From Gammaproteobacteria bacterium (lineage in GTDB: Bacteria; Pseudomonadota; Gammaproteobacteria; Eutrophobiales; Eutrophobiaceae): DNA of 64,000 bases. The stretch covers positions 149,508-213,507 of the forward strand of contig CAXMWX010000007.1 in assembly GCA_963422205.2 (NCBI GenBank), read 5' to 3'. Below are positions 1 to 64,000 of this stretch, one piece after another; within the stretch, counting starts at the first letter, position 1; every line of letters starts with the position of its first letter. The notes below the pieces were generated by a model. It had not been told where the DNA came from. It saw only the letters and a list, made by a program, of their open reading frames with translations, and made no database searches. A program made the translations under genes and the position numbers.

Positions 1-44
1 ACGGGTGGAGTCAAGACGAACCGGAATGATGATAATAAAATCAT

Positions 45-236
45 TCACGGCGGGTAGTTTTCCACCTCCTCATCGTTGAGGCTGCGCGCTTCGGACTCCA
101 GCATCACCGGAATCCCGTCACGCACCGGATAGGCCAGCCTGGCCGCCAGGGAGATAAGCTCCTGTCTGTCCTTATCGTAGATCAGCGGCGCTTTGGTGGC
201 CGGGCAGACAAGAATATCAAGCAGTTTTTTATCCAC
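45..236 (-). CDS. ycaR: Trm112/UPF0434 family protein
   Basis: [12 protein letters not shown]...[11 protein letters not shown] pattern; overlaps lpxK stop; GTG start at 236 inferred. Confidence 0.9.
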
Positions 237-1221
237 AAACCCTCTCCTCAAGCAAAAGTGTCAAGCGGCTGGCAAATGAAGCGGGCAGTTGTGCCTCGAT
301 TGGCACATACCAGGCATCATCCAGCACCAGCCGACGGCATTTTACGGCATCTTTTTCGGTCATGACCACCGCCTCACCCGGCTTCACAAAATCAAAATCC
401 GCTTGTTGATAGGCGTGATGATCAGGAAACAGATGTTTTTTGACGGTCAGGCCAGCCTGCTGCAAGCTGTCGATGAACCGGTGCGGGTTGGCAATGCCGG
501 CAACCGCATGCACCGTCCGGCCCTGCAGGGCGGCCGGGCTGTGCGCCCGATCATCGGCCAATGACACCAGTGCCAGCGCCTTGTAACACATGCGCTTCTC
601 ATGCGCCAGCGCCCGCTCTTTGGCAACAATCATATCGCAGGTCGACAGGCGCTTGACAGATTCGCGCAGCGGCCCGGCCGGCAGGGGAAAGCCATTGCCA
701 AACCGTCGATCCCCATCAATCACCACAATTTCAATATCGCGGTGCAAGGCATGATGTTGCAGCCCATCATCACACAGGATGATATCGCATTGCTGATGTG
801 TGATTAACTCCCTGGCCGCGGCGGCTCTTGCCGATGCCACCGCCACCGGGCAGGCCGTCCGCAGCACCAGCAGAACCGCCTCATCACCGACCATGGCGGG
901 ATCACTGTCCGCTGTCACCTGCACAGGCCGGGCGGGCAGCCGCCCGCCATAGCCCCGGCAGACGATGCCCGGATGATAGCCCTGCTCACGCAGATAACGG
1001 CTTAACCAGATAACCAGCGGGGTCTTCCCCGCCCCCCCGACGGTCAGGTTGCCAACGATGATAACCGGCACCGGCAGCCGGCTGACAGCGAGGATACCGG
1101 TCATATACAAGGCCCGATGCAATCGTGCGATGATCTGAAAAAGCCAGCTTAACGGCAGCAACAGGCAGGCAGGCCAACGCCCCTTATACCAGAGTGAGAC
1201 GAAAGCATGGTGAGTCCACAT
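229..1221 (-). CDS. lpxK: Tetraacyldisaccharide 4'-kinase
   Basis: [26 protein letters not shown] and MTEKDAVK motifs. Confidence 0.97.
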
Positions 1222-1251
1222 GCGCCTGCTCAGATCATAAATGGACAGCGA

Positions 1252-1677
1252 TCAGGACTCATCCTCATCCAAAATCCGGGTGGCAAAGGTGATCTTCACC
1301 AGGTCCAGCTGCCGGGCGGCATCCATGACCCGGATGACGGCCTGATGGGTTGCCCCGGCATCGGCATTGATGATTACCGGGATATCCTCTCTATCGTGCA
1401 GAGAATCCCGCAGGGCTTCCTTGATCGTCTGTAGCTGGGCATTGAGCAGGGGACGATCATTGATAAAGATGCGCTCATCGGCATCAATGGCGATTCTGAT
1501 CACGTCCGGCTTGCTGTCAACATACTCCCTGGAGGCCTCCGGCAGGGTAATATTGATCTCCGATTCATGCTCAAATGTGGTCGAGACCATGAAAAAAATC
1601 AGCAGCAGAAACACCACATCAATCAGCGGAGTGATATTCACATCCACCTCTTCTTTTTTCCCGATCTTGAAATTCAC
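1252..1677 (-). CDS. exbD: Biopolymer transport protein ExbD/TolR family
   Basis: NITPLIDVVFLLLIFFMV transmembrane motif; follows an ExbB-family gene. Confidence 0.93.
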   Translation of the reverse strand: MNFKIGKKEEVDVNITPLIDVVFLLLIFFMVSTTFEHESEINITLPEASREYVDSKPDVIRIAIDADERIFINDRPLLNAQLQTIKEALRDSLHDREDIPVIINADAGATHQAVIRVMDAARQLDLVKITFATRILDEDES

Positions 1678-2318
1678 CGTGCCGCCGCCCTGCCCTTCGT
1701 GCTGCTGGCCTGCTGTTTGTCACCGTGCATGACCTCCACCATCTTCAGCGCCTCCTGTTCCATCGCCACGACCAGCTCATCCACCCGACCACGGAAAAAA
1801 CGATAAAACATCAATGAGGGAATGGCGATCGTCAGCCCGGCGGCGGTGGTGATCAGTGCCTCGGAAATCCCCTCGGCCAGAATCCCCGGATCGCCCACCC
1901 CTTCGGTGGTGATCACCGCAAACACCTTGATCATGCCGATCACCGTGCCGAGCAGACCAAGCAGCGGTGTGATAGAGGCTATCGTGCCCAAGGTGTTTAA
2001 AAATCGCTCAAGCTCATGTGCCACATGCCGACCGGCCTCCTCAATGCTTTCTTTCATGAACTCACGGGGGTGATTACGGTTCACCAGGCCAACCGCAAGC
2101 ACCCGGCCGAGAGCCGAAGTCCTTCTCAGCATCTGCATATTCTCAGCATCCAGGCCCCCGCTGTTATTCCATTTCCACACCGTGGCCACCAGATCTTTGG
2201 GCGCAATCCGGCTGGTTCGCAATGACCAGAACCGCTCGGCAATAATTGCCAGAGAAATGACTGAACACAGTAACAAGGGCCACATCAAAAAACCGCCCGC
2301 CTTCATTAATTCAAGCAC
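1674..2318 (-). CDS. exbB: MotA/TolQ/ExbB proton channel family protein
   Basis: PLLGLLGTVIGMI and GISEALITTAAGL motifs; GTG start at 2318 with GGAGG upstream. Confidence 0.92.
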   Translation of the reverse strand: MLELMKAGGFLMWPLLLCSVISLAIIAERFWSLRTSRIAPKDLVATVWKWNNSGGLDAENMQMLRRTSALGRVLAVGLVNRNHPREFMKESIEEAGRHVAHELERFLNTLGTIASITPLLGLLGTVIGMIKVFAVITTEGVGDPGILAEGISEALITTAAGLTIAIPSLMFYRFFRGRVDELVVAMEQEALKMVEVMHGDKQQASSTKGRAAAR

Positions 2319-2362
2319 ATCGACCTCCGGTAATGATGATTGGGTTGTATCGCCGTATAAAT

Positions 2363-4663
2363 TCAAGGCTCTCTGCCCTCGGCCAGGGCGTCAGTATGCC
2401 AGAATCGACGGTGAATTTGCCGATGTTCCGACCATACAATCGTCGGGCCGGCGATGGTGAACGTCAACGCACCACTGACATAGCTATACAGCAATGTCGC
2501 CCCGGCCTCCCGATAGCGCTGGATTATAGCCTGTTTTGGCAAATGAAAGCGGTTCCTGTAGCCCACGGGAAACACCGCAAACACAGGGCGGGTGGCACGA
2601 ATGAAGGCCGGGCTGGATGAGGTCGCACTGCCGTGGTGCGGCACCAGCAAAATATCCGCATCCAGCTGATCGTCGCCTGCTGCCAGCAGCGCCCGTTCAG
2701 CCGCTTTTTCTATATCGCCCGGCAGCAGAATGCGAATCTCGGAATTCGATATCGCCAGCACACACGAGGCATTATTGCCGGTGAATCTGTCAGCCTGCCC
2801 GGGGTGCAGCAGCGACAGGGTTATCCCGTGCCATTGCCACTGCTGCCCGGCCTGACAATAAGCGGCATCAGCAGCCGGTATCGCCGCCGGTACGCTGGCA
2901 TAAATCCTGCCCACCGAGACAGCAGCCAGGATATCCTGCAAGCCACCGCTGTGATCCAGATCAGCATGGCTTTGAATGATGACATCCAGATGCCTGATCC
3001 CATGGTGGTGCAGATAAGGCAACACCACCGCCTGGCCGGTATTAAAACCGCTGGAAAACGCCGGGCCGGTATCATAGAGCAAGGTATGTGATCGGGTCTG
3101 AAGCAACACCGACAAGCCCTGCCCGACATCGAACACCGTCAACACCATGGCATCACTGGCAAGTCTTACTGGCCGGTATAAGGCCAGCGGCAGCAGGAGA
3201 AACACACACAAAAAGCCAGGAAACAGCCCCCTGGGAGCCAGCAGCACGACCACCGCCATGAGCGTGCAGAGTTTTATGTATAGTGGCAGATAAGGGAGTT
3301 GCAACTGGGCAAACGGCAACCCGCCGAGCCAGCGCATCACCAGCCAGAACGCCGTGATGCTGGCCTCACACAGGGTAAAAAAATATTCGGCTATGGGTAA
3401 GTCCAGCAGGCTGAACACAGTCGCCAGGAAAGCCGAGGGTACGGTGATAAAACTCACCCAGGGAATCGCCAGCAGATTGGCCGGTATGCTTAAAGTCGGG
3501 ACCTGCCCGAACAACACCAGCAACACCGGCAACAAGCCCAGGCCAATACAATATTGCAGCTTGAGCCAGGTCTGCATATAGCCGGGACGGTTGGCCCGCT
3601 GCACGGTGATCAGCAAGATGATCAACACAGCAGCGAACGATAACCAGAAGCTGTAAGACAAGGGCGCAAACGGATCATGCAGCAATACAGCCAGCAGGGC
3701 GAGGCCATAGACCGCCATGCTGCTGATACGCCGCCGGCCTAACAAAGCCAGCAAAACCGCCGCTATCATCAGCAAGGCACGCTGTGTCGGCAGGCTGAAG
3801 CCGGCCAGGGCGGCATAGACAGTTGCCATCAGCAAGGCAGACAGCGCACCGACATACTGCGCCGGCAGCCCGACCACAGGCAACAGGGTCACCGACCAGA
3901 GCCAGCGCCCCAGAAAAAACCCAAAGGCTGCCATCAAGCCGATGTGCAAACCGGAGATGGCCAGCAAATGCCCGGTGCCGGTCTTTTGCACGATCTGCCA
4001 GTCCGCCGCCTGCATCTGGCTTCTGTCGCCCAGCACCAGCGCCAGAATGAGGGGTGAGGCCGCCTGCCCTAGCAGGTGCTGGCGGATGTATTCCCGAAGC
4101 CCATGGTAATTGTAAACCGACGTATCCGACTGCACGGTGACCGGCTGCCTGGCCACCACATAACCCAGCGCCCGGATATCACGCTGATACAACCAGCGTT
4201 CATAATCAAAGCCACCCGGATTCATAAAGCCGTAAGGCCGCTTGAGCCGGGCCGACAGGCAGAGGTGCTGGCCGGCCAGTAGCTGGCGGGTCGGGTTATA
4301 CCAGTTTAACCTGACCGTTTGCGGAAATGCCGTGAGATGGCGATCATGCAGGCGGGCTGATTTGACAGTAAAATCAAACCGGCTGCGGTGTGCCTGTCGT
4401 GCCGGCAGGCTGCTGACTGTGCCACACAGCGACAGGGTCTTCCCCTCAAGTGCCGGGTCAAGCCGGTCCCTCTCGGCCTGGTGGGCTGAGAAAACCGTCC
4501 ACAGAAAGCCCGACAACACCATGGCGAATAACCGTAAATAACAGCCACGTGTGAGCAGCCAGAGAACGGCAGGCAGCAGGACAAAAATCAGCGGCGGGGG
4601 CAGGTCGGGAAGTTGCAGGCACAGCAAAATGCCAAGCAAAAAACTAACCGAGATGGCGAACAT
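2363..4663 (-). CDS. comEC: DNA internalization competence protein ComEC/Rec2
   Basis: NPGGFDYE, HLLAISGLH, DVGQG, SHADLDHSGG and VPHHGS motifs; many TM segments. Confidence 0.96.
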   Translation of the reverse strand: MFAISVSFLLGILLCLQLPDLPPPLIFVLLPAVLWLLTRGCYLRLFAMVLSGFLWTVFSAHQAERDRLDPALEGKTLSLCGTVSSLPARQAHRSRFDFTVKSARLHDRHLTAFPQTVRLNWYNPTRQLLAGQHLCLSARLKRPYGFMNPGGFDYERWLYQRDIRALGYVVARQPVTVQSDTSVYNYHGLREYIRQHLLGQAASPLILALVLGDRSQMQAADWQIVQKTGTGHLLAISGLHIGLMAAFGFFLGRWLWSVTLLPVVGLPAQYVGALSALLMATVYAALAGFSLPTQRALLMIAAVLLALLGRRRISSMAVYGLALLAVLLHDPFAPLSYSFWLSFAAVLIILLITVQRANRPGYMQTWLKLQYCIGLGLLPVLLVLFGQVPTLSIPANLLAIPWVSFITVPSAFLATVFSLLDLPIAEYFFTLCEASITAFWLVMRWLGGLPFAQLQLPYLPLYIKLCTLMAVVVLLAPRGLFPGFLCVFLLLPLALYRPVRLASDAMVLTVFDVGQGLSVLLQTRSHTLLYDTGPAFSSGFNTGQAVVLPYLHHHGIRHLDVIIQSHADLDHSGGLQDILAAVSVGRIYASVPAAIPAADAAYCQAGQQWQWHGITLSLLHPGQADRFTGNNASCVLAISNSEIRILLPGDIEKAAERALLAAGDDQLDADILLVPHHGSATSSSPAFIRATRPVFAVFPVGYRNRFHLPKQAIIQRYREAGATLLYSYVSGALTFTIAGPTIVWSEHRQIHRRFWHTDALAEGREP

Positions 4664-4837
4664 GCAGCACTCCCTAGCCTGATACGAGGTCATTTCCTAA
4701 CCCTCATATCCTAGCCTGATAGCGGTTTGGCGTCCAGCATCTGGCATGGTCAAGCCGAAGACATGTTGGCTATAATGCTGTGTTTTTTCAGACAACTTGA
4801 TATCCATCATGGGGATATCCATCATGGGGCATCTATC

Positions 4838-5371
4838 ATGGGATTAAAGCGATTTTTCCAACGCATCCTGCCGCACAAGGAGCATTTTACCCAACACAAA
4901 CACCTCGCCTGGTTAGGCAACATTCTGCATGATCCGGATATTTTTCATATCACCCGGCGCTCCATGTCGGGCGGTGTGGCCGTGGGTTTGTCTCTGGCCT
5001 TTATCCCCATCCCCGGGCAAACGATCCTCGCCGCCCTGGCAGCGATCTATTTTCGTGTCAACCTGGCCCTGGCCATCACGCTGGTCTGGATCACCAATCC
5101 ATTGACACTGCCGGCCATCTTTTATCTTGCCTATAAAACCGGGGCGCTGTTATTGAATGAGCCGCTGATGCCGGTCAGCTTTGAATTTTCCTACAGCTGG
5201 CTGAACGATAAGATAAGTACACTGTGGGATGTGGTGCTGGTCGGCTGCCTTGCCCTGTCCACAACGGCAGGTGTGCTGGGTTATCTCATCACCGATTATG
5301 CCTGGCGGCTGGCCGTTGTGCGAAAAATGCAGGCGAGAAAACAGCGGAAATCGTCAGATCGGATCACCTGA
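4838..5371 (+). CDS. DUF2062 family membrane protein
   Basis: WITNPLT motif; typical position between comEC and lolD. Confidence 0.85.
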   Translation: MGLKRFFQRILPHKEHFTQHKHLAWLGNILHDPDIFHITRRSMSGGVAVGLSLAFIPIPGQTILAALAAIYFRVNLALAITLVWITNPLTLPAIFYLAYKTGALLLNEPLMPVSFEFSYSWLNDKISTLWDVVLVGCLALSTTAGVLGYLITDYAWRLAVVRKMQARKQRKSSDRIT

Positions 5372-5388
5372 AAAACCCCGAACACACC

Positions 5389-6078
5389 TCAGCCGGCATA
5401 GCTGCAAAGCTGCCCGTTGGTCAGCTCATACACCGCATCAAAATTATTCAGCAAGGAAAGATTATGCGTCACCATCACCATGCTGACAGCGTGGGTTTTA
5501 TTTAACGCCAGCAGCAATTCAAAGACATGCTGTGCTGTCTTCTCATCCAGATTACCGGTCGGCTCATCGGCCAACAGACAGGCCGGCCGGCTGATCAAGG
5601 CCCGGGCGATCGCCACCCGCTGCCGTTCCCCGCCGGACATCTCTGCCGGTTTATGCCGCCGCCGGTCTGCCAGCCCCACATCCGCCAGCATCTGGCCGGC
5701 CTGCTGCTTCACCGTTGCTGTATCCTCACCACGCACCAGCAGCGGCATGGCCACGTTCTCCAGTGCTGTGAACTCCGGCAGCAGATGATGGAACTGATAC
5801 ACAAACGCCAGCGTCCGATTCCTTACCTGGCTAAGTGCCGGCTCCCCCAGGTGCTGCAATGTCCTGCCCTTGACAGTGACCGTGCCGGCAGAGGGCGTAT
5901 CAAGGCCGCCCAAAAGGTGCAGCAAGGTACTTTTGCCAGAGCCTGATGCGCCGACAATGCCGATACACTGGCCTTGCAAGACCGCCAGATCAACCCCCCG
6001 CAATACCTCCACGGACAGCACCCCCTCATGGAATGATTTTTTCAGCCCCTGACAGCCAAGCACCAGTGCCTCATTCAT
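5389..6078 (-). CDS. lolD: Lipoprotein-releasing ABC transporter ATP-binding protein
   Basis: GASGSGKST, YQFHHLLPEFTALENV, SGGERQR and DEPTGNLD motifs. Confidence 0.96.
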   Translation of the reverse strand: MNEALVLGCQGLKKSFHEGVLSVEVLRGVDLAVLQGQCIGIVGASGSGKSTLLHLLGGLDTPSAGTVTVKGRTLQHLGEPALSQVRNRTLAFVYQFHHLLPEFTALENVAMPLLVRGEDTATVKQQAGQMLADVGLADRRRHKPAEMSGGERQRVAIARALISRPACLLADEPTGNLDEKTAQHVFELLLALNKTHAVSMVMVTHNLSLLNNFDAVYELTNGQLCSYAG

Positions 6079-7315
6079 AGCGCAGGGCCTCGGCCGGGTT
6101 GATACGTGATGCCCGAAAGGCCGGGTAGAGCGTGGCGGTTAAGCTGAAGATAAAGGCAACGCTGTTGATAATGATGACATCACGCCAGCGCAGGTCCGAA
6201 GGCAACTCGCTGATGTAATAAATACTGGCATCGAGAAAATCGGTATTCAACCAGCGCTCGATGGCCGGCACGATGGTCTCGACATGGCTCGCCAGGGCGA
6301 TCCCCGCCACATTGCCCAGCAGAATCCCCACCACGCCAATCACCATGCCCTGGATCATAAAAATACCCATGATGCGCCCGGGCGTGACACCCAGCGTCCT
6401 CAAGACGGCAATATCGGCTTGCTTGTCCGAGACCACCATCACCAGCGTGGAAATGATGTTGAAGGCAGCCACGGCAACAATCAGCGCCAGGATAAAGGCC
6501 ATCACTGTCTTCTCCGTCTTCAGTGCCTTGAAGAAATTGCGGTGCCGCTGTGTCCAGTCAATCACACCATAGCGTCCTGGTATGGCCTGCATGATGTCCC
6601 GGCTCACAGCAGGCGCCCGCAGCATATCGGCCGTCTTCAGCCGCAAACCGGCCGGTGCGTCCCGGCGAAAAAGTGTCAGCGCATCAGCAAGATGAATAAG
6701 CGCAAGGCCACTGTCAAATTCCCCCATCCCCACTTCAAACGTGCCTATGACAGTGAAGCGCTTCAGCCTTGGCAACAGACCCGCCGGCGTGATGCCGGCC
6801 TCTGGTACGATCAGGGTGATCTTGTCGCCTGTCAGCACGCCCAGGGTACGTGCCGCCTCAGCCCCCAGAATAATGCCGAAACCGCCCGCTTGAAGATCAG
6901 CAAAACGCCCGCTCGCCATCCGCCCGGCGATGACAGATACCCGGGCCTCCTCTGCCGGCAGAATGCCGCGAATCACACTGCCCTGCACACGTTTATCAAA
7001 CACCAGCATCCCCTCGGCACGAAAATAGGGCGCCACGGCGATGATCTCCGGGTGCCGCTGTATCTGCTGTGCCAGCGTGCGCCAGTCCTGCAAGTCGCCA
7101 CTGTAATCTATGATCGTTGCATGTGCCGCCATGCCCAGGATGCGCTCCTTTAATTCTTTTTCAAACCCGTTCATGACAGATAACACCGTGATCAAGGCCA
7201 TCACCCCCAGGCCAATGCCCAGCATGGAGATCAGAGAAATGAAAGAGATAAAATGATTGCGGCGCTTTGCCCGTACATACCGCAGGCCGATGAATGCCTC
7301 GAATGGTTTATACAT
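6071..7315 (-). CDS. Lipoprotein-releasing ABC transporter permease (single LolC/E-family gene)
   Basis: RRNHFISFIS, SVMNGFE, AAFNIISTL and PAEALRYE motifs; upstream of lolD. Confidence 0.95.
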   Translation of the reverse strand: MYKPFEAFIGLRYVRAKRRNHFISFISLISMLGIGLGVMALITVLSVMNGFEKELKERILGMAAHATIIDYSGDLQDWRTLAQQIQRHPEIIAVAPYFRAEGMLVFDKRVQGSVIRGILPAEEARVSVIAGRMASGRFADLQAGGFGIILGAEAARTLGVLTGDKITLIVPEAGITPAGLLPRLKRFTVIGTFEVGMGEFDSGLALIHLADALTLFRRDAPAGLRLKTADMLRAPAVSRDIMQAIPGRYGVIDWTQRHRNFFKALKTEKTVMAFILALIVAVAAFNIISTLVMVVSDKQADIAVLRTLGVTPGRIMGIFMIQGMVIGVVGILLGNVAGIALASHVETIVPAIERWLNTDFLDASIYYISELPSDLRWRDVIIINSVAFIFSLTATLYPAFRASRINPAEALRYE

Positions 7316-7391
7316 GCGCTGGATTATAAATGACGCCAGGGTTACTATCACGCAAAACCTGTCCGGTCAGGTAAGTCTGTCATTTGCCGTT

Positions 7392-8069
7392 ATGAAAATC
7401 CTTGCCCTTGATACGTCAACTGAAGCCTGTTCAGCCGCCCTGCTGGTTGAGGATCAGATCAGCACATGCCGCCGCATCGCACCGCGCAAACATGCCGCCC
7501 TGATCCTGCCGATGATCGATTCCTTATTGCAGGCCGCCACGCTGCCATTAGCCGCACTTGATGCGATTGCATTCGGTCGTGGTCCGGGCGCATTCACCGG
7601 TGTACGCATAGCGGCGGGGGTGACACAGGGGCTGGCCTATGGCAGCGATCTGCCCGTGATCCCTATCTCCTCATTAGCCGCACTGGCACAGGCGGCCATC
7701 GACAAGGCAGAGACCATCATCGCCGCCATCGATGCCCGCATGGGAGAGATTTATTATGGTCAGTTCAGCACGGTCAGCGGGCGGGCAATACCGTTATGCG
7801 AAGAGCGAATCGGCAAGCCAGATCAAATAAAAACAGCGCAGATGATGCAGCATGCGACTGGAAGCCTCTATGGTATGGGCAGCGGCTGGGGGACATACGA
7901 AGCCGTGCTGCTGGCACACTGCCAGAACCGGCTGCGGGGATATGATGCCGAGGCCCTGCCGTTGGCCGAGCATATTCTCCCGCTGGCGATTGCGGCAGTT
8001 GAAGATAAGCAGGCACAACCCGCCAGCCAGGCCCTGCCGGTGTATCTGCGTAACCAAATCACAGATTAA
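7392..8069 (+). CDS. tsaB: tRNA threonylcarbamoyladenosine biosynthesis protein
   Basis: MKILALDTSTEACSAAL, GRGPGAFTGVRI, DARMGEIY and PVYLR motifs. Confidence 0.96.
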   Translation: MKILALDTSTEACSAALLVEDQISTCRRIAPRKHAALILPMIDSLLQAATLPLAALDAIAFGRGPGAFTGVRIAAGVTQGLAYGSDLPVIPISSLAALAQAAIDKAETIIAAIDARMGEIYYGQFSTVSGRAIPLCEERIGKPDQIKTAQMMQHATGSLYGMGSGWGTYEAVLLAHCQNRLRGYDAEALPLAEHILPLAIAAVEDKQAQPASQALPVYLRNQITD

Positions 8070-8240
8070 AATACAAAAACAGAGACAGCACTTACCATCC
8101 ATGTGGACGTGTATGCTATAGTATCTGCCATGAATATTGCTGCCTTTGCCCAGGCGCTGGATCATCAGGCGGCTGCGAAAGCGGGTATGCAGCATCTTGT
8201 CGACATCGACCATCACATTGAGCAATAAGAGACCACAAAC

Positions 8241-8528
8241 ATGAACATGGCAACCCTGATGATGACGACTATTGGCATAGGCATTTCCCTGGCCGGCCTG
8301 ATGATTGGCCTGGTGGCCTGGCTGCGAGCCGATACCCGCCGCATGGAAGATCGCTTGCGTGAAGATACGCGCCGCATGGAAGAGCGCTTGCAGGCGGAGA
8401 TCACGGCAATCCACAAGGACATCAACGCCCATCGTAAAGAGACTGCCCAGTTGCGTGAGCGCATGGCGCACCTGGAAGGGTTGCTTGATGGGCTGCGTGA
8501 GGCCATTGTTGCACGTGCCGCCGCCTGA
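8241..8528 (+). CDS. Small membrane-anchored coiled-coil protein
   Basis: N-terminal hydrophobic helix, 11-aa repeat DTRRMEDRLRE/DTRRMEERLQA, C-terminal RERMAHLEG. Confidence 0.7.
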   Translation: MNMATLMMTTIGIGISLAGLMIGLVAWLRADTRRMEDRLREDTRRMEERLQAEITAIHKDINAHRKETAQLRERMAHLEGLLDGLREAIVARAAA

Positions 8529-8635
8529 GTGATCTGCTTGCTAATCGACCCCCATACATAACCCAGCCAACACCAGAAGGACAACTATGACAAATTCCCG
8601 CACCAACACCACTGCAACAATGAGACTATGACCCC

Positions 8636-8995
8636 ATGAGCCAGGTCGCCTTTGACACCCTGAAATTTACCCGTCGGCTGAAAGAGGTCGGTGTCCCTGA
8701 ACGGCAGGCTGAGGCCGAAGCCGAGGCCATTAACGATGCTTTTAGTGAAGCCCTGAATACCCGGGTAGCGACCAAAGAGGATATTCAGAAGCTGAAGGAT
8801 GACATACAGGCATTCAAGGATGAGGTGAAAAAAGATACGCAAGGCTTGAAGGATGAAGTAACCAAGCTGGGCGCCAGGATGGATAACCTGGATACCGAGC
8901 TAACGGCCAGGATTAATCTGGTTCACTGGATGATCGGCTTTAACCTCATTATGACAACGGGCATACTTTGGAAGTTGTTCATCCCGGCAGCTTGA
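8636..8995 (+). CDS. DUF1640/CCDC90-like coiled-coil membrane protein, paralog 1
   Basis: [15 protein letters not shown] head, VATKEDI neck, coiled stalk, C-terminal TM (WMIGFNL). Confidence 0.85.
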   Translation: MSQVAFDTLKFTRRLKEVGVPERQAEAEAEAINDAFSEALNTRVATKEDIQKLKDDIQAFKDEVKKDTQGLKDEVTKLGARMDNLDTELTARINLVHWMIGFNLIMTTGILWKLFIPAA

Positions 8996-9075
8996 CCACA
9001 CCCATAACAAAACCATTAACACAACCATGACAAGCCCCCACATCAAAACCATCACAGCACTGAGATAATAAACCC

Positions 9076-9504
9076 ATGAGCCAAGTCGCCTTTGATACCT
9101 TGAAGTTTACCCGTCGGCTGAAAGAGGTCGGCGTCCCTGAACAGCAGGCTGAGGCCGAAGCGGAAGCCATTAACGATGCTTTTAGTGAAGCCCTGAATAC
9201 CCGGGTAGCGACCAAAGAGGATATTCAGAAGCTGAAGGACGACATGCAGGCATTCAAGGATGAGGTGAAAAAAGATGCACAAGGTTTGAAGGATGACATG
9301 CAGGCATTCAAGGATGAGGTGAAAGCAGATACGCAAGGCTTGAAGGATGACATGCAGGCATTCAAGGATGAGGTGAAAGCAGATACGCAAGGCTTGAAGG
9401 ATGAGGTGCAGGACATAAAGGCAGAGCAACGTCTGTTTAAGTGGATGATCGGCTTTAACCTCATTATGACAACGGGTATACTCTGGAAGTTGTTCAGCCA
9501 GTGA
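9076..9504 (+). CDS. DUF1640/CCDC90-like coiled-coil membrane protein, paralog 2
   Basis: Nearly identical to paralog 1 at both ends; stalk carries three 18-aa repeats. Confidence 0.85.
   Translation: MSQVAFDTLKFTRRLKEVGVPEQQAEAEAEAINDAFSEALNTRVATKEDIQKLKDDMQAFKDEVKKDAQGLKDDMQAFKDEVKADTQGLKDDMQAFKDEVKADTQGLKDEVQDIKAEQRLFKWMIGFNLIMTTGILWKLFSQ
9232..9393 (+). repeat. Three tandem 54-bp in-frame repeats (LKDDMQAFKDEVK[K/A]D[A/T]QG)
   Basis: Units start at 9232, 9286 and 9340; one unit in paralog 1. Confidence 0.95.
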
Positions 9505-10303
9505 CCTGACAGGAAACGCCCGACACGCACCTATGACTATGACAAATACCCCAAATTCAACAAACGACAGAAGCATAGCCATGATAAATCACACCAGCAG
9601 CGAACACCTTTACACCATCGCCATGCCAGACAATCAACGGTTGAGCAGCCGCTTTTCTACTGCCTGCGGTTTATCAATCTACCCCACACCCACAAGAAAT
9701 CACTAATAAAAACAAGATCTTACCTAACTTATCTAAAAAATATCACAACCGGCGGACGTGCCGCCAGCCACCGCAGCGCCCTGTCACCGGGGGGCGGTGT
9801 AGTATGGTCGGGATCAGCGCCGGTTCGGGGGGAGGATTTCCACGGGGCGGCAAGACAACCCTTATCACCAACAACCGCGCCAAATCTGCTCTAACCACGC
9901 GCCCGAGCGGCCTGCTCACCGGCGCAGGAAGGTCGGTAGTCCGCATGAAAACGGCTGGCAGAGCAGGCCGCACCAAAGTCGACATAAGCAAAGGCGGGAT
10001 CATAACCCGCAGGATAACGGGGGTCAGGGCCGACATCAGCCCGCCCGATAATCATGTGCTACGACATAACCCAAAGCCGTTCGCATTGGGCATTGGCATG
10101 AAAGCCACCGGCACAATCAGGGGCGACAGAGCCGAACTCACCCAATCCACTGCCTTGCCGGCGCTGATGTCGCCGGTTTGGTCACCCGAACCCACGCCGT
10201 TTGGCATAAACAGATAAAACCGATGGAGATAATCGCCATGAATCACCAACGCCCCCTGACCCGCAGCCTGTTGACGGCGGGTTTTGCCATTCACAAAGCC
10301 ACA

Positions 10304-10447
10304 GCTTCTTCGTTGCCGCTCAGAATCACAGGTGACTGTCCTCTTCTGAGCCGTCTATGCCTCCTCGTCATCCTGAGCAGTCGCAGACTGCGAAGAATCT
10401 GCCACCATCATCGGGGCGCAGCCTCCTCGCTGCCGTTCAGAATGACA
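10304..10447. repeat. REP-like palindromes (GTCAT[C/T]CTGAGC...GCGAAGAATCT family)
   Basis: GTCATCCTGAGC..GCGAAGAATCT...GTTCAGAATGAC inverted pair; same family at 33130-33345. Confidence 0.75.
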
Positions 10448-10624
10448 AAGAGAGGCAGAATGTCGAAAGGTGTCGCCGTTGCTGGTCGGGGCGCTGCCAC
10501 GACCCGAAGCTCGGTAGCCAAATCCGCCCTGACGATGCATCTGAAGACAGACAACCCAATGCCCCTTATAAAAGTGACCGATATGAAAATGATCACCATG
10601 AAAACGATCCCGGAAACAACCAAC

Positions 10625-13022
10625 ATGAAAACAGCACACCGTACCACCCGAATCACCCCTCTAGCCTGGCTTCTGCTCACCTGCCTCTTAGGCACCACAC
10701 CGCCCTGGCCGCGTCTTTTAACGTCACCACCGATACGGTGAGAACCACGGAATACACCTTGGATGCGAACGGCGAGACCGGCACCATCGCCGCCGGGGTG
10801 ACCCTAAGCGGTGCGGCCAGTGGTAATTTCCTGGAATTGGTGGTTCTTAATAGTGGCACTGACCTCAGCCTGGATATCAGTGGCACCCTGCGGCTGACGG
10901 GCAGCACTTCTGGTCGCAGTGCGCTCTGGGCGCAAGCTGATGGTACGAGCACCAATCCGAACACCGTCCGCATTCGCAGCACTGGCCTGTTGGATTTGCA
11001 AAGCACCGGCGACGATTCCGCAGCGGTGTTTATAGAGGGCGCTCATACCAGGCTGAACCTGGATATGGGCGGGCGCATCCGCAGCACCCATAACAATGCC
11101 GTGCTAACTGACACTGACACCACCATCAATGTGGCGGGCACCATCACCACCGAGGGCCGCGGGGGTCATCCAACGGCAACAGCGCTATCTCGACTTTTAG
11201 CGATGTCAATAATGTCACTATCCACCTTATGGCCCGCGGCCTGCTGGAAACCAACACCTGTCTGCGGGTGGACACCACCGCCTGCCCCGCCGGGGCCAAC
11301 CCCTCCAACGGCCACGGTATAAACGTTTCCGGGGAAAACACCAATATCACCCTAGGCACGGCGGGGACTGGCGTCAGCTTTGATACCACGACCGCCAGCA
11401 ACAACGCCCGCATTATCACCCAGGGCCCTGACTCCCACGGCATCCGCCTTTTTGCCGACGGGAACGCGGCGACAACCAATATCGGCCGCATCACCACCTA
11501 CGCCGACAGCCTGATCAGTACCACCGGCGCTGGCGCCCACGGCATCTTGATTGACAATACCATTGGTGCCACCAATACCGCCCCAGTGGCGCTGGATTTA
11601 GGCGGGCGTATCGAGGTCACCGGTGCCAATGCGGTGGGCCTGCAACTTAGTGACGCCAACCTCGCCCTGGCCGATGTGGATGGCGATACAACCAACGGCG
11701 GCGAAATCCGCATTACCGGCGGGATCAGCACCGACGGTATCGCCGCCGCCATTCGCGATAGCAGTAACACCAGCATTCGGCTGCTGCTCAATGGCGCTGC
11801 TATCACCGGCGATATTGATCTCGGCGCCGGGGCGGATAGGCTGGAGATGACCGGCAGCACCACCCTGAGGGGCGATATCGCTGCCGGTGCAGGCAATGAT
11901 ACGCTGACACTGACCGGCACCACCTTCATCGGCCTTTTCGTCCCGGTCTTAGGCGGTGCCATCACCGAGGACATCAACATGGGCGCGGGCAATGATGAGA
12001 TCACCTTCAACAGCACCGCCACCAGTTACATCGGCGACATTGACCTCGATGCGGGGGATGACACGCTCACCCTGAATGCCAACGTGGATATCGATTTCAC
12101 CACTGGCGGCATTGATCTGGGCACCGGCGGTGATACCCTGAACCTGAACAGCTTTGTCCTGCCTGCCGGGGCCTTGCCCAGCTTCGGCGATGACGATGAT
12201 ACGCTGGTGCTGAACGGCAGCGCCAGCCTCGGCAGCAGCGTCCCGCAAACCAGCGGATCGGCGGTCATCACCCGCCAGACCATCAACATGGGCGATGGCG
12301 ATGACAGGGTCGAATTTAACAGCACGGAAATCAGCTACATCGAGGACATCATTCTGGGCGATGGTGACGATAGCCTCAGACTGGGTGTGGGCCTGAATCT
12401 GCCCACTGGCAGGGTGCTGGACGGCGGCAGCCGTCCCGATGAACTGAGAGGGTATGATGTCAATGCCACCTGGGCAGTGACCGGGGCGGCGACGGGCAAC
12501 ACCTATAACCCGGCGGGACCCGGCCAGACCATCGCCTTCACCAGTTTTGGGTTGCTGACCGGCGGGGCGATGGCGGATACCTTTAATGTCAGCGCCGACC
12601 ACACGGGGAGTCTCTTCGGCAACGGTGGGGCGGATATCTTCAACCTCACCGGCGGCACACTCTCAGGCGGCTTGGTCGGTCGCCTGGGTAATGATACCTT
12701 CACCCTCAGCGGCAGCGGCAGCGCCATCCTCCAGGGCAATATCAACGGCGGGGCGGGCGATGATGAGCTTGAACTGACGGGCGCCGCCGCCATCGGCACG
12801 GCCAACACCAGTGGCAGCATCGACATGGGCACGGGCAATGATGCCGTCACCCTTAACAGCAGCGCCACCAGTTACCTGTTCAACTTTGATCTCGGTGCGG
12901 GGGATGATTCCCTCGTCTTAAATGCGAACCTGAATCTGACCGCCGGTGCCACCTCACCGGCGGGGCGGACACGGATACCCTCAACGGCTATGCGGCCGAT
13001 GCCACCTGGACGCTGGCCGCCG
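10625..13022 (+). pseudogene. Large secreted Gly/Asp/Thr-rich repeat protein (adhesin/autotransporter passenger-like), frameshifted and truncated at the prophage end
   Basis: Signal-peptide-like start MKTAHR..LAWLLLTCLLG; repeated GxGxDxL motifs; frame changes near 10700, 11165 and 12955; corrected frame ...DATWTLAA runs into the inverted repeat at 13023. Confidence 0.8.
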
Positions 13023-13075
13023 CAGACTAGAATCTTGCGAAAGATGGAGTGCTATTGATGCGAAAGATGGTTGTG
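13023..13075 (+). repeat. Left terminal inverted repeat with two TGCGAAAGATGG boxes (13036-13047, 13059-13070)
   Basis: CAGACTAGAATCTTGCGAAA...ATTGATGCGAAAGATGGTTGTG matches the reverse complement of 33008-33059. Confidence 0.88.
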
Positions 13076-13339
13076 TATTTTTTTCTGGGATTTTCAAAAT
13101 CCAATGCATGTTGACGGAATCAAACGGGATTTTGCGGAATCTGGTGGAATTTTTTGCTTGGTTTTTGCGGGTGTCTCGGCTATGATTTAACCATTGCCAA
13201 GGCAAAATCTGCGTGCGAGTGCTGCGGGGGTAGCCCACCCCTTAAAAGTTCTAAACCGAGCCAGTTCGCTGGTGAGGGTAAATCGGAGGTGTATACCGCA
13301 GCCCTCCGCTTGGCATGCGAGAGGCTTCGGGCGGCCCTC

Positions 13340-14518
13340 TCACTTATCCCAATTTCTTAGTAGCTTACCCTTTGCCAACTCACTATTCAGTTGTTTTATA
13401 GATTTGCGGTGAAACGTGGTCAAGTAGTTCTCTTGCCTGTCCTCTGTTCGTTTAACCACCACCTTATACAAGCGGCCATGAACGGCATAAAAATACAGGT
13501 TCTGTTCGCCTGCCTGTATCACCTTACCCTTAGCAATAACCTCGGGTATCAACTGATACTCATCCAGCTTTAATTCGGGATGGTTCCGCTTCTGCTTTAC
13601 CAATGTCGCCTCACTGAGCAGCACCGCTTTTTGCTTCGCCTTTAGCCGTCCCTTCAAGTTCTCATCCAGGGCGGCAATGACAAAGCGGCTATCGGGTGTT
13701 GGTTGCTTGAACCAGTCGGTGAACACCTGGCTCTTGAGCAGCGATGAGACCGTACCTAATGCCAAATCACTCTGGCTGGCGTTGATCTTGTTGCGGATGA
13801 GACTGTAAGACTGCTGTAACCGGTGTTTGCCGATGTGGTAGTTGAAAGCCGGATGTACGCCCTGGGTCACGCTTTCCACCTCGCCCGTGCGCTGGTTGAC
13901 CCATTCCCTGGTCTGCTCTGGCGGTGCATCGGTCATATACTTGCTGGTACCTTTCAGTCGGTCATATTCGGCCTGGCTGACCGGTCTGACCCGGCACTTG
14001 CAGCCCCAGCCATTAGGTGGGTAGCGGGTCTCCCAGAACGGATGGTCAACGGGCAGGATGACCCCCGCCCAAGCCACATGTTCATCGCGGTGCGTCCGGC
14101 TTGGCCCCAGCTCATAGAGCAGATACGCATAGCTTGGCTTATTCCGCTCAATCCGTCCCCATTGCCCTGCTGCCCGGGCGGTACGCAGATTGGTCTGGTA
14201 GATGACCTTCAAGCGCCGGGGGCTGCCGAGTTGTACGTCTTTTATCTCCCCGGTCAGCGGGTCATGCATCTGTTGTCGCCCCCACCAGCCTTTCTTTTGT
14301 AACAGTGGGGTCAGTTCTTTTGCAAACTGGCGCAGAGTCTTGCCCTCGGCCTCTGCCACCACCACTGCCTGATAGATGTTCTCCAGCACGTCAAGGCGCA
14401 TGGCTTTGGCCACAGTGAAATGGATATGATGCTCTTCCTGCCAAACATCACGGTAATCAAAGCCGGGCTTGAGCTTCTTACGCTTAAGAAAGTCTAGCGC
14501 CGAGGTGGCCGGGGTCAC
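13340..14518 (-). CDS. Mu gp30/gpF-like head morphogenesis protein with C-terminal extension (putative PBECR-type nuclease domain)
   Basis: FTVAKAMRLDVL, LGSPRRLKVIYQTNLR, R..H and PPNGWGCKC MuF motifs; extra ~150-aa C-terminal domain. Confidence 0.88.
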   Translation of the reverse strand: MTPATSALDFLKRKKLKPGFDYRDVWQEEHHIHFTVAKAMRLDVLENIYQAVVVAEAEGKTLRQFAKELTPLLQKKGWWGRQQMHDPLTGEIKDVQLGSPRRLKVIYQTNLRTARAAGQWGRIERNKPSYAYLLYELGPSRTHRDEHVAWAGVILPVDHPFWETRYPPNGWGCKCRVRPVSQAEYDRLKGTSKYMTDAPPEQTREWVNQRTGEVESVTQGVHPAFNYHIGKHRLQQSYSLIRNKINASQSDLALGTVSSLLKSQVFTDWFKQPTPDSRFVIAALDENLKGRLKAKQKAVLLSEATLVKQKRNHPELKLDEYQLIPEVIAKGKVIQAGEQNLYFYAVHGRLYKVVVKRTEDRQENYLTTFHRKSIKQLNSELAKGKLLRNWDK

Positions 14519-16077
14519 CGGGTATCTCCTGACACATCCCCCAGGGCCCGGGCGATGAAGGCCGCCTCGGTCAGGCCATCGACCAGGGCTGTATCATCCT
14601 CTGTGCTGAGGTCAATCAGTGCTGCCTTGACCTCATCCAGGCGGCTCCCGTCTGCTATCATTTTCTGAAGCACCTGCTGCACCTCGGATATGGGCTTCAT
14701 CTGTGACTGCCAGTCATCGTCCGTCAACGCATCGGTCAGGTCATCCAGGGTATCGGGGACATCGGGCGCTTGCCGGTTCAAGGCCAGTGGCTGTATAGGG
14801 TTAGCTGCTGTAGTGCCACCGGCCGGCGCACTGAGCAATGCCTCCCCGTCTTTCGGATCAGGCAGGCCAGACTTGTCGCGGATAACCGAGGCCGAGACCT
14901 TCAAGCCCAGTGGCACCAGCTTCTCCAGAGAGTCCGCCAGCAGCTTCAGGTCTTCGGCCTCCTCCACATGCAGCACCAGGCGCGGGTAGCTCGCCTGCGG
15001 CCCGAAGTTCAAATCGACAAAGGGTTTCATCAGATCGCGGTTCAGCGTCACCTCAAGTTGCCTTGCATCGGACTTTAGAATGTCCAGACGCACTTCGTTA
15101 TGGATATTGGCCTGGGATTGGGAGCTGCCATCATCGGTGGTCATGGTCTGACCGAGTACGGCCTTGCTGGTTTGCCTGTCCAGCCACTCGGCCAGGGTTC
15201 TAAAGAGCTCGGCGGCGCCTGAGACATTACCCACCTGCTCAAACTCAATCCGCAGGGTATCGGGCAGCACCGCCGCGGCATCGCTGCCGAGGTTGGCGAC
15301 TGCCGCTTTCAGCAACTGGATATGCTCTTCTTTTGCCCCTTGGCTGTAACGTCCCAAGCGCAGCGGCATCCCGAACACCTCACAAAAAGCCAGCCAGTCT
15401 TTCACTGTATAGGCTTTGCACATGTACGTTGTAGCGACCAGACGGGCGAGACCCCCACGCAAGGGGATGCCGCTTTTTAATCGTGGTCGGTGAATGATGA
15501 ACTTGTACGGCGGCAGGGGCTTACCATTGACCACATCAGACTCATCATAAAGCCGCAACTCATAGGGGTTATCCGGGGGATAGATAAAGTAGCGCGGGTC
15601 GCGCCAGTGGTAGGCTGTGGGTTGCCATTGCTTGGCGGAGGTCTCCCAGTCAATCTCAATGGCCGCATAGCCCTTGCCGAGGGCATCTAAGGCATCATCC
15701 TGCAAGTCACCGAACGCGGGGGCGGCGATCAATGCCCGGCAGGCCTCAGCCAGCTTGACATCCTGCCTGTCATCCGAGGCCGCCTCAATGGTGGGAGCCA
15801 GTCCAGAGACGGCGCGCTTGCGGGTGGCCAGTACACTGGCATAGTGCGGCTCACGCTCCTCCATCTCCTCGGCCAGGGTCAGGTAATCATGGGCTTGCCC
15901 CTCAGCCGCGGCCTGCATCAGTCTAGCGAGGCGCAGCGGGTTGATGCTGCCAGCCACATGCGCCACCAGCCAGGGCTGGCGAATGCTGGTTAAGGACGTG
16001 GTGACGACCTCATCGGTGAGTGCCTCCTTGACGATAGGCTGACCATCGGGGCCGAGCAGGCGGGGTGTTATCGCCAT
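14515..16077 (-). CDS. Mu gp29-like portal protein (DUF935)
   Basis: EEMEE..H, LDALGKGY..EI.W, F.EVFGMP.RLG.Y and SKAVLGQT motifs; between terL and F. Confidence 0.92.
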   Translation of the reverse strand: MAITPRLLGPDGQPIVKEALTDEVVTTSLTSIRQPWLVAHVAGSINPLRLARLMQAAAEGQAHDYLTLAEEMEEREPHYASVLATRKRAVSGLAPTIEAASDDRQDVKLAEACRALIAAPAFGDLQDDALDALGKGYAAIEIDWETSAKQWQPTAYHWRDPRYFIYPPDNPYELRLYDESDVVNGKPLPPYKFIIHRPRLKSGIPLRGGLARLVATTYMCKAYTVKDWLAFCEVFGMPLRLGRYSQGAKEEHIQLLKAAVANLGSDAAAVLPDTLRIEFEQVGNVSGAAELFRTLAEWLDRQTSKAVLGQTMTTDDGSSQSQANIHNEVRLDILKSDARQLEVTLNRDLMKPFVDLNFGPQASYPRLVLHVEEAEDLKLLADSLEKLVPLGLKVSASVIRDKSGLPDPKDGEALLSAPAGGTTAANPIQPLALNRQAPDVPDTLDDLTDALTDDDWQSQMKPISEVQQVLQKMIADGSRLDEVKAALIDLSTEDDTALVDGLTEAAFIARALGDVSGDTR

Positions 16078-16097
16078 CAGTACACGTCCTCACTATA

Positions 16098-16169
16098 CAG
16101 AAGACAGAAGTCAGAAGACAGAGGACAGAATGTATGCTCTGTCTTCCGTTCTCCATCTTCCGTCCTCTG
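16098..16169. repeat. Heptamer-repeat palindromic cassette H1 (terL/portal junction)
   Basis: CAGAAGA CAGAAGT CAGAAGA CAGAGGA CAGA..TCTGTCT TCCGTTC TCCATCT TCCGTCC TCTG. Confidence 0.9.
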
Positions 16170-16171
16170 CT

Positions 16172-17582
16172 TCACAGCAGCCCCCGTTGTGCCTTGATGG
16201 CATAACGATTGCCGTAAAAATCATCCTCATCGTCCGCATCGTAATAGGGCGAGACCGCCTCATAAGCAAAATGCTCGGCCGGCACCTGGGCTGCTGCTGT
16301 CGCCAAGGCCAGCGCCCAGAACCTATCCGCATGACCATCAGTGCCGGAACGCTCGGCCACCAGACGCGGGGTGCCGGTGATGCTGGTCTCAGCCTTGATG
16401 CTGTGCAGATCATGACGCAGCGCCTCATCGACCGGGATACGCAAGCGCCCATCTTCCAACACCTCACGCAGCGCGGTGGCCACATCCAGACGCCTGGGCG
16501 CACTTAAGATAATCCCCTCCACCCGGTACTTACCATGCGCCTCCTGTAATTGCTCCACCACCGCCTCACCCATGCCGGTTTGATCTACCGCGATGCGGCT
16601 TGGCCGGTAGTCCTCCACCAGCCGTGCCACAATGCTGTGCTGCTCGGCAAAGGGAATGCCCTGACGGGCAATAAGTTCACGTACCCACAGCACATCCCCC
16701 ACCCGTTCCAGCACCAGCGCCACCCACAAGTCCTGCCGGCGGGCGACATCAATGCCGATGTAGGTCAGGCCACCGGCGAAGTGCTCCGGCACCCCGGCCT
16801 GTTGGTGCTCGGCGGCGCGTAGCCATTGCCAGGCTAACCAGGCGCCACCGGTTTGTTTAGGTGTGCAGAACAACTCCTCTTCGGCCATCTCCCGAGTGGG
16901 GTATTTATTGATCTCACGGGCGCGCCACTCCTCGGCATAGTTATCATGCCAAGGGGCTTGTTTGACACTGGCAATGCGCCGGGCCAAGCCTTCGGCAATA
17001 GCATCATCTAAGGTAATGCGATGCAGTGCGTACGCGTGCTTGCCTTCACGCACATCACAGACCAGGCGGTTAAAGGCACTGTCCTCGCCTTTGTGCGTTG
17101 AGATGATGCGTACCTTGCCACCCCCATTGCGTTACCGCAATGGCCGCTTGTAGCAGATCATCCAGCTCATCACAAAACGCCGCCTCATCGATAATGACAA
17201 TATCGCCGGGTTTCCCTTTGGAGCGCAACACCCGGGGGTTCGATGGCAGGGCCTGAATGAACTTGCCCGAGTCAAAACGGATGCGAAAGCGCAATACCTG
17301 GCTTGCCTCATCGCTGATTAGGGTTTCCTCGACCTGTGATGCGGCCAGATTAAAGCGTATCGCCCACTCAGCACAATCACGGATATAGGTCTCGGTCATG
17401 TCCTTGTTATAGGACATATAAAAGATATTGCCTTTACCCTCGGCGGCATAGACCACCCGCTCGGCGGCATCACCCCAGGATAAACCAACGCGCCGCGACT
17501 TCTCACAGATGGCAATCTCGGCTTGCTCTTTATTCCAGCGCAACTGATAGGCCAGCAACAGGGGATAACCATCCTTATACAT
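16172..17582 (-). pseudogene. Mu gp28-like terminase large subunit, one frameshift near 17120
   Basis: EKSRRVGLSW, IIDEAAF, YIGIDVAR and HADRFWALALA motifs; an extra G in a G run splits WGGKVRIISTH. Confidence 0.88.
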
Positions 17583-17680
17583 GGGCGCTTTCCAGAGCGG
17601 CGCGAATGGCCGCTGCGGTATCCTGACTGACACCGGCCTTCTTAACTTGTGTCTCGGCCTTCTCGGCCATTGCCACTGCC
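17575..17680 (-). pseudogene. 3' remnant of Mu gp27-like (DUF3486-type) small terminase
   Basis: KAVAMAEKAETQVKKAGVSQDTAAAIRAALE directly upstream of and overlapping the terL start; 5' part absent. Confidence 0.65.
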
Positions 17681-18187
17681 TTGGGGCTGAACACCGAGGC
17701 AACTGAGACGCAGATTATTGAGCGTATCAACGCACTCAAAGCAGAGAAACAAACCGCACTCAATTCCGCACAGAGTCCCGACCCAGCCAGGTTTGTACCG
17801 ATAGAGACGCACCAGTTGGCCTTGAACCGGGCGGAGAGTGCCGAGGCCACGCTTACTAAGAACAAGGAGGCGGCCTTAACCGCCGAAGGTCAGGCGCTGG
17901 TGGAGCAGTCGATTACCGATGGCAAGATGGCGCCTGCCAATAAAGATCATTACCTGGCTCTGTGTCGGGACGAGGCCGGGCTTGAGACCGTCAAGCAACT
18001 GATGGCCGCCGCCCCCGAAGATACTGACGGAGGACAACGGGTACGGGTGGCGCGCCTGGCAAACCTGAGACGGCGCTCAATACCGAGGAGTCTCAGGTGG
18101 CCCGCCTTGCTGGGTCTGTCGGATAAAGCCATGACCGAGGCCAAGGCCGCGCACACCGCACATACAACCACAGGAGCTAACCGATGA
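17681..18187 (+). pseudogene. 3' half of Mu gpI-like protease/scaffold gene
   Basis: LGLNTEATETQII..INAL, PDPARFVP and AL..DGK.APA motifs; N-terminal protease domain missing; local frameshifts 18010-18105. Confidence 0.8.
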
Positions 18188-19085
18188 TTATCACACCGCA
18201 GGCAATCACGGCCCTTTATCACAGGCTTTAACAAAATCTTTCAGGATGCGCTCGGCAGTGCCGAGACCCAATGGCAGCAGGTGGCCACGCAGGTGCCATC
18301 CAGCACCAAGTCCAACACCTACGGCTGGCTGGGCAAGTGGCCAGGCTTTCGGGAATGGGTCGGCGAGCGGGTGTTCAAGAACTTGAAAGCCCACAGCTAT
18401 CAGGTCACGAATAAAAAATACGAGTCCTCGGTGGAGGTCGGGCGTGATGAGATTGAGGATGATCAGATCGGCATCTATAGCCCGATGGTGATGGAGATGG
18501 GTCAGGAGGCGGCCAGGTTTCCCGATGAGTTGGTCTTTGGTTTGCTGGGCGGCGGGTTTCACGACCGCTTGCTATGACGGGCAGAACTTCTTTGATGCCG
18601 AGCATCCGGTGTATCCGAATGCCGATGGCACCGGTACGGCGGTGCTCATCTCCAACATGCAGGCGGGCAGCGAGACGCCCTGGTTTCTGCTGGACACGTC
18701 CCGTGCCTTGAAGCCGCTGATCTATCAACTCCGCCGGGCGCCGGCGTTCAAGGCCATGACGGACACGGCGGATGAGGGCGTGTTCCTGCGCGATGCCTAT
18801 CGTTACGGGGCGGATTTGCGCTGTAATGCGGGCTTTGGCTTCTGGCAGATGGCTTATGGTTCAAAAGCGGATTTAACCCTGGAGAACTATGTGGCGGCCC
18901 GTACCGCGATGATGGGCTTTACTGGTGATGGCGATAAGAAACTCAAAGTTAGTCCTAAGTTACTGGTCGTACCGCCCTCGTTGGAAGAGAAGGCATTGAA
19001 GATACTGAAAGCCGAGCTCATCGACGGTGGCAACAGCAACGTCTACCGCAACACCGCCGAGGTCTTGTGTTGCCCGTATCTGTGA
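18184..19085 (+). pseudogene. Mu gpT-like major capsid protein, two apparent frameshifts (~18215, ~18548)
   Basis: MIITP, YGWLG..P..REW.GER, CYDGQNFFD..HP, KPLIYQ.R and GFGFWQMAYGS motifs. Confidence 0.9.
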
Positions 19086-19087
19086 TT

Positions 19088-19184
19088 CAGAGGACAGATG
19101 ACTGAGGACAGAAGACAGTGGTTGTATGGCGCAGAGCGCCATTCTCTAAAATCTGTCCTCCGTCTTCCGACTTCCGTTCTCTGA
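19088..19184. repeat. Heptamer-repeat palindromic cassette H2 (capsid/gp36 junction)
   Basis: Four CAGARGA-like units, central ATGGCGC-AGA-GCGCCAT hairpin, four complementary units. Confidence 0.92.
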
Positions 19185-19185
19185 C

Positions 19186-19599
19186 ATGTATATCACACCA
19201 GCCGACATTGAGGCGCGCTTAGGTGCGGAGGACTATGCCGTACTGGTGGGCAGTGGTGAAGATGCCCGTGAGCGGGTAACCCAAGCCATAGCCGATGCCA
19301 GTGGCGAGATCGATGGTTATGTGGGTCAGCGCTATGCGCTGCCGCTTGAGCCGATACCGACAGCTATTCAGCGAGTAGCGGTGGATATCAGTATCTATCG
19401 CTTATCCGGTGATAGCCGGGTAACCGAAGATAAGCGCAAGCGCTATGAGGACGCGATTGCATTTTTGAGGGGTGTGGTACGAGGCGAAGTCAGCTTAGGC
19501 GCGCCCGAACAGGCCAATGATGTCGATGATGCACATCAGGACACGATGGCGGTGACATCCAGGGCGCGGCAGTTCCATCGGGATAACCGAACGTTTTGA
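19186..19599 (+). CDS. Mu gp36-like head-tail connector (DUF1320)
   Basis: MYIT..DI, AIADASGEIDGY...RY.LPL and RYEDAI.FL motifs. Confidence 0.88.
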   Translation: MYITPADIEARLGAEDYAVLVGSGEDARERVTQAIADASGEIDGYVGQRYALPLEPIPTAIQRVAVDISIYRLSGDSRVTEDKRKRYEDAIAFLRGVVRGEVSLGAPEQANDVDDAHQDTMAVTSRARQFHRDNRTF

Positions 19600-19632
19600 T
19601 TATTCACCTGTAACTTAACTAGAGGCATCATC

Positions 19633-20004
19633 ATGGCACTAAGACGTAAAAAGACCACGACAAGAGACGGCGCCACCGAGACCGGTGCAACCGCAGAAGA
19701 GACAACCCAGCCCAACGGCACGGACGAGCAGGGCGCCAGGGACGGCGCGATGGGTAAAGACAGCACGCTCAAGACCCGGGTGAAAGACCTGCCTGACGGG
19801 GTCACGCAGTATTGGCGTGGCGGGGTGGCACACACCAGGGACTGGCAGGCATGGCCGGTCGATGCCTTTACTCCTGAGCAACTGGAGAAGATCAAGGCCG
19901 ACCCGCGCATTCAGATGACAGAAACCGAAATACAGAAGACAGATTCAGATGACAGGGGTCGGAAGACGGAGGACAGAGGTCGGAAGACGAAGGACGGAGA
20001 GTAA
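19633..20004 (+). CDS. Mu-like prophage protein (HI1506-like domain); C-terminus encoded by cassette H3
   Basis: YWRGG.AH...FTPEQLEKIKADPRI motif; heptamer-derived tail. Confidence 0.6.
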   Translation: MALRRKKTTTRDGATETGATAEETTQPNGTDEQGARDGAMGKDSTLKTRVKDLPDGVTQYWRGGVAHTRDWQAWPVDAFTPEQLEKIKADPRIQMTETEIQKTDSDDRGRKTEDRGRKTKDGE

Positions 20005-20046
20005 AGTTGGTCATCTGTCGTCTGTCTTCTGACTTCAGTCTTCTGA
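19912..20046. repeat. Heptamer-repeat palindromic cassette H3
   Basis: About 12 purine-rich 7-mers followed by TCTGTCG TCTGTCT TCTGACT TCAGTCT TCTGA. Confidence 0.9.
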
Positions 20047-20441
20047 ACGCCGAGTTAGCCAGGCTATCTGCGCTTGACCTGAATGACTTGTTAGCAACCC
20101 TGGCCTTTGCTGGCGAAGTCCAGACCCGGTGGCGCTTGGCGACAGAAAAGGCAAGCCCTGCGGGGGAGGCCTGGCCTACTTGGTCAGAAGTCTATGCCGC
20201 CAGGCGTCACGGTGGCCATGCCCTGCTGGAGAATGAGGGCGCTCTGATTGACAGCATCGAGTCCGGCACAGACGGCGATACCGCCTTCTGGGGCAGTGAT
20301 CTGATCTATGCCGCCACCCATCAGTATGGAGACGATGACAGGAACATTCCGCAGCGGCAATACTTGGGCGTGAGCAGCAATAACAAGCGCGAGATGACAG
20401 ACTTAATCAATGCCTTTTTGAGTGGGGCGGCGCCAGCATGA
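20007..20441 (+). CDS. Phage virion morphogenesis protein (Mu gpG/P2 gpS-like); start uncertain
   Basis: P.G..W..WS..Y, GSDLIYAATHQYG and IPQRQYLG motifs; only a TTG inside H3 is available as start. Confidence 0.8.
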   Translation: MVICRLSSDFSLLNAELARLSALDLNDLLATLAFAGEVQTRWRLATEKASPAGEAWPTWSEVYAARRHGGHALLENEGALIDSIESGTDGDTAFWGSDLIYAATHQYGDDDRNIPQRQYLGVSSNNKREMTDLINAFLSGAAPA

Positions 20442-21085
20442 TCAATGCCTTGCTCGACCACATCATCCATACCCTGGCGCCGTTGTTCCCGGAGTCGGTG
20501 AGCATTGCTCGCTATAACGGTCGGTTTACCGAGCGGGACTTAGACCGCTTCGCTGGTCGGGCGCCCGCCCTGCTCATCTCCGCCCAGCGTCTGGAGGTGA
20601 CCGGCTGCAATGTGATACCGGTACAGACTCTGCACCCAGGCGACAGTGAAGAAGTGCTGCGCAAACGTATTGAAGGCAGGCTGCATTGCGCCATTGCCAT
20701 TTTGACCAAGGACAGGCCGGGTCAATCCCGCGATGCGGTGGCCCTTGAGTTGGTCAACACACTCATCATCACCCTGCCGCAGCAGACCTTTGATGCGCCC
20801 TTGAGCCGGGGTGTAACAGCAGATTCTATCCGGGCGCAGAACCTGCACACGGTATCCCTGGATAACAAGGCGGTGACCTTATGGGGCGTCACCTTTATCC
20901 AGCCTGTCCGCATGGACGTCGGTCAGCCGCCCGTGTTTGACACACCGGCCCGGGTGATGCTGGGCATTGAGCCGGAGATTGGCCCTGACCATGTGGACGA
21001 TTACACTGACATTCAGAGGACAGACTTGCCTGCGCGCAGCGCGCAAGCAGGGGACGGAGAACAGAGGACAGACGGGTATGAATAA
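20438..21085 (+). CDS. Mu gp37-like tail terminator/completion protein; 3' end extends into cassette H4
   Basis: Position before the spike gene; GRF...DL..APA and A.NL....LWGV pattern. Confidence 0.6.
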   Translation: MINALLDHIIHTLAPLFPESVSIARYNGRFTERDLDRFAGRAPALLISAQRLEVTGCNVIPVQTLHPGDSEEVLRKRIEGRLHCAIAILTKDRPGQSRDAVALELVNTLIITLPQQTFDAPLSRGVTADSIRAQNLHTVSLDNKAVTLWGVTFIQPVRMDVGQPPVFDTPARVMLGIEPEIGPDHVDDYTDIQRTDLPARSAQAGDGEQRTDGYE

Positions 21086-21164
21086 AATTATCCTTTATCT
21101 GACTTCTGTCGTCCGTATTCTGATTTCTGAATCTGTCTTCCGTATTCAGTCCTCCGGCATCTGA
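21014..21164. repeat. Heptamer-repeat palindromic cassette H4 with nested 27-bp GC hairpin
   Basis: CAGAGGA CAGA[CTTGCCTGCGCGCAGCGCGCAAGCAGG]GGA CGGAGAA CAGAGGA...pyrimidine arm ending TCTGA before the ATG at 21167. Confidence 0.9.
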
Positions 21165-21166
21165 AC

Positions 21167-21760
21167 ATGAGCGATGATCTCATCATGGACTTGGCTTTGC
21201 GGGTGGCCAAGTTGGAGCGGCAGGTGAATGATACCCTCATCACAGGTGTGGTGAGTGAAGTGCAGCATCGGCCCTATCGGGTGCGGGTGGATTATGGCAC
21301 GGCAGATGTGCCACAGACGACCGCCCTGCTGCCAGTTATCGTACCCCGTGCGGCCAGTGCCATTGCTTGGTGGCCACTGGAGGTGGGCGAAGCGGTGCTG
21401 GTTATCTCACCGGGTGGCAACACCCGCCAGGGCCGGGTACTGCCGGCGAACTATACCGAGACGCACCCGCAACCTGACGATGAGCCGGAGCAACTCATGA
21501 TGGCGTTCGGCCAGGGTAACCAACTGACATTAAATCGCACCACGGGCACGCTGCATCTCACCTTGAGCGGTGAGCTGGAGATTGATGCACCACAAAAAGT
21601 GCGGGTCAACAGCGCTACCCTGGAATGCTCGGGCGATATTCTCGATCAATTTGACAACAACAATCACCACATGCGGGCGATGCGAGATACCTATGATGGT
21701 CACACGCATACCGGTGATAATGGCGGCACCACCTCGGCGCCCCAGCAGGCGATGGGTTAG
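21167..21760 (+). CDS. Baseplate spike protein (P2 gpV-like)
   Basis: WWPLEVGEAVLVISPGG motif and C-terminal HTH (His-x-His) metal motif. Confidence 0.88.
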   Translation: MSDDLIMDLALRVAKLERQVNDTLITGVVSEVQHRPYRVRVDYGTADVPQTTALLPVIVPRAASAIAWWPLEVGEAVLVISPGGNTRQGRVLPANYTETHPQPDDEPEQLMMAFGQGNQLTLNRTTGTLHLTLSGELEIDAPQKVRVNSATLECSGDILDQFDNNNHHMRAMRDTYDGHTHTGDNGGTTSAPQQAMG

Positions 21761-21764
21761 AACG

Positions 21765-22127
21765 ATGCGCACGATTAGCCCGTCAGCCATGCACAAAGAG
21801 ACCGGTCAAGCAATCGGTGGCCTTGACTTTCTGCGCCAGCGCTTTCTTGACGCGGTCAATACCGAGCGTGGCAGCTTAGTGGGGGCGCGCGACTAAGGCA
21901 TGCGCCTGGATGACTTGATTGACCGCAACATGGATAACGACTTTGCCATGCGGGTCTTTGCTCGTCTGGCGATGGGAATCCTGCACGAGCCCAATGGATT
22001 GTTTGACTTAGAGATCACGCAATTTGCCTTGACGCCGGATAAGAGCCACACCGCGACAGTAACTGTTCATGCCCTCTGGCAAGGGCAGGACATCCGCCTG
22101 CACACACCCGTGAGGACGGCAGCATGA
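21765..22127 (+). pseudogene. Baseplate wedge protein (P2 gpW/gp25-like) with in-frame TAA at 21894-21896
   Basis: T..GS.VGARD*G..L.DLID, where homologues read RDYG; both halves are in the same frame. Confidence 0.8.
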
Positions 22128-22152
22128 GCGCTTTTACCGCCGCCATTGACCT

Positions 22153-22203
22153 TATGTACAGGAAGTACGGTAGGCCGCGGGTGCAGGGACGCACAGGAGC
22201 GGC
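22153..22203 (+). repeat. Double-hairpin CAGG(G)A-loop element interrupting a duplicated gpJ 5' end
   Basis: TATGTACAGGAAGTACGGTAGGCCG..GTGCAGGGACGCAC..GCGGC; first half matches the 23247 element. Confidence 0.75.
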
Positions 22204-22215
22204 AAGGAGTTCAGC

Positions 22216-23079
22216 ATGAACAGTGTGCTGACTACGGCTATTGATTTAGCACAGTTACCAGAAGTTGAATACGTGCCGCAGCTCACTCATGATCAGATCA
22301 CTGTCGAGACCATCCAGTGGTTACGGGATGAGTATGATATGGAACTGGCCGGCCCGGAGGCGCCAGACTACCGCATCATCCGTGCCTGCAACTACCGCGA
22401 GATGCTGCTGCGCCAGCAGTACAACCGTGCCTGTCTGAACCTGACCTTGAAACATGCAACAGGTGAGTATCTCGATCATATCGGTATGACGTACCACCGC
22501 ACTGTCAGATTACCGGATGAGGGCGATGCGGCCTATCGCCAGCGCATTGCCTTAAGCCCGGAAGCGGTCAGTGTGGCCGGCCCCGATGGGGCTTATGTCT
22601 GGCATGTACTCAACGTTGACCCCTCGATACGCGGGGCCAAGGCGCATGAGTTGGCCGAGGGTCAGGTCGGGATTTATGTGCTGACCAACAGCGGTGAGTT
22701 AAGCGATGACTTGCAGGCACGGATTGAATCCGTGTTCAACGATCAATCCATTGGCCAGCCGCAGGCCGTGCGCCCGATTGCCATCCGGGTGTCCGTGCTG
22801 CCCTGCCAGATGCTGGACTATGCGATCAATGCCAGGCTTATCCTTGCGGGTGGGGTGGCCGCAGATGAGGTCAAGGCACACGCCTTGGCCGCCATCCAAG
22901 CCTATACCAATCAGCAGATGCAGATAGGTGGTCGGGTGGTGCGCTCTTTCCTTGACCATCATCTGCATGTTCCCGGTGTCATACAAGTCACCTTGACCGG
23001 CTGGCACAACATTGAAGCCACCTTGACCCAGGCGCCCCGTTGTACCGCCATACATATCACCACCGAGGTGGGTGCATGA
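22216..23079 (+). CDS. Baseplate J-like protein (P2 gpJ)
   Basis: IDLAQLP, YRE.LLRQ..N, A.G..LDHI, SVAGP.GAY and VRP motifs. Confidence 0.92.
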   Translation: MNSVLTTAIDLAQLPEVEYVPQLTHDQITVETIQWLRDEYDMELAGPEAPDYRIIRACNYREMLLRQQYNRACLNLTLKHATGEYLDHIGMTYHRTVRLPDEGDAAYRQRIALSPEAVSVAGPDGAYVWHVLNVDPSIRGAKAHELAEGQVGIYVLTNSGELSDDLQARIESVFNDQSIGQPQAVRPIAIRVSVLPCQMLDYAINARLILAGGVAADEVKAHALAAIQAYTNQQMQIGGRVVRSFLDHHLHVPGVIQVTLTGWHNIEATLTQAPRCTAIHITTEVGA

Positions 23080-23699
23080 GCAGTTTATTGCCCAGTCAGT
23101 ATGCCCTGCGAGAACGCGCCTTGGAAGCGGCCGCTGGTGAGCGGCTGAATGCGCTTGTCTCACCTGCCTTAACCCTGTGGGATGCCGATAACTGCCCGGC
23201 TGACCACCTGCCACAATTAGCCGCCGCCTTAAGTGTGGACTTCTGGTATGTACAGGACGTACGGTATGCCGGTTTTGCAGGAGCAAAAACCGGTGATGAC
23301 TGGCCGGAGGCAGTAAAGCGTCAGATGGTCAAGCAAGCACCGGAGTTGCATCGCTTGAAAGGCACCCCGGCAGGGCTGATCAAAGCACTGGCTATCCTGG
23401 GTTATGGTCACAGTTACTTGCGCGAGTTTGTGGCCTGGAAACACGATGGCACGTTTACCCGCAACGGCGCAATTGCCTACGGCCAGACCCTTACCTGGTA
23501 TCAGTTTGATGTCTATCTGCAAGCCGGTGCTATCCCCGATGCCAATACACTGAACACGCTGCGCCGTTACATTCAGGCATTTAAGCCCACCCATGCGCGC
23601 TTAAGGCGCATCTACTATGCCTCTTGTAAACACAACGGGCAGCACCAGCGCGATGGTCAGATTAACTACGATGGAGGCTTAAGCTATGGCGGACATTAA
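23076..23699 (+). CDS. Phage tail protein I (P2 gpI) carrying a 16-aa in-frame insertion
   Basis: SLLP, LWD...CP...LP.LA.ALSVD.W, WPE..KR and H..KGT motifs. Confidence 0.9.
   Translation: MSSLLPSQYALRERALEAAAGERLNALVSPALTLWDADNCPADHLPQLAAALSVDFWYVQDVRYAGFAGAKTGDDWPEAVKRQMVKQAPELHRLKGTPAGLIKALAILGYGHSYLREFVAWKHDGTFTRNGAIAYGQTLTWYQFDVYLQAGAIPDANTLNTLRRYIQAFKPTHARLRRIYYASCKHNGQHQRDGQINYDGGLSYGGH
23247..23294 (+). repeat. 48-bp double-hairpin element inserted in frame in gpI
   Basis: TATGTACAGGACGTACGGTATGCCGGTTTTGCAGGAGCAAAAACCGGT; removal restores SVDFW-DDWPE. Confidence 0.9.
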
Positions 23700-24756
23700 C
23701 GAGCAATCACAGTGGGAGGATACTGTCTACCAACTGGAGACCACCGACCCGGTCGTCGGCGGCCCGGACGGCATCAGTAACACCCAGGCCAAGCAACTCG
23801 CCAACCGCACGGCCTGGCTGAAATCCCAGGTGGAGCAACTGCTATCTGAACTGAATGCTATCGGTATTGATGATGTTTCTGGTTTGCCAGCGGCCTTGAA
23901 TGGCAAGGCGGCCAGCGCTCATAACCACAATGCCAGTGAGATTACCCGTGGCACCTTGAGTCTGTCCCGGCTCTCTACCGCCAGCCGCTATACCGATGCC
24001 AGCCCCAGTAAGCTGGCCCTGGCCAGCGCTGTGCGCTCGCTCTATGACTGGGTGGTCAGCCAGCTCACCACCAAGGCCGAGGCCGATGCGCTGACCCGGC
24101 ATCTGGGTAATGCCCATGCCCACGGGGAGTATGCGCCGCTTAGCACCTATAACCGCAGCCAGCAGGCGCAGGATGGGCGCCTGACCACCCTGGAGGGTAC
24201 GACCGAGAAACGCCATGTGCAGACCATCACCATCGCCGGCTCGACCAATTACCTGTATCCGGTGTTCTGGCAGTTTCCCGATAATCGCTTCGGCGTAGGC
24301 AAACTGGAGATCAGCCGCCATTACGGCTGGAACCAGGGCGTGCTTCCCAACGACTACGACCAGCCCTATCGGGTGGCGTCCCTGCTTTTGCAACTAGAGG
24401 GCAATGATGCGCCCTGGGGCGGTGATGCTGAGTATATGAAGGTCTTGAAATACTTCCGTCAATACCACAAAACCGCCTCGCACCTGCGCTATATGGGCTA
24501 TGCCAGGCGAGAGAAAATCAATGCCACCGGGGTAGCGCTGTACGGCGCTGCCAATACCAACTACACCCACAGCGGGATTTATCTGCGGGGTGGCGGGCTG
24601 CGCTACCGCTTCTCATCGAACTGGCCGCTGAACCTGATACGCCTGGCCGATGAGAACAGTGCCACCGCCAGAGCGGTACTGACTGAGCAATACAACACCC
24701 GCTGGTATGTGCAGCGCATACCGTTCACCGCCCTGGAAGAGCCGACCGAGGATTAG
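23686..24756 (+). CDS. Tail fibre protein
   Basis: W...VYQLETTDPV.GGPDG.SN.QAKQLANRT.WLK N-terminus; position after gpI. Confidence 0.85.
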   Translation: MADINEQSQWEDTVYQLETTDPVVGGPDGISNTQAKQLANRTAWLKSQVEQLLSELNAIGIDDVSGLPAALNGKAASAHNHNASEITRGTLSLSRLSTASRYTDASPSKLALASAVRSLYDWVVSQLTTKAEADALTRHLGNAHAHGEYAPLSTYNRSQQAQDGRLTTLEGTTEKRHVQTITIAGSTNYLYPVFWQFPDNRFGVGKLEISRHYGWNQGVLPNDYDQPYRVASLLLQLEGNDAPWGGDAEYMKVLKYFRQYHKTASHLRYMGYARREKINATGVALYGAANTNYTHSGIYLRGGGLRYRFSSNWPLNLIRLADENSATARAVLTEQYNTRWYVQRIPFTALEEPTED

Positions 24757-24759
24757 ACC

Positions 24760-25179
24760 ATGACTGAGGAGATCACACTGACCCACGATGAGGCGGTGGC
24801 CCTGGCCGAAGCCGAGGTCGCCCACATCCATAAAAAACGCCTGCGGGCAGACATCAAAGCTGAAGCCGGCGATCCCTTGTCCTTGCTCGGCACCACGGCC
24901 GATGCCACACAGCTACTGCTGTATCACGTTGCGATGTTGGTCAGCCACCTGCACACTGCCACCACGCTGGCCGAAGTCAGGGAGGCCGCCGCCCCCTTTG
25001 CTACCCTCGCCAGTCCCTTTCTCGCCAGGGTTGAATCCGGCGAGGTCAGACTGCCCTATCAGACCAAAGGACTGGAAGTGGTGATGGGCGATATTGAACG
25101 CAGGGCGAGCGCCGTGGCCGAGGCACTCGCCAACCACACACCCACAACCCCATCTGATACCACAGGAGAGTCATTATGA
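24760..25179 (+). CDS. Hypothetical phage protein (tail-fibre associated)
   Basis: ORF with RBS between the fibre and sheath genes. Confidence 0.6.
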   Translation: MTEEITLTHDEAVALAEAEVAHIHKKRLRADIKAEAGDPLSLLGTTADATQLLLYHVAMLVSHLHTATTLAEVREAAAPFATLASPFLARVESGEVRLPYQTKGLEVVMGDIERRASAVAEALANHTPTTPSDTTGESL

Positions 25180-26354
25180 CGATGCGAAACAAACTCCACG
25201 GTGTTGAGCACCGCTACTTACCCCTGGACAAACCCATTGAGGTGGTGGCCGCTTCCACCATTGCCTTGACCGCCACGGCGGACGATGCCGATGCTGACCA
25301 CTTCCCCTTAAACACACCCGTCTTGGTCAGTCAGCCCGATGACATCGCCCAGGCCGGCACCCGTGGCACCTTGGCGAATGCCCTTAACGACATCTATGCC
25401 CAGCAGCCCACCTTAGTCATCGTGGTGCGGGTAGCCGAGGCCGATACCGAGACTGGTACCACCGCCGAGCAGCAGGGCGCACAGGTGGCTCATCTCATCG
25501 GCACGGTGGATAACGAGACCAACACCTTCACCGGCATGCAGGCGATTCTGAACGCTGAGGCTACCCTCGGCATGATTCCTCGGCTGTTTATCTGTCCGGG
25601 CTTCAGTCAGATAGAAGCGGTGGGGACAGCATTGGAAGCCCTTGCCAAAAAGCTCCGGGGGATGGCCATCATTGATGGGCAATCCGATGGCTTATCCGCC
25701 GCTATACAGGATAAGAACCGCTACGATGAGGTGCTGTTTGTCGATAACGGGATTCGGCTGTTTGATACTGATAGCCAGGCTTATATCACCCGTGAGGCCT
25801 CCGCCTCGGTGGCCGGGCATATCGTGCGGATTGATTATGCGCATGGCTACTGGCACAGCCCCTCCAACCATCGGCTCTACGGCATCACCGGGCCGGGTGT
25901 TTCGGTGGACTACACCCGCGGCTCCAAGACCTGTCTGGCCAATGTCTTGTCTGCCAATGACATCGGTACCGTGATAAATAAGGAAGGCGGGCCGGTGTTC
26001 TGGGGCAATCGGCTGGCGAACGGGATGCTCATCCCGCACCAGCGACTGCGCTATCTGGTGGGGGATTCCATCATGGCGGCCCATGAGGAGTACGTGGACA
26101 GAAACTTAACCACCAGCTACTACGAGTTTATGATTGACCGGGTCAACCGCTTTATCCGCCGGCTAACACTCGCTGGCAAGATTGCTGGCGGGGAATGCTG
26201 GCTGAATGCGGAGCTGAACAAAGCCGCCGCTGAGGCCAACACGGCCTACTTTGATTATAAGCTGGGCTTCTTTAATGTCGCTGAGACGCTTGTTTTCAGG
26301 CAGCACGTCACCGCCGAGTACAACAACCAGATTATTGACCGCATTGCAACCTGA
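25176..26354 (+). CDS. Contractile tail sheath protein (P2 FI-like)
   Basis: HGVE, ADDADA..FPLNTPVL, TGMQA, PR....PG, GYWHSPSN and FWGNR motifs. Confidence 0.93.
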   Translation: MTMRNKLHGVEHRYLPLDKPIEVVAASTIALTATADDADADHFPLNTPVLVSQPDDIAQAGTRGTLANALNDIYAQQPTLVIVVRVAEADTETGTTAEQQGAQVAHLIGTVDNETNTFTGMQAILNAEATLGMIPRLFICPGFSQIEAVGTALEALAKKLRGMAIIDGQSDGLSAAIQDKNRYDEVLFVDNGIRLFDTDSQAYITREASASVAGHIVRIDYAHGYWHSPSNHRLYGITGPGVSVDYTRGSKTCLANVLSANDIGTVINKEGGPVFWGNRLANGMLIPHQRLRYLVGDSIMAAHEEYVDRNLTTSYYEFMIDRVNRFIRRLTLAGKIAGGECWLNAELNKAAAEANTAYFDYKLGFFNVAETLVFRQHVTAEYNNQIIDRIAT

Positions 26355-26446
26355 GGACAGATGGCGGGGGACAGAAGACAGATTGTAAGGAGCGGCTTCG
26401 CCGCACTTTATTGTCCGTCCTCCGTCTCCTGTCCTCAGTCCTCCGA
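26351..26446. repeat. Heptamer-repeat palindromic cassette H5 (sheath/tube junction)
   Basis: Four purine 7-mers, central GCGGC-TTC-GCCGC hairpin, four complementary units. Confidence 0.9.
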
Positions 26447-26461
26447 ATCAGGAGCACGACT

Positions 26462-26977
26462 ATGAGTATAAAAATCTTACAAGGCATGAACTGCTTTATT
26501 GACGGGCAGGAGTTTATCGGCGTGGCCACCAAGGCCGCTATCATCTACCCGCAACCGAAGATGAAGGATGTCGCCAGCCCAGGGCTGGCCGGGATGCGCA
26601 AGCTACAGACCGGCAAATGGGAGCTGGAGGACTTGAAAGTGACCTTGCAGGACTACCCGCCCGAGGTGATTGGCCTGGTGGGTCATCCTGAGAGCTCAGA
26701 GAAACCCGTGCAGTTGATTGGTGTGATGGGGCCGGAGGATCCCCGCACCGTGACCGTGACCATCACCGGCCCCTGGAACACCCTGGAAGGCGATGAGTGG
26801 GCGGATGACAGTGACAGTTCTTTAAGTTTCGGCATCTTCCCGGAAGTCTACACGCTGACCATCAATGGCAAAGAGGTCGTGTTCTACGACTGCCAGGCCA
26901 ATGAAGTCAGGCTAAATGGCAAATCCATGACGGCCGATCTCAACAAGCGCCTAAAGCGCACCACCGGATTGGTGTAA
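26462..26977 (+). CDS. Tail tube protein (P2 FII-like)
   Basis: L...N.FIDG..F.G start and Y.L.ING C-terminal pattern; GGAG RBS; follows sheath. Confidence 0.8.
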   Translation: MSIKILQGMNCFIDGQEFIGVATKAAIIYPQPKMKDVASPGLAGMRKLQTGKWELEDLKVTLQDYPPEVIGLVGHPESSEKPVQLIGVMGPEDPRTVTVTITGPWNTLEGDEWADDSDSSLSFGIFPEVYTLTINGKEVVFYDCQANEVRLNGKSMTADLNKRLKRTTGLV

Positions 26978-26995
26978 CCCAGAGGAGAGAACACA

Positions 26996-27232
26996 ATGGA
27001 GAAAATCACACTCGCCTATCCGATTGAGGATGAAGGCAAACAGATAAGCACACTTGAGTTGCGCCGGGCAAGGGTCGCCGATCTGGAAGTCATGGAGCGA
27101 GAGAGCGGTAACATGGCCAAGAGCATTGTCCTGCTCTCGCAACTGAGCGGTCTGTCCACTGATGCCATTCGCCAACTGGATGCGGCCGACTTTGATGCAG
27201 CCAGTGAGCAGGTGGCGGGTTTTTTAGCCTAA
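26996..27232 (+). CDS. Tail assembly chaperone (gpE/gp41-like)
   Basis: ITL.YPI, LRR..V.DL and LDAADF....V.GFL motifs. Confidence 0.88.
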   Translation: MEKITLAYPIEDEGKQISTLELRRARVADLEVMERESGNMAKSIVLLSQLSGLSTDAIRQLDAADFDAASEQVAGFLA

Positions 27233-27375
27233 GGGCGGAGAAGATGCGCCCCATGCTGGCCAATCTGGCGGTGGTGTTTCACTGGTCTCTTGAAGACATG
27301 AAGCAGATGCCACTGGAGGAGTTAATGGCCTACCACACGCTGGCGCTGGAGCGGGCGGTGCTTAGTCGAAAATAG
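27220..27375 (+). other. -1 programmed frameshift site T TTT TTA and gpE'-like extension
   Basis: Slippery heptamer at 27220-27226 in correct phase; -1 frame reads MLANLAVVFHWS......MPLEELM to a stop at 27375. Confidence 0.88.
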
Positions 27376-27619
27376 AACGAACTGTCTCAATCATTTCCAT
27401 CATCATGCCAATGACCCAAACAAAGCACAGCATCGCCAGGCCCGCTACCAGACCGCCCGCTAAGGCTGCACCCAGAAACGTGCCAACACTGGTGCCGTAT
27501 ACCGAGCACATAAACCAGCCACTTAAGATGGCTATGGCTATCACCGGGCTCAAGATGATGCAACAGAAACGCCACACTCCTCTGCGGTATGCTTGGCTAA
27601 GATCAGAGTCATTATCCAT
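27362..27619 (-). CDS. Small two-TM membrane protein (moron-like, antisense to the tail operon)
   Basis: 85-aa ORF with two hydrophobic helices filling the gap between gpE' and tape measure. Confidence 0.6.
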   Translation of the reverse strand: MDNDSDLSQAYRRGVWRFCCIILSPVIAIAILSGWFMCSVYGTSVGTFLGAALAGGLVAGLAMLCFVWVIGMMMEMIETVRSIFD

Positions 27620-27633
27620 AGGCCAAGTATAGC

Positions 27634-30033
27634 ATGACCCAGCTCAATGTCTCAGCCGAAGTCAATCTGGTGGATAAATTCAGTGCCTCGGCTGCGAAGA
27701 TTGCCGGGGTGTCTGAAAAACTGGCTGGACGTCTGCACGAGGGACAGAAAAAGCTGCGCGCCCTGGGGCGTAAAGGCCAAGCGATAGCGCACCTGAAAGC
27801 CCTCTCGGCACGCCTGGGTAAAACGGCTGCTGAGATGGATAGAGCGAAACAGCGCACAGCCCAGCTAGGCCGGGAGTTGGCCGCCACCACCAAGCCGACT
27901 AAACAACTGCAACGGCAGTTTGAGGCGGCCAGGAAACATGCTGACAACCTCAAACGTCAGCACCAGCAGCAACGCGATGAGCTGAAACGCCTGCGCGGTG
28001 AGTTGCGTGGTGCAGGCATAGATACCCGTAACTTAGGTGAGGCCCAGCGTAAGATTGCCAGTAATATGGCCGCCGCTACCCGCAAGATGGAAGGCATGGC
28101 CAAACAAGCCGATAAGGTGGCCGCTGCCCGGGCCAACTACGACCGCACCCTGCAACAAGCCGCCAACATCTCCCTGGTGGCCGGTGGCGTGCATCGCCTC
28201 GGCCAAGGGGCTTTGAGTATGGTAGCAGAGCCCATTGCCCAGATGCGTACCGTTGCGCGTTCCCGCGGCGAGCTGGCCTCGCTGGGCATGGATAAAAGCG
28301 GGGTGGATCAGATCGCCGCCCGTGGTCGGGAGCTGTCCACCCAACTGGCCGGGGTGACCACCGCCGCCTTTGTCTCAGCAGCGTATGACATCAAGAGCGG
28401 CATTGCCAGCTTAGATGATGCCGGGGTCGCCGATATGACGGCGATGGCGGCGCTGACCGCCAAGGCCACCAAGGCCGAGGTGGGGCAGATGACCAGTTTT
28501 TTTGCCACCAGTTATGGGTCGTTCAAGGACAGTCTGTATGAGACCATCAGTAACCGGGACTTCGGCAACATCCTCTCGGCCTCGCTGGCCAAGTCGGTGC
28601 AGCAGTTCAAGACCGATGGGGCGAAGATGCAGCAGGCCATTCAGTCGATGGGCTCAGGATTGGCTGAATCCGGCATCTCACTGGCCGAGCAGTTCACCGC
28701 CCTGGGTATGTTGCAGCAAAAGATGGAAGCCGGTGTGGCTGGCACCACCATGAAGGCGCTGGAGCGCTCGGCTGCCCAGGCACAAGCCCGCTTTGAGAAG
28801 ATGGGCATGTCGATTGAAACCCTGGATGAGAACGGCAACCTGCGCAGCCTGCCGGCGTTGATAGCAGAGATGCAGGCTGCTTTTGGTAAGGACTACACAT
28901 CCGAGACGGGTGCCATCATTCAGGAGGCCTTCGGCACGGCTGAGGCGGTGGAGTTTTTCAAGGCCTTGTGGGGGCAGCAGGATGCCTTCCGGGAGAACAC
29001 CCAGGCACTGGCAGAGGCACAGCAACAGGGCACGGCCTTTACCCAGACGATGGCATCGGCAATGGATGCCAATATGGATGCCCGGTTGCATATCCTTGAG
29101 CAGCGCTTTGCCGTCATCAAAGAACGGCTGGGCAGCGCACTCATCCCCGCCCTGGAGAGACTGATGCCGTGGCTTGAGAAAGCTGCCGGATGGATCAGCC
29201 GCCTGGTCGATAACAACAGCCGCTTGACCAGGTTTTTCATGGCGGCGGTGGCGGGTGTGGGTTTGATTGCCACGGTCATCGCCCCGGTGATTACCGCCGT
29301 TGCCGCCTTGACCACAACGCTGGCTTATCTCGGCTATGCCGCCAGAAAATCCGCTGCCGAGACTGCCCTGGCCTCGGCTGTGATGGGTGGTGGCAAGGGC
29401 AGGGGCTTACGCGGCATGGCGGGCAAGGCTGGCGGGATGCTCAAAGGCAAACTGGGGCTGGTGGGCGCAGGCATCGGTACCCTGGCCATTGGCACGACCT
29501 TGATGGATGATACATTGAGCGGCGGGGAGAAAGCCGCCCAGATCAGCCGCGAGGCGGGCGGCATCGGCGGGGCGCTGGCCGGGGCAGCAGCGGGTGCGGC
29601 CTTAGGCTCCATTGTACCGGTGGTGGGTACTGCTATTGGTGGCATTGCGGGCGGCATCATCGGTGGTATGTCCGGCAACGCGCTGGCCGATGGCCTGGTC
29701 GGGTTATTCTCCTCGGATGATGGGGCAAAACGCACACCGGACACATCTGCTACCACACTCGCCTCTGCTGCCCTGATGGGCACAGCACTGGCTGCGGCCC
29801 CCGTAGCTGCCCAGTCGGACGAGGCAGCACTACCCGCATCCCTGCCTGTTATCACCGCAGCACAAGCACCGCCCAGCACACAACACACCGATAACAGCAC
29901 CCACAGCTACCACATCACCGTCACCCCCAGCCCCGGCATGGATGAGCAGCGTCTGACTGAGCTGGTGGTCGAGAAACTCAAGGCAGCCAACCAGGCCACC
30001 GCCCGCCGTGCCCGTGCCCGCCAGCATGACTGA
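27634..30033 (+). CDS. Tail tape measure protein
   Basis: 799-aa Ala/Gly-rich helical protein after the chaperone; AAYDIKSGI and T.KATK core. Confidence 0.93.
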   Translation: MTQLNVSAEVNLVDKFSASAAKIAGVSEKLAGRLHEGQKKLRALGRKGQAIAHLKALSARLGKTAAEMDRAKQRTAQLGRELAATTKPTKQLQRQFEAARKHADNLKRQHQQQRDELKRLRGELRGAGIDTRNLGEAQRKIASNMAAATRKMEGMAKQADKVAAARANYDRTLQQAANISLVAGGVHRLGQGALSMVAEPIAQMRTVARSRGELASLGMDKSGVDQIAARGRELSTQLAGVTTAAFVSAAYDIKSGIASLDDAGVADMTAMAALTAKATKAEVGQMTSFFATSYGSFKDSLYETISNRDFGNILSASLAKSVQQFKTDGAKMQQAIQSMGSGLAESGISLAEQFTALGMLQQKMEAGVAGTTMKALERSAAQAQARFEKMGMSIETLDENGNLRSLPALIAEMQAAFGKDYTSETGAIIQEAFGTAEAVEFFKALWGQQDAFRENTQALAEAQQQGTAFTQTMASAMDANMDARLHILEQRFAVIKERLGSALIPALERLMPWLEKAAGWISRLVDNNSRLTRFFMAAVAGVGLIATVIAPVITAVAALTTTLAYLGYAARKSAAETALASAVMGGGKGRGLRGMAGKAGGMLKGKLGLVGAGIGTLAIGTTLMDDTLSGGEKAAQISREAGGIGGALAGAAAGAALGSIVPVVGTAIGGIAGGIIGGMSGNALADGLVGLFSSDDGAKRTPDTSATTLASAALMGTALAAAPVAAQSDEAALPASLPVITAAQAPPSTQHTDNSTHSYHITVTPSPGMDEQRLTELVVEKLKAANQATARRARARQHD

Positions 30034-30034
30034 T

Positions 30035-30134
30035 CGGAGGACAGATGACGGAGAATGGAGGACAGAAAATAAAGTATGCCGCAGAGCGGCATCCTCTACA
30101 GTCTGTCCTCGGTCTTCTGTCGTCTGATTTCTGA
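30035..30134. repeat. Heptamer-repeat palindromic cassette H6 (tape measure/gpU junction)
   Basis: Central ATGCCGC-AGA-GCGGCAT hairpin; arms abut the upstream TGA and downstream ATG. Confidence 0.92.
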
Positions 30135-30536
30135 ATGCCGACCCAACTGATGCTCGGCGAGTTCCCCTTCAGCCTCGCTACCACGGAGTATGACCGGCTG
30201 AACCGAACACTTAGCTGGCGCTGGCCATCCCAGACACGCCTGAACCGAAAGCCCGCCCTGCAATACCAGGGGCCTGAGATCATCACCTTGCAGTTAAACG
30301 GCACGATACACGTCAAAGCAGCCAGGGACTTAACGTTACCTGAGGCCATGCAGCGTGAGGCCGACAAGGGTGAACCGCTGGCGCTGCTGGTGGGTAATGG
30401 CGAACTGGCTGCCCGCTACGGCGGGCGCTGGGTGATGACCGAGCTAGCGTTCAATGACAGCGATCTGCTCGGTGATGGCACCCTGCTCACCATTGCCTTC
30501 AGCATGACCTTGAAACAATGGGGCGAAGACAGATGA
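30135..30536 (+). CDS. Phage tail protein (P2 gpU-like)
   Basis: LG.F.FSL.T, WRW....R....PALQY.GP....I.L.G motifs. Confidence 0.9.
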   Translation: MPTQLMLGEFPFSLATTEYDRLNRTLSWRWPSQTRLNRKPALQYQGPEIITLQLNGTIHVKAARDLTLPEAMQREADKGEPLALLVGNGELAARYGGRWVMTELAFNDSDLLGDGTLLTIAFSMTLKQWGEDR

Positions 30537-30660
30537 CAGACGGCAGAATACAGAGGACAGAACATAAAGATGGCGCAAAGCGCCATGCCGCCAGTCTGTC
30601 TTCAGTTCTCCGTCCCCTGCTTGCGCGCTGCGCGCAGGCAAGTCTGTCCTCCGTCATCCG
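30526..30660. repeat. Heptamer-repeat palindromic cassette H7, read in frame as the gpX N-terminus
   Basis: Central ATGGCGC-AAA-GCGCCAT hairpin; nested 27-bp hairpin 30616-30642 is the exact reverse complement of 21025-21051. Confidence 0.9.
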
Positions 30661-30859
30661 TACTCAGAATGGCGATATGCTCGATGCGCTATGTCACCAG
30701 CACTATCCCGACATCAAACCATCAGAGGCCATGCCCGTTGTCCTGGCGGCTAACCCCGGCCTGGAACAGCAACCAGCGGTGTTGCCCGAGGGCATGACGA
30801 TAACCCTGCCCGACATCCCAAGGCCAGCGCCCGAAGCGGCTATTGAGTTGTGGAGTTAG
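30533..30859 (+). CDS. Phage tail protein X (P2 gpX-like) with cassette-derived N-terminal extension
   Basis: RT..GDMLDALC..HY, VLAANPGL, LP.G..I.LPD and LW motifs; ATG overlaps the gpU stop. Confidence 0.85.
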   Translation: MTDGRIQRTEHKDGAKRHAASLSSVLRPLLARCAQASLSSVIRTQNGDMLDALCHQHYPDIKPSEAMPVVLAANPGLEQQPAVLPEGMTITLPDIPRPAPEAAIELWS

Positions 30860-30860
30860 T

Positions 30861-31826
30861 ATGTTGCCAGTGACTTTGCAGATACACATTAACGGGGATG
30901 ATAAAACCGCCCGCATCGCTGACCGATTGGTATCCTTAACTGTCACCGACAATGCCGGTATCGATTCCGACACCTTGGCACTGACCCTGGACGACCGCCA
31001 CCCGCACATCATCCTGCCACCCATCGAGGCCAGCCTGAAACTCTGGCTGAACGGTGTCTATATGGGCTATTACCATGTCAGTGAGCTGGAAACAGACGAT
31101 AAAGCCGGCACCCTGACCATCGCCGCCACCGGCGCCCGCTTCACCGGCCCTATCAAAGCCCCCAGAGATGCCAGCTACGATGACATCACCTTAGGTGCGC
31201 TGGCCGGGATGATCGCCGAGCGCCACGGCCATCGGCTGGCGATACACGCTGAACTCAACGCCACTCCCTTAGGCCATGTGGATCAGCGCGGGGAGTCCGA
31301 TTTGGCCTTACTCACCCGTCTGACCCAACCCCTGGATGCCATCACCAAGCTGGCTGATAACCAACTGATTATCGTACCCAAAGATGCGGCCAGGTCGGTC
31401 AGCGGTCACACCCTGCCTGCCCTTCACGTAAATGCCCAGGCACGAGGCGTCTTTATCCGTGGGACGATCAAGGGACGGGCCAAGGTGAGCCAGGTCAAGG
31501 CCCACTGGCAGAGCGCCGAGATGCCGCAGAAGCAGGCGGTCACGGCTGGTGAGAGCGGGCAGAGCTACACACTCAAGGAAACCTACACCACCCAGGCCGA
31601 GGCCGAAGCTGCCGCCAGGGCGAAACTGGCCGAACTCGGGCGTGCCGAGGTAGACATCGCCATCACCCTGCCCGGTGACCCGAACACCAAGGCCGAGCGC
31701 TTATTGGCCTTAACCAACCACCGCCATGCGGGGCAGTACATCATCCAGACGGCTACCCACAGCATTAGCCCAGGGCAGGTCTATACCACCGCCATGACTG
31801 CCACTACGAAAAGGAGACGACCATGA
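30861..31826 (+). CDS. Phage late control D / baseplate hub protein (P2 gpD-like)
   Basis: RL.SL.VTD..G..SD.L.L.LDDR and HVDQ..ESD...LTRL motifs. Confidence 0.92.
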   Translation: MLPVTLQIHINGDDKTARIADRLVSLTVTDNAGIDSDTLALTLDDRHPHIILPPIEASLKLWLNGVYMGYYHVSELETDDKAGTLTIAATGARFTGPIKAPRDASYDDITLGALAGMIAERHGHRLAIHAELNATPLGHVDQRGESDLALLTRLTQPLDAITKLADNQLIIVPKDAARSVSGHTLPALHVNAQARGVFIRGTIKGRAKVSQVKAHWQSAEMPQKQAVTAGESGQSYTLKETYTTQAEAEAAARAKLAELGRAEVDIAITLPGDPNTKAERLLALTNHRHAGQYIIQTATHSISPGQVYTTAMTATTKRRRP

Positions 31827-32100
31827 ACACATAGCAACATAAGAGACAGATAAAGAGGAGCGACCGGCAAGGTGTTAGCCCACCCCACCGGCCAGCGAAT
31901 CACTGATAAGACCAGTGAGCCACCTAAAGCCCCCCTGCCACGTACGCGGCGAGGGGGAGCGTAACAGAAAGTAGACAAGAGGATAAGCTCACATGAACAC
32001 AACCGCCGAAGCCGTCAAACCCGTTGCCCCCTATGTGGGCGGCAAAATACTACTGGCCAAGACCATCATCAGTCGCATTGAGGCCATCCCCCACACCTGC

Positions 32101-32148
32101 TCGGCTCTGGCTTCCTGCTTCGCTCTACCGATGACATCCCTGTCATCG
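32101..32148 (-). repeat. 48-bp double-hairpin element, in frame in the MTase
   Basis: Reverse complement CGATGACAGGGATGTCATCGGTAGAGCGAAGCAGGAAGCCAGAGCCGA; removal restores PHTC-YAEPF. Confidence 0.85.
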
Positions 32149-32169
32149 TATGCTGAACCCTTTATCGGC

Positions 32170-32218
32170 ACCGGTTTTTGCTGCTGCAAAATCGGCATAC
32201 CGTACATCCCTGTACATA
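32170..32218 (-). repeat. 49-bp double-hairpin element frameshifting the MTase
   Basis: Near-identical reverse complement of 23247-23294; removal restores EPFIG-MGGIF. Confidence 0.9.
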
Positions 32219-33007
32219 ATGGGCGGGATATTCTTAAGACGACCTGAGCGAGCAAAAAGTGAAGTCATCAACGACTACAACCGGGAGGTATCGAACTTCT
32301 TTCGTATCCTGCAACGCCATTATGTCGCCTTTATGGAGATGATGCGCTTCCAGATCACCACAAGAGCCGAGTTCGAACGCTTAACCCGAACAGCCCCTGA
32401 GACCCTGACCGACCTGGAACGTGCTGCTCGCTTCCTGTACTTACAGCGCACCGCCTTCAGTGGTAAACCCTCCGGACAGAATTTTGCTACAGATAAAGTC
32501 CACCCCGCCCGCTTTGACATCACCAAGCTGGCGCCCATGCTCGAAGATCTCCATAGCCGCTTAACCCGTGTCGTGATTGAATGCCTGCCCTACCAGGACT
32601 TCATAAGACGCTATGATGGCGATGAGACCCTGTTCTACCTTGACCCACCGTATTACCGCTGTGAACACTACTATGGCAAAGACCTGTTCCACCGGGACGA
32701 CTTCGTCACCTTGAGTGAACTGCTGGGCGAGATAAAAGGCCGGTTCATCCTCTCACTGAACGATGTGCCGGAGATAAGAGAGCTGTTCAAGAGCTTCCAC
32801 ATCGAGGCCATCAAGACCCACTACTCAGTGAATAAAGGCAAACGGAAAGAAGCAGGCGAAGTGCTGATCAGCAATGCCTAGAGCAATGATCAGGGGTGAG
32901 TGAGCGGACGGGTCAGCAGGCAGGTGGACAGATCGGAAGTGTAAGCCCCTTGCCCTAACAGTCCAGCAGCGAAAATCCAACGAAAGTTGACATAGTCAAC
33001 ACCACTG

Positions 33008-33059
33008 CACAGCCATCTTTCGCATCAATGGCGAATTTTTTTCGCAAGCCTTTAGTCTG
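33008..33059 (-). repeat. Right terminal inverted repeat (CCATCTTTCGCA at 33013-33024)
   Basis: Reverse complement CAGACTAAAGGCTTGCGAAA...ATTGATGCGAAAGATGGCTGTG matches the left end. Confidence 0.88.
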
Positions 33060-33104
33060 TCAGGTTGGAGTATGCCTATTAGGTGGGGTGGGATGACGCA
33101 GGGG

Positions 33105-33345
33105 CGACTGCTCAGGATGGCAGTAACCCGTCATTCTGAGCGTAGCGAAGAATCTATGGTTCTGTGTGATAGATCCTTCGTCACTTTGTTCCTCAGGATG
33201 ACGAGAGGGAGGGCAACTGCTCAGGATGTGACAAGCAGCACGTCATTCTGAGCGAACGACTACAGGGATGTAGGAGGTAGAGAATGTCAGGAACACATTA
33301 TCGAGGTAGAAAACGTCGGGAACAGGTTTTCGAGCGAAGAATCTA
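33105..33345. repeat. Cluster of REP-like palindromes with a nested 77-bp hairpin-element insertion (33257-33333)
   Basis: GTCATTCTGAGCGTAGCGAAGAATCT...CTCAGGATGAC; second copy split as GTCATTCTGAGCGAA[insert]GCGAAGAATCT. Confidence 0.82.
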
Positions 33346-33546
33346 TGTGCTACTGCAATAGAGCCTTACGGTCGCTCGAAAATAGGCCAGGGATGGTTGG
33401 GGATACGTGATGCTTATAGCGGGGGGTGCTGATCAGAGGGTTCTTGTTTGTATGTGCCTTGGCTGCCGGGTCATTGCAGTGACTGCGGCTGCACGCCATG
33501 CGGTATGTATGCTAGTATCAGCGTCCCGACCAGGTGAGGCAGAGCG

Positions 33547-33669
33547 ATGAGCGCCGTGATGTTTGATACGCTGAAATTTACCCGTCGACTGAAAGATGTC
33601 GGTGTGTCGGTGTTGAGTGGGGCGATAGCAGTCCATCGCAAGAGGCAATGGGTGGCGGCAGGCGTGTAG
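33547..33669 (+). pseudogene. Truncated third DUF1640-like paralog
   Basis: [20 protein letters not shown] then diverges and stops. Confidence 0.8.
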
Positions 33670-33691
33670 GCAAAAGATGGCACCTGCCCGG

Positions 33692-33915
33692 TCAGTCGTT
33701 GGCGTAGACAGTCGGGTCGGTGATGCTGGCCGCTGTGAAAGCCCTGACGCCGAAACCGACAGGCATCACAACGGCCACATGCCTGGCCTGCTTCGTCTGC
33801 CTGATAGCAGGAGATAGTGAGATCATAATCCACACCAAGGCGGCTTCCCGTTCGAATGATCTGTGCCTTGTTCATGCCGATCAGGGGCGTATGGATGGCA
33901 AAAGACTGACCGACA
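33692..33915 (-). pseudogene. queC: 3' fragment of 7-cyano-7-deazaguanine synthase
   Basis: IHTPLI.MNKAQII..G..LGVDY..T.SCY......CG.CDAC..R..GF; 5' two-thirds absent; +1 shift before DPT.Y. Confidence 0.85.
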
Positions 33916-34052
33916 AGCGGGTAGAGATGATGGGCGGGGATAGCGGTCAGGGATGGGGGGATGGGATAACCGGGGAGGCGACCTGGTCTGGTGGCGGCTG
34001 AGAGGATGGTGATGACTTTTCTGGCTGATGCGGGCTGTTGTGGGGGTAGTGG

Positions 34053-36962
34053 TCAGGCGTATTCCTCTACCGGTACGCAACTGCAAAACAGATGCTTATC
34101 GCCCTGGACGTTATCAATGCGTCCGACCGGCGGCCAGTATTTATCATCCTGAATATAGCGCATGGGATAAAACGCCTGCTGCTTCGTGTACGGTTTATCC
34201 CAGTCTTCCTGGAGCAACAGATTATGCGTGTGTGGGGCATTCTTTAACAGGTTGTTGTGTTGGTCGGCAATCCCCTGCTCTACGGCCTGTATCTCCTGCC
34301 GGATGGCAATCATGGCATCACAAAACCGATCCAACTCGCGCTTGTTTTCGCTCTCGGTCGGCTCAATCATCAAGGTATCGGCCACCGGAAACGACATGGT
34401 CGGGGCATGAAATCCATAATCAATCAGGCGTTTCGCCACATCATCCACCGTGATCCCGGTGGCCGCCCTGATCCCCTTCAGATCAATGATGCACTCATGC
34501 GCCACCATGTTGTTTTTACCCGTATAGAGCACCGGATAATGATCCCGCAGCCGATGCGCCGTGTAATTGGCCGCCAGTATCGCCACCATCGTTGCCCGCC
34601 TCAGCCCATGTGCCCCCATCATGGCGATATAGGCCCAGGAGACCGTCAGGATGCTGGCCGACCCCCAGGGGGCTGCCGAGACAGTGCCGATCGTGCCTTG
34701 CTCATTGGCTGCCGGGTTCACCCCATCGACCACCGGATGATCGGGCAGGAACGGCGCCAGATGGCCGGCAACGCCCACCGGCCCCATGCCTGGCCCGCCA
34801 CCGCCGTGCGGAATAGCAAAGGTCTTGTGCAGATTAATGTGCATCACATCCGCCCCGATGGTGGTCGGCTTGGCAATTCCGACCAGCGCATTCATGTTCG
34901 CCCCATCCAGATACACCTGCCCGCCGTGGGCATGAATGATCTTGCAGATATCAACAATCGCCGCTTCGAATACGCCATGGGTGGAGGGGTAGGTGATCAT
35001 GAGGGCAGCCAGCCGTTCGCTGTGCTGGCCTGCCTTGGCCTGCAAATCGGCAACGTCCACATTGCCCTGCTCATCACAGGCCACCACTACCACACGCAGC
35101 CCGGCCATGACCGCACTGGCCGGATTGGTGCCGTGGGCAGATGCCGGGATCAGGCAGATGTCTCTGTGCATCTCGCCCCGGCTTGCATGGTATTGGCGGA
35201 TCACCAGCAAGCCGGTGTACTCCCCTTGAGAGCCAGCATTGGGTTGCAGGGTAAAGGCGGCAAACCCGCTCAGATCACATAACATCTCCTCCAGCTCATC
35301 AAACAGCTGCAAATACCCCTGTGCCTGATCCAGCGGCGCAAACGGGTGCATGGCGCTGAACTCACGATAGGACAGCGCTTGTAATTCAGTCGCTGCATTC
35401 AGCTTCATGGTGCAGGAGCCCAGCGGGATCATCGCCCGATCAAGGGCAATGTCCCGGCGTGCCAGTGAGCGCATGTAGCGCATCATCTCGGTCTCGCAGT
35501 GATAACGCTCAAATACCGGATGGGTCAGCAAGGGGCGGTCTCGGCGCAGTGCTTCGGGCAGGCATTCTGCCAATGTGCTGTCAAGCGCATCACTGTCCAG
35601 CGCTGCGGCCTCACGGCCGATAAATACCTGCCACAGGACGCTCAACTCGGTGCGGGTGGTGGTCTCATCAAAGGCGATGCTCAAGTGATCCGCATCAATC
35701 ACGCGCAGATTGATACGTGCTTCCCGCGCCCGTGCGGCAATGCGTCTGGCCTTGCCGGGCAGCCTGAAGGTCACGGTATCGAAGAATACCGGCGTGCTGA
35801 TTTCAATGCCGTGCTGTGCGAGACCAGCGACAAAGAGCTGCATCAGCCGGTGTACCCGGCTGGCAATCAGGCGCAGGCCCTTGGGGCCGTGGTAGACGGT
35901 ATAAAAGCCAGCAATCACTGCCAGCAACACCTGGGAGGTGCAGATGTTGCTGGTGGCCTTTTCTCGACGGATGTGTTGTTCTCTGGTCTGCAAAACCATA
36001 CGCAGGGCTGGCTGTCCGTGCTGATCTGCCGATACGCCGATAACACGCCCCGGCATGGCGCGAACAAACGCCTTGCGGGTGGCGAAGAAGGCCGCATGCG
36101 GCCCGCCGTAGCCCATGGGGACACCGAACCGCTGCGAATTGCCTATCACGATATCCGCGCCCATCTCCCCGGGCGGCTTCAACTCGACCAGTGCCAGTAA
36201 ATCCGAGGCCACGATGACCAGTGCCTTGCAGTCGTGGGCCTGTGCAATGACGGCTTGCAGATCATTCACCTGGCCGCTGGAACCGGGATAACTCAGCAGC
36301 ACGGCGAAGGGCTGTGTCTGGCTTATGCCCCGGCTCATGTCCTGTTGCGGGTCGCCGATGATGACCTCATAACCCATGTATCTCGCCCGGGTTTGCAGCA
36401 CGGCCAGGGTTTGCGGGTGGGTGTCCTGATCGACAAAAAATTCCGTGCCGGGGTGTTTACCGACACGCTTGCACATGGTCATGGCCTCAGCCGCCGCCGT
36501 GGCCTCATCCAGCATGGAGGCATTGGCGATCTCCATCGCCGTCAAGTCGGTCACCATTTGCTGAAAATTCAACAGGGCTTCCAGCCGCCCCTGGCTGATC
36601 TCCGCCTGATAAGGCGTATAAGCCGTGTACCAGGCCGGATTCTCCAGCACGTTGCGCTTGATGACAGCCGGCATGATGGTGCCGTAATAGCCCATGCCGA
36701 TCATGGAGATAAACACGCGGTTACGTTCGCGCATCTTTCTTAGATGGGTGATCACGGCGCGCTCGCTGATCGTCTCGGTCAGCGCCAGTGCGTCCTGGTT
36801 AAGAATGGCCTCGGGCACGGCCTGAGGAATGATGTCTTCCAGCGTATCCAGCTTCAAGGCCGCCAGCATATCGGCGATTTGCTGGCTGTTAGGGCCGATG
36901 TGGCGGCGGATGAAGTCGCCCCGCATCTCCAGCTCTGCCAGCGTCTTTCGGTGTGTTGTCAT
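34053..36962 (-). CDS. gcvP: Glycine dehydrogenase (decarboxylating)
   Basis: YTPYQAEISQGRLE, REKATSNICT, PLGSCTMKLN and NLHKTFAIPHGGGGPG motifs. Confidence 0.98.
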   Translation of the reverse strand: MTTHRKTLAELEMRGDFIRRHIGPNSQQIADMLAALKLDTLEDIIPQAVPEAILNQDALALTETISERAVITHLRKMRERNRVFISMIGMGYYGTIMPAVIKRNVLENPAWYTAYTPYQAEISQGRLEALLNFQQMVTDLTAMEIANASMLDEATAAAEAMTMCKRVGKHPGTEFFVDQDTHPQTLAVLQTRARYMGYEVIIGDPQQDMSRGISQTQPFAVLLSYPGSSGQVNDLQAVIAQAHDCKALVIVASDLLALVELKPPGEMGADIVIGNSQRFGVPMGYGGPHAAFFATRKAFVRAMPGRVIGVSADQHGQPALRMVLQTREQHIRREKATSNICTSQVLLAVIAGFYTVYHGPKGLRLIASRVHRLMQLFVAGLAQHGIEISTPVFFDTVTFRLPGKARRIAARAREARINLRVIDADHLSIAFDETTTRTELSVLWQVFIGREAAALDSDALDSTLAECLPEALRRDRPLLTHPVFERYHCETEMMRYMRSLARRDIALDRAMIPLGSCTMKLNAATELQALSYREFSAMHPFAPLDQAQGYLQLFDELEEMLCDLSGFAAFTLQPNAGSQGEYTGLLVIRQYHASRGEMHRDICLIPASAHGTNPASAVMAGLRVVVVACDEQGNVDVADLQAKAGQHSERLAALMITYPSTHGVFEAAIVDICKIIHAHGGQVYLDGANMNALVGIAKPTTIGADVMHINLHKTFAIPHGGGGPGMGPVGVAGHLAPFLPDHPVVDGVNPAANEQGTIGTVSAAPWGSASILTVSWAYIAMMGAHGLRRATMVAILAANYTAHRLRDHYPVLYTGKNNMVAHECIIDLKGIRAATGITVDDVAKRLIDYGFHAPTMSFPVADTLMIEPTESENKRELDRFCDAMIAIRQEIQAVEQGIADQHNNLLKNAPHTHNLLLQEDWDKPYTKQQAFYPMRYIQDDKYWPPVGRIDNVQGDKHLFCSCVPVEEYA

Positions 36963-37045
36963 GGTTATCTGCTCCAATGCCCGGTGTTGCCTGACCGCCC
37001 TGCCCTAACAATCGCCCGGCGCTCACCTGGCAGGGACGGGCGGGA

Positions 37046-37423
37046 TTAGCTGGCGTTAATCAACTGCTGATAGGCCGCCTCATCCATATACTCATCCAGT
37101 GCAGCGATGTCCTGCGCCGTCATGGCAAAGAACCAGCCCTCGCCCTCTGGGTCGGCGTTGGCCAGCTCCGGTGCATCGTGCAGTTTGTCATTGACCGCGG
37201 TCACTTCCCCGGACAGCGGTGCCTTGATATCACTGGCTGCCTTGACCGACTCCACCACGGCAACCTCGCTACCAACGGCAATGGAAGCACCGATGGCCGG
37301 CAACTCAACAAACACCACGTCACCTAATTGCTCCTGTGCATAGTGCGTGATGCCAATCACGACCTCTCCGGCGGCATTGACACGCAGCCATTCATGCTCT
37401 TCGGTGTATTTGGTCTCGCTCAT
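37046..37423 (-). CDS. gcvH: Glycine cleavage system H protein
   Basis: HEW and VESVKAASD lipoyl motif. Confidence 0.97.
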   Translation of the reverse strand: MSETKYTEEHEWLRVNAAGEVVIGITHYAQEQLGDVVFVELPAIGASIAVGSEVAVVESVKAASDIKAPLSGEVTAVNDKLHDAPELANADPEGEGWFFAMTAQDIAALDEYMDEAAYQQLINAS

Positions 37424-37431
37424 CTGTATCC

Positions 37432-38547
37432 TCAATGTGTATGGTATCGATGTTCAACGAATGGCAACGGCACCACGGTCAGTGCCAGCCGCTGGTGGCG
37501 CACCTCAGCATACAAGGCCGTACCCGGCCGGGCGCATGACGGCGGCACGTAGGCCATCGCTATAGGGGCGGCGACCGTTGGCCCGTAACCACCGCTGCTG
37601 ATCCTGCCAACGGCAGCCCCGTCAGCAGCGGTTACTGTAGCACCTGCCCTGACGGGAATTCTACCAGATACCCGCAGGCCGACACGCACTTTTTCCACGC
37701 CCTCGGCAAGCTGTCGCAATAGCAACTCTGCCCCGGGGAAGCAGGGGCTTGCCCCCTCATCGGCCCGATATTTTTTCGCTATCAGCCAGCCCAGCCCGGC
37801 CTCCACCGGGGTAATATCGGGGGTAAGATCCTGCCCGTACAGACACAAGCCGGCCTCCAGACGCAAAGAGTCCCTTGCGCCAAGGCCAGCAAGCCTGACT
37901 GCCTCGGCACAGAGTAGCTGCTCGACAAACGGCTGGGTATGACTGTTTGGCAGGCTGATTTCAAAGCCATCTTCGCCGGTATACCCCGAACGGGTAATAA
38001 ACAATTCCACGCCGTTGACGTGGTATTGTCCGGCCTGCATGAAGCGCAACGCATCCACGGCCGGGATGATGTCACGCAGAGCCCCGGCAGCGGCCGGGCC
38101 CTGCAATGCCAGCAGATCATGATCATCCAGCAGGCTGATCGCCGCATCAGTACCGAAATGCTGGCGCAGACAGGCCACGTCCTGCTGCTTGCAGGCGGCA
38201 TTGACGATCAGCCTCACGCCATCCGTGCGCGGCGTGATGATCAAATCATCCAGCACACCGCCAGCGGCATTGGTCAATACGCTGTAGCGGCTGTGATCAG
38301 TTGGCAGTGTGTCCAGATCAGACGGCACCAGGTGCTGCAAACCGGCCAGCACATCCGCACCGCTGATCTGAATCTGCCCCATGTGCGAGACATCAAACAA
38401 GGAGGCGTGCTGGCGGGTGTGCAGGTGTTCGTGCTTGATCCCGTGTTGATACTGTATGGGCAGGTGGTAGCCGGCAAACGCCACCAGGCGTGCGCCATGC
38501 TGTTGATGCAGCGCATGCAGAGTCGTGGTTTTGATCGTGTGAGTCAT
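37432..38547 (-). CDS. gcvT: Glycine cleavage aminomethyltransferase T
   Basis: FDVSHMG, RSGYTGEDGFE and GLGARDSLRLEAG motifs. Confidence 0.97.
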   Translation of the reverse strand: MTHTIKTTTLHALHQQHGARLVAFAGYHLPIQYQHGIKHEHLHTRQHASLFDVSHMGQIQISGADVLAGLQHLVPSDLDTLPTDHSRYSVLTNAAGGVLDDLIITPRTDGVRLIVNAACKQQDVACLRQHFGTDAAISLLDDHDLLALQGPAAAGALRDIIPAVDALRFMQAGQYHVNGVELFITRSGYTGEDGFEISLPNSHTQPFVEQLLCAEAVRLAGLGARDSLRLEAGLCLYGQDLTPDITPVEAGLGWLIAKKYRADEGASPCFPGAELLLRQLAEGVEKVRVGLRVSGRIPVRAGATVTAADGAAVGRISSGGYGPTVAAPIAMAYVPPSCARPGTALYAEVRHQRLALTVVPLPFVEHRYHTH

Positions 38548-38610
38548 GCTGCTGTCCTTTAATTTCGGCAACGCGGCAGTCTCCCACATTATACCAGCAA
38601 TGCAAGCCGG

Positions 38611-39396
38611 CTAAACCCCGGCCAGCCGGTTGACCGTGGTCGTGATGCGGCCGTCTGCATGCAGGTTCAGCACGCGGTAGCCGGGCATGAGTGCATCACG
38701 TTCATGCCGCCGGGTGTACGGTTTGAATTGGGCGCAGGTTGACGGGCTGCCGAGATACAGGCAGCGGCCATCATCATATGCAAACTCCTGATGAATATGC
38801 CCCCAGATTAGGGCTTTTACCGCCGGATAATCGGCCAACAGAGCGAGCAGTGCATCGGCATCCTCCAGCATCATGGCATCCATCCAGGCACTGCCACAGG
38901 GCAAGGGGTGATGATGCAGGGCAAGCAGCATGTGATCATGCCGATTATGCTCAAGGTTGCCCTGCAAGAACTGCCACTCCGCCCGACTCAAGCGCCCGGA
39001 CGGGCGGCCCGGCTGCCAGGTGTTTAGCAGCAGCACAGACCAGTTATTTGCGCTAAGCGATTTATTGAGATAAATATTCGCTGCCCGCAGGTGCGCTCGC
39101 ATCATCGCCGGGTCGTCATGGTTGCCAGCCAGGCAGAAGATGGGCAGGCTGACGGCATGCAACAAGCGGCTTAGTCTCTCATAGGCCGCCACTGCCGGGT
39201 CACAGGCCAAATCCCCGGTGAGTAGCAGCAGATCAGCGTCTTGTTCCTGCTCGGCAATCAAGGCCAGTACCGCCGCCAGGCTCTGCTGGGTATCAGTGCC
39301 GTCAAAATGCGTGTTCCGATCCGCAGCGATATGCGTATCACTTATCTGTATAATGCGGCAGAGGGTGGTTTTTTGGGTGACAACTCTCATCATCAT
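38611..39396 (-). CDS. cpdA: 3',5'-cyclic-AMP phosphodiesterase (metallophosphoesterase)
   Basis: SDTH, TGDL, GNHD, HHHP, GHIHQ and PSTC.QF motifs. Confidence 0.9.
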   Translation of the reverse strand: MMMRVVTQKTTLCRIIQISDTHIAADRNTHFDGTDTQQSLAAVLALIAEQEQDADLLLLTGDLACDPAVAAYERLSRLLHAVSLPIFCLAGNHDDPAMMRAHLRAANIYLNKSLSANNWSVLLLNTWQPGRPSGRLSRAEWQFLQGNLEHNRHDHMLLALHHHPLPCGSAWMDAMMLEDADALLALLADYPAVKALIWGHIHQEFAYDDGRCLYLGSPSTCAQFKPYTRRHERDALMPGYRVLNLHADGRITTTVNRLAGV

Positions 39397-39416
39397 TCAT
39401 GGGAATGTAAGCAAAC

Positions 39417-40076
39417 ATGTCCAGGCAAACACTGAACCTGACCGAGGCCGTGTATCACTATCTTTTGAGCGTCACACTACAGGAAGATGAAGTGTTGCAA
39501 CAGTGCCGTGCAGAGACGGCAAGCCATGCCCACGCCGGGATGCAGATAGCACCGGAACAGGGGCAGTTTCTTGCCCTGCTGATCAAGCTCATCGGCGCAA
39601 CAAACGTGCTTGAATTAGGCACGTTTACCGGCTACAGCAGCCTGTGCATGGCGCGCGCCCTGCCCGCCGGCGGGAAGATCCTCTGCTGTGATGTCAACGA
39701 AGAATACACCCGTATCGCAAAACGCTACTGGGCGGCAGCGGCTGTGACCGGGAAGATAGAATTACGGCTCGCCCCGGCCCTGGACACCCTGCAATCCTTA
39801 ATGCAGCAGGGCAGGCAAAACAGCTTTGACTTTATTTTTATCGATGCGGTCAAGCAAGAGTATCTGGCGTACTACCGCATCGCTTATGAATTGTTGCGCC
39901 CCGGCGGGCTGGTGGCGGTGGACAATGCGCTGTGGGATGGGCGTGTTGCTGCTGAGGATCAAACAGAAGAGACCGTTGCCATCCGTGAGTTAAATACATT
40001 TATCCATCAAGATGTGCGTGTTGATAGCTGCCTGCTGCCGGTCGGTGATGGGCTGCATCTGGCCCGCAAAACATGA
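39417..40076 (+). CDS. SAM-dependent O-methyltransferase (caffeoyl-CoA OMT-like)
   Basis: MQIAPEQG, ELGTFTGYS, FIDA.K and DNALW.G motifs. Confidence 0.92.
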   Translation: MSRQTLNLTEAVYHYLLSVTLQEDEVLQQCRAETASHAHAGMQIAPEQGQFLALLIKLIGATNVLELGTFTGYSSLCMARALPAGGKILCCDVNEEYTRIAKRYWAAAAVTGKIELRLAPALDTLQSLMQQGRQNSFDFIFIDAVKQEYLAYYRIAYELLRPGGLVAVDNALWDGRVAAEDQTEETVAIRELNTFIHQDVRVDSCLLPVGDGLHLARKT

Positions 40077-41458
40077 CGATACCCTGTTCGGTGAGTACAT
40101 TGCGGCAAGCCGAGGCCGCCAGAGAAGCGGTGTCGGTCGCCGGCTGGGTGAGAACCAAACGGGATGCAAAGAATTTCTCTTTCCTTGAACTCAATGACGG
40201 CTCCTGCCTGGGCAACCTGCAAATCATCGTTGATTCGACTCTGGATGATTTTGATCAGGTGCGCCAACTCAACACCGGCGCCGCCCTCCGGGTCAGCGGC
40301 GCGCTGGTGGCCTCGCCGGGCAAAGGCCAGGCATGGGAGCTGAAGGCGCAGTCGGTGATCATCCTTGGGACAGCACCGGCCGATTATCCGCTACAGAAAA
40401 AACGGCATTCCGATGAATTTCTGCGGACGATAGCGCACCTGCGGCCACGAACAAACAAATACGGTGCGCTGTTCAGGATCCGTTCACGCCTGGCACATGC
40501 CATACACGGCTTCTTTCAGGAGCGCGGTTTTCACTGGATACATACGCCGATCATTACCGCTGCGGATTGCGAAGGGGCGGGCGAGATGTTTCAGGTGACA
40601 ACCATGAATCTGGCAGACATTCCCATTACCGATGGAAAGATCGATTATGATCAGGATTTCTTTGCCCGGCAGGCCAGCCTGACGGTCTCCGGGCAACTGG
40701 CGGTAGAGCCTTACTGTTTGAGTTTAGGTAAGGTGTATACCTTCGGCCCGACCTTTCGCGCCGAGAATTCCAACACCGCCAGACATATCGCCGAGTTCTG
40801 GATGATCGAACCTGAAATCGCCTTTGCCGATCTCACGGATGCCATGCAGCTTGGCGAGGGGCTGGTGCGTTACCTGGCCGGTTTTATGCTGCATGAATGT
40901 GCTGATGATTTGGCCTTGTTCAGCCAGTTTGTCGATAAAACATTGCTCGCCCGTTTGCAAACGATCAGCGAGCGTGAATTCATCCGCCTGCCCTATACCG
41001 AGGCGCTGGATATCCTCAAACAATCAGGCCAGCGGTTTGAGTATGCGATTGACTGGGGCAGGGATCTGCAAGCCGAGCATGAACGTTTTTTAACCGAGCA
41101 ACACTTCAAGCAGCCGGTGATCGTGTATGACTACCCGAAAGAGATCAAGGCGTTTTATATGCGTGCAAACGATGATGGCAGGACGGTGGCATCAATGGAT
41201 ATTCTGTTGCCAGTCATCGGCGAGTTGATCGGCGGCAGCCAGCGTGAAGAACGTTACACTGTCTTGCAGCAACGCTTGGCCGAATCCGGTCTCGCTGAAA
41301 AGGACTACGGCTGGTATCTGGATACGCGCCGATATGGCACGGCGCCCCATGCCGGCTTTGGCCTGGGGTTTGAGCGTCTGTTGATGCTATTCACCGGGAT
41401 CAGCAATATCCGCGATGTGATTCCGTATCCGCGCACACCACGTCATCTGGAATTTTAA
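40073..41458 (+). CDS. asnS: Asparagine--tRNA ligase
   Basis: LTVSGQL, GPTFRAENSNT.RH.AEFWMIEPE, GGSQREER and GFGLGFER motifs. Confidence 0.97.
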   Translation: MTIPCSVSTLRQAEAAREAVSVAGWVRTKRDAKNFSFLELNDGSCLGNLQIIVDSTLDDFDQVRQLNTGAALRVSGALVASPGKGQAWELKAQSVIILGTAPADYPLQKKRHSDEFLRTIAHLRPRTNKYGALFRIRSRLAHAIHGFFQERGFHWIHTPIITAADCEGAGEMFQVTTMNLADIPITDGKIDYDQDFFARQASLTVSGQLAVEPYCLSLGKVYTFGPTFRAENSNTARHIAEFWMIEPEIAFADLTDAMQLGEGLVRYLAGFMLHECADDLALFSQFVDKTLLARLQTISEREFIRLPYTEALDILKQSGQRFEYAIDWGRDLQAEHERFLTEQHFKQPVIVYDYPKEIKAFYMRANDDGRTVASMDILLPVIGELIGGSQREERYTVLQQRLAESGLAEKDYGWYLDTRRYGTAPHAGFGLGFERLLMLFTGISNIRDVIPYPRTPRHLEF

Positions 41459-41483
41459 TCGATGAGAATCAGCGCTGCTGGCA

Positions 41484-43430
41484 TCACGCCTGCCCGGCTT
41501 CATGGCGTCTGAAAAACTGTGCAACGTCCTGCAAGTCACGGCAGCGGGGAACGGGCGGCAGGCTGCGTAGAAAAACCTCGCCGTAGGATTTGGCGCTCAG
41601 GCGCGGATCACAGATCATCAACACGCCGTAGTCCCGCTGATCACGCAACAGCCGCCCGATCCCCTGCTTCAAACTGATCACCGCCTCGGGCAGCTGGTAG
41701 GCCATGAACGGGTTAATCCCCTGCTGTTCCAGGTGCTGCATTCTGGCACGCAACACCGGATCACCCGGGGCGGCAAACGGCAGCTTGTCGATAATCACGC
41801 AGGACAGTGCCTGGCCCTTCACATCCACGCCTTCCCAAAAACTGCTGGTACCCAGCAGCACGCTGTGCCGGCTGGTGCGAAACTGCGCCAGCAGCTCTGT
41901 CCTGGGCGCATCGCCCTGCACCAGCAGGGGATAATCCATCTGCCCGGCCAGCAACTCAGCCGCCAGTCGCAAGGCACGATGACTGGTAAACAAAAAAAAC
42001 GCCCGCCCCCGGGTCAGGGTTAATACCGGCAGGGCGGCTTCGACGACCTGCTGCGTATAGTTTTGCTGATGTGGGTCGGCCAGGCCAGTCGGCAGGTACA
42101 ACAGGGCCTGATTGGCAAAATCGAACGGGCTCTCCCAGGCCCTGGCCCGGGTGTTTGACAAGCCAAGCTGATTGGCAAAATGATCAAACCGGGTATTGAC
42201 CGTCAACGTGGCCGAGGTATAGATCATCAGGCAATCATAATCGGCCAGGCGTTGTTGAAACGTGCTGGCGATATCGAGCGGCGTCTGGTGCAGCAAAAAG
42301 CCCTTGCGGCGTAACTCCAGCCACTGGATCAGCGGGGCGGTATTGCTGCTGCACTCATTAAAATCATCCAGCATCGTCAGCACGGCCTCTATGCGTTTGT
42401 AGCAGTGATCCAGCGCCTTGCCACGGTTGGCAAATGCCTGCAACAGTTGCTGCACGGCAAAGGTTTTATCCATTAATCCTTGCAAGGCTTGCTTCACCTC
42501 CGCCGTTGCTGCCTCACGCCAGCCCAGCCGTCCTTCCGGTTGTGCAAATGCCAGGCGCAAGTCCCCTATGGCTTTTTCCATGTTATCCAGGCAGGCGAGA
42601 AAATCCGGCAAATCAGCGGCTTCCTCATAGTAAGCCGCCCGGCTGTCGCCAAGCAGTGCCAGCATCTGCCAGCTACTCAAACTCTGGCTGAAAAATTCCG
42701 AAGCGAGTTCGGGCAACTGGTGCGCCTCATCCAGCACAATCACCTCAGCGGCCGGCAGCAGCTCGCCATAGCCGCTTTCTTTTAATGTCATGTCGGCGAA
42801 AAACAGATGATGGTTGACCACCGTGACATCGGCCTCAGCCGCCTGTTTTCTGGCCTTGAAGACGAAACAATCACGAAAGTGATCACACGCCTGCCCCAGG
42901 CAGTTATCAGTCGTGGAGGTGATCAACGGGCGTAACGGCGTATTTTCCGGGATCTGCTTTAACTCGCTTAACTCGCCATGGGTGGTCTGCTCCGCCCAGG
43001 TGCGTATATCGACAAGCTGTGTATGGGAGGCAGCATCCAGATAACGATGCGTATCCTGCACCTGTCCCAGCCGGTGCAGACACAGATAATTCGCCCGGCC
43101 CTTGAGCAAGGCGACATGGACAGGCCGGTCAATGGCCCGGCATACCAGCGGCAGGTCTTTTGCAAATAACTGATCCTGTAGATGACGCGTGCCGGTGGAT
43201 ATGATGACCTTCTGGCCTGAAAGTATCGCCGGCACCAGATAGGCAAAGGTTTTACCCGTGCCGGTACCGGCCTCACAGATAAACGATTCAGCATCTGCAA
43301 TCGCCTGCTCGATGGCATCGGCCATGGCGAGTTGTTGCCGGCGTGGTGCAAAGTCATCAATGAGCAGAGACAAAGCCCCTTGCTCACCGAGGATATTCTC
43401 AGGGAACAGCATACACCAAGCATACCGCAA
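41484..43430 (-). CDS. DinG/YoaA family ATP-dependent DNA helicase
   Basis: EAGTGTGKT, KGRANYLC, DEAH, SAT and FWEGVD motifs; exact start uncertain. Confidence 0.93.
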   Translation of the reverse strand: MRYAWCMLFPENILGEQGALSLLIDDFAPRRQQLAMADAIEQAIADAESFICEAGTGTGKTFAYLVPAILSGQKVIISTGTRHLQDQLFAKDLPLVCRAIDRPVHVALLKGRANYLCLHRLGQVQDTHRYLDAASHTQLVDIRTWAEQTTHGELSELKQIPENTPLRPLITSTTDNCLGQACDHFRDCFVFKARKQAAEADVTVVNHHLFFADMTLKESGYGELLPAAEVIVLDEAHQLPELASEFFSQSLSSWQMLALLGDSRAAYYEEAADLPDFLACLDNMEKAIGDLRLAFAQPEGRLGWREAATAEVKQALQGLMDKTFAVQQLLQAFANRGKALDHCYKRIEAVLTMLDDFNECSSNTAPLIQWLELRRKGFLLHQTPLDIASTFQQRLADYDCLMIYTSATLTVNTRFDHFANQLGLSNTRARAWESPFDFANQALLYLPTGLADPHQQNYTQQVVEAALPVLTLTRGRAFFLFTSHRALRLAAELLAGQMDYPLLVQGDAPRTELLAQFRTSRHSVLLGTSSFWEGVDVKGQALSCVIIDKLPFAAPGDPVLRARMQHLEQQGINPFMAYQLPEAVISLKQGIGRLLRDQRDYGVLMICDPRLSAKSYGEVFLRSLPPVPRCRDLQDVAQFFRRHEAGQA

Positions 43431-43431
43431 T

Positions 43432-43552
43432 TACGTACAGGATGTACGGTCGTGAATTTGCGCCTGCATTCACGGCATTTATCTTCAGGGATGGAGTGTG
43501 TGCAAAGCCATCGTCAGGAACGATGGCTGCTCCGCCTTCCCTGGCGGTCGTA
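43432..43552. repeat. Intergenic cluster of CAGG(G)A-loop hairpins related to the 48-bp element
   Basis: GTACAGGATGTACGGT, CTTCAGGGATGGAG, GCCATCGTCAGGAACGATGGC, CCGCCTTCCCTGGCGG. Confidence 0.7.
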
Positions 43553-43678
43553 TGCCGCAATGCTAAGGGCAGGGATTGCTCCTGGCAATCCTCCGGGCAA
43601 TCCTGGATATCGACTCAAAACCAAAGACTTTACCGAGCAGGCCGGGCGCCAGCCGAAGATATGCTGACCAGCCGCAGG

Positions 43679-44617
43679 TCAATCCAGCGGAAAACTGAGC
43701 ACATCGTTAATCGACTGGCTATGCGTTAATACCATCAGCAGGCGATCCAGGCCGATGGCCACCCCCGCACAGGCCGGCAGCCCGTCCTGCAAGGCACTGA
43801 TAAACCCATCGTCTATGGGCAACGTCGGCTTGCCTGCCTGCTTGCGGTACGCATTCTCAGCCTGAAAGCGTTGCAGTTGCTCATCCGCATCGCCTAACTC
43901 ATGAAAGCCATTGGCCAGTTCCATGCCGTTGATAAATAACTCAAAGCGCTCAGCCACCGGGACATCGTCCTGACGAATACGCGCCAGGGCGGCCTGACAA
44001 GCTGGATAGTCATAAACAAACACCGGAGACTCCCTCCCCAGATGCGGGCCAACCAGGCGGGAGAACAGAAAATCCAGCAGGACGGCGCGCCGTTCGCCAT
44101 GGCCATCAAATCCCTGCCGATGACACCTGCCCGCCAATTCAGCCATCGTGCTGTGGTGCGGGTCGAGTTCGACATGGCGCTGAAAACAGTGTTGATAGCT
44201 GATCCTGCTGGCCGTTGGCAGGCCAAGCCGCCCCAGCAGGCGGTCGATCTCCATCATCAGCCCACGGTGATCATATCCCGGCCGATACCACTCCAGCAGG
44301 CTGAACTCCGGCTGATGCCAGCCGCCCAGTTCAGCATCACGAAACACCTTGCAGATCTGATAAATCGCCCCACTGCCCTTTGCCAGCAGGCGTTTCATGC
44401 AGAACTCCGGCGAGGTATGCAGGTAGTAACGCTGCTGGTCGGGCTTGCCTGGATGGTTGACAAGCGTGCTCAACGGGGCGACCTGCGGGTCGGTATTGGC
44501 AGCGGCGCCAAGCACGGGCGTGTCGACTTCCAGCACACCGGACTCAGCCATATACGATCGGATCAGGCGGTACAATTCCGCCCGTGCGGCCAGCATCCCC
44601 TGCCGCCAGGCCGTCAT
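43679..44617 (-). CDS. epmA: EF-P lysine aminoacylase
   Basis: LHTSPEF.MKRLL, H.PEF..LEWYR, ERFELF and ELANGFHEL motifs; next to efp. Confidence 0.95.
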   Translation of the reverse strand: MTAWRQGMLAARAELYRLIRSYMAESGVLEVDTPVLGAAANTDPQVAPLSTLVNHPGKPDQQRYYLHTSPEFCMKRLLAKGSGAIYQICKVFRDAELGGWHQPEFSLLEWYRPGYDHRGLMMEIDRLLGRLGLPTASRISYQHCFQRHVELDPHHSTMAELAGRCHRQGFDGHGERRAVLLDFLFSRLVGPHLGRESPVFVYDYPACQAALARIRQDDVPVAERFELFINGMELANGFHELGDADEQLQRFQAENAYRKQAGKPTLPIDDGFISALQDGLPACAGVAIGLDRLLMVLTHSQSINDVLSFPLD

Positions 44618-44669
44618 GGCGTGCTGTCAGAAAAGATGTCGGGCAAAGGCCATGGAAGATCGGCGGATG

Positions 44670-45233
44670 TTAGCAACGGCCGACGTACTCGCCGCTGCGC
44701 GTGTCCACCTTGATCACCTCATCCCGCTCGATAAACAAAGGCACTTTGACCACGGCGCCGGTCTCCAGCGTGGCAGGTTTGGAGCCGCCCGAAGCGGTAT
44801 CCCCCCTAACGCCCGGATCAGTTTCCGTGATCTGCAACTCAACAAAATTGGGGGCCAGCACCGTCAACGGCGCACCGTTCCATAAGGTCACCTCGCACAG
44901 CTCCTCGCCCTTCAGCCACTGGGCGCTATCGGCCATGGCCGTGCGATCAGCGGCCAGTTGCTCGTAACTGTCGGTGTCCATGAAGTGCCACAACTCGCCA
45001 TCGTGGTAGAGGTATTGCAGTTGCCTGTCCAGCACATCGGCCGCCTCAACCGATTCGCCCGATCTATAGGTGCGCTCCAGCACCCGGCCGGTCTTCAGGT
45101 TACGCAGTTTCACCCGATTAAATGCCTGGCCCTTGCCGGGCTTGACAAATTCGTTCTCCAGGATGGCACAGGGGTCGCCATCGATGATCAATTTCAAACC
45201 GGTCTTAAATTCGTTGGTGGCGTAGCGGGTCAT
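44670..45233 (-). CDS. efp: Translation elongation factor P
   Basis: [16 protein letters not shown] and KPATLETG motifs. Confidence 0.98.
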
Positions 45234-45307
45234 GATGGCGGTTATCTCTCTGTATAAAACGGCCTACGATTCTAATCCACGCCCTTTTGAGCAGCGGCTT
45301 GCTGGCA

Positions 45308-46192
45308 TCAATTCGGCTGTTGCAAGGCGGCGATGCGCTCTTCAATGGGCGGATGACTCATGAACAGCTTGCCCATGCGGTGTTTAAGGCCGCCTGCTAT
45401 GCCGAACGCGGCCAGTTGATCCGGCAGTGCCTGCTGGCTGGCCGGTCGCTGCAAGGCACGCAAGGCGGCGATCATCTTCTCGCGCCCGGCCAACTCGGCC
45501 GCCCCGGCATCGGCGCGAAACTCACGCCAGCGGGAAAACCACATGACGATAGCGCTGGCCAGGATCCCCAATACCAGTTGGGCGATGATGACGGTGATCC
45601 AAAAAGCCGGACCATGACCGCGCTGCACCTTGAAGACGATCCGATCTACCAGAAAACCAATCACGCGCGAGAGAAAAAACACAAAGGTATTCACCACGCC
45701 TTGAATTAAGCTCAGCGTGATCATATCGCCGTTAGCCACGTGCGAGACCTCATGGGCGAGCACCGCCTCCACCTCATCCCGGCGCATCTGCTGCAACAGG
45801 CCGCTGCTGACCGCCACCAGTGCGTTGTTTCGGTTCATGCCGGTGGCAAAGGCATTGGGCTGCGGTGATTCATACACCGCCACATCCGGCATGCCAACGC
45901 CAGCGCGCTCGGCCTGCATCCGCACCGTGTTGACCAGCCAGCCTTCGGTGGGGTTGGCCGCCTGCGTGATCACCCTGGCGCCGACGCCCTTGATCGCCAG
46001 CCACTTGGATAAGGCCAATGAGATAAACGAGCCGGACATGCCAACCACCGCCGACATGATCAGCAGGTTATTCAGATCAATGCCGATACCCTGCTCGTCC
46101 AGCATACCGCTGATGCCAAACAGCCGCATGGCCAGCGTCAAAATCATCATGATGGCGATGTTGGTCGCCAGAAATAATGCAATCCGCATCAT
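45308..46192 (-). CDS. htpX: Membrane zinc metalloprotease HtpX
   Basis: [23 protein letters not shown] and SHPP motifs. Confidence 0.96.
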
Positions 46193-46324
46193 AGTCGTGT
46201 GTTCCTCATCAATGCACTGCGGTAGATCATAAGGCCAAAGCCGCGGTTTTCAAGCCGCACAGCAGCCCGCATGAAGGCAAGTCGTCTCCCCCGCTGTGCG
46301 ATGAGGCCGGCCTTGAGGCTGATT

Positions 46325-48598
46325 TTATGTCGTTTCCCTGTCAATTTTACGCAACGTGATCAAGCGGCTGATCTGTCGGCAGCCACGCGGCAGCAGGACG
46401 CCACGCCGGCCGCGCTCGCCGTAATAGGTATCCATGTCAGCTGGCTTTAAGGTCAGCGTGCGCCCGCCAGCAATCAAGCGCAGGCTGTCGCCCTGGCTGA
46501 GGGCAGTCAACGCAACGACATAGTCTTCCTGGCGCTGTAATTCAGCGGTCAGGATCTGCATCACCTTGATTCCCTTGCCCTTGCCTAACTGTGGAAACCC
46601 GGCGATATCGGTGATGAGTAACCGGCCAGCACGGCTCACCGCCGCGATAACATCATGCGCCGGGTCGTAGACACAAGCGGGCGGCAGAACACCAGCACCC
46701 GCCGGCACGGTCAACACGCTCTTGCCGTTTCTGGTCTTCACTGTCAGGTCGGCCAGGCGCGCCATGAAGCCGTAACCGGCATCGCTGGCCAGAAAATACG
46801 GCGTATCCGGCTCGCCCATCATCACACCGGCAAAGGCGACCCCATCGGGCGGCGTCACACGGCTGGACACTGGCTCGCCATGGCTGCGTGCAGAAGGCAG
46901 GCTGTGCGCCATGATGGCATAACAACGGCCTGTGGAATCAAGGATAATCGCTGGCTGATTGCTCCTGCCATAAGCGGCATGACGAAACGCATCATTGGCA
47001 CGATAACTCAAGCTGCTGACATCAATATCATGGCCCTTGGCCGCCCGCAGCCAGCCCTTCGCCGAGAGAATGACCGTGACCGGCTCGGTCGGCATCAGTT
47101 GCGTCTCATCCATCGCCCTGGCCTCGGCCCGTGCCCGGATAGGCGAGCGCCTGTCATCGCCGTAGCGTTCAGCATCGGCCTTGAGTTCTTTTTTCAACAG
47201 CGTCTTCAGCCGGTTACGGGAATGTAAAACAGCCTGCAAGGAGTTTCTTTGTGCCTGCCACTCATCCAGCTCACCTTTGATCTTGATCTCTTCCAGCCGG
47301 GCCAGGCGGCGCAGTTTCAACTCAAGAATCGCCTCTGCCTGGGTAGCGCTTAATGTAAAGCGCCGCTGCAACTCCTCTTTCGGTTGATCTTCTTCCCGGA
47401 TGATTTGAATGATCTTGTCAATATTCAAGTAGGCGATAACCATGCCTTCTGCGATGTGGATCTGTGCCTCAACCCGCTTCAGCCGGTGTTGCAGTCGCCT
47501 TTTTACCGTCTCGGTGCGAAACCTCAGCCATTCCTGCAAGATGGTCTTCAGGTCTTTGACCTCGGGCCGACCAGTGATCCCGATCATGTTCAGGTTGACC
47601 CGATAATTGCGCTCCAGATCCGTGGTGGCGAACAGATGCGACATCAGATCGTCCAGATTGACCCGATTTGAGCGCGGCACCAACACCAGCCGGGTGGGGT
47701 TTTCATGCTCGGACTCATCGCGCAGATCGTCCAGCATGGGCAGCTTCTTTGCCTGCATTTGCAGGGCGATCTGCTCCAGTATGCGGGCGCCGGAGGTCTG
47801 ATGCGGCAGGGCCGTGATGACCACATTGCCCTGTTCTCTCTCCCAGCAGGCACGCATCCTGACCGAGCCGCTGCCCGTTTGATAGATGTTAAGCAGCTCT
47901 GCCGGCGTGCTGATGATCTCCGCCTCAGTGGGATAATCCGGCCCGTTGATGAGGGTACACAACGCATCAATGCCAGTCCCGGGCGCCTCCAGCAGCCGGA
48001 TGCAGGCGGCTGTTACCTCACGCAGATTGTGTGGCGGTATGTCGGTCGCCATGCCAACGGCAATGCCGGTCACGCCGTTCAATAACACATTCGGCAGACG
48101 GGCGGGCAACAACGCCGGCTCCTCCAGCGTGCCATCGAAATTTGGCAGCCAGTCTACCGTGCCCTGCCCCAGCTCGGACAACAAAACCTGTGCATACGGT
48201 GTGAGTTTCGACTCGGTATAGCGCATGGCGGCAAAGGACTTCGGGTCATCCATTGATCCCCAGTTTCCCTGGCCATCGATCAACGGATAGCGATAGCTGA
48301 ATGCCTGCGCCATCAACACCATCGCTTCATAACAGGCCGCATCGCCATGCGGGTGAAACTTGCCAATCACATCGCCCACGGTGCGCGCCGATTTCTTGAA
48401 CTTCGCACTGGCGCCCAGACCCAACGCCGACATGGCGTAGACAATGCGACGCTGCACCGGCTTTAAGCCATCGCCGATATGTGGCAGCGCCCGATCGAGG
48501 ATGACATACATGGAGTAATCCAGGTACGCCTGCTCGGTGAACTCATGTAGCGGACGGGTTTCGTTTTGGTCAAAATCGAATGTCATATTATCGGACAT
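46325..48598 (-). CDS. parC: DNA topoisomerase IV subunit A
   Basis: [32 protein letters not shown] and AAMRYTE motifs. Confidence 0.97.
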
Positions 48599-48826
48599 AA
48601 TCGCAGGATCAGATGATGGCATGATGCGGCTTAACTTAAGCTTTCAAGGATACGTGCGCGCCGTCTTTGCTGCAAGCCCGTTATCTTTGACCGACGGCAT
48701 TCATGGCGAGCCGGTATTGCGGCAGCATCCCGGCACCGCTACAATGCCAAGCCACGCCGACGGGGCGGGATGCCCTCCCCCAAACGATAAGCAGCACGAT
48801 AAACAGAGCGATCGTCAGGAGATAAC

Positions 48827-50095
48827 ATGCCAGTCAACTGGGCGAACCAGAGCGTCTGGACCGGTGATAATCTACCCATCATGCGGGGCATGAACAGCGC
48901 CTGTATCGATCTGATCTACCTTGACCCGCCGTTTAATTCCAAAACCAACTACGCCGCCCCCATCGGCTCAAAGGCGGCGGGGGCCGAGTTCAAAGACACC
49001 TGGACGCTGACCGATATTGATGTGCAGTGGATCAACCTGATCGAGGCCAAGCACCCGGCGCTGTATCGCATATTGCTGGCGAGCATAACGAACAGCGACA
49101 AGGCGTATCTCGCCTACATGGCAGCACGGCTGCTGGAGATGCAGCGCATCCTGAAACCCACGGGCAGCATCTATCTGCATTGCGACCCCACGATGAGCCA
49201 TTATCTCAAACTGGTGATGGATGCGGTGTTTGGGCGGAGTAATTTTCTTAATGAGATAATATGGCACTACGGCAAATATACAAATGCCGCCAGGCATTAT
49301 CAAAAAAATCATGATGTTCTCCTGGCTTATTGTAAAGAGAAAGGAGAGCATTGTTTTAACAGACAATTCCTAAGTGGTGCCAAGAGCACAAAAAAAGACT
49401 ATGAAAGAGGGTTTAGGAGACATAAGCCTCAAGGCAACCCGCAACTGCTGGTGTATGATAAAGAGAAGGCAAAAAGTGCAATAAAAAAGGCAAAGGCTGA
49501 CGGCCTTAATATTGTTTACAGAATGGGTGAAACAAAGGTTGCGCTGTCTGATGTGTGGCAAATTCCTATTATTGGTTCTACAGCCAAAGAACGCCTCGGC
49601 TACCCGACGCAAAAACCCCTTTCCCTGCTGCGGCGCATTATTCTGGCAAGTTCCAACGAAGGCGATGTGGTGCTTGACCCGTTTTGCGGTTGCGCCACGG
49701 CCTGCATCGCCGCCGAGATGGAGCATCGGCAATGGGTCGGCATCGACATCAGCCCGAAGGCGGCAGAACTTGTGCAACTTCGGATGCGCGATGAAGTCGG
49801 CCTGTTCTTCAAGGGTGCCGTGCGCGAGGATATTCCGAAGCGTACCGACATCGGCAGGCTGAAGCGTTACAACCATCCCGACAACAAGAAATATCTTTAC
49901 GGCGAACAGGGCGGCGATTGCGCTGGCTGTAACACCCATTTCGAGGTACGGCACCTGGAGATCGATCACATCATCGCTCGCGAGAAGGGCGGCACCGACC
50001 ATCTTGAAAACCTGCAACTGCTCTGTGGCAGCTGTAACCGCATCAAGGGCGAGCGCGGTATGGACTACCTGAAAGCGAAGCTGCAACTGCGTTAG
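48827..50095 (+). CDS. N6-adenine/N4-cytosine DNA methyltransferase (beta order) fused to a C-terminal HNH endonuclease
   Basis: DPPF, YPTQKP and DPFCGCAT motifs; C-terminal CxxC..DHII...GG.D...NLQLLC..CN..K. Confidence 0.9.
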   Translation: MPVNWANQSVWTGDNLPIMRGMNSACIDLIYLDPPFNSKTNYAAPIGSKAAGAEFKDTWTLTDIDVQWINLIEAKHPALYRILLASITNSDKAYLAYMAARLLEMQRILKPTGSIYLHCDPTMSHYLKLVMDAVFGRSNFLNEIIWHYGKYTNAARHYQKNHDVLLAYCKEKGEHCFNRQFLSGAKSTKKDYERGFRRHKPQGNPQLLVYDKEKAKSAIKKAKADGLNIVYRMGETKVALSDVWQIPIIGSTAKERLGYPTQKPLSLLRRIILASSNEGDVVLDPFCGCATACIAAEMEHRQWVGIDISPKAAELVQLRMRDEVGLFFKGAVREDIPKRTDIGRLKRYNHPDNKKYLYGEQGGDCAGCNTHFEVRHLEIDHIIAREKGGTDHLENLQLLCGSCNRIKGERGMDYLKAKLQLR

Positions 50096-50194
50096 CGCAG
50101 AGCGATGCGAAGGACAAGAACAACACCGTCATAGAGAGTGCAATGACCCCAGCCAGCGCTGTTCTGGCGGCGGCTTGTGGTAAACTGATCATCC

Positions 50195-51139
50195 ATGAGC
50201 GAAGCCCCTGATAATCATCAACCTAACCACCCGCCCGCTGGCTGTGATCATGGCGGCATCTTCACCATCCCCAGGCCGCACCCGATCATGGGCGCTTGGC
50301 GGGACATTTCCTATGCGCCGGTGCGTGATAACATCTGGTCGGTCAGCGAAGGCATTTATCGTTCTGTATTCCTGGAGGGTAACAAAGGGGTGATTGCTTT
50401 TGATACGTTGACAACCCCGGGCACCGCCAGGGCCTATGCCGGGGCTATTGGTCGAGTCTTCCCTGCAAAACCCATTCACACCATAGTTTACTCTCACGAT
50501 CATCTGGATCACACCGGTTACGCTGCGGATATGGCGCCCGATGCTGACGTCATTGCCCATAAACTCTGTGCCGATGTCGTTGCTGCAAGAAAATCAGATG
50601 GTCAGCTACCAGCAACAGAAATCTGGGACGGTGAACGCGAAGCGTATGAGCTGGACGGCGTCTATTTTGAATTGCTTTATCCGGGACCGACCCATGGCGA
50701 TGGTAATATCGCGGCTTATTTTCCGGAAAATAAGATCCTATTTATGGTAGATACCGTCATTCCGGGTGTGGGTTACACGTTTTTTCCTGACTGGCATCTG
50801 ACACCCTACATCCCTGCCATGAAACGTTTTCTTAGCCTGGACTGGGATCTGTTTATCCCCGGCCATTTCTGGGTCACCAATCGTCAAGGCTTTATGGATA
50901 ACCTGACATACTATGAGGAGATGGCCGAGTTTGCCCAGCAGGCGATCATTGATGGGGTCGATCCGCATGACTGGCCGGTGCTGTCTCGCTATGCGGCAGA
51001 GAAATTAAAACCGGCATTCGGCCATCTGTTTCGCTACCATGAATACTGCGCCATGAACTTATCGCGCTACATGCAGCAATACCTGACCGGTGGTTGGGGT
51101 ATAGCAGGGAATATCATGCCTGATACAACACCGTTTTAA
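50195..51139 (+). CDS. MBL-fold metallo-hydrolase, paralog 1
   Basis: SHDHLDH, THG, VD and PGH motifs. Confidence 0.88.
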   Translation: MSEAPDNHQPNHPPAGCDHGGIFTIPRPHPIMGAWRDISYAPVRDNIWSVSEGIYRSVFLEGNKGVIAFDTLTTPGTARAYAGAIGRVFPAKPIHTIVYSHDHLDHTGYAADMAPDADVIAHKLCADVVAARKSDGQLPATEIWDGEREAYELDGVYFELLYPGPTHGDGNIAAYFPENKILFMVDTVIPGVGYTFFPDWHLTPYIPAMKRFLSLDWDLFIPGHFWVTNRQGFMDNLTYYEEMAEFAQQAIIDGVDPHDWPVLSRYAAEKLKPAFGHLFRYHEYCAMNLSRYMQQYLTGGWGIAGNIMPDTTPF

Positions 51140-51155
51140 TCTGGAGGAATACATC

Positions 51156-52070
51156 ATGGCTGAAAACAGCGGGCTGTTTACTTCAGATAAAGCGCAAGAA
51201 TACCTGGCCTTTGAACCAGAGATGAGGGTGACACAACTCTCCGATCGTCTCTGGACTATCAGTGATGGTGTGTATCGCAGTATTTTTCTTGAAGGCAATG
51301 ACAGTGTCATCGCCTTTGATACTTTCGGTACACCGGGAAAAGCACGCGCTTATGCACGCGCGATTGGGCAAACCCTTCCCCATAAAGACATTGGCGTTAT
51401 TGTGTATTCTCACGATCATCTGGATCACGCGGGTTTTGCTGAAGACCTGGCGCCTGATGCACAAATCATTGCCGATGAGATCTGTGCAAAAGTCGTTAAA
51501 CTGCGTGCAGCCCAGGGTCAACGTCAACCGACAAGGGTCATCGCCGGGACAAAAAACGACATCACAGTCGATGGTGTGGACTTAGTGCTTTTGAACCCTG
51601 GCCCGACTCACGGATCAGGTAATCTGGTCTGCTACCTCAGCGAAGAGAAAATTCTGTTCTCCTCGGACACCATCCTCGCCAATGCCCGTTACGGTTTGTT
51701 ACCGGATATTCATTTAGCCAACTTCGTTACCTTTATGCGCGGGTTTCTGGAACTGGACTGGCATACGTTTGTACCAGGACGCTATGACGTGACGGATCGC
51801 GCCGGGTTTGAAAAAGGTTGTGATTATATCGAAGCAATACAGGAAGCCTGTCAGCATGCCTTTGTAGAATTTGTCCCTGTCTGGGCATACGAGCCCATGC
51901 AGGCGTATGTGGCCGACAAACTGCGAGACCGGTTCGGCGATCTGGACGGGTTTGAGGAACATGTGGGTTTAAGCGCAATCCGTATTGTGCATCATTATTT
52001 AATGGGTGGCTGGTCATTGGAAGACACGCCTGCCCCTGGTTATATGCTTGCCGAGGAAGTGCAACTGTAA
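51156..52070 (+). CDS. MBL-fold metallo-hydrolase, paralog 2
   Basis: SHDHLDH and THG motifs; PGR in place of PGH; similar to paralog 1 along its length. Confidence 0.85.
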   Translation: MAENSGLFTSDKAQEYLAFEPEMRVTQLSDRLWTISDGVYRSIFLEGNDSVIAFDTFGTPGKARAYARAIGQTLPHKDIGVIVYSHDHLDHAGFAEDLAPDAQIIADEICAKVVKLRAAQGQRQPTRVIAGTKNDITVDGVDLVLLNPGPTHGSGNLVCYLSEEKILFSSDTILANARYGLLPDIHLANFVTFMRGFLELDWHTFVPGRYDVTDRAGFEKGCDYIEAIQEACQHAFVEFVPVWAYEPMQAYVADKLRDRFGDLDGFEEHVGLSAIRIVHHYLMGGWSLEDTPAPGYMLAEEVQL

Positions 52071-52136
52071 GGGCTTTTTTCTGTTACTGTTTCATTCTGT
52101 CATCCTGAGTCGCGTGGCGATGATAAGCGCTTTTTC

Positions 52137-53414
52137 ATGAGTCATACTCAAACAAAGATTTTCTACGGCTGGTGGAATGTGGCCACCGGGTTTGTCGGCA
52201 TGGGCCTCAGCTACACCATGTTTACGGTCTTCGCCTTTGGGATCTTCGTTGCCCCCCTGCAAAAAGAATTTGGCTGGGGCCGGGGCGAGATGTCCTTTGC
52301 CCTGACCATGACCAACATCGCCGTTGTGCTGGCCTCCCCTGCCCTGGGATTTCTGATCGACAAAATCGGTGTGAAACGTGCCTTGATCCCATCCATCATT
52401 ATGATGGGACTGTGTGTTGCATCCATGACTTTACTGACGCCGAATATCTGGCACTACTACGCCCTGTATTTTCTTATCCCCTTGCTTGGCGCTGGCACCT
52501 TGCCGCAAAGTTACTCCCGTGTCCTGATCGCCTGGTTTGCACGGCGGCGTGGTATCGCCCTGGGCGTTTCCCTTTCCGGTTTCGGGGTGGGTGCAGCACT
52601 GGTGCCTGCCGTGGCGCAATTTATCCTCGCTGAACACGGCTGGCGAACGGCTTATGCCGTATTTGCCATCGTCATATTTTTACTTGCCCTTCCTATGGCT
52701 GTTTTCGTGTTAAAGGAACGGCCAGAGGCGCTGGGGCTGAAACCCGATGGAGAGACTGACGAGACAATATCTTCAGAAGGAAGAGGCCAGGTTGTTACTG
52801 ATCCGAACATCGGACTCAGCGGTAGAGAGGCCGCAAAAACACGCAGCTACTGGGTGATTTTATTGTCGTTTCTTTTAGTAGGCGTGGGTATCACCAGTAT
52901 CTTAGCCCATCTGGTGCCCATGCTGACAGACAGAGGCGTACCGGCACAAACAGCGGCCCTGTGTATGACGGCACTGGGAGTGGGACTCATCTTTGGCCGG
53001 ATCATGGCAGGCTTTTTAATGGATTATTTCTTTGCACCCTATGTCACCGCTTTTTTTCTTTTCCTGCTGATTGCCGGTATCGCCATACTCGCAACGGGTA
53101 CGACAGGCAGCTTGGTCTTTGTTGCGGCAGTGTGTGTCGGACTCGCAACCGGCTCGGAAATCAGCGAGATCGCCTATATATGCAGCCGCTACTTCGGCCC
53201 AAAGGCTTTCGGGCAAATCTACGGCATCATGTTCGCCGCGTTTCAGTTTGGCTCGGCCTTCGGGGCACCTGTACTGGGAAAATACCATGACCAACATGGA
53301 GACTATACTGGCGCCCTCTGGTTTGTGGCAAGTTTGGTGTTGCTAGGCGCAATACTGATCCTCATGCTCAAACCTTATCCAGATCTGGAAAAGCAACCGG
53401 GGTCTGGATCATAG
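52137..53414 (+). CDS. MFS transporter
   Basis: About 12 TM helices; G.L.DK.G.KR, WF.RRRG.ALG and YFG...FG.IYG motifs. Confidence 0.92.
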   Translation: MSHTQTKIFYGWWNVATGFVGMGLSYTMFTVFAFGIFVAPLQKEFGWGRGEMSFALTMTNIAVVLASPALGFLIDKIGVKRALIPSIIMMGLCVASMTLLTPNIWHYYALYFLIPLLGAGTLPQSYSRVLIAWFARRRGIALGVSLSGFGVGAALVPAVAQFILAEHGWRTAYAVFAIVIFLLALPMAVFVLKERPEALGLKPDGETDETISSEGRGQVVTDPNIGLSGREAAKTRSYWVILLSFLLVGVGITSILAHLVPMLTDRGVPAQTAALCMTALGVGLIFGRIMAGFLMDYFFAPYVTAFFLFLLIAGIAILATGTTGSLVFVAAVCVGLATGSEISEIAYICSRYFGPKAFGQIYGIMFAAFQFGSAFGAPVLGKYHDQHGDYTGALWFVASLVLLGAILILMLKPYPDLEKQPGSGS

Positions 53415-53540
53415 TCGAGTTATTTGGGACTTACGAAGTTTGCTATGGAGAATCGTTGCAGTAACTGAGTGATCAAAATAGATCATCGTCAAACTGAAAT
53501 GTGATCTGCTTCAATTATGCGGTTTTCCAATTCGGTAGGA

Positions 53541-54749
53541 TTAAACCAGCCAACGCTTTAATCTGGAACGTAGATTAGAAATAGTTAGGGGGTAATCATA
53601 TCTTATATCGACAACGGTTACATCGTTTTCTGTGCATAGGGTGCGTTTCAATTTATCTCGCTTTTTTGTTTCCCCGAATGCAGCTTCTCCACCAAACACT
53701 GGAATCGGCGTATAGTGTTGCTTTCCTTGGTGTTCGAGTACTAAAGACAGTTCCGGCAAATAGATATCCAGACGTTGTCGTCCTAGCCATTTTGGTGAAG
53801 CTTCACGGCGTATAACGTTACGTGGAAAAAGTTTGGTGACTAGTTCATAAAGTTCGCCCTCACGCCTCCATTTACCAATCCCTAGTCGACGCTTGGCTTC
53901 AGCTTTTGATGTGCGGTGATCCATATAGGTACTGCACAACAAGAAATCCACATAGGGTGCATAGTTTGTATGAATCTGAGTGCCATAACGTTCGATGGAT
54001 ACTTCATGCCCATATTTTTCCGATATACAAAAGTGGCAAAGTTCATCTGCGTATAATGCTGATTCAAGCATATTTATAGTATGGTGTGGCCACGAGTTGG
54101 GCATATAACCTCCTACTATTGCCTTCACATCTTTCAGCATAGCCATATGTGCTGGCGCGTGACATCGGCAAAAAAGACGTTATCCTGTAATAACGTGGTC
54201 AAATGATACTGTTTGAAAACCTTCAGCTCTAAATTCTATTGGATCGCACCCATTAGTAAGATTAGCAATATATGGTTGAGAGATTTTATCTCTTACCTCA
54301 TCAAGTACATTTTTAAAAACTTCCGGCGGAATTGTTATCTCATTGATACGAATAGTATGATTAATTTGCGTTTTTAATTCTTTTTGTTTGTACACATATG
54401 GACCGAGTTCATAGAATAGTTCGTCAACCTCAACACCTCTTATCTTAATATCGGCCAACACTGCATTATTATTTTTTACCGTTGAAAATCTTACTTCTGA
54501 ATAACAGGCCGCATAGCCTTCCTGACTGAGTATCGCCAAGTTTTGAAACCTGTTTTTATAATAAGAAGGATGTACCACGCCTCTTGGCGCTTTGATGAGC
54601 AAAACCTTGAGTGAGTCCAAAACAGATTTTTCGAACCATTCTGATAAAAGTTTTTCGATAGCATCAATAACCGTAAGACCTCCAGTGATCAGTTCTACAG
54701 CAAGTTGTGCACTGAAAGCTTGATGATCTAGTTCAAATTTGACTTGCAT
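53541..54749 (-). pseudogene. Probable single gene with C-terminal PD-(D/E)XK/Vsr-like nuclease domain, split by an in-frame TAA at 54180-54182
   Basis: The two ORFs share a frame and are joined by 11 sense codons (RLFCRCHAPAH); RLDIY....EHQG.QHY..RD..K motif. Confidence 0.7.
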
Positions 54750-54756
54750 TTTATCT

Positions 54757-55023
54757 TCATGATCCGGGCGGTGATTTCCGATCTTTTGTGCCCCAGCTAT
54801 TCAGCCAACTATTCACATTATGCTCGTTGATTGCCTTGCCCGCCTTGATAGATTCCAACGCTGCGAACGTATCCTGCCATCTTGCATCCGCAAGTGACTG
54901 TCTGGCGATAAATTCCTTAATAGCCTGATTTATTAGATAATGCTTACTTCTATCCAGCTTTTTAGCAAGGGATTCCAGGGGCTTTTCCACCTCATCTGGG
55001 ATCTGAATACTGGTAATACTCAT
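54757..55023 (-). CDS. CopG/ribbon-helix-helix antitoxin, orphan
   Basis: L..LA..LDRSK.YLI.QAI.EF and V..WL.SWGT motifs. Confidence 0.85.
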   Translation of the reverse strand: MSITSIQIPDEVEKPLESLAKKLDRSKHYLINQAIKEFIARQSLADARWQDTFAALESIKAGKAINEHNVNSWLNSWGTKDRKSPPGS

Positions 55024-55091
55024 AGCGCCATCTCAATATAGTTACTTGTAATACATGGTAGTATAATTAAGATAGGGTGGCGATAGAAATT

Positions 55092-55161
55092 TATACGCCT
55101 CACATCACCGGCAGCAAAAATGGGTGACGGATCAAACGTCACTTGCAGCGACTTATTAGGC
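55092..55161 (-). other. Degenerate attC-like site
   Basis: Minus strand GCCTAATAAGTCGCTGCAAGTGACGTTTGA...GCCGGTGATGTGAGGCGTAT resembles attC ends with the middle deleted. Confidence 0.55.
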
Positions 55162-55351
55162 CAAAGCATACTCAAACTATTCTGTTTCAGAATCCTGAGA
55201 GAACGCCTTGCCGATCTCAAAAATGATCTTGATGTCTTCCATCTTGGCGTTTCGAAAGCTGCATTGTGAATCCATAAAATGATTGTAATCCAATTCACCG
55301 CGCCACTTCGGACTCAGCAACGCTGCCATCTCATCCTTTATCAAAGAGTGA

Positions 55352-55864
55352 CTAAAGAAAGATGATGTTGCTCAGCTTCCAGGTCAGGCCATGACGGGAG
55401 AACACGAAGCGAGTCTCACCACCGTCTTCCGACGGGACCCAGGCTGAGAACTTACTCATGTTATCGTACGTGTATCTGACATCTTCAAATGGATTCGAAT
55501 TCGTCATAGGCTCAAGACTTTCTTCATCGATAGTAGGTCTGTCTCCAGACATAAGATTGGTCAAGCCTGTAGGCGTTACATACAAGTCAACCATGCCATC
55601 TACTAGCTTTGTAACAAACACCATGCCGAGTGCCGCAAACAGATCGCTCCCTATCTCCGATGCCAGCTCGGCCATCATCAGCATATTTATTTGATGTTTC
55701 AAGCTTATTTTCAAGGCAGAAAAGTCCACCTTTTCCGAAAGCGCTTCAGAATCGCTTGCTTCAATGGCCTCCCGAATCTGATGAATCGTTATAAATGGGC
55801 CACTTGCGGTGTAACCAGCGACACCGATCATGACCACGATTAGCAATAGCGTGAGCTTGTTCAT
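55352..55864 (-). CDS. DUF2939-like exported protein
   Basis: N-terminal TM, P......I..AI...D...LSE.VDF..L, LVD..VTP.GL and L.WKL motifs. Confidence 0.75.
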   Translation of the reverse strand: MNKLTLLLIVVMIGVAGYTASGPFITIHQIREAIEASDSEALSEKVDFSALKISLKHQINMLMMAELASEIGSDLFAALGMVFVTKLVDGMVDLYVTPTGLTNLMSGDRPTIDEESLEPMTNSNPFEDVRYTYDNMSKFSAWVPSEDGGETRFVFSRHGLTWKLSNIIFL

Positions 55865-56117
55865 GTAGTTCTCATCCCTGGCCTCTCTCCCCCAACTTCG
55901 GAATAAACTGACAAGGGTATTTTCGCTTATTTTTCTTACGTATCAATGAAACCGCGCACTCTCTTACATTGTAGTATATAGAGTGAAAGCGAGAACGAGA
56001 AAAGGTATTTTTTACGCCCAATGACGAAACACACAAAGGGTTCACCAAAATCGGGGGCGGGAGATACTTCGCCTTCATCAATTTACATATCATATTGAAA
56101 AAAAAATTGATGATGTC

Positions 56118-56236
56118 CTGCACCGGGGTCTGTTCATTTCCGTCCCCAGTTCAGGCTTTTTAAAACGCCGTCTCCCCTCCCTCATACACCTTGATCAGTA
56201 CGCCGGACAAGGGTTCGCCGCTATCTTTACCCACGC
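56118..56236. repeat. Diverged direct-repeat copy of 58068-58186 (3' end of the M24 gene plus downstream DNA)
   Basis: CTGCACCGGGGTCTGT...AGTTCAGGCT...GCCGTCTCCCC.CCCTCATA..CCTTGATC.GTACGCCGGACAA...CCCACGC in both. Confidence 0.9.
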
Positions 56237-56238
56237 AG

Positions 56239-56522
56239 CGGATTATCTGGACGTAGCCAGCAGCAAAAGCATTAGCACAGATTCAGGATTATATCGTACA
56301 GGACAACCCTGCCGCCGCTTACGATTTTACCAAAACGATTCAAGCCGCCGTGCGAAACCTGATAACGTACCGAAAGATGGGGCGTGCAGGCCGGGTCAAA
56401 AATTCCTGTGAATTGGTGCTCTCAGACATGCCTTGTATCGTACCTTAGATAGGGTCAAAGATGAAGCAATCCACATACTCAGTGTCCTGCATACTGCGCG
56501 AAAATGGCCGGAACATGTCTGA
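56239..56522 (+). pseudogene. RelE/ParE family toxin remnant
   Basis: IIWT*PA...L..I.DYI..DNP.AA...MGR.GRV...ELV and IL.VLH.ARKWP; internal stops, no start. Confidence 0.8.
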
Positions 56523-56665
56523 TCAGGACGTAATATAAAAATCAAGTCCTGGGAAGTTAAGCACCAGAGAATAAGTGCTAAACTTCTAAAATGAACAGGA
56601 AAAACATTGGCCTCCCTGAGCAAAAGCAATCTGCCTGTTTGTTTCACAGATATACTCATTTAATC

Positions 56666-56733
56666 CATATAACGCCTGCTTCAGCAAAGCAGGTGCATCA
56701 GCAACTGCGTCCACTTGCCAGAATGGTTACATG
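56666..56733 (-). other. attC-like site downstream of hicB
   Basis: Minus strand ATGTAAC...GCTGAAGCAGGC-GTTATAT, complementary core boxes ~66 bp apart. Confidence 0.6.
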
Positions 56734-56739
56734 CGAGGG

Positions 56740-57066
56740 CTAACTCAGCTTGCTGGATACCAACCTGTTCAAACTGATGCCGGATTCCGCTGCTTGAATG
56801 GCAAGCATACGGTGCGTTTCCGGCGCTATACGCACCATGAATTTACCGCTGTAATTTTTAAGCGCAATGGGCTCTGGCGTATTCTCCTCGTTTTTGATCA
56901 TGTCAGTCAAACAACGCTTTACGAGTTTTCTGATACCGCCTAGTGCTTTTTCAGGGGTTTTATCAAGCCAGCTTAAACCGGGAAATTCTGCACACAAACC
57001 AACATGCTCCTGATCTTCTTCAGACCAAGTTAAACGATATGTGTAACGATCATAGTCTTTAGTCAT
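56740..57066 (-). CDS. hicB: HicB family antitoxin
   Basis: YTYR..WSEED..HVGLCAEFP.LSW and YSGKF.VRI..E.HR.LA..AAE.G.SLNR motifs. Confidence 0.9.
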   Translation of the reverse strand: MTKDYDRYTYRLTWSEEDQEHVGLCAEFPGLSWLDKTPEKALGGIRKLVKRCLTDMIKNEENTPEPIALKNYSGKFMVRIAPETHRMLAIQAAESGISLNRLVSSKLS

Positions 57067-57310
57067 TTTGGGTCTCCAGATGCTCAATAGCTTTCAGGAC
57101 TTGCCTTACCTGATAAGGTTTGGCCCTGCCTTTGGCATTTTGAATATTCACTCTAGGGTCACCTTGCCACGGCGTTTTATAAACTTTGTGACTGGTGCCT
57201 GATTGCCTGGGCTCACCAAAGTATGCATTACAGACTTTGCATAGCTCGTTAAAGCGAATACCCCGTGGGTTTTTCCTCATTTGAATGAGAATATCTTCGA
57301 TGTGCGCCAT
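57059..57310 (-). CDS. hicA: HicA-like toxin
   Basis: NP..IRF..L, GTSH..YKTPW.GDPRVNIQ and AKPYQV.QV motifs; coupled to hicB. Confidence 0.85.
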   Translation of the reverse strand: MAHIEDILIQMRKNPRGIRFNELCKVCNAYFGEPRQSGTSHKVYKTPWQGDPRVNIQNAKGRAKPYQVRQVLKAIEHLETQND

Positions 57311-57437
57311 GAATTTATAATATCATTAATGATACTAATAAGAAAGCATCGACTTGAAAATAAATGAGCCAGGTACTACGCGGCATATCACGCAGCGGCA
57401 AGTCCAGCACACGTAGCGTACGCTGTGCTGCGCCCGG

Positions 57438-57677
57438 CTATGCAGCTACGTGCTGATACAAATATTCTGGAGCAAGGTCCGCTCCATTGGGCCAGACGAT
57501 GGTTTTCAACTCAGGGTCTACGACAAATTTGCGAAATCGGGCAAGATCTTTGAGCGGTTCAAAAACTTCACCCCATAACTCATTCTCAAGATCGATGATT
57601 GCACTTTTACCATCCGAAAATATCACTTCAATTTTATAGCCATCAATATAATTCGCATTGGTCAATTTTGGCGTCAT
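57438..57677 (-). CDS. DUF2442 family protein (putative antitoxin)
   Basis: FSDG, GEVFEPLKD and TIVWPNGADLAPE.LY motifs. Confidence 0.88.
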   Translation of the reverse strand: MTPKLTNANYIDGYKIEVIFSDGKSAIIDLENELWGEVFEPLKDLARFRKFVVDPELKTIVWPNGADLAPEYLYQHVAA

Positions 57678-57682
57678 GATGT

Positions 57683-57943
57683 TTACTCCAACGGTGCAAT
57701 CTTCTGGAGCGGCTTTCTCTCTTGAGCAAGCCGCCAGTCGACAAGCAACTCATCTTTATGTAATTGATGCCATTCTAATACAAGGTGTTTTGCTCGACGA
57801 GGGAAATCGCCCGAAAGAATTTCACCTGTAAGAATGTTTACTCTCATTTCATTTTCGCCATACTGGGCATGAAAATGTGGCGGAGCATGGTCATTATAAT
57901 ACATCGCAATTACGATTCCTAAGAAACGGCTAATTTCCGGCAT
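57683..57943 (-). CDS. DUF4160 family protein (putative toxin)
   Basis: MPEISRFLGIVI.MY..DH.PPHFHA.YG and I.PLE motifs. Confidence 0.9.
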   Translation of the reverse strand: MPEISRFLGIVIAMYYNDHAPPHFHAQYGENEMRVNILTGEILSGDFPRRAKHLVLEWHQLHKDELLVDWRLAQERKPLQKIAPLE

Positions 57944-58109
57944 ATACTTTTCTTATTGATTGCTGCATAAGCCACCGGCTAAGACGCGCCTACTTTTTGC
58001 GCGTGATGAAAGCAAATTTCTGTATGAGTCCACCACCTATTTCCCTTTTTGTTATGGTTGATAATGTACTGCACCGGGGTCTGTCATACCCGTCGCTAGT
58101 TCAGGCTAT

Positions 58110-59261
58110 TTAGAAAGCCGTCTCCCCACCCTCATAAGCCTTGATCGGTACGCCGGACAATGGCTCGCCGCCGTCTTTGCCCACGCGGTAGGTTTCCTGA
58201 AAATACAGTGAATGCGTGCGTTCCTGATTCATGAAGTGGGGGTGCATGGAACACACCATGTTTTCCGGCAACACGAAATCAAATCCTTCACCGATGCGCG
58301 GCATCTCAATCATGGTCATACCGATGGAATGACCGCATACATGACCGGAGCGATAACCGCGATCAAAGATGGGTTTCATGCAGGCATTGCTGGCCTCCTC
58401 CGCCGTATTACCGGCCTTCATGTGTTCTTTGGCCAACTCGTGGAATTCCTGATAGGCCGTCATCATCTCGCGGGTGGTGTCATCCATGCCGGCGGGAAAC
58501 ATGGGCCGTGAAAACTCCACCCAGTGCCCCCCTTCGCCGGAGATCTCAAGACCATACATCAACCCGTCTGAGTCCTCTACAGGTCGGTTCGTTGGAAAAA
58601 TCATCTGCGGGGCGAGTGAGCCGTTTCGCCCGACTTGCACCATGTCCATGGTATTGCGCGCGCAACCGGCAGCGGCAAAGGTGTTTTCCGCGACGCCCAT
58701 CAACTCCGCCTCGGTCTTGCCGGGCGCAAATGCCTTGATCACCTCCAACACCCCCTGCTTGTTGATCGCCATCGAATGCCGCACAGAAGCGATCTCCTCA
58801 TCGCTTTTCTGCGCCCGCACATAATCAAACTCAGTCTCAAAATCGACAAGGTCAAAATTGGCCGCCAGCGGCGTATAGTCGCGCACATTGATGATATATT
58901 GCAGGCCATAAACGCCGACCTTGCTGGCGCCTTTGCCCTTTAAGTAGTCCGTCATCCATTCGCCGCAATGGGCGGGAAACTCCCGGTCTGGTATAAACGT
59001 TGCCGTATGATCCCCCACCCAGGTAGCCTCACGCGGGAAGACGCAGACCGGATCACCGTCAGCCGGGATCACCACATAGGCATAGCGGTGTAGAATGACA
59101 AAACCACACATATAACGTACAGCACCTTCAAAACCGGTATATTCACTACCGCTTACTATCAGCGCATCCAGTTCTTCTTTTGCTATGGCGGCACGAACGT
59201 TGGCATAACGCCGGTCAATTTCAGCCTGACTGGGGCGAAAACGATTGACATAATCAGTCAT
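58110..59261 (-). CDS. M24 (creatinase/aminopeptidase P fold) family hydrolase
   Basis: Creatinase-like N-domain, R..KS.EEI and GHSIG motifs; canonical metal Asp ligands not evident. Confidence 0.82.
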   Translation of the reverse strand: MTDYVNRFRPSQAEIDRRYANVRAAIAKEELDALIVSGSEYTGFEGAVRYMCGFVILHRYAYVVIPADGDPVCVFPREATWVGDHTATFIPDREFPAHCGEWMTDYLKGKGASKVGVYGLQYIINVRDYTPLAANFDLVDFETEFDYVRAQKSDEEIASVRHSMAINKQGVLEVIKAFAPGKTEAELMGVAENTFAAAGCARNTMDMVQVGRNGSLAPQMIFPTNRPVEDSDGLMYGLEISGEGGHWVEFSRPMFPAGMDDTTREMMTAYQEFHELAKEHMKAGNTAEEASNACMKPIFDRGYRSGHVCGHSIGMTMIEMPRIGEGFDFVLPENMVCSMHPHFMNQERTHSLYFQETYRVGKDGGEPLSGVPIKAYEGGETAF

Positions 59262-59293
59262 GATTTATTTCCTCTTTGCGTATTGATATCGAT

Positions 59294-60223
59294 TTAATTT
59301 TCGGGGTATTCCAGAGTCCAGGAAACCTCCAGACCTTTAATGATCGCCGCGCAGGCTTCATTCATGGGACAGGGTATGCCCAGCTCCCGGCCGAGGCGGG
59401 CAATGCCGCCGTTCAAGGCATCCACCTCGGTTAGCCGCTCGGCCAGCACATCCTGCAACATGCTGGGCGGGTGGTAGTAGGCTTTCTCTCTGCCGTAATC
59501 GAGCAGGGCTTCCGGGTCGCTGTCCAGCGTAACCCCCAGGGCGGCGGCCACGGCCACACCCTCGGCGACCAACGCTGACATCACTTTACGTACCCCCTCC
59601 TGATCGCAGGCAACACCATGCGGCAGACGGGTCAAGGCGCCCATCGCATTGCTGGCGGCATTGAAGATCACCTTCGTCCACTGGGCACCGCGGGCGTCTT
59701 CCATCGCCAGACACTCCATGCCACTGCGGTTAAGGGCGTCGGCTAACGTCTCTACTTCTTCCATGCTGGCCGGCTTGTCGGCGAACGGGCCGATCCAGGT
59801 CTTGCCGCCCGCATCGTGATTGACAATGCCCGGGGCAATCAGATGCCCGGCCGGGAAGATCGTGCCCTGTATCACGCGCGGCACATATTCAGCCACGATG
59901 TCTTCACTGCCAATACCGTTTTGCACGGAACAGACTGCACCATCTTTAAATACAGGTGCCGCCGCTTCCATGGCAACACGGGTAAACAGCGTCTTGGTGG
60001 CGATGATGCCGAACTCACAGGCCGGGATGTCGCTGACGGCGGTACGGGCATTCACCGGTGCAGTGAAATCACTTAAACCCGTCAGCCTGAGGCCGTTTTG
60101 ATTGATCGCATCAACATGCTCCCTGCAAAGATCATAAGCCCATACTTCAACATCATGCAATCTGGCCAGATGTGCTGCATACAGACTGCCAATGGCACCA
60201 CAACCCACAATACACACTTTCAT
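59294..60223 (-). CDS. Ketopantoate reductase (PanE/ApbA) family protein 1
   Basis: GCGAIG, QNG, W.K.IFN, SMLQD and TEVD.LNG motifs. Confidence 0.9.
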   Translation of the reverse strand: MKVCIVGCGAIGSLYAAHLARLHDVEVWAYDLCREHVDAINQNGLRLTGLSDFTAPVNARTAVSDIPACEFGIIATKTLFTRVAMEAAAPVFKDGAVCSVQNGIGSEDIVAEYVPRVIQGTIFPAGHLIAPGIVNHDAGGKTWIGPFADKPASMEEVETLADALNRSGMECLAMEDARGAQWTKVIFNAASNAMGALTRLPHGVACDQEGVRKVMSALVAEGVAVAAALGVTLDSDPEALLDYGREKAYYHPPSMLQDVLAERLTEVDALNGGIARLGRELGIPCPMNEACAAIIKGLEVSWTLEYPEN

Positions 60224-60246
60224 CGATGACTCCTGTTCTTTTATTT

Positions 60247-61221
60247 TCAGTGTCCCCTATCTTTTCGTGACCATGAAGACTCATACGCCTTCACTAGTCG
60301 ATACATCGTTTCATGGTAAGGGGCGGGAATACCTGCCCTCTCAGCTTCCCGTACTATAGCGCCCGTTATCCAGTCTATTTCGGTTAATCGTTTATTGCGT
60401 ACATCATCGAGCATTGATGGTATATGGGCATACTCTTCCCCGCCTGTTGTGCCCTGCCCCACCGCCCGGCAATTCATCTCCCAGGGGTCGTCGGCCAGGG
60501 TGACGCCCCGTGCCTCGGCAATACATTTTGCCTCATCCATCATGTCATAGACCAAATGTCCCAGATCTTCCAGCCTGTCCTGTAGCGCAAATGCTTTAAC
60601 ATGAGGAAGATCGGTCACAGCAGCAATACTGTTGACCGCTGAATTAAAGATCAATTTTGACCATTGGTGTGGTAACAGATCTTCATAGGCTTCCGCTTTC
60701 AATCCTGACTTATTCATCAACGCTTCCACCTGCTTAACATATTCATAGGTTGTATGACGTTCAGCCCAGGGTCCCATCCAGGTGGCCGTATCCAGTTCAT
60801 ATTCCACATGGGTATCGGAGTGTCGTGTACCACTCATAAATGTGACGCCGGAGATAATTGGCCAATCCCCATAACGGCCAAGCATCTCCTCGCAACCCAG
60901 CCCATTTTGAATCATCAGGATGTGGGCATGGGGAAAATAGCCCTGTAAGGTGCGGGCGCTCGCCTTAACCGCCGATGCCTTGGTGGCGATGATCAACAGA
61001 TCACAGGCCGCATCATCCAGATCAGCCGGATGCGTGGCGGCGGTCAGGCGGGCGCATAATTCAGATTTACCGCTCACGGTCAGGCCCCGTGCATTCAAAG
61101 CCCGGGCATGCTCTGCCCGACGCACCAGCGCTGTGGTCTTGACCACCATCGCCAGATGCCCAGCCAGCAGGCTGCCGATGGCGCCAACGCCGACCACGCA
61201 CACGCTGCTCAACTCGGCCAT
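60247..61221 (-). CDS. Ketopantoate reductase (PanE/ApbA) family protein 2
   Basis: GVGAIG, QNGLG, WSKLIFN, SMLDD and TEID motifs. Confidence 0.9.
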   Translation of the reverse strand: MAELSSVCVVGVGAIGSLLAGHLAMVVKTTALVRRAEHARALNARGLTVSGKSELCARLTAATHPADLDDAACDLLIIATKASAVKASARTLQGYFPHAHILMIQNGLGCEEMLGRYGDWPIISGVTFMSGTRHSDTHVEYELDTATWMGPWAERHTTYEYVKQVEALMNKSGLKAEAYEDLLPHQWSKLIFNSAVNSIAAVTDLPHVKAFALQDRLEDLGHLVYDMMDEAKCIAEARGVTLADDPWEMNCRAVGQGTTGGEEYAHIPSMLDDVRNKRLTEIDWITGAIVREAERAGIPAPYHETMYRLVKAYESSWSRKDRGH

Positions 61222-61263
61222 GGTGCGCGCCTCAACCGGGCAGCCTTATGCCTTGCGTTCACC

Positions 61264-62463
61264 TCAAACAAGCGCGGCGATAATATCTCTGAACTCATCA
61301 TCGCTCACCAGTCGCGCCTGGCGGGCGCCCAGCTGTTTCACCTCGGCCAGCGCCTCGGCATATTTCTCCTCTGGAATGGCCAGCCCCAACTCCTCGCTTT
61401 TCAGTTTGATGTTAGACAAGCCGCTCTTCTTGCCCAGCACGATGCGGCGCTCAGCCTTGACGATATCCGCTGAGTATGGCTCTATCGCCTCGGGGATGTG
61501 GAACTGGTTGGCCACCGCCCCACTCTCTCGGGTGTAGAGAAACTCGCCCACGACCGGTTTCCAGCCATCGACGGTATAGCCCCCCGCTTGTTGTACCAGC
61601 TTTGATACGTCTCGCGCCTTGCCCAGATCCAGTTCCACCGGCATGTCATACAAACATTGTAACGCCAGTGCGACTTCGCAGATATCTGCATTACCAGCGC
61701 GCTCACCCATACCATTGATCGTTCCCTGTATCCAGCGAGCACCGCCTCTGACCGCCGCAATCGCCGAGGCTGTTGCAAGACCAAAATCATTATGCCCGTG
61801 CCAGTGAATCGGCACCTTGTCACCGACCCAGCCGCTGACTTGGCCGACCAGCCACTCCACCGCCTCCGGCGAGCAGACACCGATGGTATCGACCACGGAT
61901 ATCTCATCAGCACCGGCGGCCAGCGCATTCATATACACATCCTGCAAAAAGCCGAGATCGCTGCGGGTGGAATCCACAGCAAAAAAATTGACCGTCTTGA
62001 TGCCCTGATCCTTGGCATATCGGATCGCCTCGGCGACTTTCCTCATCACGCCATCATGCGTAAAACCATAGGCTTTGATCTTCAGATCGCTGGTGGAGAT
62101 CTCGATCAGGATATGCTCTGTACCTAATTCACTATGGGCGTCGATATCCGCCTGCACCGCGCGTGAAAAACCCCAAATTTCCGCATCCAGCCCGGCATCC
62201 AGTATCCGTTTTACCGCTTGTGTATCATCCGCCGACACCCGTGGAAAACCGGACTCAATGCGGCCAACGCCCAGCTCGCTCAACATACAGGCGATCTGAA
62301 ACTTCTCCTCCGGGCTAAAACATACACCCACCGATTGCTCGCCGTCCCGCAGAGTGGTGTCATAAAAACGTACCGGCTCGTTGCGATCAAACGGCGACAG
62401 GATGGCTTCGGTCCGGTTCAAGTCGCTCGTCCATATCTTGTCTGTCTGTGTTGTTAAAGTCAT
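61264..62463 (-). CDS. Homocitrate/isopropylmalate synthase family protein (DRE-TIM, no regulatory domain)
   Basis: DTTLRDGEQ, HGHNDFG and NGMGERAGNA motifs; ends shortly after GKKSG. Confidence 0.9.
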   Translation of the reverse strand: MTLTTQTDKIWTSDLNRTEAILSPFDRNEPVRFYDTTLRDGEQSVGVCFSPEEKFQIACMLSELGVGRIESGFPRVSADDTQAVKRILDAGLDAEIWGFSRAVQADIDAHSELGTEHILIEISTSDLKIKAYGFTHDGVMRKVAEAIRYAKDQGIKTVNFFAVDSTRSDLGFLQDVYMNALAAGADEISVVDTIGVCSPEAVEWLVGQVSGWVGDKVPIHWHGHNDFGLATASAIAAVRGGARWIQGTINGMGERAGNADICEVALALQCLYDMPVELDLGKARDVSKLVQQAGGYTVDGWKPVVGEFLYTRESGAVANQFHIPEAIEPYSADIVKAERRIVLGKKSGLSNIKLKSEELGLAIPEEKYAEALAEVKQLGARQARLVSDDEFRDIIAALV

Positions 62464-62572
62464 GCTGTTCACCCTTAAAAGTAATATTGCATGGTGTGCA
62501 GTTTAGCGAAAACAGGGCGCTGCGTCTTGTCTGCGGACGCCCCCTGTTATGCAGCAAGTTATGCGGCAACAA

Positions 62573-63451
62573 TCACGCCTGGCCTCGCTGGTGCATGTAC
62601 CAGTCGTAAATGGCATCGGCACTGGTAAACCAGACATCCGCCTTGCTCAGGATATAATCACAGGCGGCGGCGAAATATTTGATCCGGTGCGGTACGCCCA
62701 TGATATAGGGATGGATGCTCATGGACAGGATGCGCGGCTGGCTGGCGCCCTCGGCATGGAGTTGATCACACTGATCTTTCACCCGTTGCAGCCAGATATC
62801 CGATGTGTGCTGATGCACGACCATCATGGGTAAATCGCTCAATTCCAGGCTGTACGGCATTGCCATGATCGGCGCATGACGGGTACGCATCATCACCGGA
62901 TGCTCATCCAGCGGCCAGTCGCAGACATACTTAAACCCCGCCGCCGAGAGGTAATCCAGCGTATCCAGCGTCTCATGCAGCCCGGGGCCGAGCCAGCCTT
63001 TGGGGGCGCTGCCAGCATAGTCCCGCAAGGTGGCGAAGGCGTTGGTGATCTCTTCTTGCTGATCAGCCACAACGTGCATGGCGGCCTGGGCAAAGCCATG
63101 CCCCATGAACCCCCAGCCCGCATCACGCATCGCCCGGGCAACCGGCTCTGTGGCGCCGAGGCAGACCGCAGCATTGATCGCTGCCGTGGCGGTCAGATCG
63201 CGCTCGACCAGGGCATCCATAATGCGCCAAACCCCCACCCGCATCCCGTATTCATGCCAGGCCCAGTTGGGAATATTCGGCACTGTTGCAAGGCCGGCAG
63301 GGGCGGTGACGTACTCGCGCGCCACCGGCTTGTTAATATCCCACGCCTCCACATTCACCACCAGATACACCGCCATCCGGGCCTGATCCGGCAGGATTAA
63401 TTTCTCCCGCCGAGGCATGGCAGCGTAGTCAAAGCGCTCGTGCGGCAGCAT
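62573..63451 (-). CDS. Polysaccharide deacetylase (PuuE-like) family protein
   Basis: VNVE.W, EYG.RVG.WR, MGHG, GWLGPG and HPYIMG.PHR motifs. Confidence 0.88.
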   Translation of the reverse strand: MLPHERFDYAAMPRREKLILPDQARMAVYLVVNVEAWDINKPVAREYVTAPAGLATVPNIPNWAWHEYGMRVGVWRIMDALVERDLTATAAINAAVCLGATEPVARAMRDAGWGFMGHGFAQAAMHVVADQQEEITNAFATLRDYAGSAPKGWLGPGLHETLDTLDYLSAAGFKYVCDWPLDEHPVMMRTRHAPIMAMPYSLELSDLPMMVVHQHTSDIWLQRVKDQCDQLHAEGASQPRILSMSIHPYIMGVPHRIKYFAAACDYILSKADVWFTSADAIYDWYMHQRGQA

Positions 63452-63464
63452 AGACCGGCCTGGG

Positions 63465-64000
63465 TTACAAGATGGCCGGCTGTTCAGACAGCCCGCCGCC
63501 GGCATCCTGATCGCATGGGGGCGAGTCAATTCCTGGATGATACGGTTGGTAGCGAGTGGTGCGCTGTTGCGGTACCCGACCGGCGGTACGGATCAGATCC
63601 CGCATGGCCGCGGGCACAAATTCCTGCCCATGACTGGCGCCGGCGGCCCGGCTGATGCTCTCATTCATCAAGGTGCCGCCCAGATCGTTCACTCCGGCAC
63701 GCAGCACCTGCATCACCCCCGCCATGCCCAGCTTGACCCAGGAGGCCTGAATGTTCCTGATCAGCGGATGCAGGGCGAGCCGCGCCACCGCGTGCATGAG
63801 CAGGGTCTCGCGAAACGTCGGGCCCGGGCGGCTGCGGCCTTTTTTGTACAGCGGTGCCTGCATGTGTACGTAAGGCAGCGGCACAAATTCGGTAAAACCG
63901 CCGGTCTCAGCCTGCAAATCACGAATACGCAGCAGGTGTCGCGCCCAGTGTATCGGGCGTTCTACATGACCGAACATGATCGTGGCCGTTGTGGTCAGGC
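63465..64000 (-). CDS. cofH: FO synthase CofH/FbiC radical SAM protein, C-terminal part (runs off the window)
   Basis: TTATIMFGHVE, TGGFTEFVPLP, NIQASWVK.G, NDLGGTLMNESISRAAGA and R.T.Y motifs. Confidence 0.9.
   Translation of the reverse strand, partial: LTTTATIMFGHVERPIHWARHLLRIRDLQAETGGFTEFVPLPYVHMQAPLYKKGRSRPGPTFRETLLMHAVARLALHPLIRNIQASWVKLGMAGVMQVLRAGVNDLGGTLMNESISRAAGASHGQEFVPAAMRDLIRTAGRVPQQRTTRYQPYHPGIDSPPCDQDAGGGLSEQPAIL

What the first reader, a model, noticed from the sequence alone, without database searches (positions are those of the whole stretch)
16098..30660. Seven heptamer-repeat palindromic cassettes at gene junctions of the phage structural operon
Seen: H1 16098-16169, H2 19088-19184, H3 19912-20046, H4 21014-21164, H5 26351-26446, H6 30035-30134 and H7 30526-30660 share one design. 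Each has an arm of tandem degenerate 7-mers (consensus C[A/G]GA[A/G]GA), a short centre, and an arm of reverse-complement 7-mers, so each can fold into a long hairpin. All lie at gene boundaries inside the prophage, and I saw none in the other 44 kb. In H2 and H6 the left arm starts 1-2 nt after the upstream TGA and the right arm ends 0-1 nt before the downstream ATG; H4 ends 2 nt before its ATG. None of these three has a Shine-Dalgarno. Inference: folding would bring stop and start together, preserving translational coupling (ribosome shunting) or creating an RNA-processing site that sets structural-protein stoichiometry. Alternatively they are empty landing pads or non-autonomous copies of a junction-targeting mobile element. 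From memory, similar 7-mer arms flank four-helix-bundle genes in other bacteria; this is unverified and no such gene is in the window.
Basis: partly seen in the sequence, partly recalled or inferred. Interest (0 to 1): 0.9.

Follow-up and report, generated by a model that had tools for sequence, protein, structure and literature searches.

The report
Ribosomal-type heptamer hairpins between phage genes
Seven long hairpin inserts between the structural genes of a prophage belong to the same repeat family as the "intervening sequences" that interrupt this bacterium's own ribosomal RNA genes, so a kind of element known mainly from ribosomal RNA also spreads into phage operons.

Summary
All seven cassettes exist at the stated places, fold into long hairpins, and stand unchanged in independent assemblies of two sequencing runs.

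They are not peculiar to the phage. The genome holds 17 such cassettes. Seven lie in this prophage and five beside late genes of other prophage regions. Five lie in the single rRNA operon found: 16S helix 10, two tRNA spacers, 23S helix 9 and 23S helix 45. The helix-45 copy carries the genome's only four-helix-bundle "23S rRNA IVS protein" gene.

In the 80 best relatives of that gene kept from other bacteria, every arm that could be measured has a 7-nt period. Coxiella's RNase III-excised IVS is reported to use the same GACAGAT/GACAGAA unit.

Best reading: these are ORF-less, MITE-like members of the heptamer-armed IVS family. They are transcribed within the phage late operon and probably cut by RNase III. 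Mobility is inferred, not shown. Homologous junctions in related phages are empty, relatives' rRNA lacks the inserts, and cassettes at unrelated junctions are 80-84% identical.

Arm pairing is generic, and only the small central hairpin covaries. No RNA data exist. His mobile-element alternative, and his memory of four-helix-bundle genes, are supported.

The parts
16098..16169 (-). H1. A 72-nt cassette between the terminase large-subunit fragment (16172-17053, -) and the portal gene (14515-16077, -). It has 5+5 heptamers and a short centre without the GC hairpin.
   Evidence: Fold -40.8 kcal/mol, z -4.78. Covariance-model hit, E 1e-13. It lies 2 nt after the TGA, and a 20-nt spacer containing GAGGA precedes the ATG.
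19088..19184 (+). H2. A cassette between the major head protein (ends 19085) and the head-tail adaptor (ATG 19186).
   Evidence: Fold -42.4 kcal/mol, z -4.53. Model hit at 95.7 bits.
19912..20046 (+). H3. A cassette with a long purine arm (4+8 units) and a 5-unit pyrimidine arm. The upstream ORF (19633-20004) reads through the arm to a TAA in the loop. The downstream Neck1-like ORF starts at TTG 20007 in the loop.
   Evidence: Fold -55.6 kcal/mol, z -4.88. The PHROG match of the downstream protein begins at residue 13, which is at the cassette's end.
21014..21164 (+). H4. A composite cassette between the 215-aa ORF (20438-21085, whose last ~23 codons and TAA lie in the cassette) and the baseplate gene (ATG 21167).
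   Evidence: Fold -55.8 kcal/mol, z -4.61. Model hit, E 8e-8.
21025..21051 (+). A 27-nt GC-rich palindrome nested in the left arm of H4. It is a separate dispersed repeat.
   Evidence: 12 copies with up to 3 mismatches in the genome (contigs C3, C7, C9, C12), against 0 for the reversed control pattern. Contigs of the public runs break here.
26351..26446 (+). H5. A cassette between tail sheath (stop TGA 26352-26354, inside the first heptamer) and tail tube (ATG 26462, with AGGAG upstream).
   Evidence: Fold -53.5 kcal/mol, z -6.68. The homologous junction of a phage contig with a 63%-identical sheath is 45 nt long with GGAGA and no cassette.
30035..30134 (+). H6. A cassette between the tape-measure gene (TGA 30031-30033) and the next tail gene (ATG 30135).
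   Evidence: Fold -56.2 kcal/mol, z -8.21. It is the best model hit at 98.2 bits. The homologous junction of the second prophage overlaps and has no cassette.
30523..30667 (+). H7. A composite cassette between the 133-aa tail gene (TGA 30534-30536, in the second heptamer) and the small 60-aa tail/baseplate gene (ATG 30677).
   Evidence: Fold -66.2 kcal/mol, z -6.25. Model hit at 81.4 bits.
30616..30642 (-). The same 27-nt palindrome nested in the right arm of H7, in the opposite orientation to the copy in H4.
   Evidence: exact match; contig break at 30622-30634.

Best explanation
H1-H7 are ORF-less, MITE-like members of the heptamer-armed "intervening sequence" (IVS) family.

Each cassette has a 5' arm of tandem GACAGAR-type 7-mers and a 3' arm of the complementary 7-mers. 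Most also have a conserved centre: an A/T-rich stretch followed by a 7-bp GC hairpin.

The same family supplies the inserts in this bacterium's own 16S and 23S rRNA and in its tRNA spacers. The full-length form carries a four-helix-bundle (S23p/Avd-like) gene.

Shown: the anatomy, the family relationship, the distribution, and the fact that occupancy of junctions is not conserved.

Inferred:
(1) The cassettes arrived by insertion or by copying between sites. They survive only where a self-folding rod is tolerated, namely helix tips, tRNA spacers, and the few bases between a stop and the next start.
(2) They are transcribed as part of the late operon and form a 30-45 bp double-stranded stem.
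(3) The host's RNase III cuts that stem as it cuts IVSs in rRNA. This would split the polycistronic message at those junctions, much as at the RNase III sites of phage T7 messages.
(4) For the phage they are neutral to mildly costly passengers rather than designed parts. Three to four of the seven have overwritten the native stop or start, and the genes now use codons inside the cassette.
For: Family and anatomy.
- One alignment of 13 cassettes holds together: 4 from the window, 5 from other prophage regions, 2 from rRNA and 2 from another genus. It has 18 invariant columns, and pairwise identity over the whole cassette is 50-98%.
- A covariance model built from it finds exactly 16 ORF-less loci in 2.99 Mb at E <= 1.2e-4, and nothing else better than E 0.0096.

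Location.
- Five cassettes lie in the single rRNA operon found. By Rfam and BLAST against E. coli rrnH they sit at 16S ~182-193, 23S ~131-157 and 23S ~1164-1185, plus one before tRNA-Ile and one filling the tRNA-Ile/tRNA-Ala spacer to within 2-3 nt.
- The helix-45 copy carries a 123-aa ORF: PF05635 E 1.4e-27, TIGR02436 E 2.1e-25. It is the only PF05635 match in the genome.
- All 12 cassettes outside the rRNA operon adjoin phage late genes.

Generality.
- Of the 80 kept loci encoding relatives of that ORF, 76 lie in 23S helix 45, 2 in helix 25, 1 at a contig end and 1 between kdsD-like and lptC-like genes.
- The best self-similarity lag is 7 in 78 of 78 left arms and 79 of 79 right arms. The median arm-arm duplex energy is -54.9 kcal/mol.

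Literature.
- The Coxiella burnetii helix-45 IVS has tandem GACAGAT/GACAGAA units whose number differs between strains. RNase III excises it, cutting at the first repeat (passages of PMC4990558).
- The host has an RNase III gene.

Insertion or mobility.
- The 16S insert is missing from 25 of 25 related 16S loci, including the same-genus genome. They carry a 14-nt native hairpin instead.
- The tape-measure/tail-gene junctions of a second, 25-40% identical prophage have no cassette. Its portal/minor-head junction has one where the window's has none.
- A phage contig with a 63%-identical sheath has an empty H5 site.
- H6 and the cassette at an unrelated junction are 80-84% identical.
- Two 95%-identical prophage copies differ in their cassette by exactly one 7-nt unit.
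- 15 of 120 other genomes of the family have model hits, some at 6-11 loci.
- Hairpins of the same design occur on 16 of 80 fetched IMG/VR contigs.
Against: - No RNA evidence exists. No listed sequencing run is RNA, so transcription across the cassettes and cutting by RNase III are inferred only.
- No cassette-free allele of this same phage was found, and no consistent target-site duplication could be read. Movement is therefore inferred from comparisons at 25-63% protein identity and from rRNA of other genera.
- At the 16S site the cassette replaces a native hairpin rather than simply interrupting it.
- The arms show no cassette-specific complementarity. Own-pair duplex energy is -26.9 kcal/mol against -26.4 for foreign pairs, permutation p = 0.34. 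Evolution therefore gives no positive signal for the long stem, only for the 5-bp core of the central hairpin.
- A purely selfish, random-insertion model does not explain why every non-rRNA copy in this genome lies in a prophage, while a separate small palindrome is spread over the chromosome.
- The four-helix-bundle protein has no known mobility function, and the Coxiella authors doubt that theirs is even translated.
Confidence: 0.6

Rival explanations
1. The cassettes are devices kept by the phage for translational coupling. The folded hairpin holds the stop of one gene next to the start of the next. A terminating ribosome then melts the base of the stem and re-initiates, or shunts across it, which fixes protein ratios.
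For: - In H2, H4 and H6 the pyrimidine arm ends 0-2 nt before an ATG that has no Shine-Dalgarno. In H2 and H6 the purine arm starts 1-2 nt after the TGA.
- The pyrimidine arm often ends in CTGA just before the ATG. This holds for H2, H4, H6, the cassette before the small terminase on contig C14, and one cassette in a related genome.
- The junctions would lack a Shine-Dalgarno even without the cassette, so coupling is needed there.
Against: - The same cassettes sit in rRNA helices and tRNA spacers, where translation is irrelevant.
- They also sit between unrelated chromosomal genes in a relative.
- Homologous junctions of related phages do without them.
- H1 and H5 keep their own Shine-Dalgarno. 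H3, H4 and H7 have disrupted the native gene ends.
- The arms show no compensatory evolution.
Confidence: 0.15
2. The heptamer arrays are binding or landing sites for a protein or for the ribosome, such as ribosomal protein S1 or a CsrA-type regulator. They would act as translation enhancers or regulators of the downstream gene, as proposed for TAACTGA repeats.
For: - Tandem TAACTGA units in Beggiatoaceae, cyanobacteria and Bacteroidetes mostly lie upstream of start codons. The largest class ends 1 nt before the start, often with no Shine-Dalgarno (abstract and passages of PMC4679880).
- This genome also has single arms, some just upstream of phage genes.
- A related genome has a direct array of at least 16 units ending about 12 nt before an ATG.
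- The purine arms are rich in GGAGGA.
Against: - In H1-H7 every array is paired with its complement, so the motifs would be buried in a stem.
- The unit sequence differs widely between lineages while the 7-nt period is kept. That does not fit one conserved binding protein.
- The rRNA copies are again unexplained.
Confidence: 0.1
3. The cassettes act at the DNA level. As universal 30-40 bp linkers or cruciforms at gene borders, they would promote exchange or rearrangement of phage modules.
For: - Any purine arm pairs with any pyrimidine arm about equally well, so all cassettes share recombination-length similarity.
- They lie at module borders in three prophage regions.
- A second repeat has inserted into two of them.
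Against: - The one recent exchange seen between the two prophages is the fibre and the next gene, at 97-99% identity. It ends at about 23686 and 25170, not at a cassette.
- No rearrangement joint at a cassette appeared in the laid contigs. The single joint reported, 25169 to 29894, is supported by one low-depth contig with a 26-letter side.
Confidence: 0.05
4. The cassettes are transcription terminators or attenuators that set the level of downstream late genes.
For: The conserved centre, a 7-bp GC hairpin followed by CTTTATTTT-like bases, is flagged as terminator-like on the + strand in H5 and on the - strand in H6 and H7.
Against: - No T-run follows the long hairpin itself.
- In H6 and H7 the terminator-like side faces antisense.
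- H1, H3 and H4 lack the motif, and H2 lacks the T-rich tail.
Confidence: 0.05

Closest known systems
23S rRNA intervening sequence with an S23p/four-helix-bundle ORF (Coxiella burnetii helix 45; also reported for Leptospira, Haemophilus sp. FF7 and others)
   Same: - Same heptamer unit: GACAGAT/GACAGAA are reported for Coxiella.
- The purine arm lies 5' and the complement 3', forming a long stem.
- The number of units varies.
- The same genome holds a full copy with the PF05635 ORF at the same 23S site.
   Different: - H1-H7 lie in messenger RNA between phage genes, not in rRNA.
- They have no ORF.
- They carry a conserved small GC hairpin in the centre.
- Processing has not been shown.
- In the passages I read, the Coxiella paper treats the repeats as a feature upstream of the ORF. 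It does not describe them as the arms of a dispersed family.
Correia/nemis elements of Neisseria and other bacterial MITEs (ERIC, RUP and others)
   Same: - Short, ORF-less and multi-copy, with inverted ends.
- Co-transcribed with neighbouring genes.
[quoted passage not shown]
- Repeats fused to gene ends are known (same review).
   Different: - Here the arms are tandem 7-mers, not unique inverted repeats.
- No TA or other target duplication could be established.
- The full-length relative encodes a four-helix-bundle protein, not a transposase.
- Copies also occupy rRNA helices.
TAACTGA direct repeats of Beggiatoaceae, cyanobacteria and Bacteroidetes, and the STRR heptamers of cyanobacteria (the name STRR is recalled)
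   Same: - Tandem 7-nt units in intergenic DNA.
- They end within a base or two of start codons that often lack a Shine-Dalgarno.
- The distribution is patchy and looks horizontal.
- Some alphaproteobacterial IVS arms seen here contain TAACTGA-like units.
   Different: - Those are almost all direct repeats without an inverted partner: 169 direct sets and 1 inverted, from the abstract.
- The unit differs.
- The paper text I searched has no mention of 23S or helix bundle (0 occurrences of each). Its supplementary tables were not available to me.
RNase III processing hairpins between genes of phage T7 messages, and in rpsO-pnp
   Same: A long imperfect stem between cistrons of a polycistronic phage message. 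Cutting there separates and stabilises or destabilises the flanking messages (passages of PMC8708148).
   Different: The T7 sites are unique, conserved phage sequences. These cassettes are copies of a repeat family shared with the host's rRNA operon and with other genomes.

Membership tests
rRNA intervening sequence (IVS), S23p type | Lies inside an rRNA gene and replaces the tip of a helix | tested here: not met
   H1-H7 lie between protein-coding phage genes. The feature is met only by the family's other copies in the same genome: 16S ~182-193, 23S ~131-157 and ~1164-1185.
rRNA intervening sequence (IVS), S23p type | Complementary ends form a long extra stem | tested here: met
   All seven fold into one long hairpin, with 0 of 200 shuffles folding as well.
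rRNA intervening sequence (IVS), S23p type | Arms built of tandem heptamers (GACAGAN in gamma-, beta- and deltaproteobacterial copies) | tested here: met
   for the window. In the 80 related loci, lag 7 is best in 78 of 78 left arms and 79 of 79 right arms. The Coxiella units come from passages of PMC4990558.
rRNA intervening sequence (IVS), S23p type | Encodes a PF05635 four-helix-bundle protein | tested here: not met
   H1-H7 are 72-151 nt long and have no ORF. The genome has one PF05635 match, at C5:233465-233791 in 23S.
rRNA intervening sequence (IVS), S23p type | Excised from the transcript by RNase III | not testable with these tools
   No RNA run is listed for this organism. An RNase III gene is present.
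MITE (miniature inverted-repeat element) | Short, non-coding, with inverted ends, in several dispersed copies | tested here: met
   There are 16 ORF-less loci of 72-174 nt. The termini read TT-CRGARGAC ... GTCYTCYG-AA.
MITE (miniature inverted-repeat element) | Target-site duplication at the ends | tested here: inconclusive
   Read by eye. H6 could carry a duplicated AT or CTGA, H2 a TGA, and H4 a CAT or ACAT. There is no consistent length. The terminal TGA is part of the arm consensus. At the 16S site a native hairpin was replaced.
MITE (miniature inverted-repeat element) | Presence/absence differences between homologous sites | tested here: met
   25 of 25 related 16S loci lack the insert. 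Junction occupancy differs between the two prophages. The H5 site is empty in L162. No comparison was possible with a near-identical phage.
MITE (miniature inverted-repeat element) | A related autonomous element that encodes a transposase | tested here: not met
   The only longer relative carries a four-helix-bundle ORF, which has no known transposase or nuclease domain.
TAACTGA / STRR-type heptamer direct repeats | Tandem 7-nt units that end within a few bases of a start codon | tested here: met
   The pyrimidine arms of H2, H4 and H6 end 0-2 nt before the ATG.
TAACTGA / STRR-type heptamer direct repeats | Unit TAACTGA, occurring as direct repeats without an inverted partner | tested here: not met
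   The unit here is GACAGAR or its complement, and all seven are inverted pairs.
Intrinsic terminator | GC-rich stem followed directly by a T-run on the transcribed strand | tested here: not met
   No T-run follows the long stem. The small central hairpin is flagged on the sense strand only in H5.
Any Rfam family | Match at the family's gathering score | tested here: not met
   0 matches in the whole window.

The most novel reading that the evidence does not exclude
Three things would be forms of one widespread class of mobile cassette whose hallmark is a pair of inverted arms with a 7-nt period around a CAG/CTG core. They are the rRNA intervening sequences, the ORF-less hairpins at phage and operon junctions, and the unexplained heptamer arrays next to start codons (the TAACTGA and STRR types).

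The four-helix-bundle (Avd-like) gene would be its only gene. The cassette would behave as a "spliceless intron". It settles wherever its own rod-like fold leaves the flanks adjacent: helix tips, tRNA spacers, and stop-start junctions. RNase III then removes it from the RNA without ligation. Phages would be both habitat and vehicle.
Probability: 0.3. Interest if true: 0.8.

Novelty: new variant of a known kind. Interest (0 to 1): 0.62.

Why it matters
IVSs have been known since 1990, yet their origin, how they spread and the role of their small ORF remain open. This is stated in the discussion passages of PMC4990558.

This genome shows the same element type in several settings at once. It occurs in 16S rRNA, in 23S rRNA, in tRNA spacers and, without its ORF, at twelve junctions of phage late genes. 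A related genome carries it between ordinary genes.

That turns the IVS from a curiosity of rRNA into a dispersed repeat family that can be studied like a MITE, through copy-number changes, empty sites and heptamer gain and loss.

It also has three practical consequences:
- It suggests that phages carry these elements between hosts.
- It predicts RNase III cuts at defined places in a phage late operon, and a 16S rRNA that is fragmented or extended.
- It offers a concrete link to the unexplained heptamer arrays next to start codons in cyanobacteria and sulfur bacteria.

For annotation, gene ends beside such cassettes are easily miscalled. Here four upstream frames end inside a cassette, and the downstream gene of H3 has its only in-frame start inside one.

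Tried and rejected
- RNA evidence. The look-up of sequencing runs listed no RNA holder, so expression and cutting could not be examined.
- Close relatives of the phage. The 133-aa tail protein found none in genome contigs or viral contigs. The sheath found one viral contig at 63% identity and none in metagenome contigs. A DNA search of 40 relatives found only a rearranged remnant in G007. So no empty site of the same phage was obtained.
- The IVS protein in viral contigs: no relative was found.
- Target-site duplication. I read the ends by eye, and the candidates differ in length between cassettes. I do not claim one.
- Arm covariation. Own and foreign arm duplex energies do not differ. I therefore dropped the idea that each cassette maintains its own pairing.
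- The idea that every cassette puts a stop in all three frames. It is rejected. One frame runs open through the whole of H7 (ORF 30518-30859) and through a cassette in G007.
- The idea that the central GC hairpin is the 3' end of ORF-bearing elements. A search for a perfect 6-8 bp GC hairpin after the ORF found it in 1 of 80 loci, and that one is an rRNA helix. The idea is not supported.
- A crude test of junction bias on viral contigs. Arrays lay inside an open frame of at least 120 codons in 113 of 137 cases, against 3567 of 4000 random windows. The test is uninformative, because GC-rich DNA has long open frames in all six frames and no gene caller was available.
- Phage-specificity of the family. 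It is rejected. At the 6 of G047's 7 non-rRNA cassette loci where I searched flanks (10 proteins), all matched cellular families and none matched a phage family.
- Retro-transposition. Three RVT_1 matches lie on contig C7, far from any cassette. I did not follow this up.
- Rfam: no match at the gathering score.
Supplementary files were not requested. The supplementary repeat tables of PMC4679880 and the strain tables of PMC4990558 may hold inverted-repeat or copy-number data that bear on the comparison.
- Not computed. The chance expectation for the viral pattern scan was not computed, because the size of the collection is not given.

Full report
OBSERVATION

H7 is a little longer than stated, about 30523-30667. 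A scan for three or more tandem units fitting C[AG]GA[AG]GA finds 17 arms in the window, all between 16098 and 30667. It finds none in 60 Markov-1 simulations of the window.

Folded as RNA in the sense of the genes, each cassette gives one long hairpin. Free energies run from -40.8 to -66.2 kcal/mol and z-scores from -4.5 to -8.2, and 0 of 200 shuffles fold as well.

Contigs assembled independently from two public runs bridge H1, H2, H3, H5 and H6 without a difference. These runs come from one study and may be the source sample. The cassettes are therefore not assembly artefacts. The same contigs show six 1-nt differences at 17121-18547. The split terminase and head genes of the window are thus probably indel errors of the window's assembly.

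ANATOMY

Because the two arms are complementary, both DNA strands read purine arm first and pyrimidine arm second. Units are GACAGAA, GACAGAG, GACAGAT, GACGGAG and the like. The ends read TT-CRGARGAC ... GTCYTCYG-AA.

Most cassettes share a centre: an A/T-rich stretch of the ATAAAG kind, then a 7-bp GC hairpin with a 3-nt loop, then about nine more bases. Thirteen cassettes align over their whole length with 18 invariant columns. They comprise four from the window, five from other prophage regions, the two rRNA copies, and two from another genus.

In the consensus fold the central hairpin covaries: AU 10 / GC 3, UA 11 / CG 2, and CG 7 / GC 5. The arms do not. The outer 28 nt of a left arm pair as well with foreign right arms (-26.4 kcal/mol) as with their own (-26.9), permutation p = 0.34. 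The long stem is therefore generic. Evolution gives no cassette-specific signal for it.

H4 and H7 each also contain a 27-nt GC palindrome. It is a separate repeat with 12 copies over the chromosome.

POSITION RELATIVE TO GENES

The surrounding genes are a phage morphogenesis cluster (PHROGs). Portal, terminase and a minor head protein lie on the - strand. On the + strand lie head, adaptor, neck, baseplate, fibre, sheath, tube, tape measure and further tail genes.

- H2, H4 and H6 end 1, 2 and 0 nt before an ATG that has no Shine-Dalgarno. H2 and H6 begin 2 and 1 nt after the TGA.
- In H3, H4, H5 and H7 the upstream frame ends inside the cassette.
- In H4 the last 23 or so codons are cassette-encoded, and the PHROG match stops at residue 192-193 of 215.
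- In H3 the downstream protein's family match starts at residue 13, exactly where the cassette ends. Its only in-frame start is a TTG in the loop behind GGAGAG.
- H1 and H5 retain a Shine-Dalgarno-like motif.

The cassettes have therefore partly overwritten the native gene ends.

DISTRIBUTION IN THE GENOME

A covariance model built from the alignment finds 16 ORF-less loci in the 2.99-Mb genome at E <= 1.2e-4. Otherwise it finds only weak single arms.

- Seven loci are H1-H7.
- Five lie in other prophage-like regions. One is between a late activator and an endolysin, one at a portal/minor-head junction (present in two 95%-identical copies), one before a small terminase, and one after a head-protease gene.
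- Four lie in the single rRNA operon found, which also holds a fifth, ORF-bearing cassette.

By comparison with E. coli rrnH, the rRNA copies sit as follows:
- at 16S positions ~182-193 (tip of helix 10);
- before tRNA-Ile;
- between tRNA-Ile and tRNA-Ala, to within 2-3 nt of each;
- at 23S ~131-157 (helix 9);
- at 23S ~1164-1185 (helix 45).

The helix names are recalled. The helix-45 copy holds a 123-aa ORF that matches PF05635 (E 1.4e-27) and TIGR02436 "four helix bundle protein". It is the only such gene in the genome. The phage cassettes and the organism's own IVSs are thus one family.

THE WIDER FAMILY

Relatives of that ORF were found at 228 places in the species-representative genomes, and the best 80 were kept.
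- 76 lie in 23S helix 45, 2 in helix 25, and 1 at a contig end.
- 1 lies between a kdsD-like and an lptC-like gene of an alphaproteobacterial MAG. It starts a few bases after the TGA and ends at TAA just before the ATG.
- In every arm that could be measured the best self-similarity lag is 7: 78 of 78 left arms and 79 of 79 right arms.
- The purine-rich arm is 5', with mean purine fraction 0.68 against 0.35 for the 3' arm.
- The arms pair strongly (median -54.9 kcal/mol).

The unit differs by lineage. GACAGAR occurs in many gamma-, beta- and deltaproteobacteria, and CAGGNNN, TCAGTAA or GTCAGAT types in alphaproteobacteria. The period is constant and most units contain CAG.

WHAT IS IN PRINT

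- Warrier et al. 2016 (PMC4990558; abstract and passages read) describe the Coxiella burnetii helix-45 IVS. It has two or three GACAGAT units plus GACAGAA upstream of the S23p ORF, and the number varies between strains. RNase III excises it, with the 5' cut at the start of the first repeat. They regard the origin of IVSs as open.
[quoted passage not shown] It also states that RNase III cuts hairpins in T7 messages and between rpsO and pnp.
- MacGregor 2015 (PMC4679880; abstract and passages) describes TAACTGA direct repeats that mostly end 1 nt before start codons. The searched text contains neither "23S" nor "helix bundle".
- A review of small repeats (PMC3184786; passages) notes Correia elements in prophage regions and repeats fused to gene ends.
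- Eight full-text searches were run. In what I read of their results (listings, abstract starts, and passages of five papers) none describes IVS-type or heptamer-armed cassettes at phage gene junctions. The library lacks most subscription journals.

EVIDENCE FOR INSERTION AND TURNOVER

- The 16S insert is absent from 25 of 25 related 16S loci, the same-genus genome included. They have a 14-nt native hairpin at that place.
- In relatives such as G007 and G017 the 23S helix-9 and helix-45 sites show no insert. G012, G020, G021 and G022 have a helix-45 insert.
- A second prophage of this genome is 25-40% identical in protein. Its tape-measure/tail and next junctions carry no cassette. It has a single arm where the window has an overlap, and a cassette at the portal/minor-head junction where the window has none.
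- A phage contig whose sheath is 63% identical has a 45-nt sheath/tube spacer with GGAGA and no cassette.
- H6 and the cassette at the unrelated portal junction are 80-84% identical, with centres 85% identical.
- The two 95%-identical prophage copies differ in their cassette by exactly one 7-nt unit, while nearby coding DNA has substitutions.
- 15 of 120 other genomes of the bacterial family have model hits. By genus, and including this genome, the count is 12 of 34.
- One complete genome, G047, has four cassettes in its rRNA operon, again including 16S helix 10 and both tRNA spacers. It has seven more elsewhere. At the 6 of those 7 loci where I searched flanks, the 10 proteins tested all matched ordinary cellular families such as Rho and a TonB-dependent receptor. 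The family is therefore not phage-specific.
Of the 80 loci fetched, 16 show purine-arm/pyrimidine-arm hairpins. Examples lie after a TAG and before a Shine-Dalgarno, and after a major capsid gene.

MECHANISM: COMMITMENT

I think the cassettes are passengers: ORF-less derivatives of the IVS-type element. They persist where a self-folding rod leaves the flanks functionally adjacent. Transcribed within the late operon, they should form 30-45 bp stems that the host RNase III (gene present) cuts as it cuts IVSs. That would split the message at those junctions.

The family identity I hold at about 0.85. Cutting by RNase III I hold at about 0.55. I rate the whole statement at 0.6.

Against it:
- there is no RNA evidence;
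- there is no clean empty site of the same phage;
- there is no target duplication;
- the arms do not covary;
- it is unexplained that all twelve non-rRNA copies of this genome sit in prophages.

The rivals, with my confidence in each:
- a selected coupling device (0.15);
- a protein or ribosome landing array (0.1);
- DNA-level recombination linkers (0.05);
- terminators (0.05).

Each explains part of the picture, but none explains the rRNA and tRNA-spacer copies.

NOVELTY

IVSs and their heptamers are known, as are heptamer arrays near start codons and MITEs processed in messages. The new points are these. ORF-less IVS-type cassettes occupy junctions of phage late operons. The same family occupies 16S rRNA and tRNA spacers in one genome. 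And 7-nt periodic arms were found in every measurable arm of the 80 best relatives of the S23p-type IVS protein gene. I file it as a new variant of a known kind.

LIMITS

All functional statements are inferences.

Noticed in passing
G000 contig C5:229836-229931 (L001:1337-1432): The single 16S rRNA gene found carries a 96-nt hairpin insert at E. coli positions ~182-193. All 25 related 16S loci compared have a 14-nt native hairpin there. G047 has an insert at the same place. Inserts in 16S are, from recall, much rarer than in 23S.
   Followed up: yes
G000 contig C5:~234622-235441 (L001:6123-6942): The 23S gene is also interrupted at E. coli position 1917/1918 by about 820 nt. This insert holds a 199-aa LAGLIDADG endonuclease ORF (PF00961, E 2.7e-16) and is probably a group I intron. 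The Rfam LSU match spans 4342 nt against a 2925-position model.
   Followed up: partly
window 21025-21051 and 30616-30642; also C3, C7, C9:100724, C12: A 27-nt GC-rich palindrome occurs 12 times in the genome with up to 3 mismatches. It has inserted into the arms of H4 and H7 in opposite orientations. Similar palindromes lie in G039 (L010) and inside a G047 cassette (L152). It resembles a REP-type repeat.
   Followed up: partly
window 17121, 18012, 18036, 18101, 18218, 18547: A deep short-read contig (depth ~500) lacks one base at each of these places. The apparent frameshifts that split the terminase large subunit and the major head gene in the window are therefore probably assembly indel errors, not decay of the prophage.
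   Followed up: partly
window 23686-25176 versus C14:3165-4649: The tail fibre and the following 139-aa gene are 97-99% identical between the window's prophage and the second prophage. Their neighbours are only 25-40% identical. This is a recent exchange of the host-range module, and its ends are not at cassettes.
   Followed up: no
L075:3030-3375 (alphaproteobacterial MAG): In the same LPS-transport operon that holds a four-helix-bundle cassette, a 102-aa GIY-YIG gene lies between lptC-like and lptA-like genes. It is flanked by a different pair of roughly 28-nt palindromic repeats. This is a second kind of small gene wedged between operon genes.
   Followed up: no
L014:1440-1570 and L155-L161 (G020): A related genus uses other units (TTATCTG, TCATCTG, TCGTCTG and their complements). 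It has direct arrays of at least 16 units ending about 12 nt before an ATG, and hairpins with 6-9 units per arm at eight or so loci.
   Followed up: partly
L013:1502-1592 (G007 contig C2): A cassette of the same design lies inside a 480-aa open frame that looks to me like a phage minor head protein (my reading of the translation; no family search was run). The frame reads through the whole cassette without a stop. The cassette may be translated there, or two genes may be fused in the ORF call.
   Followed up: no
G000 contig C7:767605-767871, 824763-825419, 827236-827751: There are three reverse-transcriptase (RVT_1) matches, one with an internal TGA. None is near a cassette, and their type was not determined.
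   Followed up: no
window 26392-26404, 30076-30092, 30570-30586: The conserved centre of the cassettes (GC hairpin plus CTTTATTTT-like tail) is flagged as terminator-like. It is on the sense strand in H5 and on the antisense strand in H6 and H7.
   Followed up: no

What the first reader, a model, noticed from the sequence alone, without database searches (positions are those of the whole stretch)
19126..30586. Compensatory base-pair change in the central hairpin of the heptamer cassettes
Seen: H2 has ATGGCGC-AGA-GCGCCAT (19126-19142) and H6 has ATGCCGC-AGA-GCGGCAT (30076-30092), a G-C to C-G swap in otherwise homologous context. H7 has ATGGCGC-AAA-GCGCCAT with a loop change only, and H5 has GCGGC-TTC-GCCGC. 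Inference: the structure rather than the sequence is conserved, as expected for a protein-recognised ssDNA or RNA hairpin. Palindrome self-correction by template switching is a non-selective alternative.
Basis: partly seen in the sequence, partly recalled or inferred. Interest (0 to 1): 0.7.

Follow-up and report, generated by a model that had tools for sequence, protein, structure and literature searches.

The report
Heptamer-armed hairpin cassettes, covarying cap
The small GC hairpin keeps its base pairing through matched changes on both sides, and it caps long hairpin cassettes built from 7-base repeats that sit between prophage genes and also inside this bacterium's own ribosomal RNA genes.

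Summary
The three 17-nt hairpins and the GCGGC-TTC-GCCGC hairpin lie where stated, and H2 and H6 differ by a G-C to C-G swap.

In 21 distinct copies from this genome, three related genera, one viral contig and one metagenome contig, 6 of 7 stem pairs change on both sides. 97.3% of cells pair, against 83.5% in shuffles.

The hairpin is the apical cap of cassettes whose arms are inverted arrays of the heptamer GACAGAN. The window holds seven, all at gene boundaries of a contractile-tail prophage.

The same genome has such cassettes in 16S rRNA, in the 16S-23S spacer, and at the 23S helix-9 and helix-45 positions. The helix-45 copy carries a PF05635 gene.

The published Coxiella helix-45 intervening sequence has the same heptamer in a stem cut by RNase III. 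My best reading is portable RNase III-type hairpins with a register-setting cap.

"Structure conserved" is supported. "Protein-recognised" is not shown. DNA-level palindrome correction is not excluded: cassettes lie in both orientations relative to transcription, and the sense strand folds better in only 8 of 15.

This scan has met the heptamer-arm class before in other genomes. The covarying cap and the sharing between prophage and rRNA genes are what is added here.

The parts
16098..16170 (-). Cassette H1, between the terminase-like gene (16172-17053, -) and the portal gene (14515-16077, -). It has heptamer arms and an 8-nt AT-rich loop, with no GC cap.
   Evidence: RNA fold of the - strand -40.4 kcal/mol, z -6.29
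19087..19184 (+). Cassette H2, between the capsid-like gene (stop 19083-19085) and the head-tail adaptor gene (ATG 19186).
   Evidence: fold -42.4 kcal/mol, z -4.59
19126..19142 (.). Central cap of H2: ATGGCGC-AGA-GCGCCAT.
19908..20048 (+). Cassette H3: a solo left arm (about 19908-19943) followed by a full cassette (19944-20048), with no GC cap. ORF 19633-20004 runs through the left arm. ORF 20007-20441 starts at a TTG in the loop.
   Evidence: fold -54.5 kcal/mol, z -6.09
21012..21165 (+). Composite cassette H4. Part a carries a second hairpin type (21025-21051, CTTGCCTGCGCGC-AGC-GCGCAAGCAGG). Part b has an AT-rich centre. ORF 20438-21085 ends inside the cassette. The baseplate gene starts at ATG 21167.
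   Evidence: (I1)
26351..26441 (+). Cassette H5, between the sheath gene (stop 26352-26354) and the next gene (ATG 26462, which has its own AGGAG).
   Evidence: fold -53.8 kcal/mol, z -6.10
26392..26404 (.). Central cap of H5: GCGGC-TTC-GCCGC. Judged by its flanks it lies in the opposite orientation to H6.
30034..30134 (+). Cassette H6. The tape-measure stop codon (30031-30033) and the next gene's ATG (30135) directly flank the base of the stem.
   Evidence: fold -56.2 kcal/mol, z -7.71
30076..30092 (.). Central cap of H6: ATGCCGC-AGA-GCGGCAT.
30525..30668 (+). Composite cassette H7. Part a has the cap at 30570-30586. Part b carries the second hairpin type (30616-30642), an inverted copy of the H4a stretch: 61 nt, 95% complementary.
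   Evidence: (I1); fold of part a -42.2 kcal/mol, z -5.37
30570..30586 (.). Central cap of H7: ATGGCGC-AAA-GCGCCAT.

Best explanation
The 'heptamer cassettes' are long hairpin elements of the kind that forms rRNA intervening sequences (IVSs). A 5' array of GACAGAN units faces a 3' array of NTCTGTC units, usually closed by a short GC hairpin with a 3-nt loop.

Shown here:
- The same family fills gene boundaries of a contractile-tail prophage.
- In the same genome it also replaces hairpin tips in 16S rRNA and at the helix-9 and helix-45 positions of 23S rRNA, and sits in the 16S-23S spacer. The helix-45 copy carries a PF05635 gene.
- In relatives it fills spacers next to tRNA genes.
- The pairing of the central hairpin is kept through changes on both sides at 6 of 7 pairs.

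Inferred:
- In the transcript each cassette folds into a stem of about 25-37 pairs, with a mismatch every 7th position. RNase III cuts this stem, as was shown for the Coxiella helix-45 IVS, whose stem holds the same heptamer.
- In rRNA this removes the insert. In the prophage operon it would cut the polycistronic mRNA between genes, or the insert is simply tolerated.
- The GC cap acts as a nucleation and register clamp. The arms are tandem repeats and could pair in registers slipped by 7 nt, or with a neighbouring cassette. A unique, tight apical hairpin makes the right fold form first. That would explain why its pairing, rather than its sequence, is kept.
- The arms change by gain and loss of whole units.
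For: Anatomy: 7 cassettes in the window, all at gene boundaries. 8 of 8 folded cassettes have z -4.5 to -7.7.

Same family in stable-RNA genes of the same genome:
- 16S is 1639 nt against a 1533-position model. A hairpin at model positions 176-200 carries a 75-nt insert flanked by the heptamers.
- 23S is 4342 nt. It has inserts between E. coli positions 130/149 and 1163/1186, both bounded by heptamer arms.
- The second insert holds the genome's only PF05635 match, E 3.6e-27, in a 125-aa open frame.
- A further cassette lies just before the spacer tRNA-Ile.

Relatives: cassettes or arms abut tRNA genes in 5 of 5 loci checked.

Published analogue: in PMC4990558 the Coxiella helix-45 IVS has tandem GACAGAT/GACAGAA units. 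Coxiella and E. coli RNase III cut inside its 28-bp stem, with the 5' site at the start of the first repeat (passages and sections 3, 14, 15 read).

This genome has an RNase III gene.

Covariation of the cap:
- 16 copies found without a structure model: 97.1% of cells paired against 86.1 +/- 2.0; 9 cells changed on both sides against 2.0 +/- 1.2.
- 21 copies: 6 of 7 pairs changed on both sides (2 of 500 shuffles); covariation score 0.480 against 0.206; slid controls 0.03-0.13.
- Half-way states occur beside the finished ones. ATGCCAC/GCGGCAT in this genome stands beside ATGCCAC/GTGGCAT in G047. ATACCGC/ACGGCAT here stands beside ATACCGC/GCGGTAT in G007.

The arms are not kept by compensation. 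Heptamer position 7 is Watson-Crick paired in 10 of 50 cases, G.U in 12 and unpaired in 28.

Unit gain or loss: two paralogous copies differ by exactly one 7-nt unit and by nothing else in the cassette, while their flanks differ at 8 positions.
Against: - No RNA data exist for this organism. The run search gave only DNA-type contigs of the same organism and conserved rRNA parts of relatives. Cleavage is therefore inferred from one published analogue.
- The sense strand folds better than the antisense strand in only 8 of 15 cassettes: 6 of 7 in the window, 2 of 8 elsewhere.
- Isolated mismatches read sense G.U 17, sense A.C 11, other 29.
- The cap lies in either orientation relative to the genes. 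The loop is purine-rich in the sense strand in 6 copies and pyrimidine-rich in 5.
- The two imperfect caps of known gene direction (C14:163322-163412 and C14:171420-171512) read A.C in the sense RNA.
- Of the 16 two-armed cassettes, 11 have this cap. The helix-45 copy holds a gene in its place, H4 has an AT-rich centre and a second hairpin type, and three others (H1, H3, the spacer copy) have no GC cap, so the cap is not required.
- Some caps decay: one with a G.A mismatch, one with a bulge, one with the 3' half missing.
- Six of the 21 rows came from a covariance model that rewards pairs, and related rows inflate the cell-based measures.
Confidence: 0.55

Rival explanations
1. The pairing is kept at the DNA level without any function. 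The 17-nt cap is a short perfect palindrome. A change in one half is copied to the other by intramolecular template switching during replication (quasipalindrome correction), so 'compensatory' changes arise without selection.
For: - The cassettes fold about equally well on both strands; the sense strand is better in 8 of 15.
- The cap lies in both orientations relative to transcription.
- Imperfect caps read A.C in the sense RNA in 2 of 2 copies with known gene direction.
- The flanks are a mosaic of a few modules in either orientation, and one copy has near-palindromic flanks. This fits strand switching within the hairpin.
Against: - Template switching should also perfect the arms. Yet the 7th heptamer position stays unpaired in 28 of 50 cases.
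- All single-sided transitions read G.T rather than A.C when the element is oriented by its own flanks and loop: 6 to 0 in copies whose orientation is unambiguous, and 8 wobble cells in all. A strand-blind process does not predict this. The count is small and partly rests on hits from the structure model.
- rRNA copies must fold as RNA to be tolerated.
Confidence: 0.22
2. The cap is a single-stranded DNA hairpin read by a recombinase or transposase that moves the cassette, as REP hairpins are read by RAYT, IS200/IS605 ends by TnpA, or integron attC sites by the integrase.
For: - The copies are dispersed and lie in both orientations.
- A 61-nt stretch is shared, inverted, by two cassettes 9.5 kb apart at 95%.
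- The element has its own polarity: an A-rich left flank, a purine loop and a CCTCT-type right flank.
- G.T is tolerated on that strand.
Against: - No Y1 transposase was found in a genome that is 98% complete.
- No gene is consistently linked to the cassettes. PF05635 occurs once.
- 5 of 16 two-armed cassettes lack the cap.
- No target-site duplication could be defined and no empty site was found.
Confidence: 0.08
3. The cap together with its T-rich flank is a weak intrinsic transcription terminator.
For: The consensus scan flags the caps of H6 and H7 on the - strand and of H5 on the + strand. Each is followed by a tail such as ACTTTATTTT.
Against: - The region gives 26 terminator-like sites against 12.2 +/- 3.5 in shuffles, so the criterion is loose.
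- For H6 and H7 the flagged strand is antisense to the operon.
- On the flagged strand the imperfect caps would read A.C.
- The copy inside 23S would then terminate rRNA synthesis.
- The tail starts with A and C and is interrupted.
Confidence: 0.04
4. The cap is an RNA hairpin bound by a specific protein, for example the PF05635 four-helix-bundle protein encoded in the helix-45 copy.
For: Pairing is conserved while the stem sequence varies, and the loop is a short purine-rich triplet (AGA, AAA, AGG, AAG, GAA) in most copies. The gene and the cassettes share one genome.
Against: - Loops also include GCA, CGG, TAT and ATT.
- The orientation is antisense to the genes in about half of the copies.
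- Nothing tested here speaks to binding.
Confidence: 0.06

Closest known systems
Helix-45 intervening sequence of Coxiella burnetii 23S rRNA (PMC4990558; passages and sections 3, 14, 15 read)
   Same: The same heptamer (GACAGAT/GACAGAA) in tandem within terminal inverted repeats that form the stem. An S23p/PF05635 gene lies in the loop, as in this genome's helix-45 copy. The number of units varies between strains, as between the two paralogous copies here. The stem is cut by RNase III.
   Different: The window cassettes lie in mRNA spacers of a prophage, not in rRNA. They carry no gene. They are about 80-150 nt rather than 428 nt. Most are closed by a covarying GC hairpin that the paper does not describe.
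rRNA intervening sequences in general (Salmonella, Leptospira, Yersinia, Campylobacter, Alphaproteobacteria), as reviewed in PMC4990558 section 3
   Same: An extended stem-loop replaces a small loop at the helix-9 and helix-45 positions of 23S. Distribution is sporadic, horizontal transfer is suspected, and RNase III excises the insert without religation.
   Different: Here one repeat family supplies the 16S insert, two 23S inserts, the spacer copy and at least 11 non-rRNA sites in one genome. I found no paper describing IVS-type stems outside rRNA.
Intercistronic RNase III sites of phage T7, and Neisseria Correia (NEMIS) repeats as RNase III substrates (both recalled, not read here)
   Same: Hairpins between genes of a polycistronic transcript are cut by the host RNase III. 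Correia elements are dispersed inverted-repeat elements.
   Different: Those hairpins have no tandem-heptamer arms and no link to rRNA inserts. Cleavage is not shown here.
Heptamer tandem repeats of bacteria: TAACTGA repeats of Beggiatoaceae, Cyanobacteria and Bacteroidetes (PMC4679880, abstract and outline seen); STRR repeats of cyanobacteria (recalled)
   Same: Intergenic tandem 7-nt units with a patchy spread across phyla. [quoted passage not shown]
   Different: Those are direct arrays with a different unit; the abstract counts one indirect repeat among 170 sets. Here the arrays are paired and inverted, and capped.
REP elements with RAYT transposases, and quasipalindrome template switching (both recalled)
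   Same: Short GC-rich imperfect palindromes dispersed in intergenic space. Palindrome halves can be homogenised at the DNA level.
   Different: No Y1 transposase was found and there is no GTAG-type head. The cap is embedded in long repeat arms.

Membership tests
rRNA intervening sequence (IVS) | Lies in an rRNA gene and replaces the tip of a helix (23S helices 9, 25, 45; also 16S) | tested here: not met
   The seven window cassettes lie between protein-coding genes. The feature is met by four other copies of the same family in this genome: 16S model positions 176-200, the 23S gaps at E. coli 130/149 and 1163/1186, and the spacer. Helix numbers are inferred from those coordinates.
rRNA intervening sequence (IVS) | Complementary termini that form a long stable stem | tested here: met
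   8 of 8 folded cassettes have z -4.5 to -7.7 and 23-37 Watson-Crick pairs.
rRNA intervening sequence (IVS) | Excised from the precursor by RNase III | not testable with these tools
   No RNA run of this organism was found. An RNase III gene is present. Cleavage is shown only for the Coxiella analogue (PMC4990558).
ORF-bearing IVS (S23p / PF05635) | A four-helix-bundle gene in the loop | tested here: not met
   PF05635 matches once in the genome, in the helix-45 copy. No window cassette holds an ORF. Similarity of the cap region to the inside of that IVS is not significant: the best case is 14 of 17 identical, p about 0.05 before correction for 10 tests.
MITE-like dispersed inverted-repeat element | Many dispersed copies with terminal inverted repeats | tested here: met
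   16 two-armed and 4 one-armed sites on 5 contigs. The ends read TTCAGA...TCTGAA in most copies.
MITE-like dispersed inverted-repeat element | Target-site duplication, and empty sites in close relatives | tested here: inconclusive
   No clear duplication was seen. A second sample of the same organism holds the same cassettes. No close relative of the prophage was found in 120 other genomes of the family. A distant paralogous tail cluster has a 24-nt spacer after the sheath gene, against 107 nt here.
REP / RAYT | A Y1 transposase gene in the genome | tested here: not met
   PF01797 gives 0 matches; the control rings in 6 of 14 genomes.
Intrinsic terminator | A GC-rich stem followed at once by a run of U on the transcribed strand | tested here: inconclusive
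   H5 is flagged on the sense strand. H6 and H7 are flagged only on the antisense strand. H2 is not flagged.
   The caveats are relatedness of the rows, six rows found with a structure model, and the chosen orientation.

The most novel reading that the evidence does not exclude
The cassettes are one mobile family of portable RNA-processing hairpins that passes between stable-RNA operons and phage genomes. Prophages would then be the long-sought vehicle that spreads rRNA intervening sequences between bacteria.

Inside the phage operon the folded hairpin also does translational work. It brings the upstream stop codon, and the GAGGA of the first arm unit, next to a downstream start codon that has no ribosome-binding site of its own. 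This is the case at H2, H4 and H6.

The G.T-only pattern of half-changed caps on the element's own strand would mean that the family multiplies through a single-stranded intermediate of fixed polarity.
Probability: 0.15. Interest if true: 0.8.

Novelty: new variant of a known kind. Interest (0 to 1): 0.55.

Why it matters
How intervening sequences reach rRNA genes, why they sit at the same few helices, and why they are scattered among strains have been open questions since about 1990. Here one genome shows the same repeat-built stem in 16S, twice in 23S, in the spacer and at seven gene boundaries of a prophage. The same design also occurs on about 30 distinct viral contigs and in many phyla. 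This points to a single insertable hairpin family, and it makes two ideas directly testable: that phages carry it, and that RNase III reads it. The covarying cap gives a small, defined structure on which RNA-level and DNA-level explanations can be told apart by experiment.

Tried and rejected
- Rfam: no family matches the cassettes. Only sub-threshold miRNA-precursor models match, which reflects the long hairpin shape.
- Metagenome scan for arm + ATGNNGCNNNGCNNCAT + arm: of 105 loci, only 2 (one distinct cassette) were real. The rest were one conserved gene and chance matches.
- Viral scan with one arm plus the cap: of 72 loci, only 2, on one contig, were clearly real.
- Paired-arm patterns in five relatives: 0 matches. 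The first try, with two adjacent gaps, also gave 0 and may not have been parsed.
- BLAST of H6 against named phages: no match.
- A relative of the gene after H6 in viral contigs: none found.
- Empty-site search: no close relative of the prophage in 120 other family genomes. Contigs of a second sample of the same organism carry the same cassettes without change.
- RNA evidence: no RNA run holds this organism.
- Derivation of the short cassettes from the gene-bearing helix-45 copy by deletion: similarity is not significant.
- Sense-strand G.U excess as a proof of RNA-level selection: 10 to 1 in the window but 7 to 10 elsewhere, so 17 to 11 overall. This is not decisive.
- Reverse-transcriptase genes exist on contig C7, but nothing links them to the cassettes.

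Full report
**1. The observation**

- 19126-19142 ATGGCGC-AGA-GCGCCAT
- 30076-30092 ATGCCGC-AGA-GCGGCAT
- 30570-30586 ATGGCGC-AAA-GCGCCAT
- 26392-26404 GCGGC-TTC-GCCGC

The degenerate pattern finds 3 sites against 0.33 expected; 1 of 100 shuffles reaches 3. Each site lies at the centre of a cassette.

H2 and H6 differ inside the 17 nt only by the G-C to C-G swap. If two differences fell at random among the 17 positions, the chance that the second hits the partner with the complementary base is about 1/16 x 1/3. That figure is my own reckoning.

**2. Anatomy**

The window holds seven cassettes:
- H1 16098-16170
- H2 19087-19184
- H3 19908-20048
- H4 21012-21165
- H5 26351-26441
- H6 30034-30134
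- H7 30525-30668

Each has a 5' array of GACAGAN units and a 3' array of the complement.

From 99 units collected in this genome's cassettes, positions 1-3, 5 and 6 are nearly fixed. This is partly by the way the units were collected. Position 4 is A in 71, G in 16 and T in 11. Position 7 is any base.

In the folded sense strand, position 7 is Watson-Crick paired in 10 of 50 cases, G.U in 12 and unpaired in 28. Position 4 is unpaired in 20 of 50. The other positions pair in 74-92%. The arms are therefore blocks of conserved sequence with a mismatch about every 7 bp. They are not kept by compensation.

Six window cassettes and two rRNA cassettes fold with z -4.5 to -7.7, and 0 of 200 shuffles fold as well in each case.

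H4 and H7 are composite. They share a second hairpin type in a 61-nt stretch that is 95% complementary between them (pair I1).

**3. Setting in the window**

PHROG matches show a contractile-tail prophage: portal and terminase on the - strand, then capsid, adaptor, neck, baseplate, fibre, sheath, tape measure and further tail genes on the + strand. All seven cassettes lie at gene boundaries.

- At H2, H4 and H6 the downstream start is placed by a PHROG match beginning at residue 1, 7 and 2 respectively. It lies 0-1 nt after the last base of the cassette, and no purine-rich ribosome-binding site precedes it.
- At H6 the stop codon 30031-30033 and the ATG at 30135 flank the base of the stem directly.
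- H1 and H5 are followed by a GAGGA or AGGAG outside the cassette.
- At H3 and H4 the neighbouring reading frames run into the arms.
- A distant paralogous tail cluster in the same genome has a 24-nt spacer with TAAGGAGG after its sheath gene, against 107 nt here.

**4. The same family in stable-RNA genes**

A scan of the whole genome (2.99 Mb, 14 contigs) for three or more in-phase units finds 22 arrays. Together, these make 16 two-armed sites and 4 separate one-armed sites.

Four of the two-armed sites lie in the one assembled rRNA operon:
- 16S is 1639 nt. The short hairpin at Rfam model positions 176-200, just after the conserved UAAUACCGCAU, carries a 75-nt insert bounded by UUCAGAGGACAGA and CUGUCCUCUG.
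- 23S is 4342 nt. BLAST against an E. coli 23S leaves gaps at 130/149 and at 1163/1186, both filled by heptamer-armed inserts. I infer these to be helix 9 and helix 45. A third gap of about 820 nt lies at 1918.
- The helix-45 insert holds the only PF05635 match of the genome (E 3.6e-27, 125-aa open frame).
- A fourth cassette lies in the spacer just before tRNA-Ile.

In relatives, cassettes or single arms abut tRNA genes in 5 of 5 loci checked.

**5. What is in print**

PMC4990558 was read as passages and as sections 3, 14 and 15. It describes the Coxiella helix-45 IVS as follows:
- It has three tandem GACAGAT units plus one GACAGAA ahead of the S23p gene.
- The number of units varies between strains.
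- Both Coxiella and E. coli RNase III cut within that stem, with the 5' site at the start of the first repeat.
- Helices 9, 25 and 45 are named as the usual IVS sites.

Four full-text searches gave no paper that describes such heptamer-armed stems outside rRNA. PMC4679880, of which I saw the abstract and outline, describes direct TAACTGA heptamer arrays just upstream of start codons in Beggiatoaceae, Cyanobacteria and Bacteroidetes.

**6. Distribution**

- The three-unit arm pattern with up to 2 mismatches is found in 7 of 41 genomes (own plus relatives). Counts are 41 in the own genome, 130 in G020 and 14 in G019.
They come from many phyla, and many are inverted pairs. The 17 two-armed loci I picked all fold into long hairpins.
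- A paired-arm pattern finds 40 loci on viral contigs, with 31 distinct centres.
- Earlier notes of this scan had already described the class in other genomes, including its link to PF05635 genes. I reached the rRNA link here independently.

**7. Covariation of the cap**

Of the 16 two-armed sites in this genome, 11 have the cap.

The first set was found through arms or through patterns with open positions. It comprised 16 rows (15 distinct): the 11 copies from this genome, two from G007, two from one viral contig and one from a metagenome contig. In a gapless alignment:
- 97.1% of cells pair, against 86.1 +/- 2.0 in shuffles (0 of 500 reach it).
- 9 cells are changed on both sides, against 2.0 +/- 1.2 (0 of 500).
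- 3 pairs carry such a change (76 of 500 shuffles reach this, so not significant).

I then built a covariance model and searched 126 genomes of the family. Six had matches.

I looked at 6 of 8 places in G047, all 3 in G007, and one each in G020 and G130. I added six rows. I left out three: one copy with a 1-nt bulge, one lacking its 3' half, and the duplicate C14b.

With 21 distinct rows:
- 6 of 7 pairs are changed on both sides (2 of 500 shuffles reach this).
- 18 cells are changed on both sides, against 3.9 +/- 1.5.
- 97.3% of cells pair, against 83.5 +/- 1.5.
- The covariation score is 0.480 against 0.206, and slid controls give 0.03-0.13.

Half-changed and fully changed forms of the same pair occur side by side. 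One G047 copy, next to a tRNA-Ala gene, has three pairs changed by transitions on both sides.

Limits of this test:
- The six added rows come from a model that rewards pairs.
- The rows are related to one another.
- I oriented the rows by loop and flanks. On the opposite strand the 8 wobble cells would be A.C, and pairing would fall to about 92% by my arithmetic.

**8. RNA or DNA?**

- Gene direction is known for 15 cassettes. The sense strand folds better in 8: 6 of 7 in the window and 2 of 8 elsewhere.
- Isolated mismatches are sense G.U 17, sense A.C 11 and other 29. The split is 10 to 1 in the window and 7 to 10 elsewhere.
- The loop is purine-rich in the sense strand in 6 copies and pyrimidine-rich in 5. 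The three copies in stable-RNA operons (16S, 23S helix 9, and the G047 copy beside tRNA-Ala) all have purine loops in the sense strand.
- When the copies are oriented by their own flanks, all single-sided transitions read G.T and none read A.C. This is 6 to 0 in copies of unambiguous orientation. It hints at one functional strand, but the number is small.
- No Y1 transposase was found. RNase III is present.
- Two paralogous copies differ by exactly one 7-nt unit, with 0 substitutions in the cassette and 8 in about 130 nt of flank.
- Contigs of two samples of the same organism show the cassettes unchanged.

**9. Verdict**

The cassettes work like, and are built like, RNase III-excised intervening sequences. 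The window copies are not IVSs in the strict sense, because they lie in mRNA spacers.

RNase III cleavage, the register-clamp role of the cap and any role in translation are all inferences. DNA-level palindrome correction remains a live rival for the compensatory changes.

Noticed in passing
L001 6123-6942 (G000:C5, 23S rRNA at E. coli position about 1918): An insert of about 820 nt in 23S with a sub-threshold group I intron match (RF00028, 40.4 bits against a gathering score of 50, E 1.1e-08). It lies at about the position where the Coxiella paper names intron Cbu_L1917.
   Followed up: partly
window 17121, 18012, 18036, 18101, 18218, 18547: Contigs of the best DNA holder lack one letter at each of these six places. 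The apparent truncation of the terminase, protease and capsid frames in 17070-18577 may therefore be an assembly error rather than gene decay.
   Followed up: partly
window 23255-23295 and 32169-32209: A 41-nt inverted repeat, 93% complementary, with arms 8.9 kb apart (I3). Contigs have loose ends exactly at 23255 and 23295, and depth rises two- to four-fold over 23460-25475, the tail-fibre region. This could be a recombining or shared fibre module.
   Followed up: no
window 8568-9499 and 33547-33605: Repeated units of about 440 nt (88% alike), with a conserved start ATGAGC...TTTGA.AC..TGAA.TTTACCCGTCG that recurs at 33547 (D1, D2, D8, D11). This looks like a small paralogous gene family.
   Followed up: no
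window 11829-13019: Several families of direct repeats with GG.G.D-type codons (D4, D10, D14, D15). They suggest a calcium-binding repeat protein.
   Followed up: no
window 54001-58000: G+C falls to 42-45% against about 57% elsewhere in the window. This may be a foreign island.
   Followed up: no
G020 loci L149-L160: In a related genus the same heptamer occurs mostly as long one-sided arrays (GACAGAY and variants, up to about 20 units): 38 forward and 92 reverse matches. Some inverted pairs there have variable positions that do not match between the arms.
   Followed up: partly
G000:C7:767605-827751: Three reverse-transcriptase (PF00078) matches lie on a contig of lower G+C. No link to the cassettes was seen.
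   Followed up: no
window 19186, 21167, 30135: Three tail or neck genes start 0-1 nt after a cassette and have no ribosome-binding site of their own. The nearest GAGGA or GGAGGA is the first unit of the 5' arm, across the base of the stem.
   Followed up: partly

Follow-up and report, generated by a model that had tools for sequence, protein, structure and literature searches.

Hairpin repeats in baseplate and methylase genes

Five copies of a short double-hairpin repeat (c1 to c5) lie in the window, by which we mean the whole 64,000-nt stretch of gammaproteobacterial DNA analysed here, and all five were found where a preliminary description of the sequence had placed them. The copy c1 (22152..22204, plus strand; type I, 51 nt; covariance model 73.5 bits, E 9e-17) lies in sense orientation in a short intergenic spacer: upstream of it a small baseplate-region ORF stops at 22127, and its 3' end directly abuts the AAGGAG ribosome-binding site of a gpJ-like gene (gene names in the window follow PHROGs). 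About 1 kb further on, c2 (23247..23294, plus strand; type II, 48 nt; 37.2 bits, E 1e-7 in a search of the window with filters off) lies sense and in frame in a gpI-like baseplate gene (23076..23699, plus strand; Pfam PF09684 in the homologue table), to which it adds 16 residues. It contains no stop in any of the six reading frames, and a near-twin differing by 1 nt occurs in another genus (G032:C228).

Two copies sit antisense in a gene for a phage-type N6-adenine DNA methylase (31993..32881, plus strand; PHROG 56, E 1.5e-62): c3 (32101..32148, minus strand; C-type, 48 nt), which is in frame, and, 21 bp away, c4 (32170..32218, minus strand; type II, 49 nt; 31.1 bits, E 4e-6, again in the window with filters off), which is 91.8% identical to c2. 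Because c4 shifts the frame, the methylase is broken into ORFs 31993-32247 and 32150-32881, so that the coding effects given in the preliminary description, in-frame insertion for c2 and c3 and a frameshift for c4, are confirmed. An identical duplicate of the methylase gene, with both inserts present, lies on contig C5, and a copy 96% identical to c3, with a compensating stem change and unrelated flanks, lies at C14:175070.

The last of the five, c5 (33257..33333, plus strand), is a C-type unit of 48 nt followed by an extra 29-nt module (GGTAG, a hairpin and CGA), and it splits a REP-like repeat that is present in intact form about 100 bp upstream (33130..33158, plus strand). The 48-bp form lacking the extra module occurs at C5:238492 and C9:68675. 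Since c5 is part of a 350-860 bp repeat that recurs at five loci, its five identical copies represent one insertion event. A nested group of family members, which the preliminary description had not listed, follows at 43431..43600 (plus strand); the model matches 43431-43452 in it with E 0.0013 and, weakly, 43479-43531 with E 0.66.

Architecture and conserved folding

In a unit of 48-51 nt, a GGTA-type linker joins a short hairpin to a second one, which in some cases encloses a third; the two GGA motifs are spaced about 25 nt. Type I is a three-helix form of 51 nt (c1: a first hairpin, the GGTA linker, and an outer stem around a second, GGA-loop hairpin), type II has two hairpins (c2 and c4), and the C-type comprises c3 and c5. 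The double-stem layout previously assigned to all five copies needs correcting for c3, whose first stem (7 bp, GGGA loop) and GGTAG linker are followed by a weak second stem, reduced to 2+2 pairs in the fold. When the window copies were folded, no basal stem common to both hairpins appeared. RNA-fold z-scores against 200 shuffles were -3.77 for c1 and -3.17 for c2 (no shuffle as good in either case), -2.57 for c3 (5 as good), -2.10 for c4 (7) and -1.72 for c5 (13).

In the covariation alignment, paired cells make up 93.7%, both sides have changed in 6 pairs and 29 cells, and the signal was reached by none of 500 shuffles. Stem changes are thus compensating while the loops stay fixed, which bears out the earlier remark that stems vary and loops are kept, although the aligned sequences were picked by patterns in which the first stem is fixed and GGA-type loops are obligatory, making the loop conservation seen there partly circular. 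The suggestion that element length is a multiple of the codon did not hold as a rule: lengths in this genome are 48, 49 and 51 and array periods 48, 50 and 51, and it is the 49-bp c4 that breaks the methylase frame.

Empty sites and insertion without duplication

A sequence lacking the insert was found for four of the five window copies. A methylase paralogue detected by tblastn (C7:1574-2362, 83% amino acid identity) lacks exactly the 48 bp of c3 and the 49 bp of c4, with no duplicated base at either junction, and the REP-like repeat split by c5 also exists in intact copies. The preliminary description had raised the case that gpI and methylase homologues might carry the same peptides; they do not, the 16-residue gpI insert being absent from all 12 of the closest homologues (52-62% identity) and the methylase inserts from the paralogue. 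Its claim that removal of the element restores the expected motif with no target-site duplication holds to the base for c3 and c4; with c2 taken out, gpI falls one residue short of its homologues at the insert point. Outside the window, C11:234300-234760 and C7:637380-637700 are about 97% identical to each other, and one of them has an extra 50-nt unit between a terminator T-run and an older unit. These comparisons support the conclusion that members of the repeat family have moved into genes and into other repeats with no duplication of the target, and the coding-gene insertions with empty sites add to the evidence. The contigs of two public samples showed no empty allele, and no transposition intermediate was seen.

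A MITE derived from a DDE transposon was considered and rejected, because the methylase paralogue reveals no target-site duplication and the ends of the element are separate hairpins that do not pair with each other.

Target sites, arrays and nests

Copies usually abut the 3' end of a terminator T-run: among 159 instances, 65 lie directly after a T-run and 17 are junctions between tandem units, the arrays having a period of 48-51 nt. This preference for the base just after the T-run had gone unnoticed in the preliminary description. TTAT is found ahead of the first stem in 123 of the 159 instances, and the empty site of c4 assigns at least TAT of it to the element; the residual target preference is weak, with T before types I and II and A then G around the C-type, and the ends of the element are uncertain by 1-2 nt. 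Identical tandem units could come from slippage instead of insertion.

Family members also nest within one another's loops. By eye, C-type units stand right after the AGGA of type I or II loops at four loci (L093, L108, L069 and L064), always in one orientation, and in the 43431..43600 group the linker of a type I copy is split by an inverted double hairpin that is in turn split by a double hairpin. A homologous composite lies at C14:168950-169130, and in both groups nested members occur in both orientations.

Distribution across genomes

The covariance model, trained on copies from other genomes and on three from this one, c1 and two that resemble it, has 18 matches at E<=1 in this genome and matches 79 of 126 genomes and 25 of 34 genera of the host's bacterial family. 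Copy numbers range from 0 to at least 46 per genome, and a genome of the same genus has no model copy. The further copies for which the preliminary description had proposed a genome-wide model search are therefore present, and the elements are a real repeat family, widespread in Gammaproteobacteria, which that description had missed. An exact 20-nt pattern has matches in 39 of the 126 family genomes (one match for a reversed-pattern control) and, in the whole collection, in at least 118 stretches, most of those listed being in Gammaproteobacteria. Rfam gave no match for the elements in the window, at 29 loci or in arrays from other genomes, and we found no paper describing them in open-access PubMed Central or bioRxiv.

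Loops resembling CsrA-binding sites

The conserved loops are CAGGA(U/A/C)G and ACAGGGAUGU; first-hairpin loops read CAGGAU or ACAGGGAU, and inner-hairpin loops are often AUGGAU. The consensus selected by CsrA in SELEX experiments is RUACARGGAUGU with GGA in a hairpin loop (quoted in PMC4347634), and c4 agrees with it at 12 of 12 positions, c5 at 11 and c3 at 10, whereas c1 and c2 retain ACA and GGA at a spacing shorter by one base. The element sequences have the ACA...GGA core with GGA in the loop that characterizes CsrA sites. Because the conserved loops match this consensus, CsrA sites can be predicted on sense-strand copies, and sense-transcribed copies (c1, c2 and the arrays) would present them in pairs. 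The resemblance is absent from the preliminary description and new here; binding itself is a prediction from sequence.

This genome has a CsrA gene, as do 107 of the 126 family genomes, including 22 of the 23 genomes of one genus that lacks the element, so the element is not required for the Csr system. Nor can CsrA binding explain the presence of c3 and c4, the antisense copies that make up two of the four in coding regions. A more speculative reading, to which we give limited credence, is that the family is a mobile CsrA-docking cassette that spreads optimal paired CsrA hairpins through gammaproteobacterial genomes and prophages. If so, terminators and the cassette's own loops would be its homing sites, at which sponge-like arrays would build up; genes would come under Csr control, as with the P2-like prophage's baseplate genes here; and the family would be a new kind of minimal mobile DNA, possibly with a new insertion enzyme, as well as a source of Csr/Rsm-type decoy RNAs.

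A proposed model of structure-guided insertion

The explanation that we favour, and consider reasonably probable, is that these are miniature non-autonomous insertion elements of 48-51 nt with structure-guided entry and CsrA-like loops. A unit enters DNA whole, leaving no target duplication, at positions that would be single-stranded beside or within a hairpin: after the T-run of a terminator, 3' of a unit already in place, so that tandem arrays build up, or in the loop of a family member, so that nests form. Orientation relative to the target is fixed for each subtype, and insertion would be structure-guided, strand-specific and carried out by an enzyme supplied in trans, which in this genome is probably not a Pfam-type Y1 transposase. 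Four of the window copies have colonised a P2-like prophage, in the spacer before the gpJ-like gene, in gpI and twice in the methylase gene, with c2 tolerated in frame in gpI and one of the two methylase copies inactivating the methylase.

Mobilization in trans by a Y1 or RAYT transposase had been proposed in the preliminary description; in that model the elements would be minimal units of the IS200/IS605 or REP/RAYT type, their hairpins recognized by a Y1 (HUH) transposase on single-stranded DNA. The lack of target duplication, the hairpin ends, the strand-specific orientation to the target and the occurrence of Y1 genes in 65 of the 126 family genomes are all consistent with such an enzyme, as is the GTAG before the second hairpin of the C-type, GTAG ahead of a hairpin being a feature of REPs. 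However, this 98%-complete genome contains no match to PF01797 (Y1_Tnp); Y1 genes occur in 44 of 79 element-bearing and 21 of 47 element-free genomes, with no clear link to copy number; many copies exist in the absence of a Y1 match in G029 (at least 46, on a single contig), G126 (18) and G024 (17); and a look for Y1/RAYT genes flanked by these hairpins found a family hairpin in a single one of 18 Y1 gene neighbourhoods of relatives. The hairpins also abut the element ends, leaving no spacer for guide sequences of the kind found in IS608. Mobilization by Y1 is thus not supported and seems to us unlikely; an IS110-type gene was likewise absent from this genome, and no gene for a mobilising enzyme came to light. 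Copying of units from RNA or cDNA with no transposase, whether through a reverse transcriptase or by capture as breaks are repaired, would similarly leave no target duplication, this genome has three reverse-transcriptase matches, and adjacency to T-runs could conceivably reflect priming. Yet the reverse transcriptases score 40 bits against a group II intron cut-off of 300 bits, no intron RNA was found beside them, none is near an element, and the UG27 arrays of a 2026 preprint, with units of about 150 nt, are unrelated, which makes this route very improbable.

The units might instead be mainly functional RNA modules, paired CsrA-binding decoys or cis-regulators spread by duplication and selection, the insertions into genes being rare accidents. 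We regard this as a serious if doubtful possibility: the loops match the CsrA consensus, each unit carries the two GGA motifs about 25 nt apart, c1 directly abuts a ribosome-binding site, an array of five units in G113 resembles a small-RNA gene in having a closing stem of 10 bp around it and a T-run after that, and CsrA binding was proposed for the TwoAYGGAY motif on similar grounds (PMC4333381). But most copies follow a terminator and would be transcribed by read-through only, c3 and c4 are antisense and nested members occur in both orientations, no Csr/Rsm family in Rfam matches, copy number varies from none to at least 46 within one family in which the CsrA gene is nearly universal, and exact 48-49 bp insertions in coding DNA call for a process at the DNA level. 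That the extra peptides are ancestral, or ordinary lineage-specific indels that resemble one another by chance, is almost certainly wrong, given their absence from the gpI homologues and the methylase paralogue and the presence of the same units in non-coding DNA of many genera; nothing beyond the one-residue difference beside c2 speaks for it.

As insertion elements, units of 48-51 nt would rank among the smallest DNA units with direct insertion evidence, and their placement after terminator T-runs and in hairpin loops points to a structure-guided mechanism. The coincidence of their loops with the best-known CsrA-binding sequence offers a testable link between the spread of a repeat and post-transcriptional regulation, and hints at one way in which sponge RNAs might originate. 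For genome annotation, the family accounts for unexpected peptides inserted in frame, and for frameshifts, in genes that are otherwise conserved.

Relation to known repeats and RNAs

The closest described motif is TwoAYGGAY (Rfam RF01731; Weinberg 2010, PMC2864571; Gardner and Eldai, PMC4333381; bioRxiv 10.64898/2026.09.22.753630), which also has two hairpins with GGA loops and a proposed role in CsrA binding and which is multi-copy, varies strongly in number between Pseudomonadota strains and is tied to other repeats. The RF01731 model, however, has no match at E<=10 in this genome and is absent among the matches on the 29 loci and the window; it spans 168 positions, in contrast to a 48-51 nt unit in which no common basal stem folds, its loops are AYGGAY where those of the element are mostly CAGGA or ACAGGGA, and the element inserts into coding genes, as shown here.

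REP/REPIN sequences with RAYT, and palindromic mini-elements of IS200/IS605, share with the element short length, hairpin formation, intergenic and clustered occurrence and lack of target duplication, and the C-type further shares a GTAG-like tetranucleotide before the hairpin. The element differs in being two separate tandem hairpins rather than an inverted doublet, in its placement exactly at the end of terminator T-runs, and in having here no cognate Y1 or copy-number link.

Rickettsia palindromic elements are small palindromic repeats of about 100-150 bp that are tolerated in frame in protein genes. Compared by behaviour, they resemble the present element as in-frame inserts, but they are larger, belong to another lineage and are not known to target terminators or to carry GGA loops. 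Elhai and colleagues are said to have described, in 2008, small dispersed repeats of cyanobacteria that are under 30 nt, look mobile and nest in hairpins and in each other; their size, sequence and lineage are different.

Many GGA-loop hairpins are found both in the arrays and in the sponge RNAs CsrB, CsrC and RsmX/Y/Z, but the latter are single-locus genes with their own promoter, whereas the element is dispersed, differs in copy number between genomes, occurs in both orientations and lies inside genes. A Csr/Rsm sponge sRNA gene was rejected as an identity for the window copies, which lie in genes or a spacer, two of them antisense; the arrays start after another gene's terminator, and there is no Rfam match. 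The G113 array does look gene-like.

Structure and position of the copies

The double-hairpin units of this 2.99-Mb, 14-contig genome (contigs carry C-numbers; the window is C9:149508-213507) are genuine members of one family of miniature insertion elements, absent from Rfam and with clean empty-site evidence. Reading the sequence confirmed all five copies reported for the window in the preliminary description: c1 (22152-22204), c2 (23247-23294), c3 (32101-32148), c4 (32170-32218), and c5 (33257-33333). Each consists of two hairpins joined by a GGTA-type linker, the first with AGGA or AGGGA in its loop and the second with a loop of CAGGA type. We call the 51-nt three-helix form (c1) type I, the 48/49-nt two-hairpin form (c2 and c4) type II, and c3 and c5 C-type. 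In RNA folding with 200 shuffles, c1 and c2 had z scores of -3.77 and -3.17, no shuffle doing as well for either, and scores were weaker for c3 (-2.57; its second stem folds poorly), c4 (-2.10), and c5 (-1.72). PHROGs assign c1 to c4 to a P2-like region of baseplate and methylase genes: c1 directly 5' of the ribosome-binding site of a gpJ-like gene, c2 in sense orientation within the gpI-like baseplate gene (23076-23699), and c3 and c4 antisense in a phage DNA methylase gene (31993-32881).

Insertion into genes and repeats

Sequence comparison argues that four of the five copies are insertions. An uninterrupted methylase paralogue at C7:1574-2362 shares 83% protein identity with the window gene, and in the DNA alignment c3 and c4 appear in the window gene as extra segments of precisely 48 and 49 bp. 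The two junctions have zero duplicated bases, with a placement freedom of one base each, which bears out, at c3 and c4, the proposal of insertion without target-site duplication. As had been described, c3 preserves the methylase reading frame and c4 shifts it, so that the gene is split into ORFs 31993-32247 and 32150-32881. An identical methylase with both inserts is present on contig C5, and a third methylase fragment at C5:176084-176302 on the minus strand (79% identity over 73 residues, with an in-frame stop) is probably a remnant. A set of 12 gpI proteins, the closest found, at 52-62% identity, uniformly lacks the 16-residue insert encoded by c2, and removal of c2 leaves the window protein one residue shorter at the insert point than these homologues. 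Since neither these 12 proteins nor the methylase paralogue carries the inserts, the gpI and methylase peptides are very unlikely to be ancestral sequence, in line with the preliminary description. Two gpI homologues from metagenomes (P0013 and P0011) carry internal tandem duplications, one of ~25 residues mid-protein and the other C-terminal, so changes in length at other positions are likewise tolerated by this baseplate protein.

The fifth copy, c5, interrupts a REP-like repeat that also occurs uninterrupted, and 48-nt versions of c5 lacking its extra 29-nt module occur at C5:238492 and C9:68675. Because c5 lies within a ~350-860-bp repeat (33058-33918 in the window) found at five places (C9, C11, C8, C3, and C7) with 99-100% identity, its copies represent one insertion event. 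This larger repeat also contains REP-like repeats, a family that starts with GTCAYYCTGAGCG, ends with GCGAAGRATC, and occurs as single and inverted copies (window 33130-33158 and 33243-33350; C8:16214, C9:68868, C9:159874, and C14:119446), two of which are split by C-type elements. Elsewhere, two loci on C11 and C7 that are ~97% identical differ by one 50-nt unit between a terminator T-run and an older unit.

Viral and metagenome contigs were searched for gpI relatives that could give a DNA-level empty site for c1 and c2, and none was found; for c1, no comparison yielded an empty site. Just two public samples, both of one study, contain the stretch; their contigs, which do not reveal rare variants, carry the elements and show neither an empty allele nor a joint. 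No RNA samples containing the stretch are listed. The copy at C14:175070 seemingly supplies the last ~22 codons of a phage tail ORF (C14:174756-175136) whose PHROG 680 homology stops at residue 104, where the element starts, making it a possible fourth in-gene insertion. An open-frame scan across elements in other genomes returned 18 rows, mostly chance pattern matches or GC-rich open frames, with no clear in-gene case.

A codon-multiple length, proposed earlier, is not a rule, since copies in the genome measure 48, 49, and 51 nt and tandem arrays repeat every 48, 50, or 51 nt. No stop codon occurs in any of the six frames of c2 and c4, the type II copies (matched by 9 and 3 of 2000 shuffles, respectively), which counts as one observation because the two are related; c1, c3, and c5 have 5, 4, and 2 open frames. 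Such all-frame openness may aid the survival of type II units inside genes.

Copies across the genome and target sites

That further copies exist in the genome is borne out by BLAST and pattern searches, which located them in unrelated flanks (including C7:264855, C14:173155, C14:175070, C8:41626, C9:133654, C14:58769, and C14:169072), several with compensating stem changes, and by a covariance model whose 46 seed copies from other genomes were supplemented with c1 and two c1-like local copies. The model gave 18 matches at E<=1, 14 of them below 0.01; in the window it found c1, c2, c4, and 43431-43452, the C-type copies c3 and c5 being outside its coverage. A strict structural scan (13 matches vs 9 in the control) was too crude, a looser one gave 57 vs 30, and a loose regular expression for the C-type produced mostly noise; for loop-motif counts, the reversed genome is an unfair comparison. 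Some units are interrupted by other units, at times inverted, in nests parsed by eye at window 43431-43600, C14:168950-169130, C7:637400-637680, and C11:234250-234700. By our own count, prophage DNA holds ~7 of 17 distinct element loci, and both copies at C14:173-175 kb lie in a phage tail region according to PHROGs. A match to C4 antisense RNA (RF01695, 56.6 bits) at C7:264533-264613 precedes the c1-like copy C7:264855 by ~240 bp and marks another phage-derived region.

Across 159 instances, TTAT precedes 123, 65 stand directly after a T-run, and 17 are tandem junctions; from the c4 empty site, at least the TAT of the preceding TTAT belongs to the element. At four loci, C-type units directly follow AGGA in the loops of type I/II units, always co-oriented.

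Distribution and covariation

A 20-nt pattern covering hairpin 1 and the linker matched 39 of 126 genomes and 13 of 34 genera of the same bacterial family (a reversed-pattern control gave a single match), with tandem arrays of period 48-51 among the matches. The covariance model extended this to 79 genomes and 25 genera. With up to 46 candidates scored in each genome, copy numbers start at 0 and reach 46 or more. It found no copies in the same-genus genome or in a genus of 23 genomes; one copy in another genus is 1 nt from c2, and another copy has compensating changes in stem 2. Scanning a single genome for each species gave at least 118 matching stretches; among the matches listed, most were in Gammaproteobacteria (Marinobacterium, Nitrincola, Sedimenticola, Motiliproteus, Amphritea, Solemya symbionts, Rheinheimera, and others), two were in Bdellovibrio-like genomes, and a few were evident chance ones. 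Searches with c2 had no match in plasmid and phage collections, and IMG/VR yielded 5 loci only, as raw matches. In 49 aligned sequences, whose stem 1 was set by the search pattern, 93.7% of the cells in the three helices are paired and both-side changes occur in six pairs (29 cells), a level reached by 0 of 500 shuffles. The earlier observation that stems differ while loops are kept thus extends to compensating changes in this set, in which the loops were partly required by selection.

One family genome (G113) has, within an intergenic region of 700 nt, five identical 50-nt tandem units (C1:107964-108213) enclosed by a 10-bp closing stem, after which comes a T-run. By its layout this array resembles a small-RNA gene, the most small-RNA-like array seen.

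Known relatives and CsrA-like loops

We found no description of the family in the open-access PubMed Central and bioRxiv literature. The nearest described thing is the TwoAYGGAY motif, proposed as CsrA-binding in PMC4333381 and, in a 2026 preprint (bioRxiv 10.64898/2026.09.22.753630), presented as multi-copy and repeat-associated in Pseudomonas. Like the present units, TwoAYGGAY has two GGA-loop hairpins, but our units fail its Rfam model and are of another size and arrangement. Rfam gave no family at gathering score in the window and no Csr/Rsm or TwoAYGGAY match on 29 loci.

The element loops bear a strong likeness, at the sequence level, to CsrA-binding sites. The CsrA SELEX consensus RUACARGGAUGU, as given in PMC4347634, has invariant ACA and GGA, with GGA in a hairpin loop; hairpin 1 of c4 agrees at 12 of 12 positions, c5 at 11, and c3 at 10, and c1 and c2 retain ACA and GGA with spacing one base shorter than the consensus. 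CAGGA is the sequence of the copies' second loops. This genome encodes CsrA; across the family the gene is found in 107 of 126 genomes, those without the element among them, and its distribution does not discriminate. A scan for GacA/UvrY boxes that allowed up to 2 mismatches to a consensus found none beside the arrays.

Candidate mobilizers

The preliminary description proposed mobilization in trans by a Y1/RAYT (HUH) transposase, possibly itself flanked by these hairpins. Y1 genes occur in 65 of 126 family genomes, 44 of 79 carriers of the element and 21 of 47 non-carriers; Pfam Y1_Tnp matches neither the genome studied nor several genomes whose copy numbers range from 10 to 46 or more (e.g. 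G029, at least 46), and a family-like hairpin lies in only 1 of 18 Y1 gene neighborhoods. The absence of Y1 here, its distribution, and its neighborhoods therefore leave the Y1/RAYT proposal unsupported. The genome has no IS110-type transposase, and its one TnpB remnant is unconnected with the elements. Judged from the anatomy of the elements, a single-strand, hairpin-guided mechanism would fit best. There are three reverse-transcriptase matches (C7:824763-827751 and C7:767605-767871), two of them close together, one of this pair with an internal TGA; a group II intron type was rejected, with scores far below the cut-off and no intron RNA beside them, and unit size rules out UG27 hairpin arrays as the identity of the elements.

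Other repeats were noted in the genome. A ~36-nt repeat on C3 (~552-557 kb; roughly 165 copies by 11-mer counts) has a neighbor spacing that resembles a large CRISPR array, and in the k-mer table poly-C 11-mers are numerous (143) and a tandem repeat with a 7-nt unit (CTGCGGT type) is conspicuous, with ~76 counts for its 11-mers.
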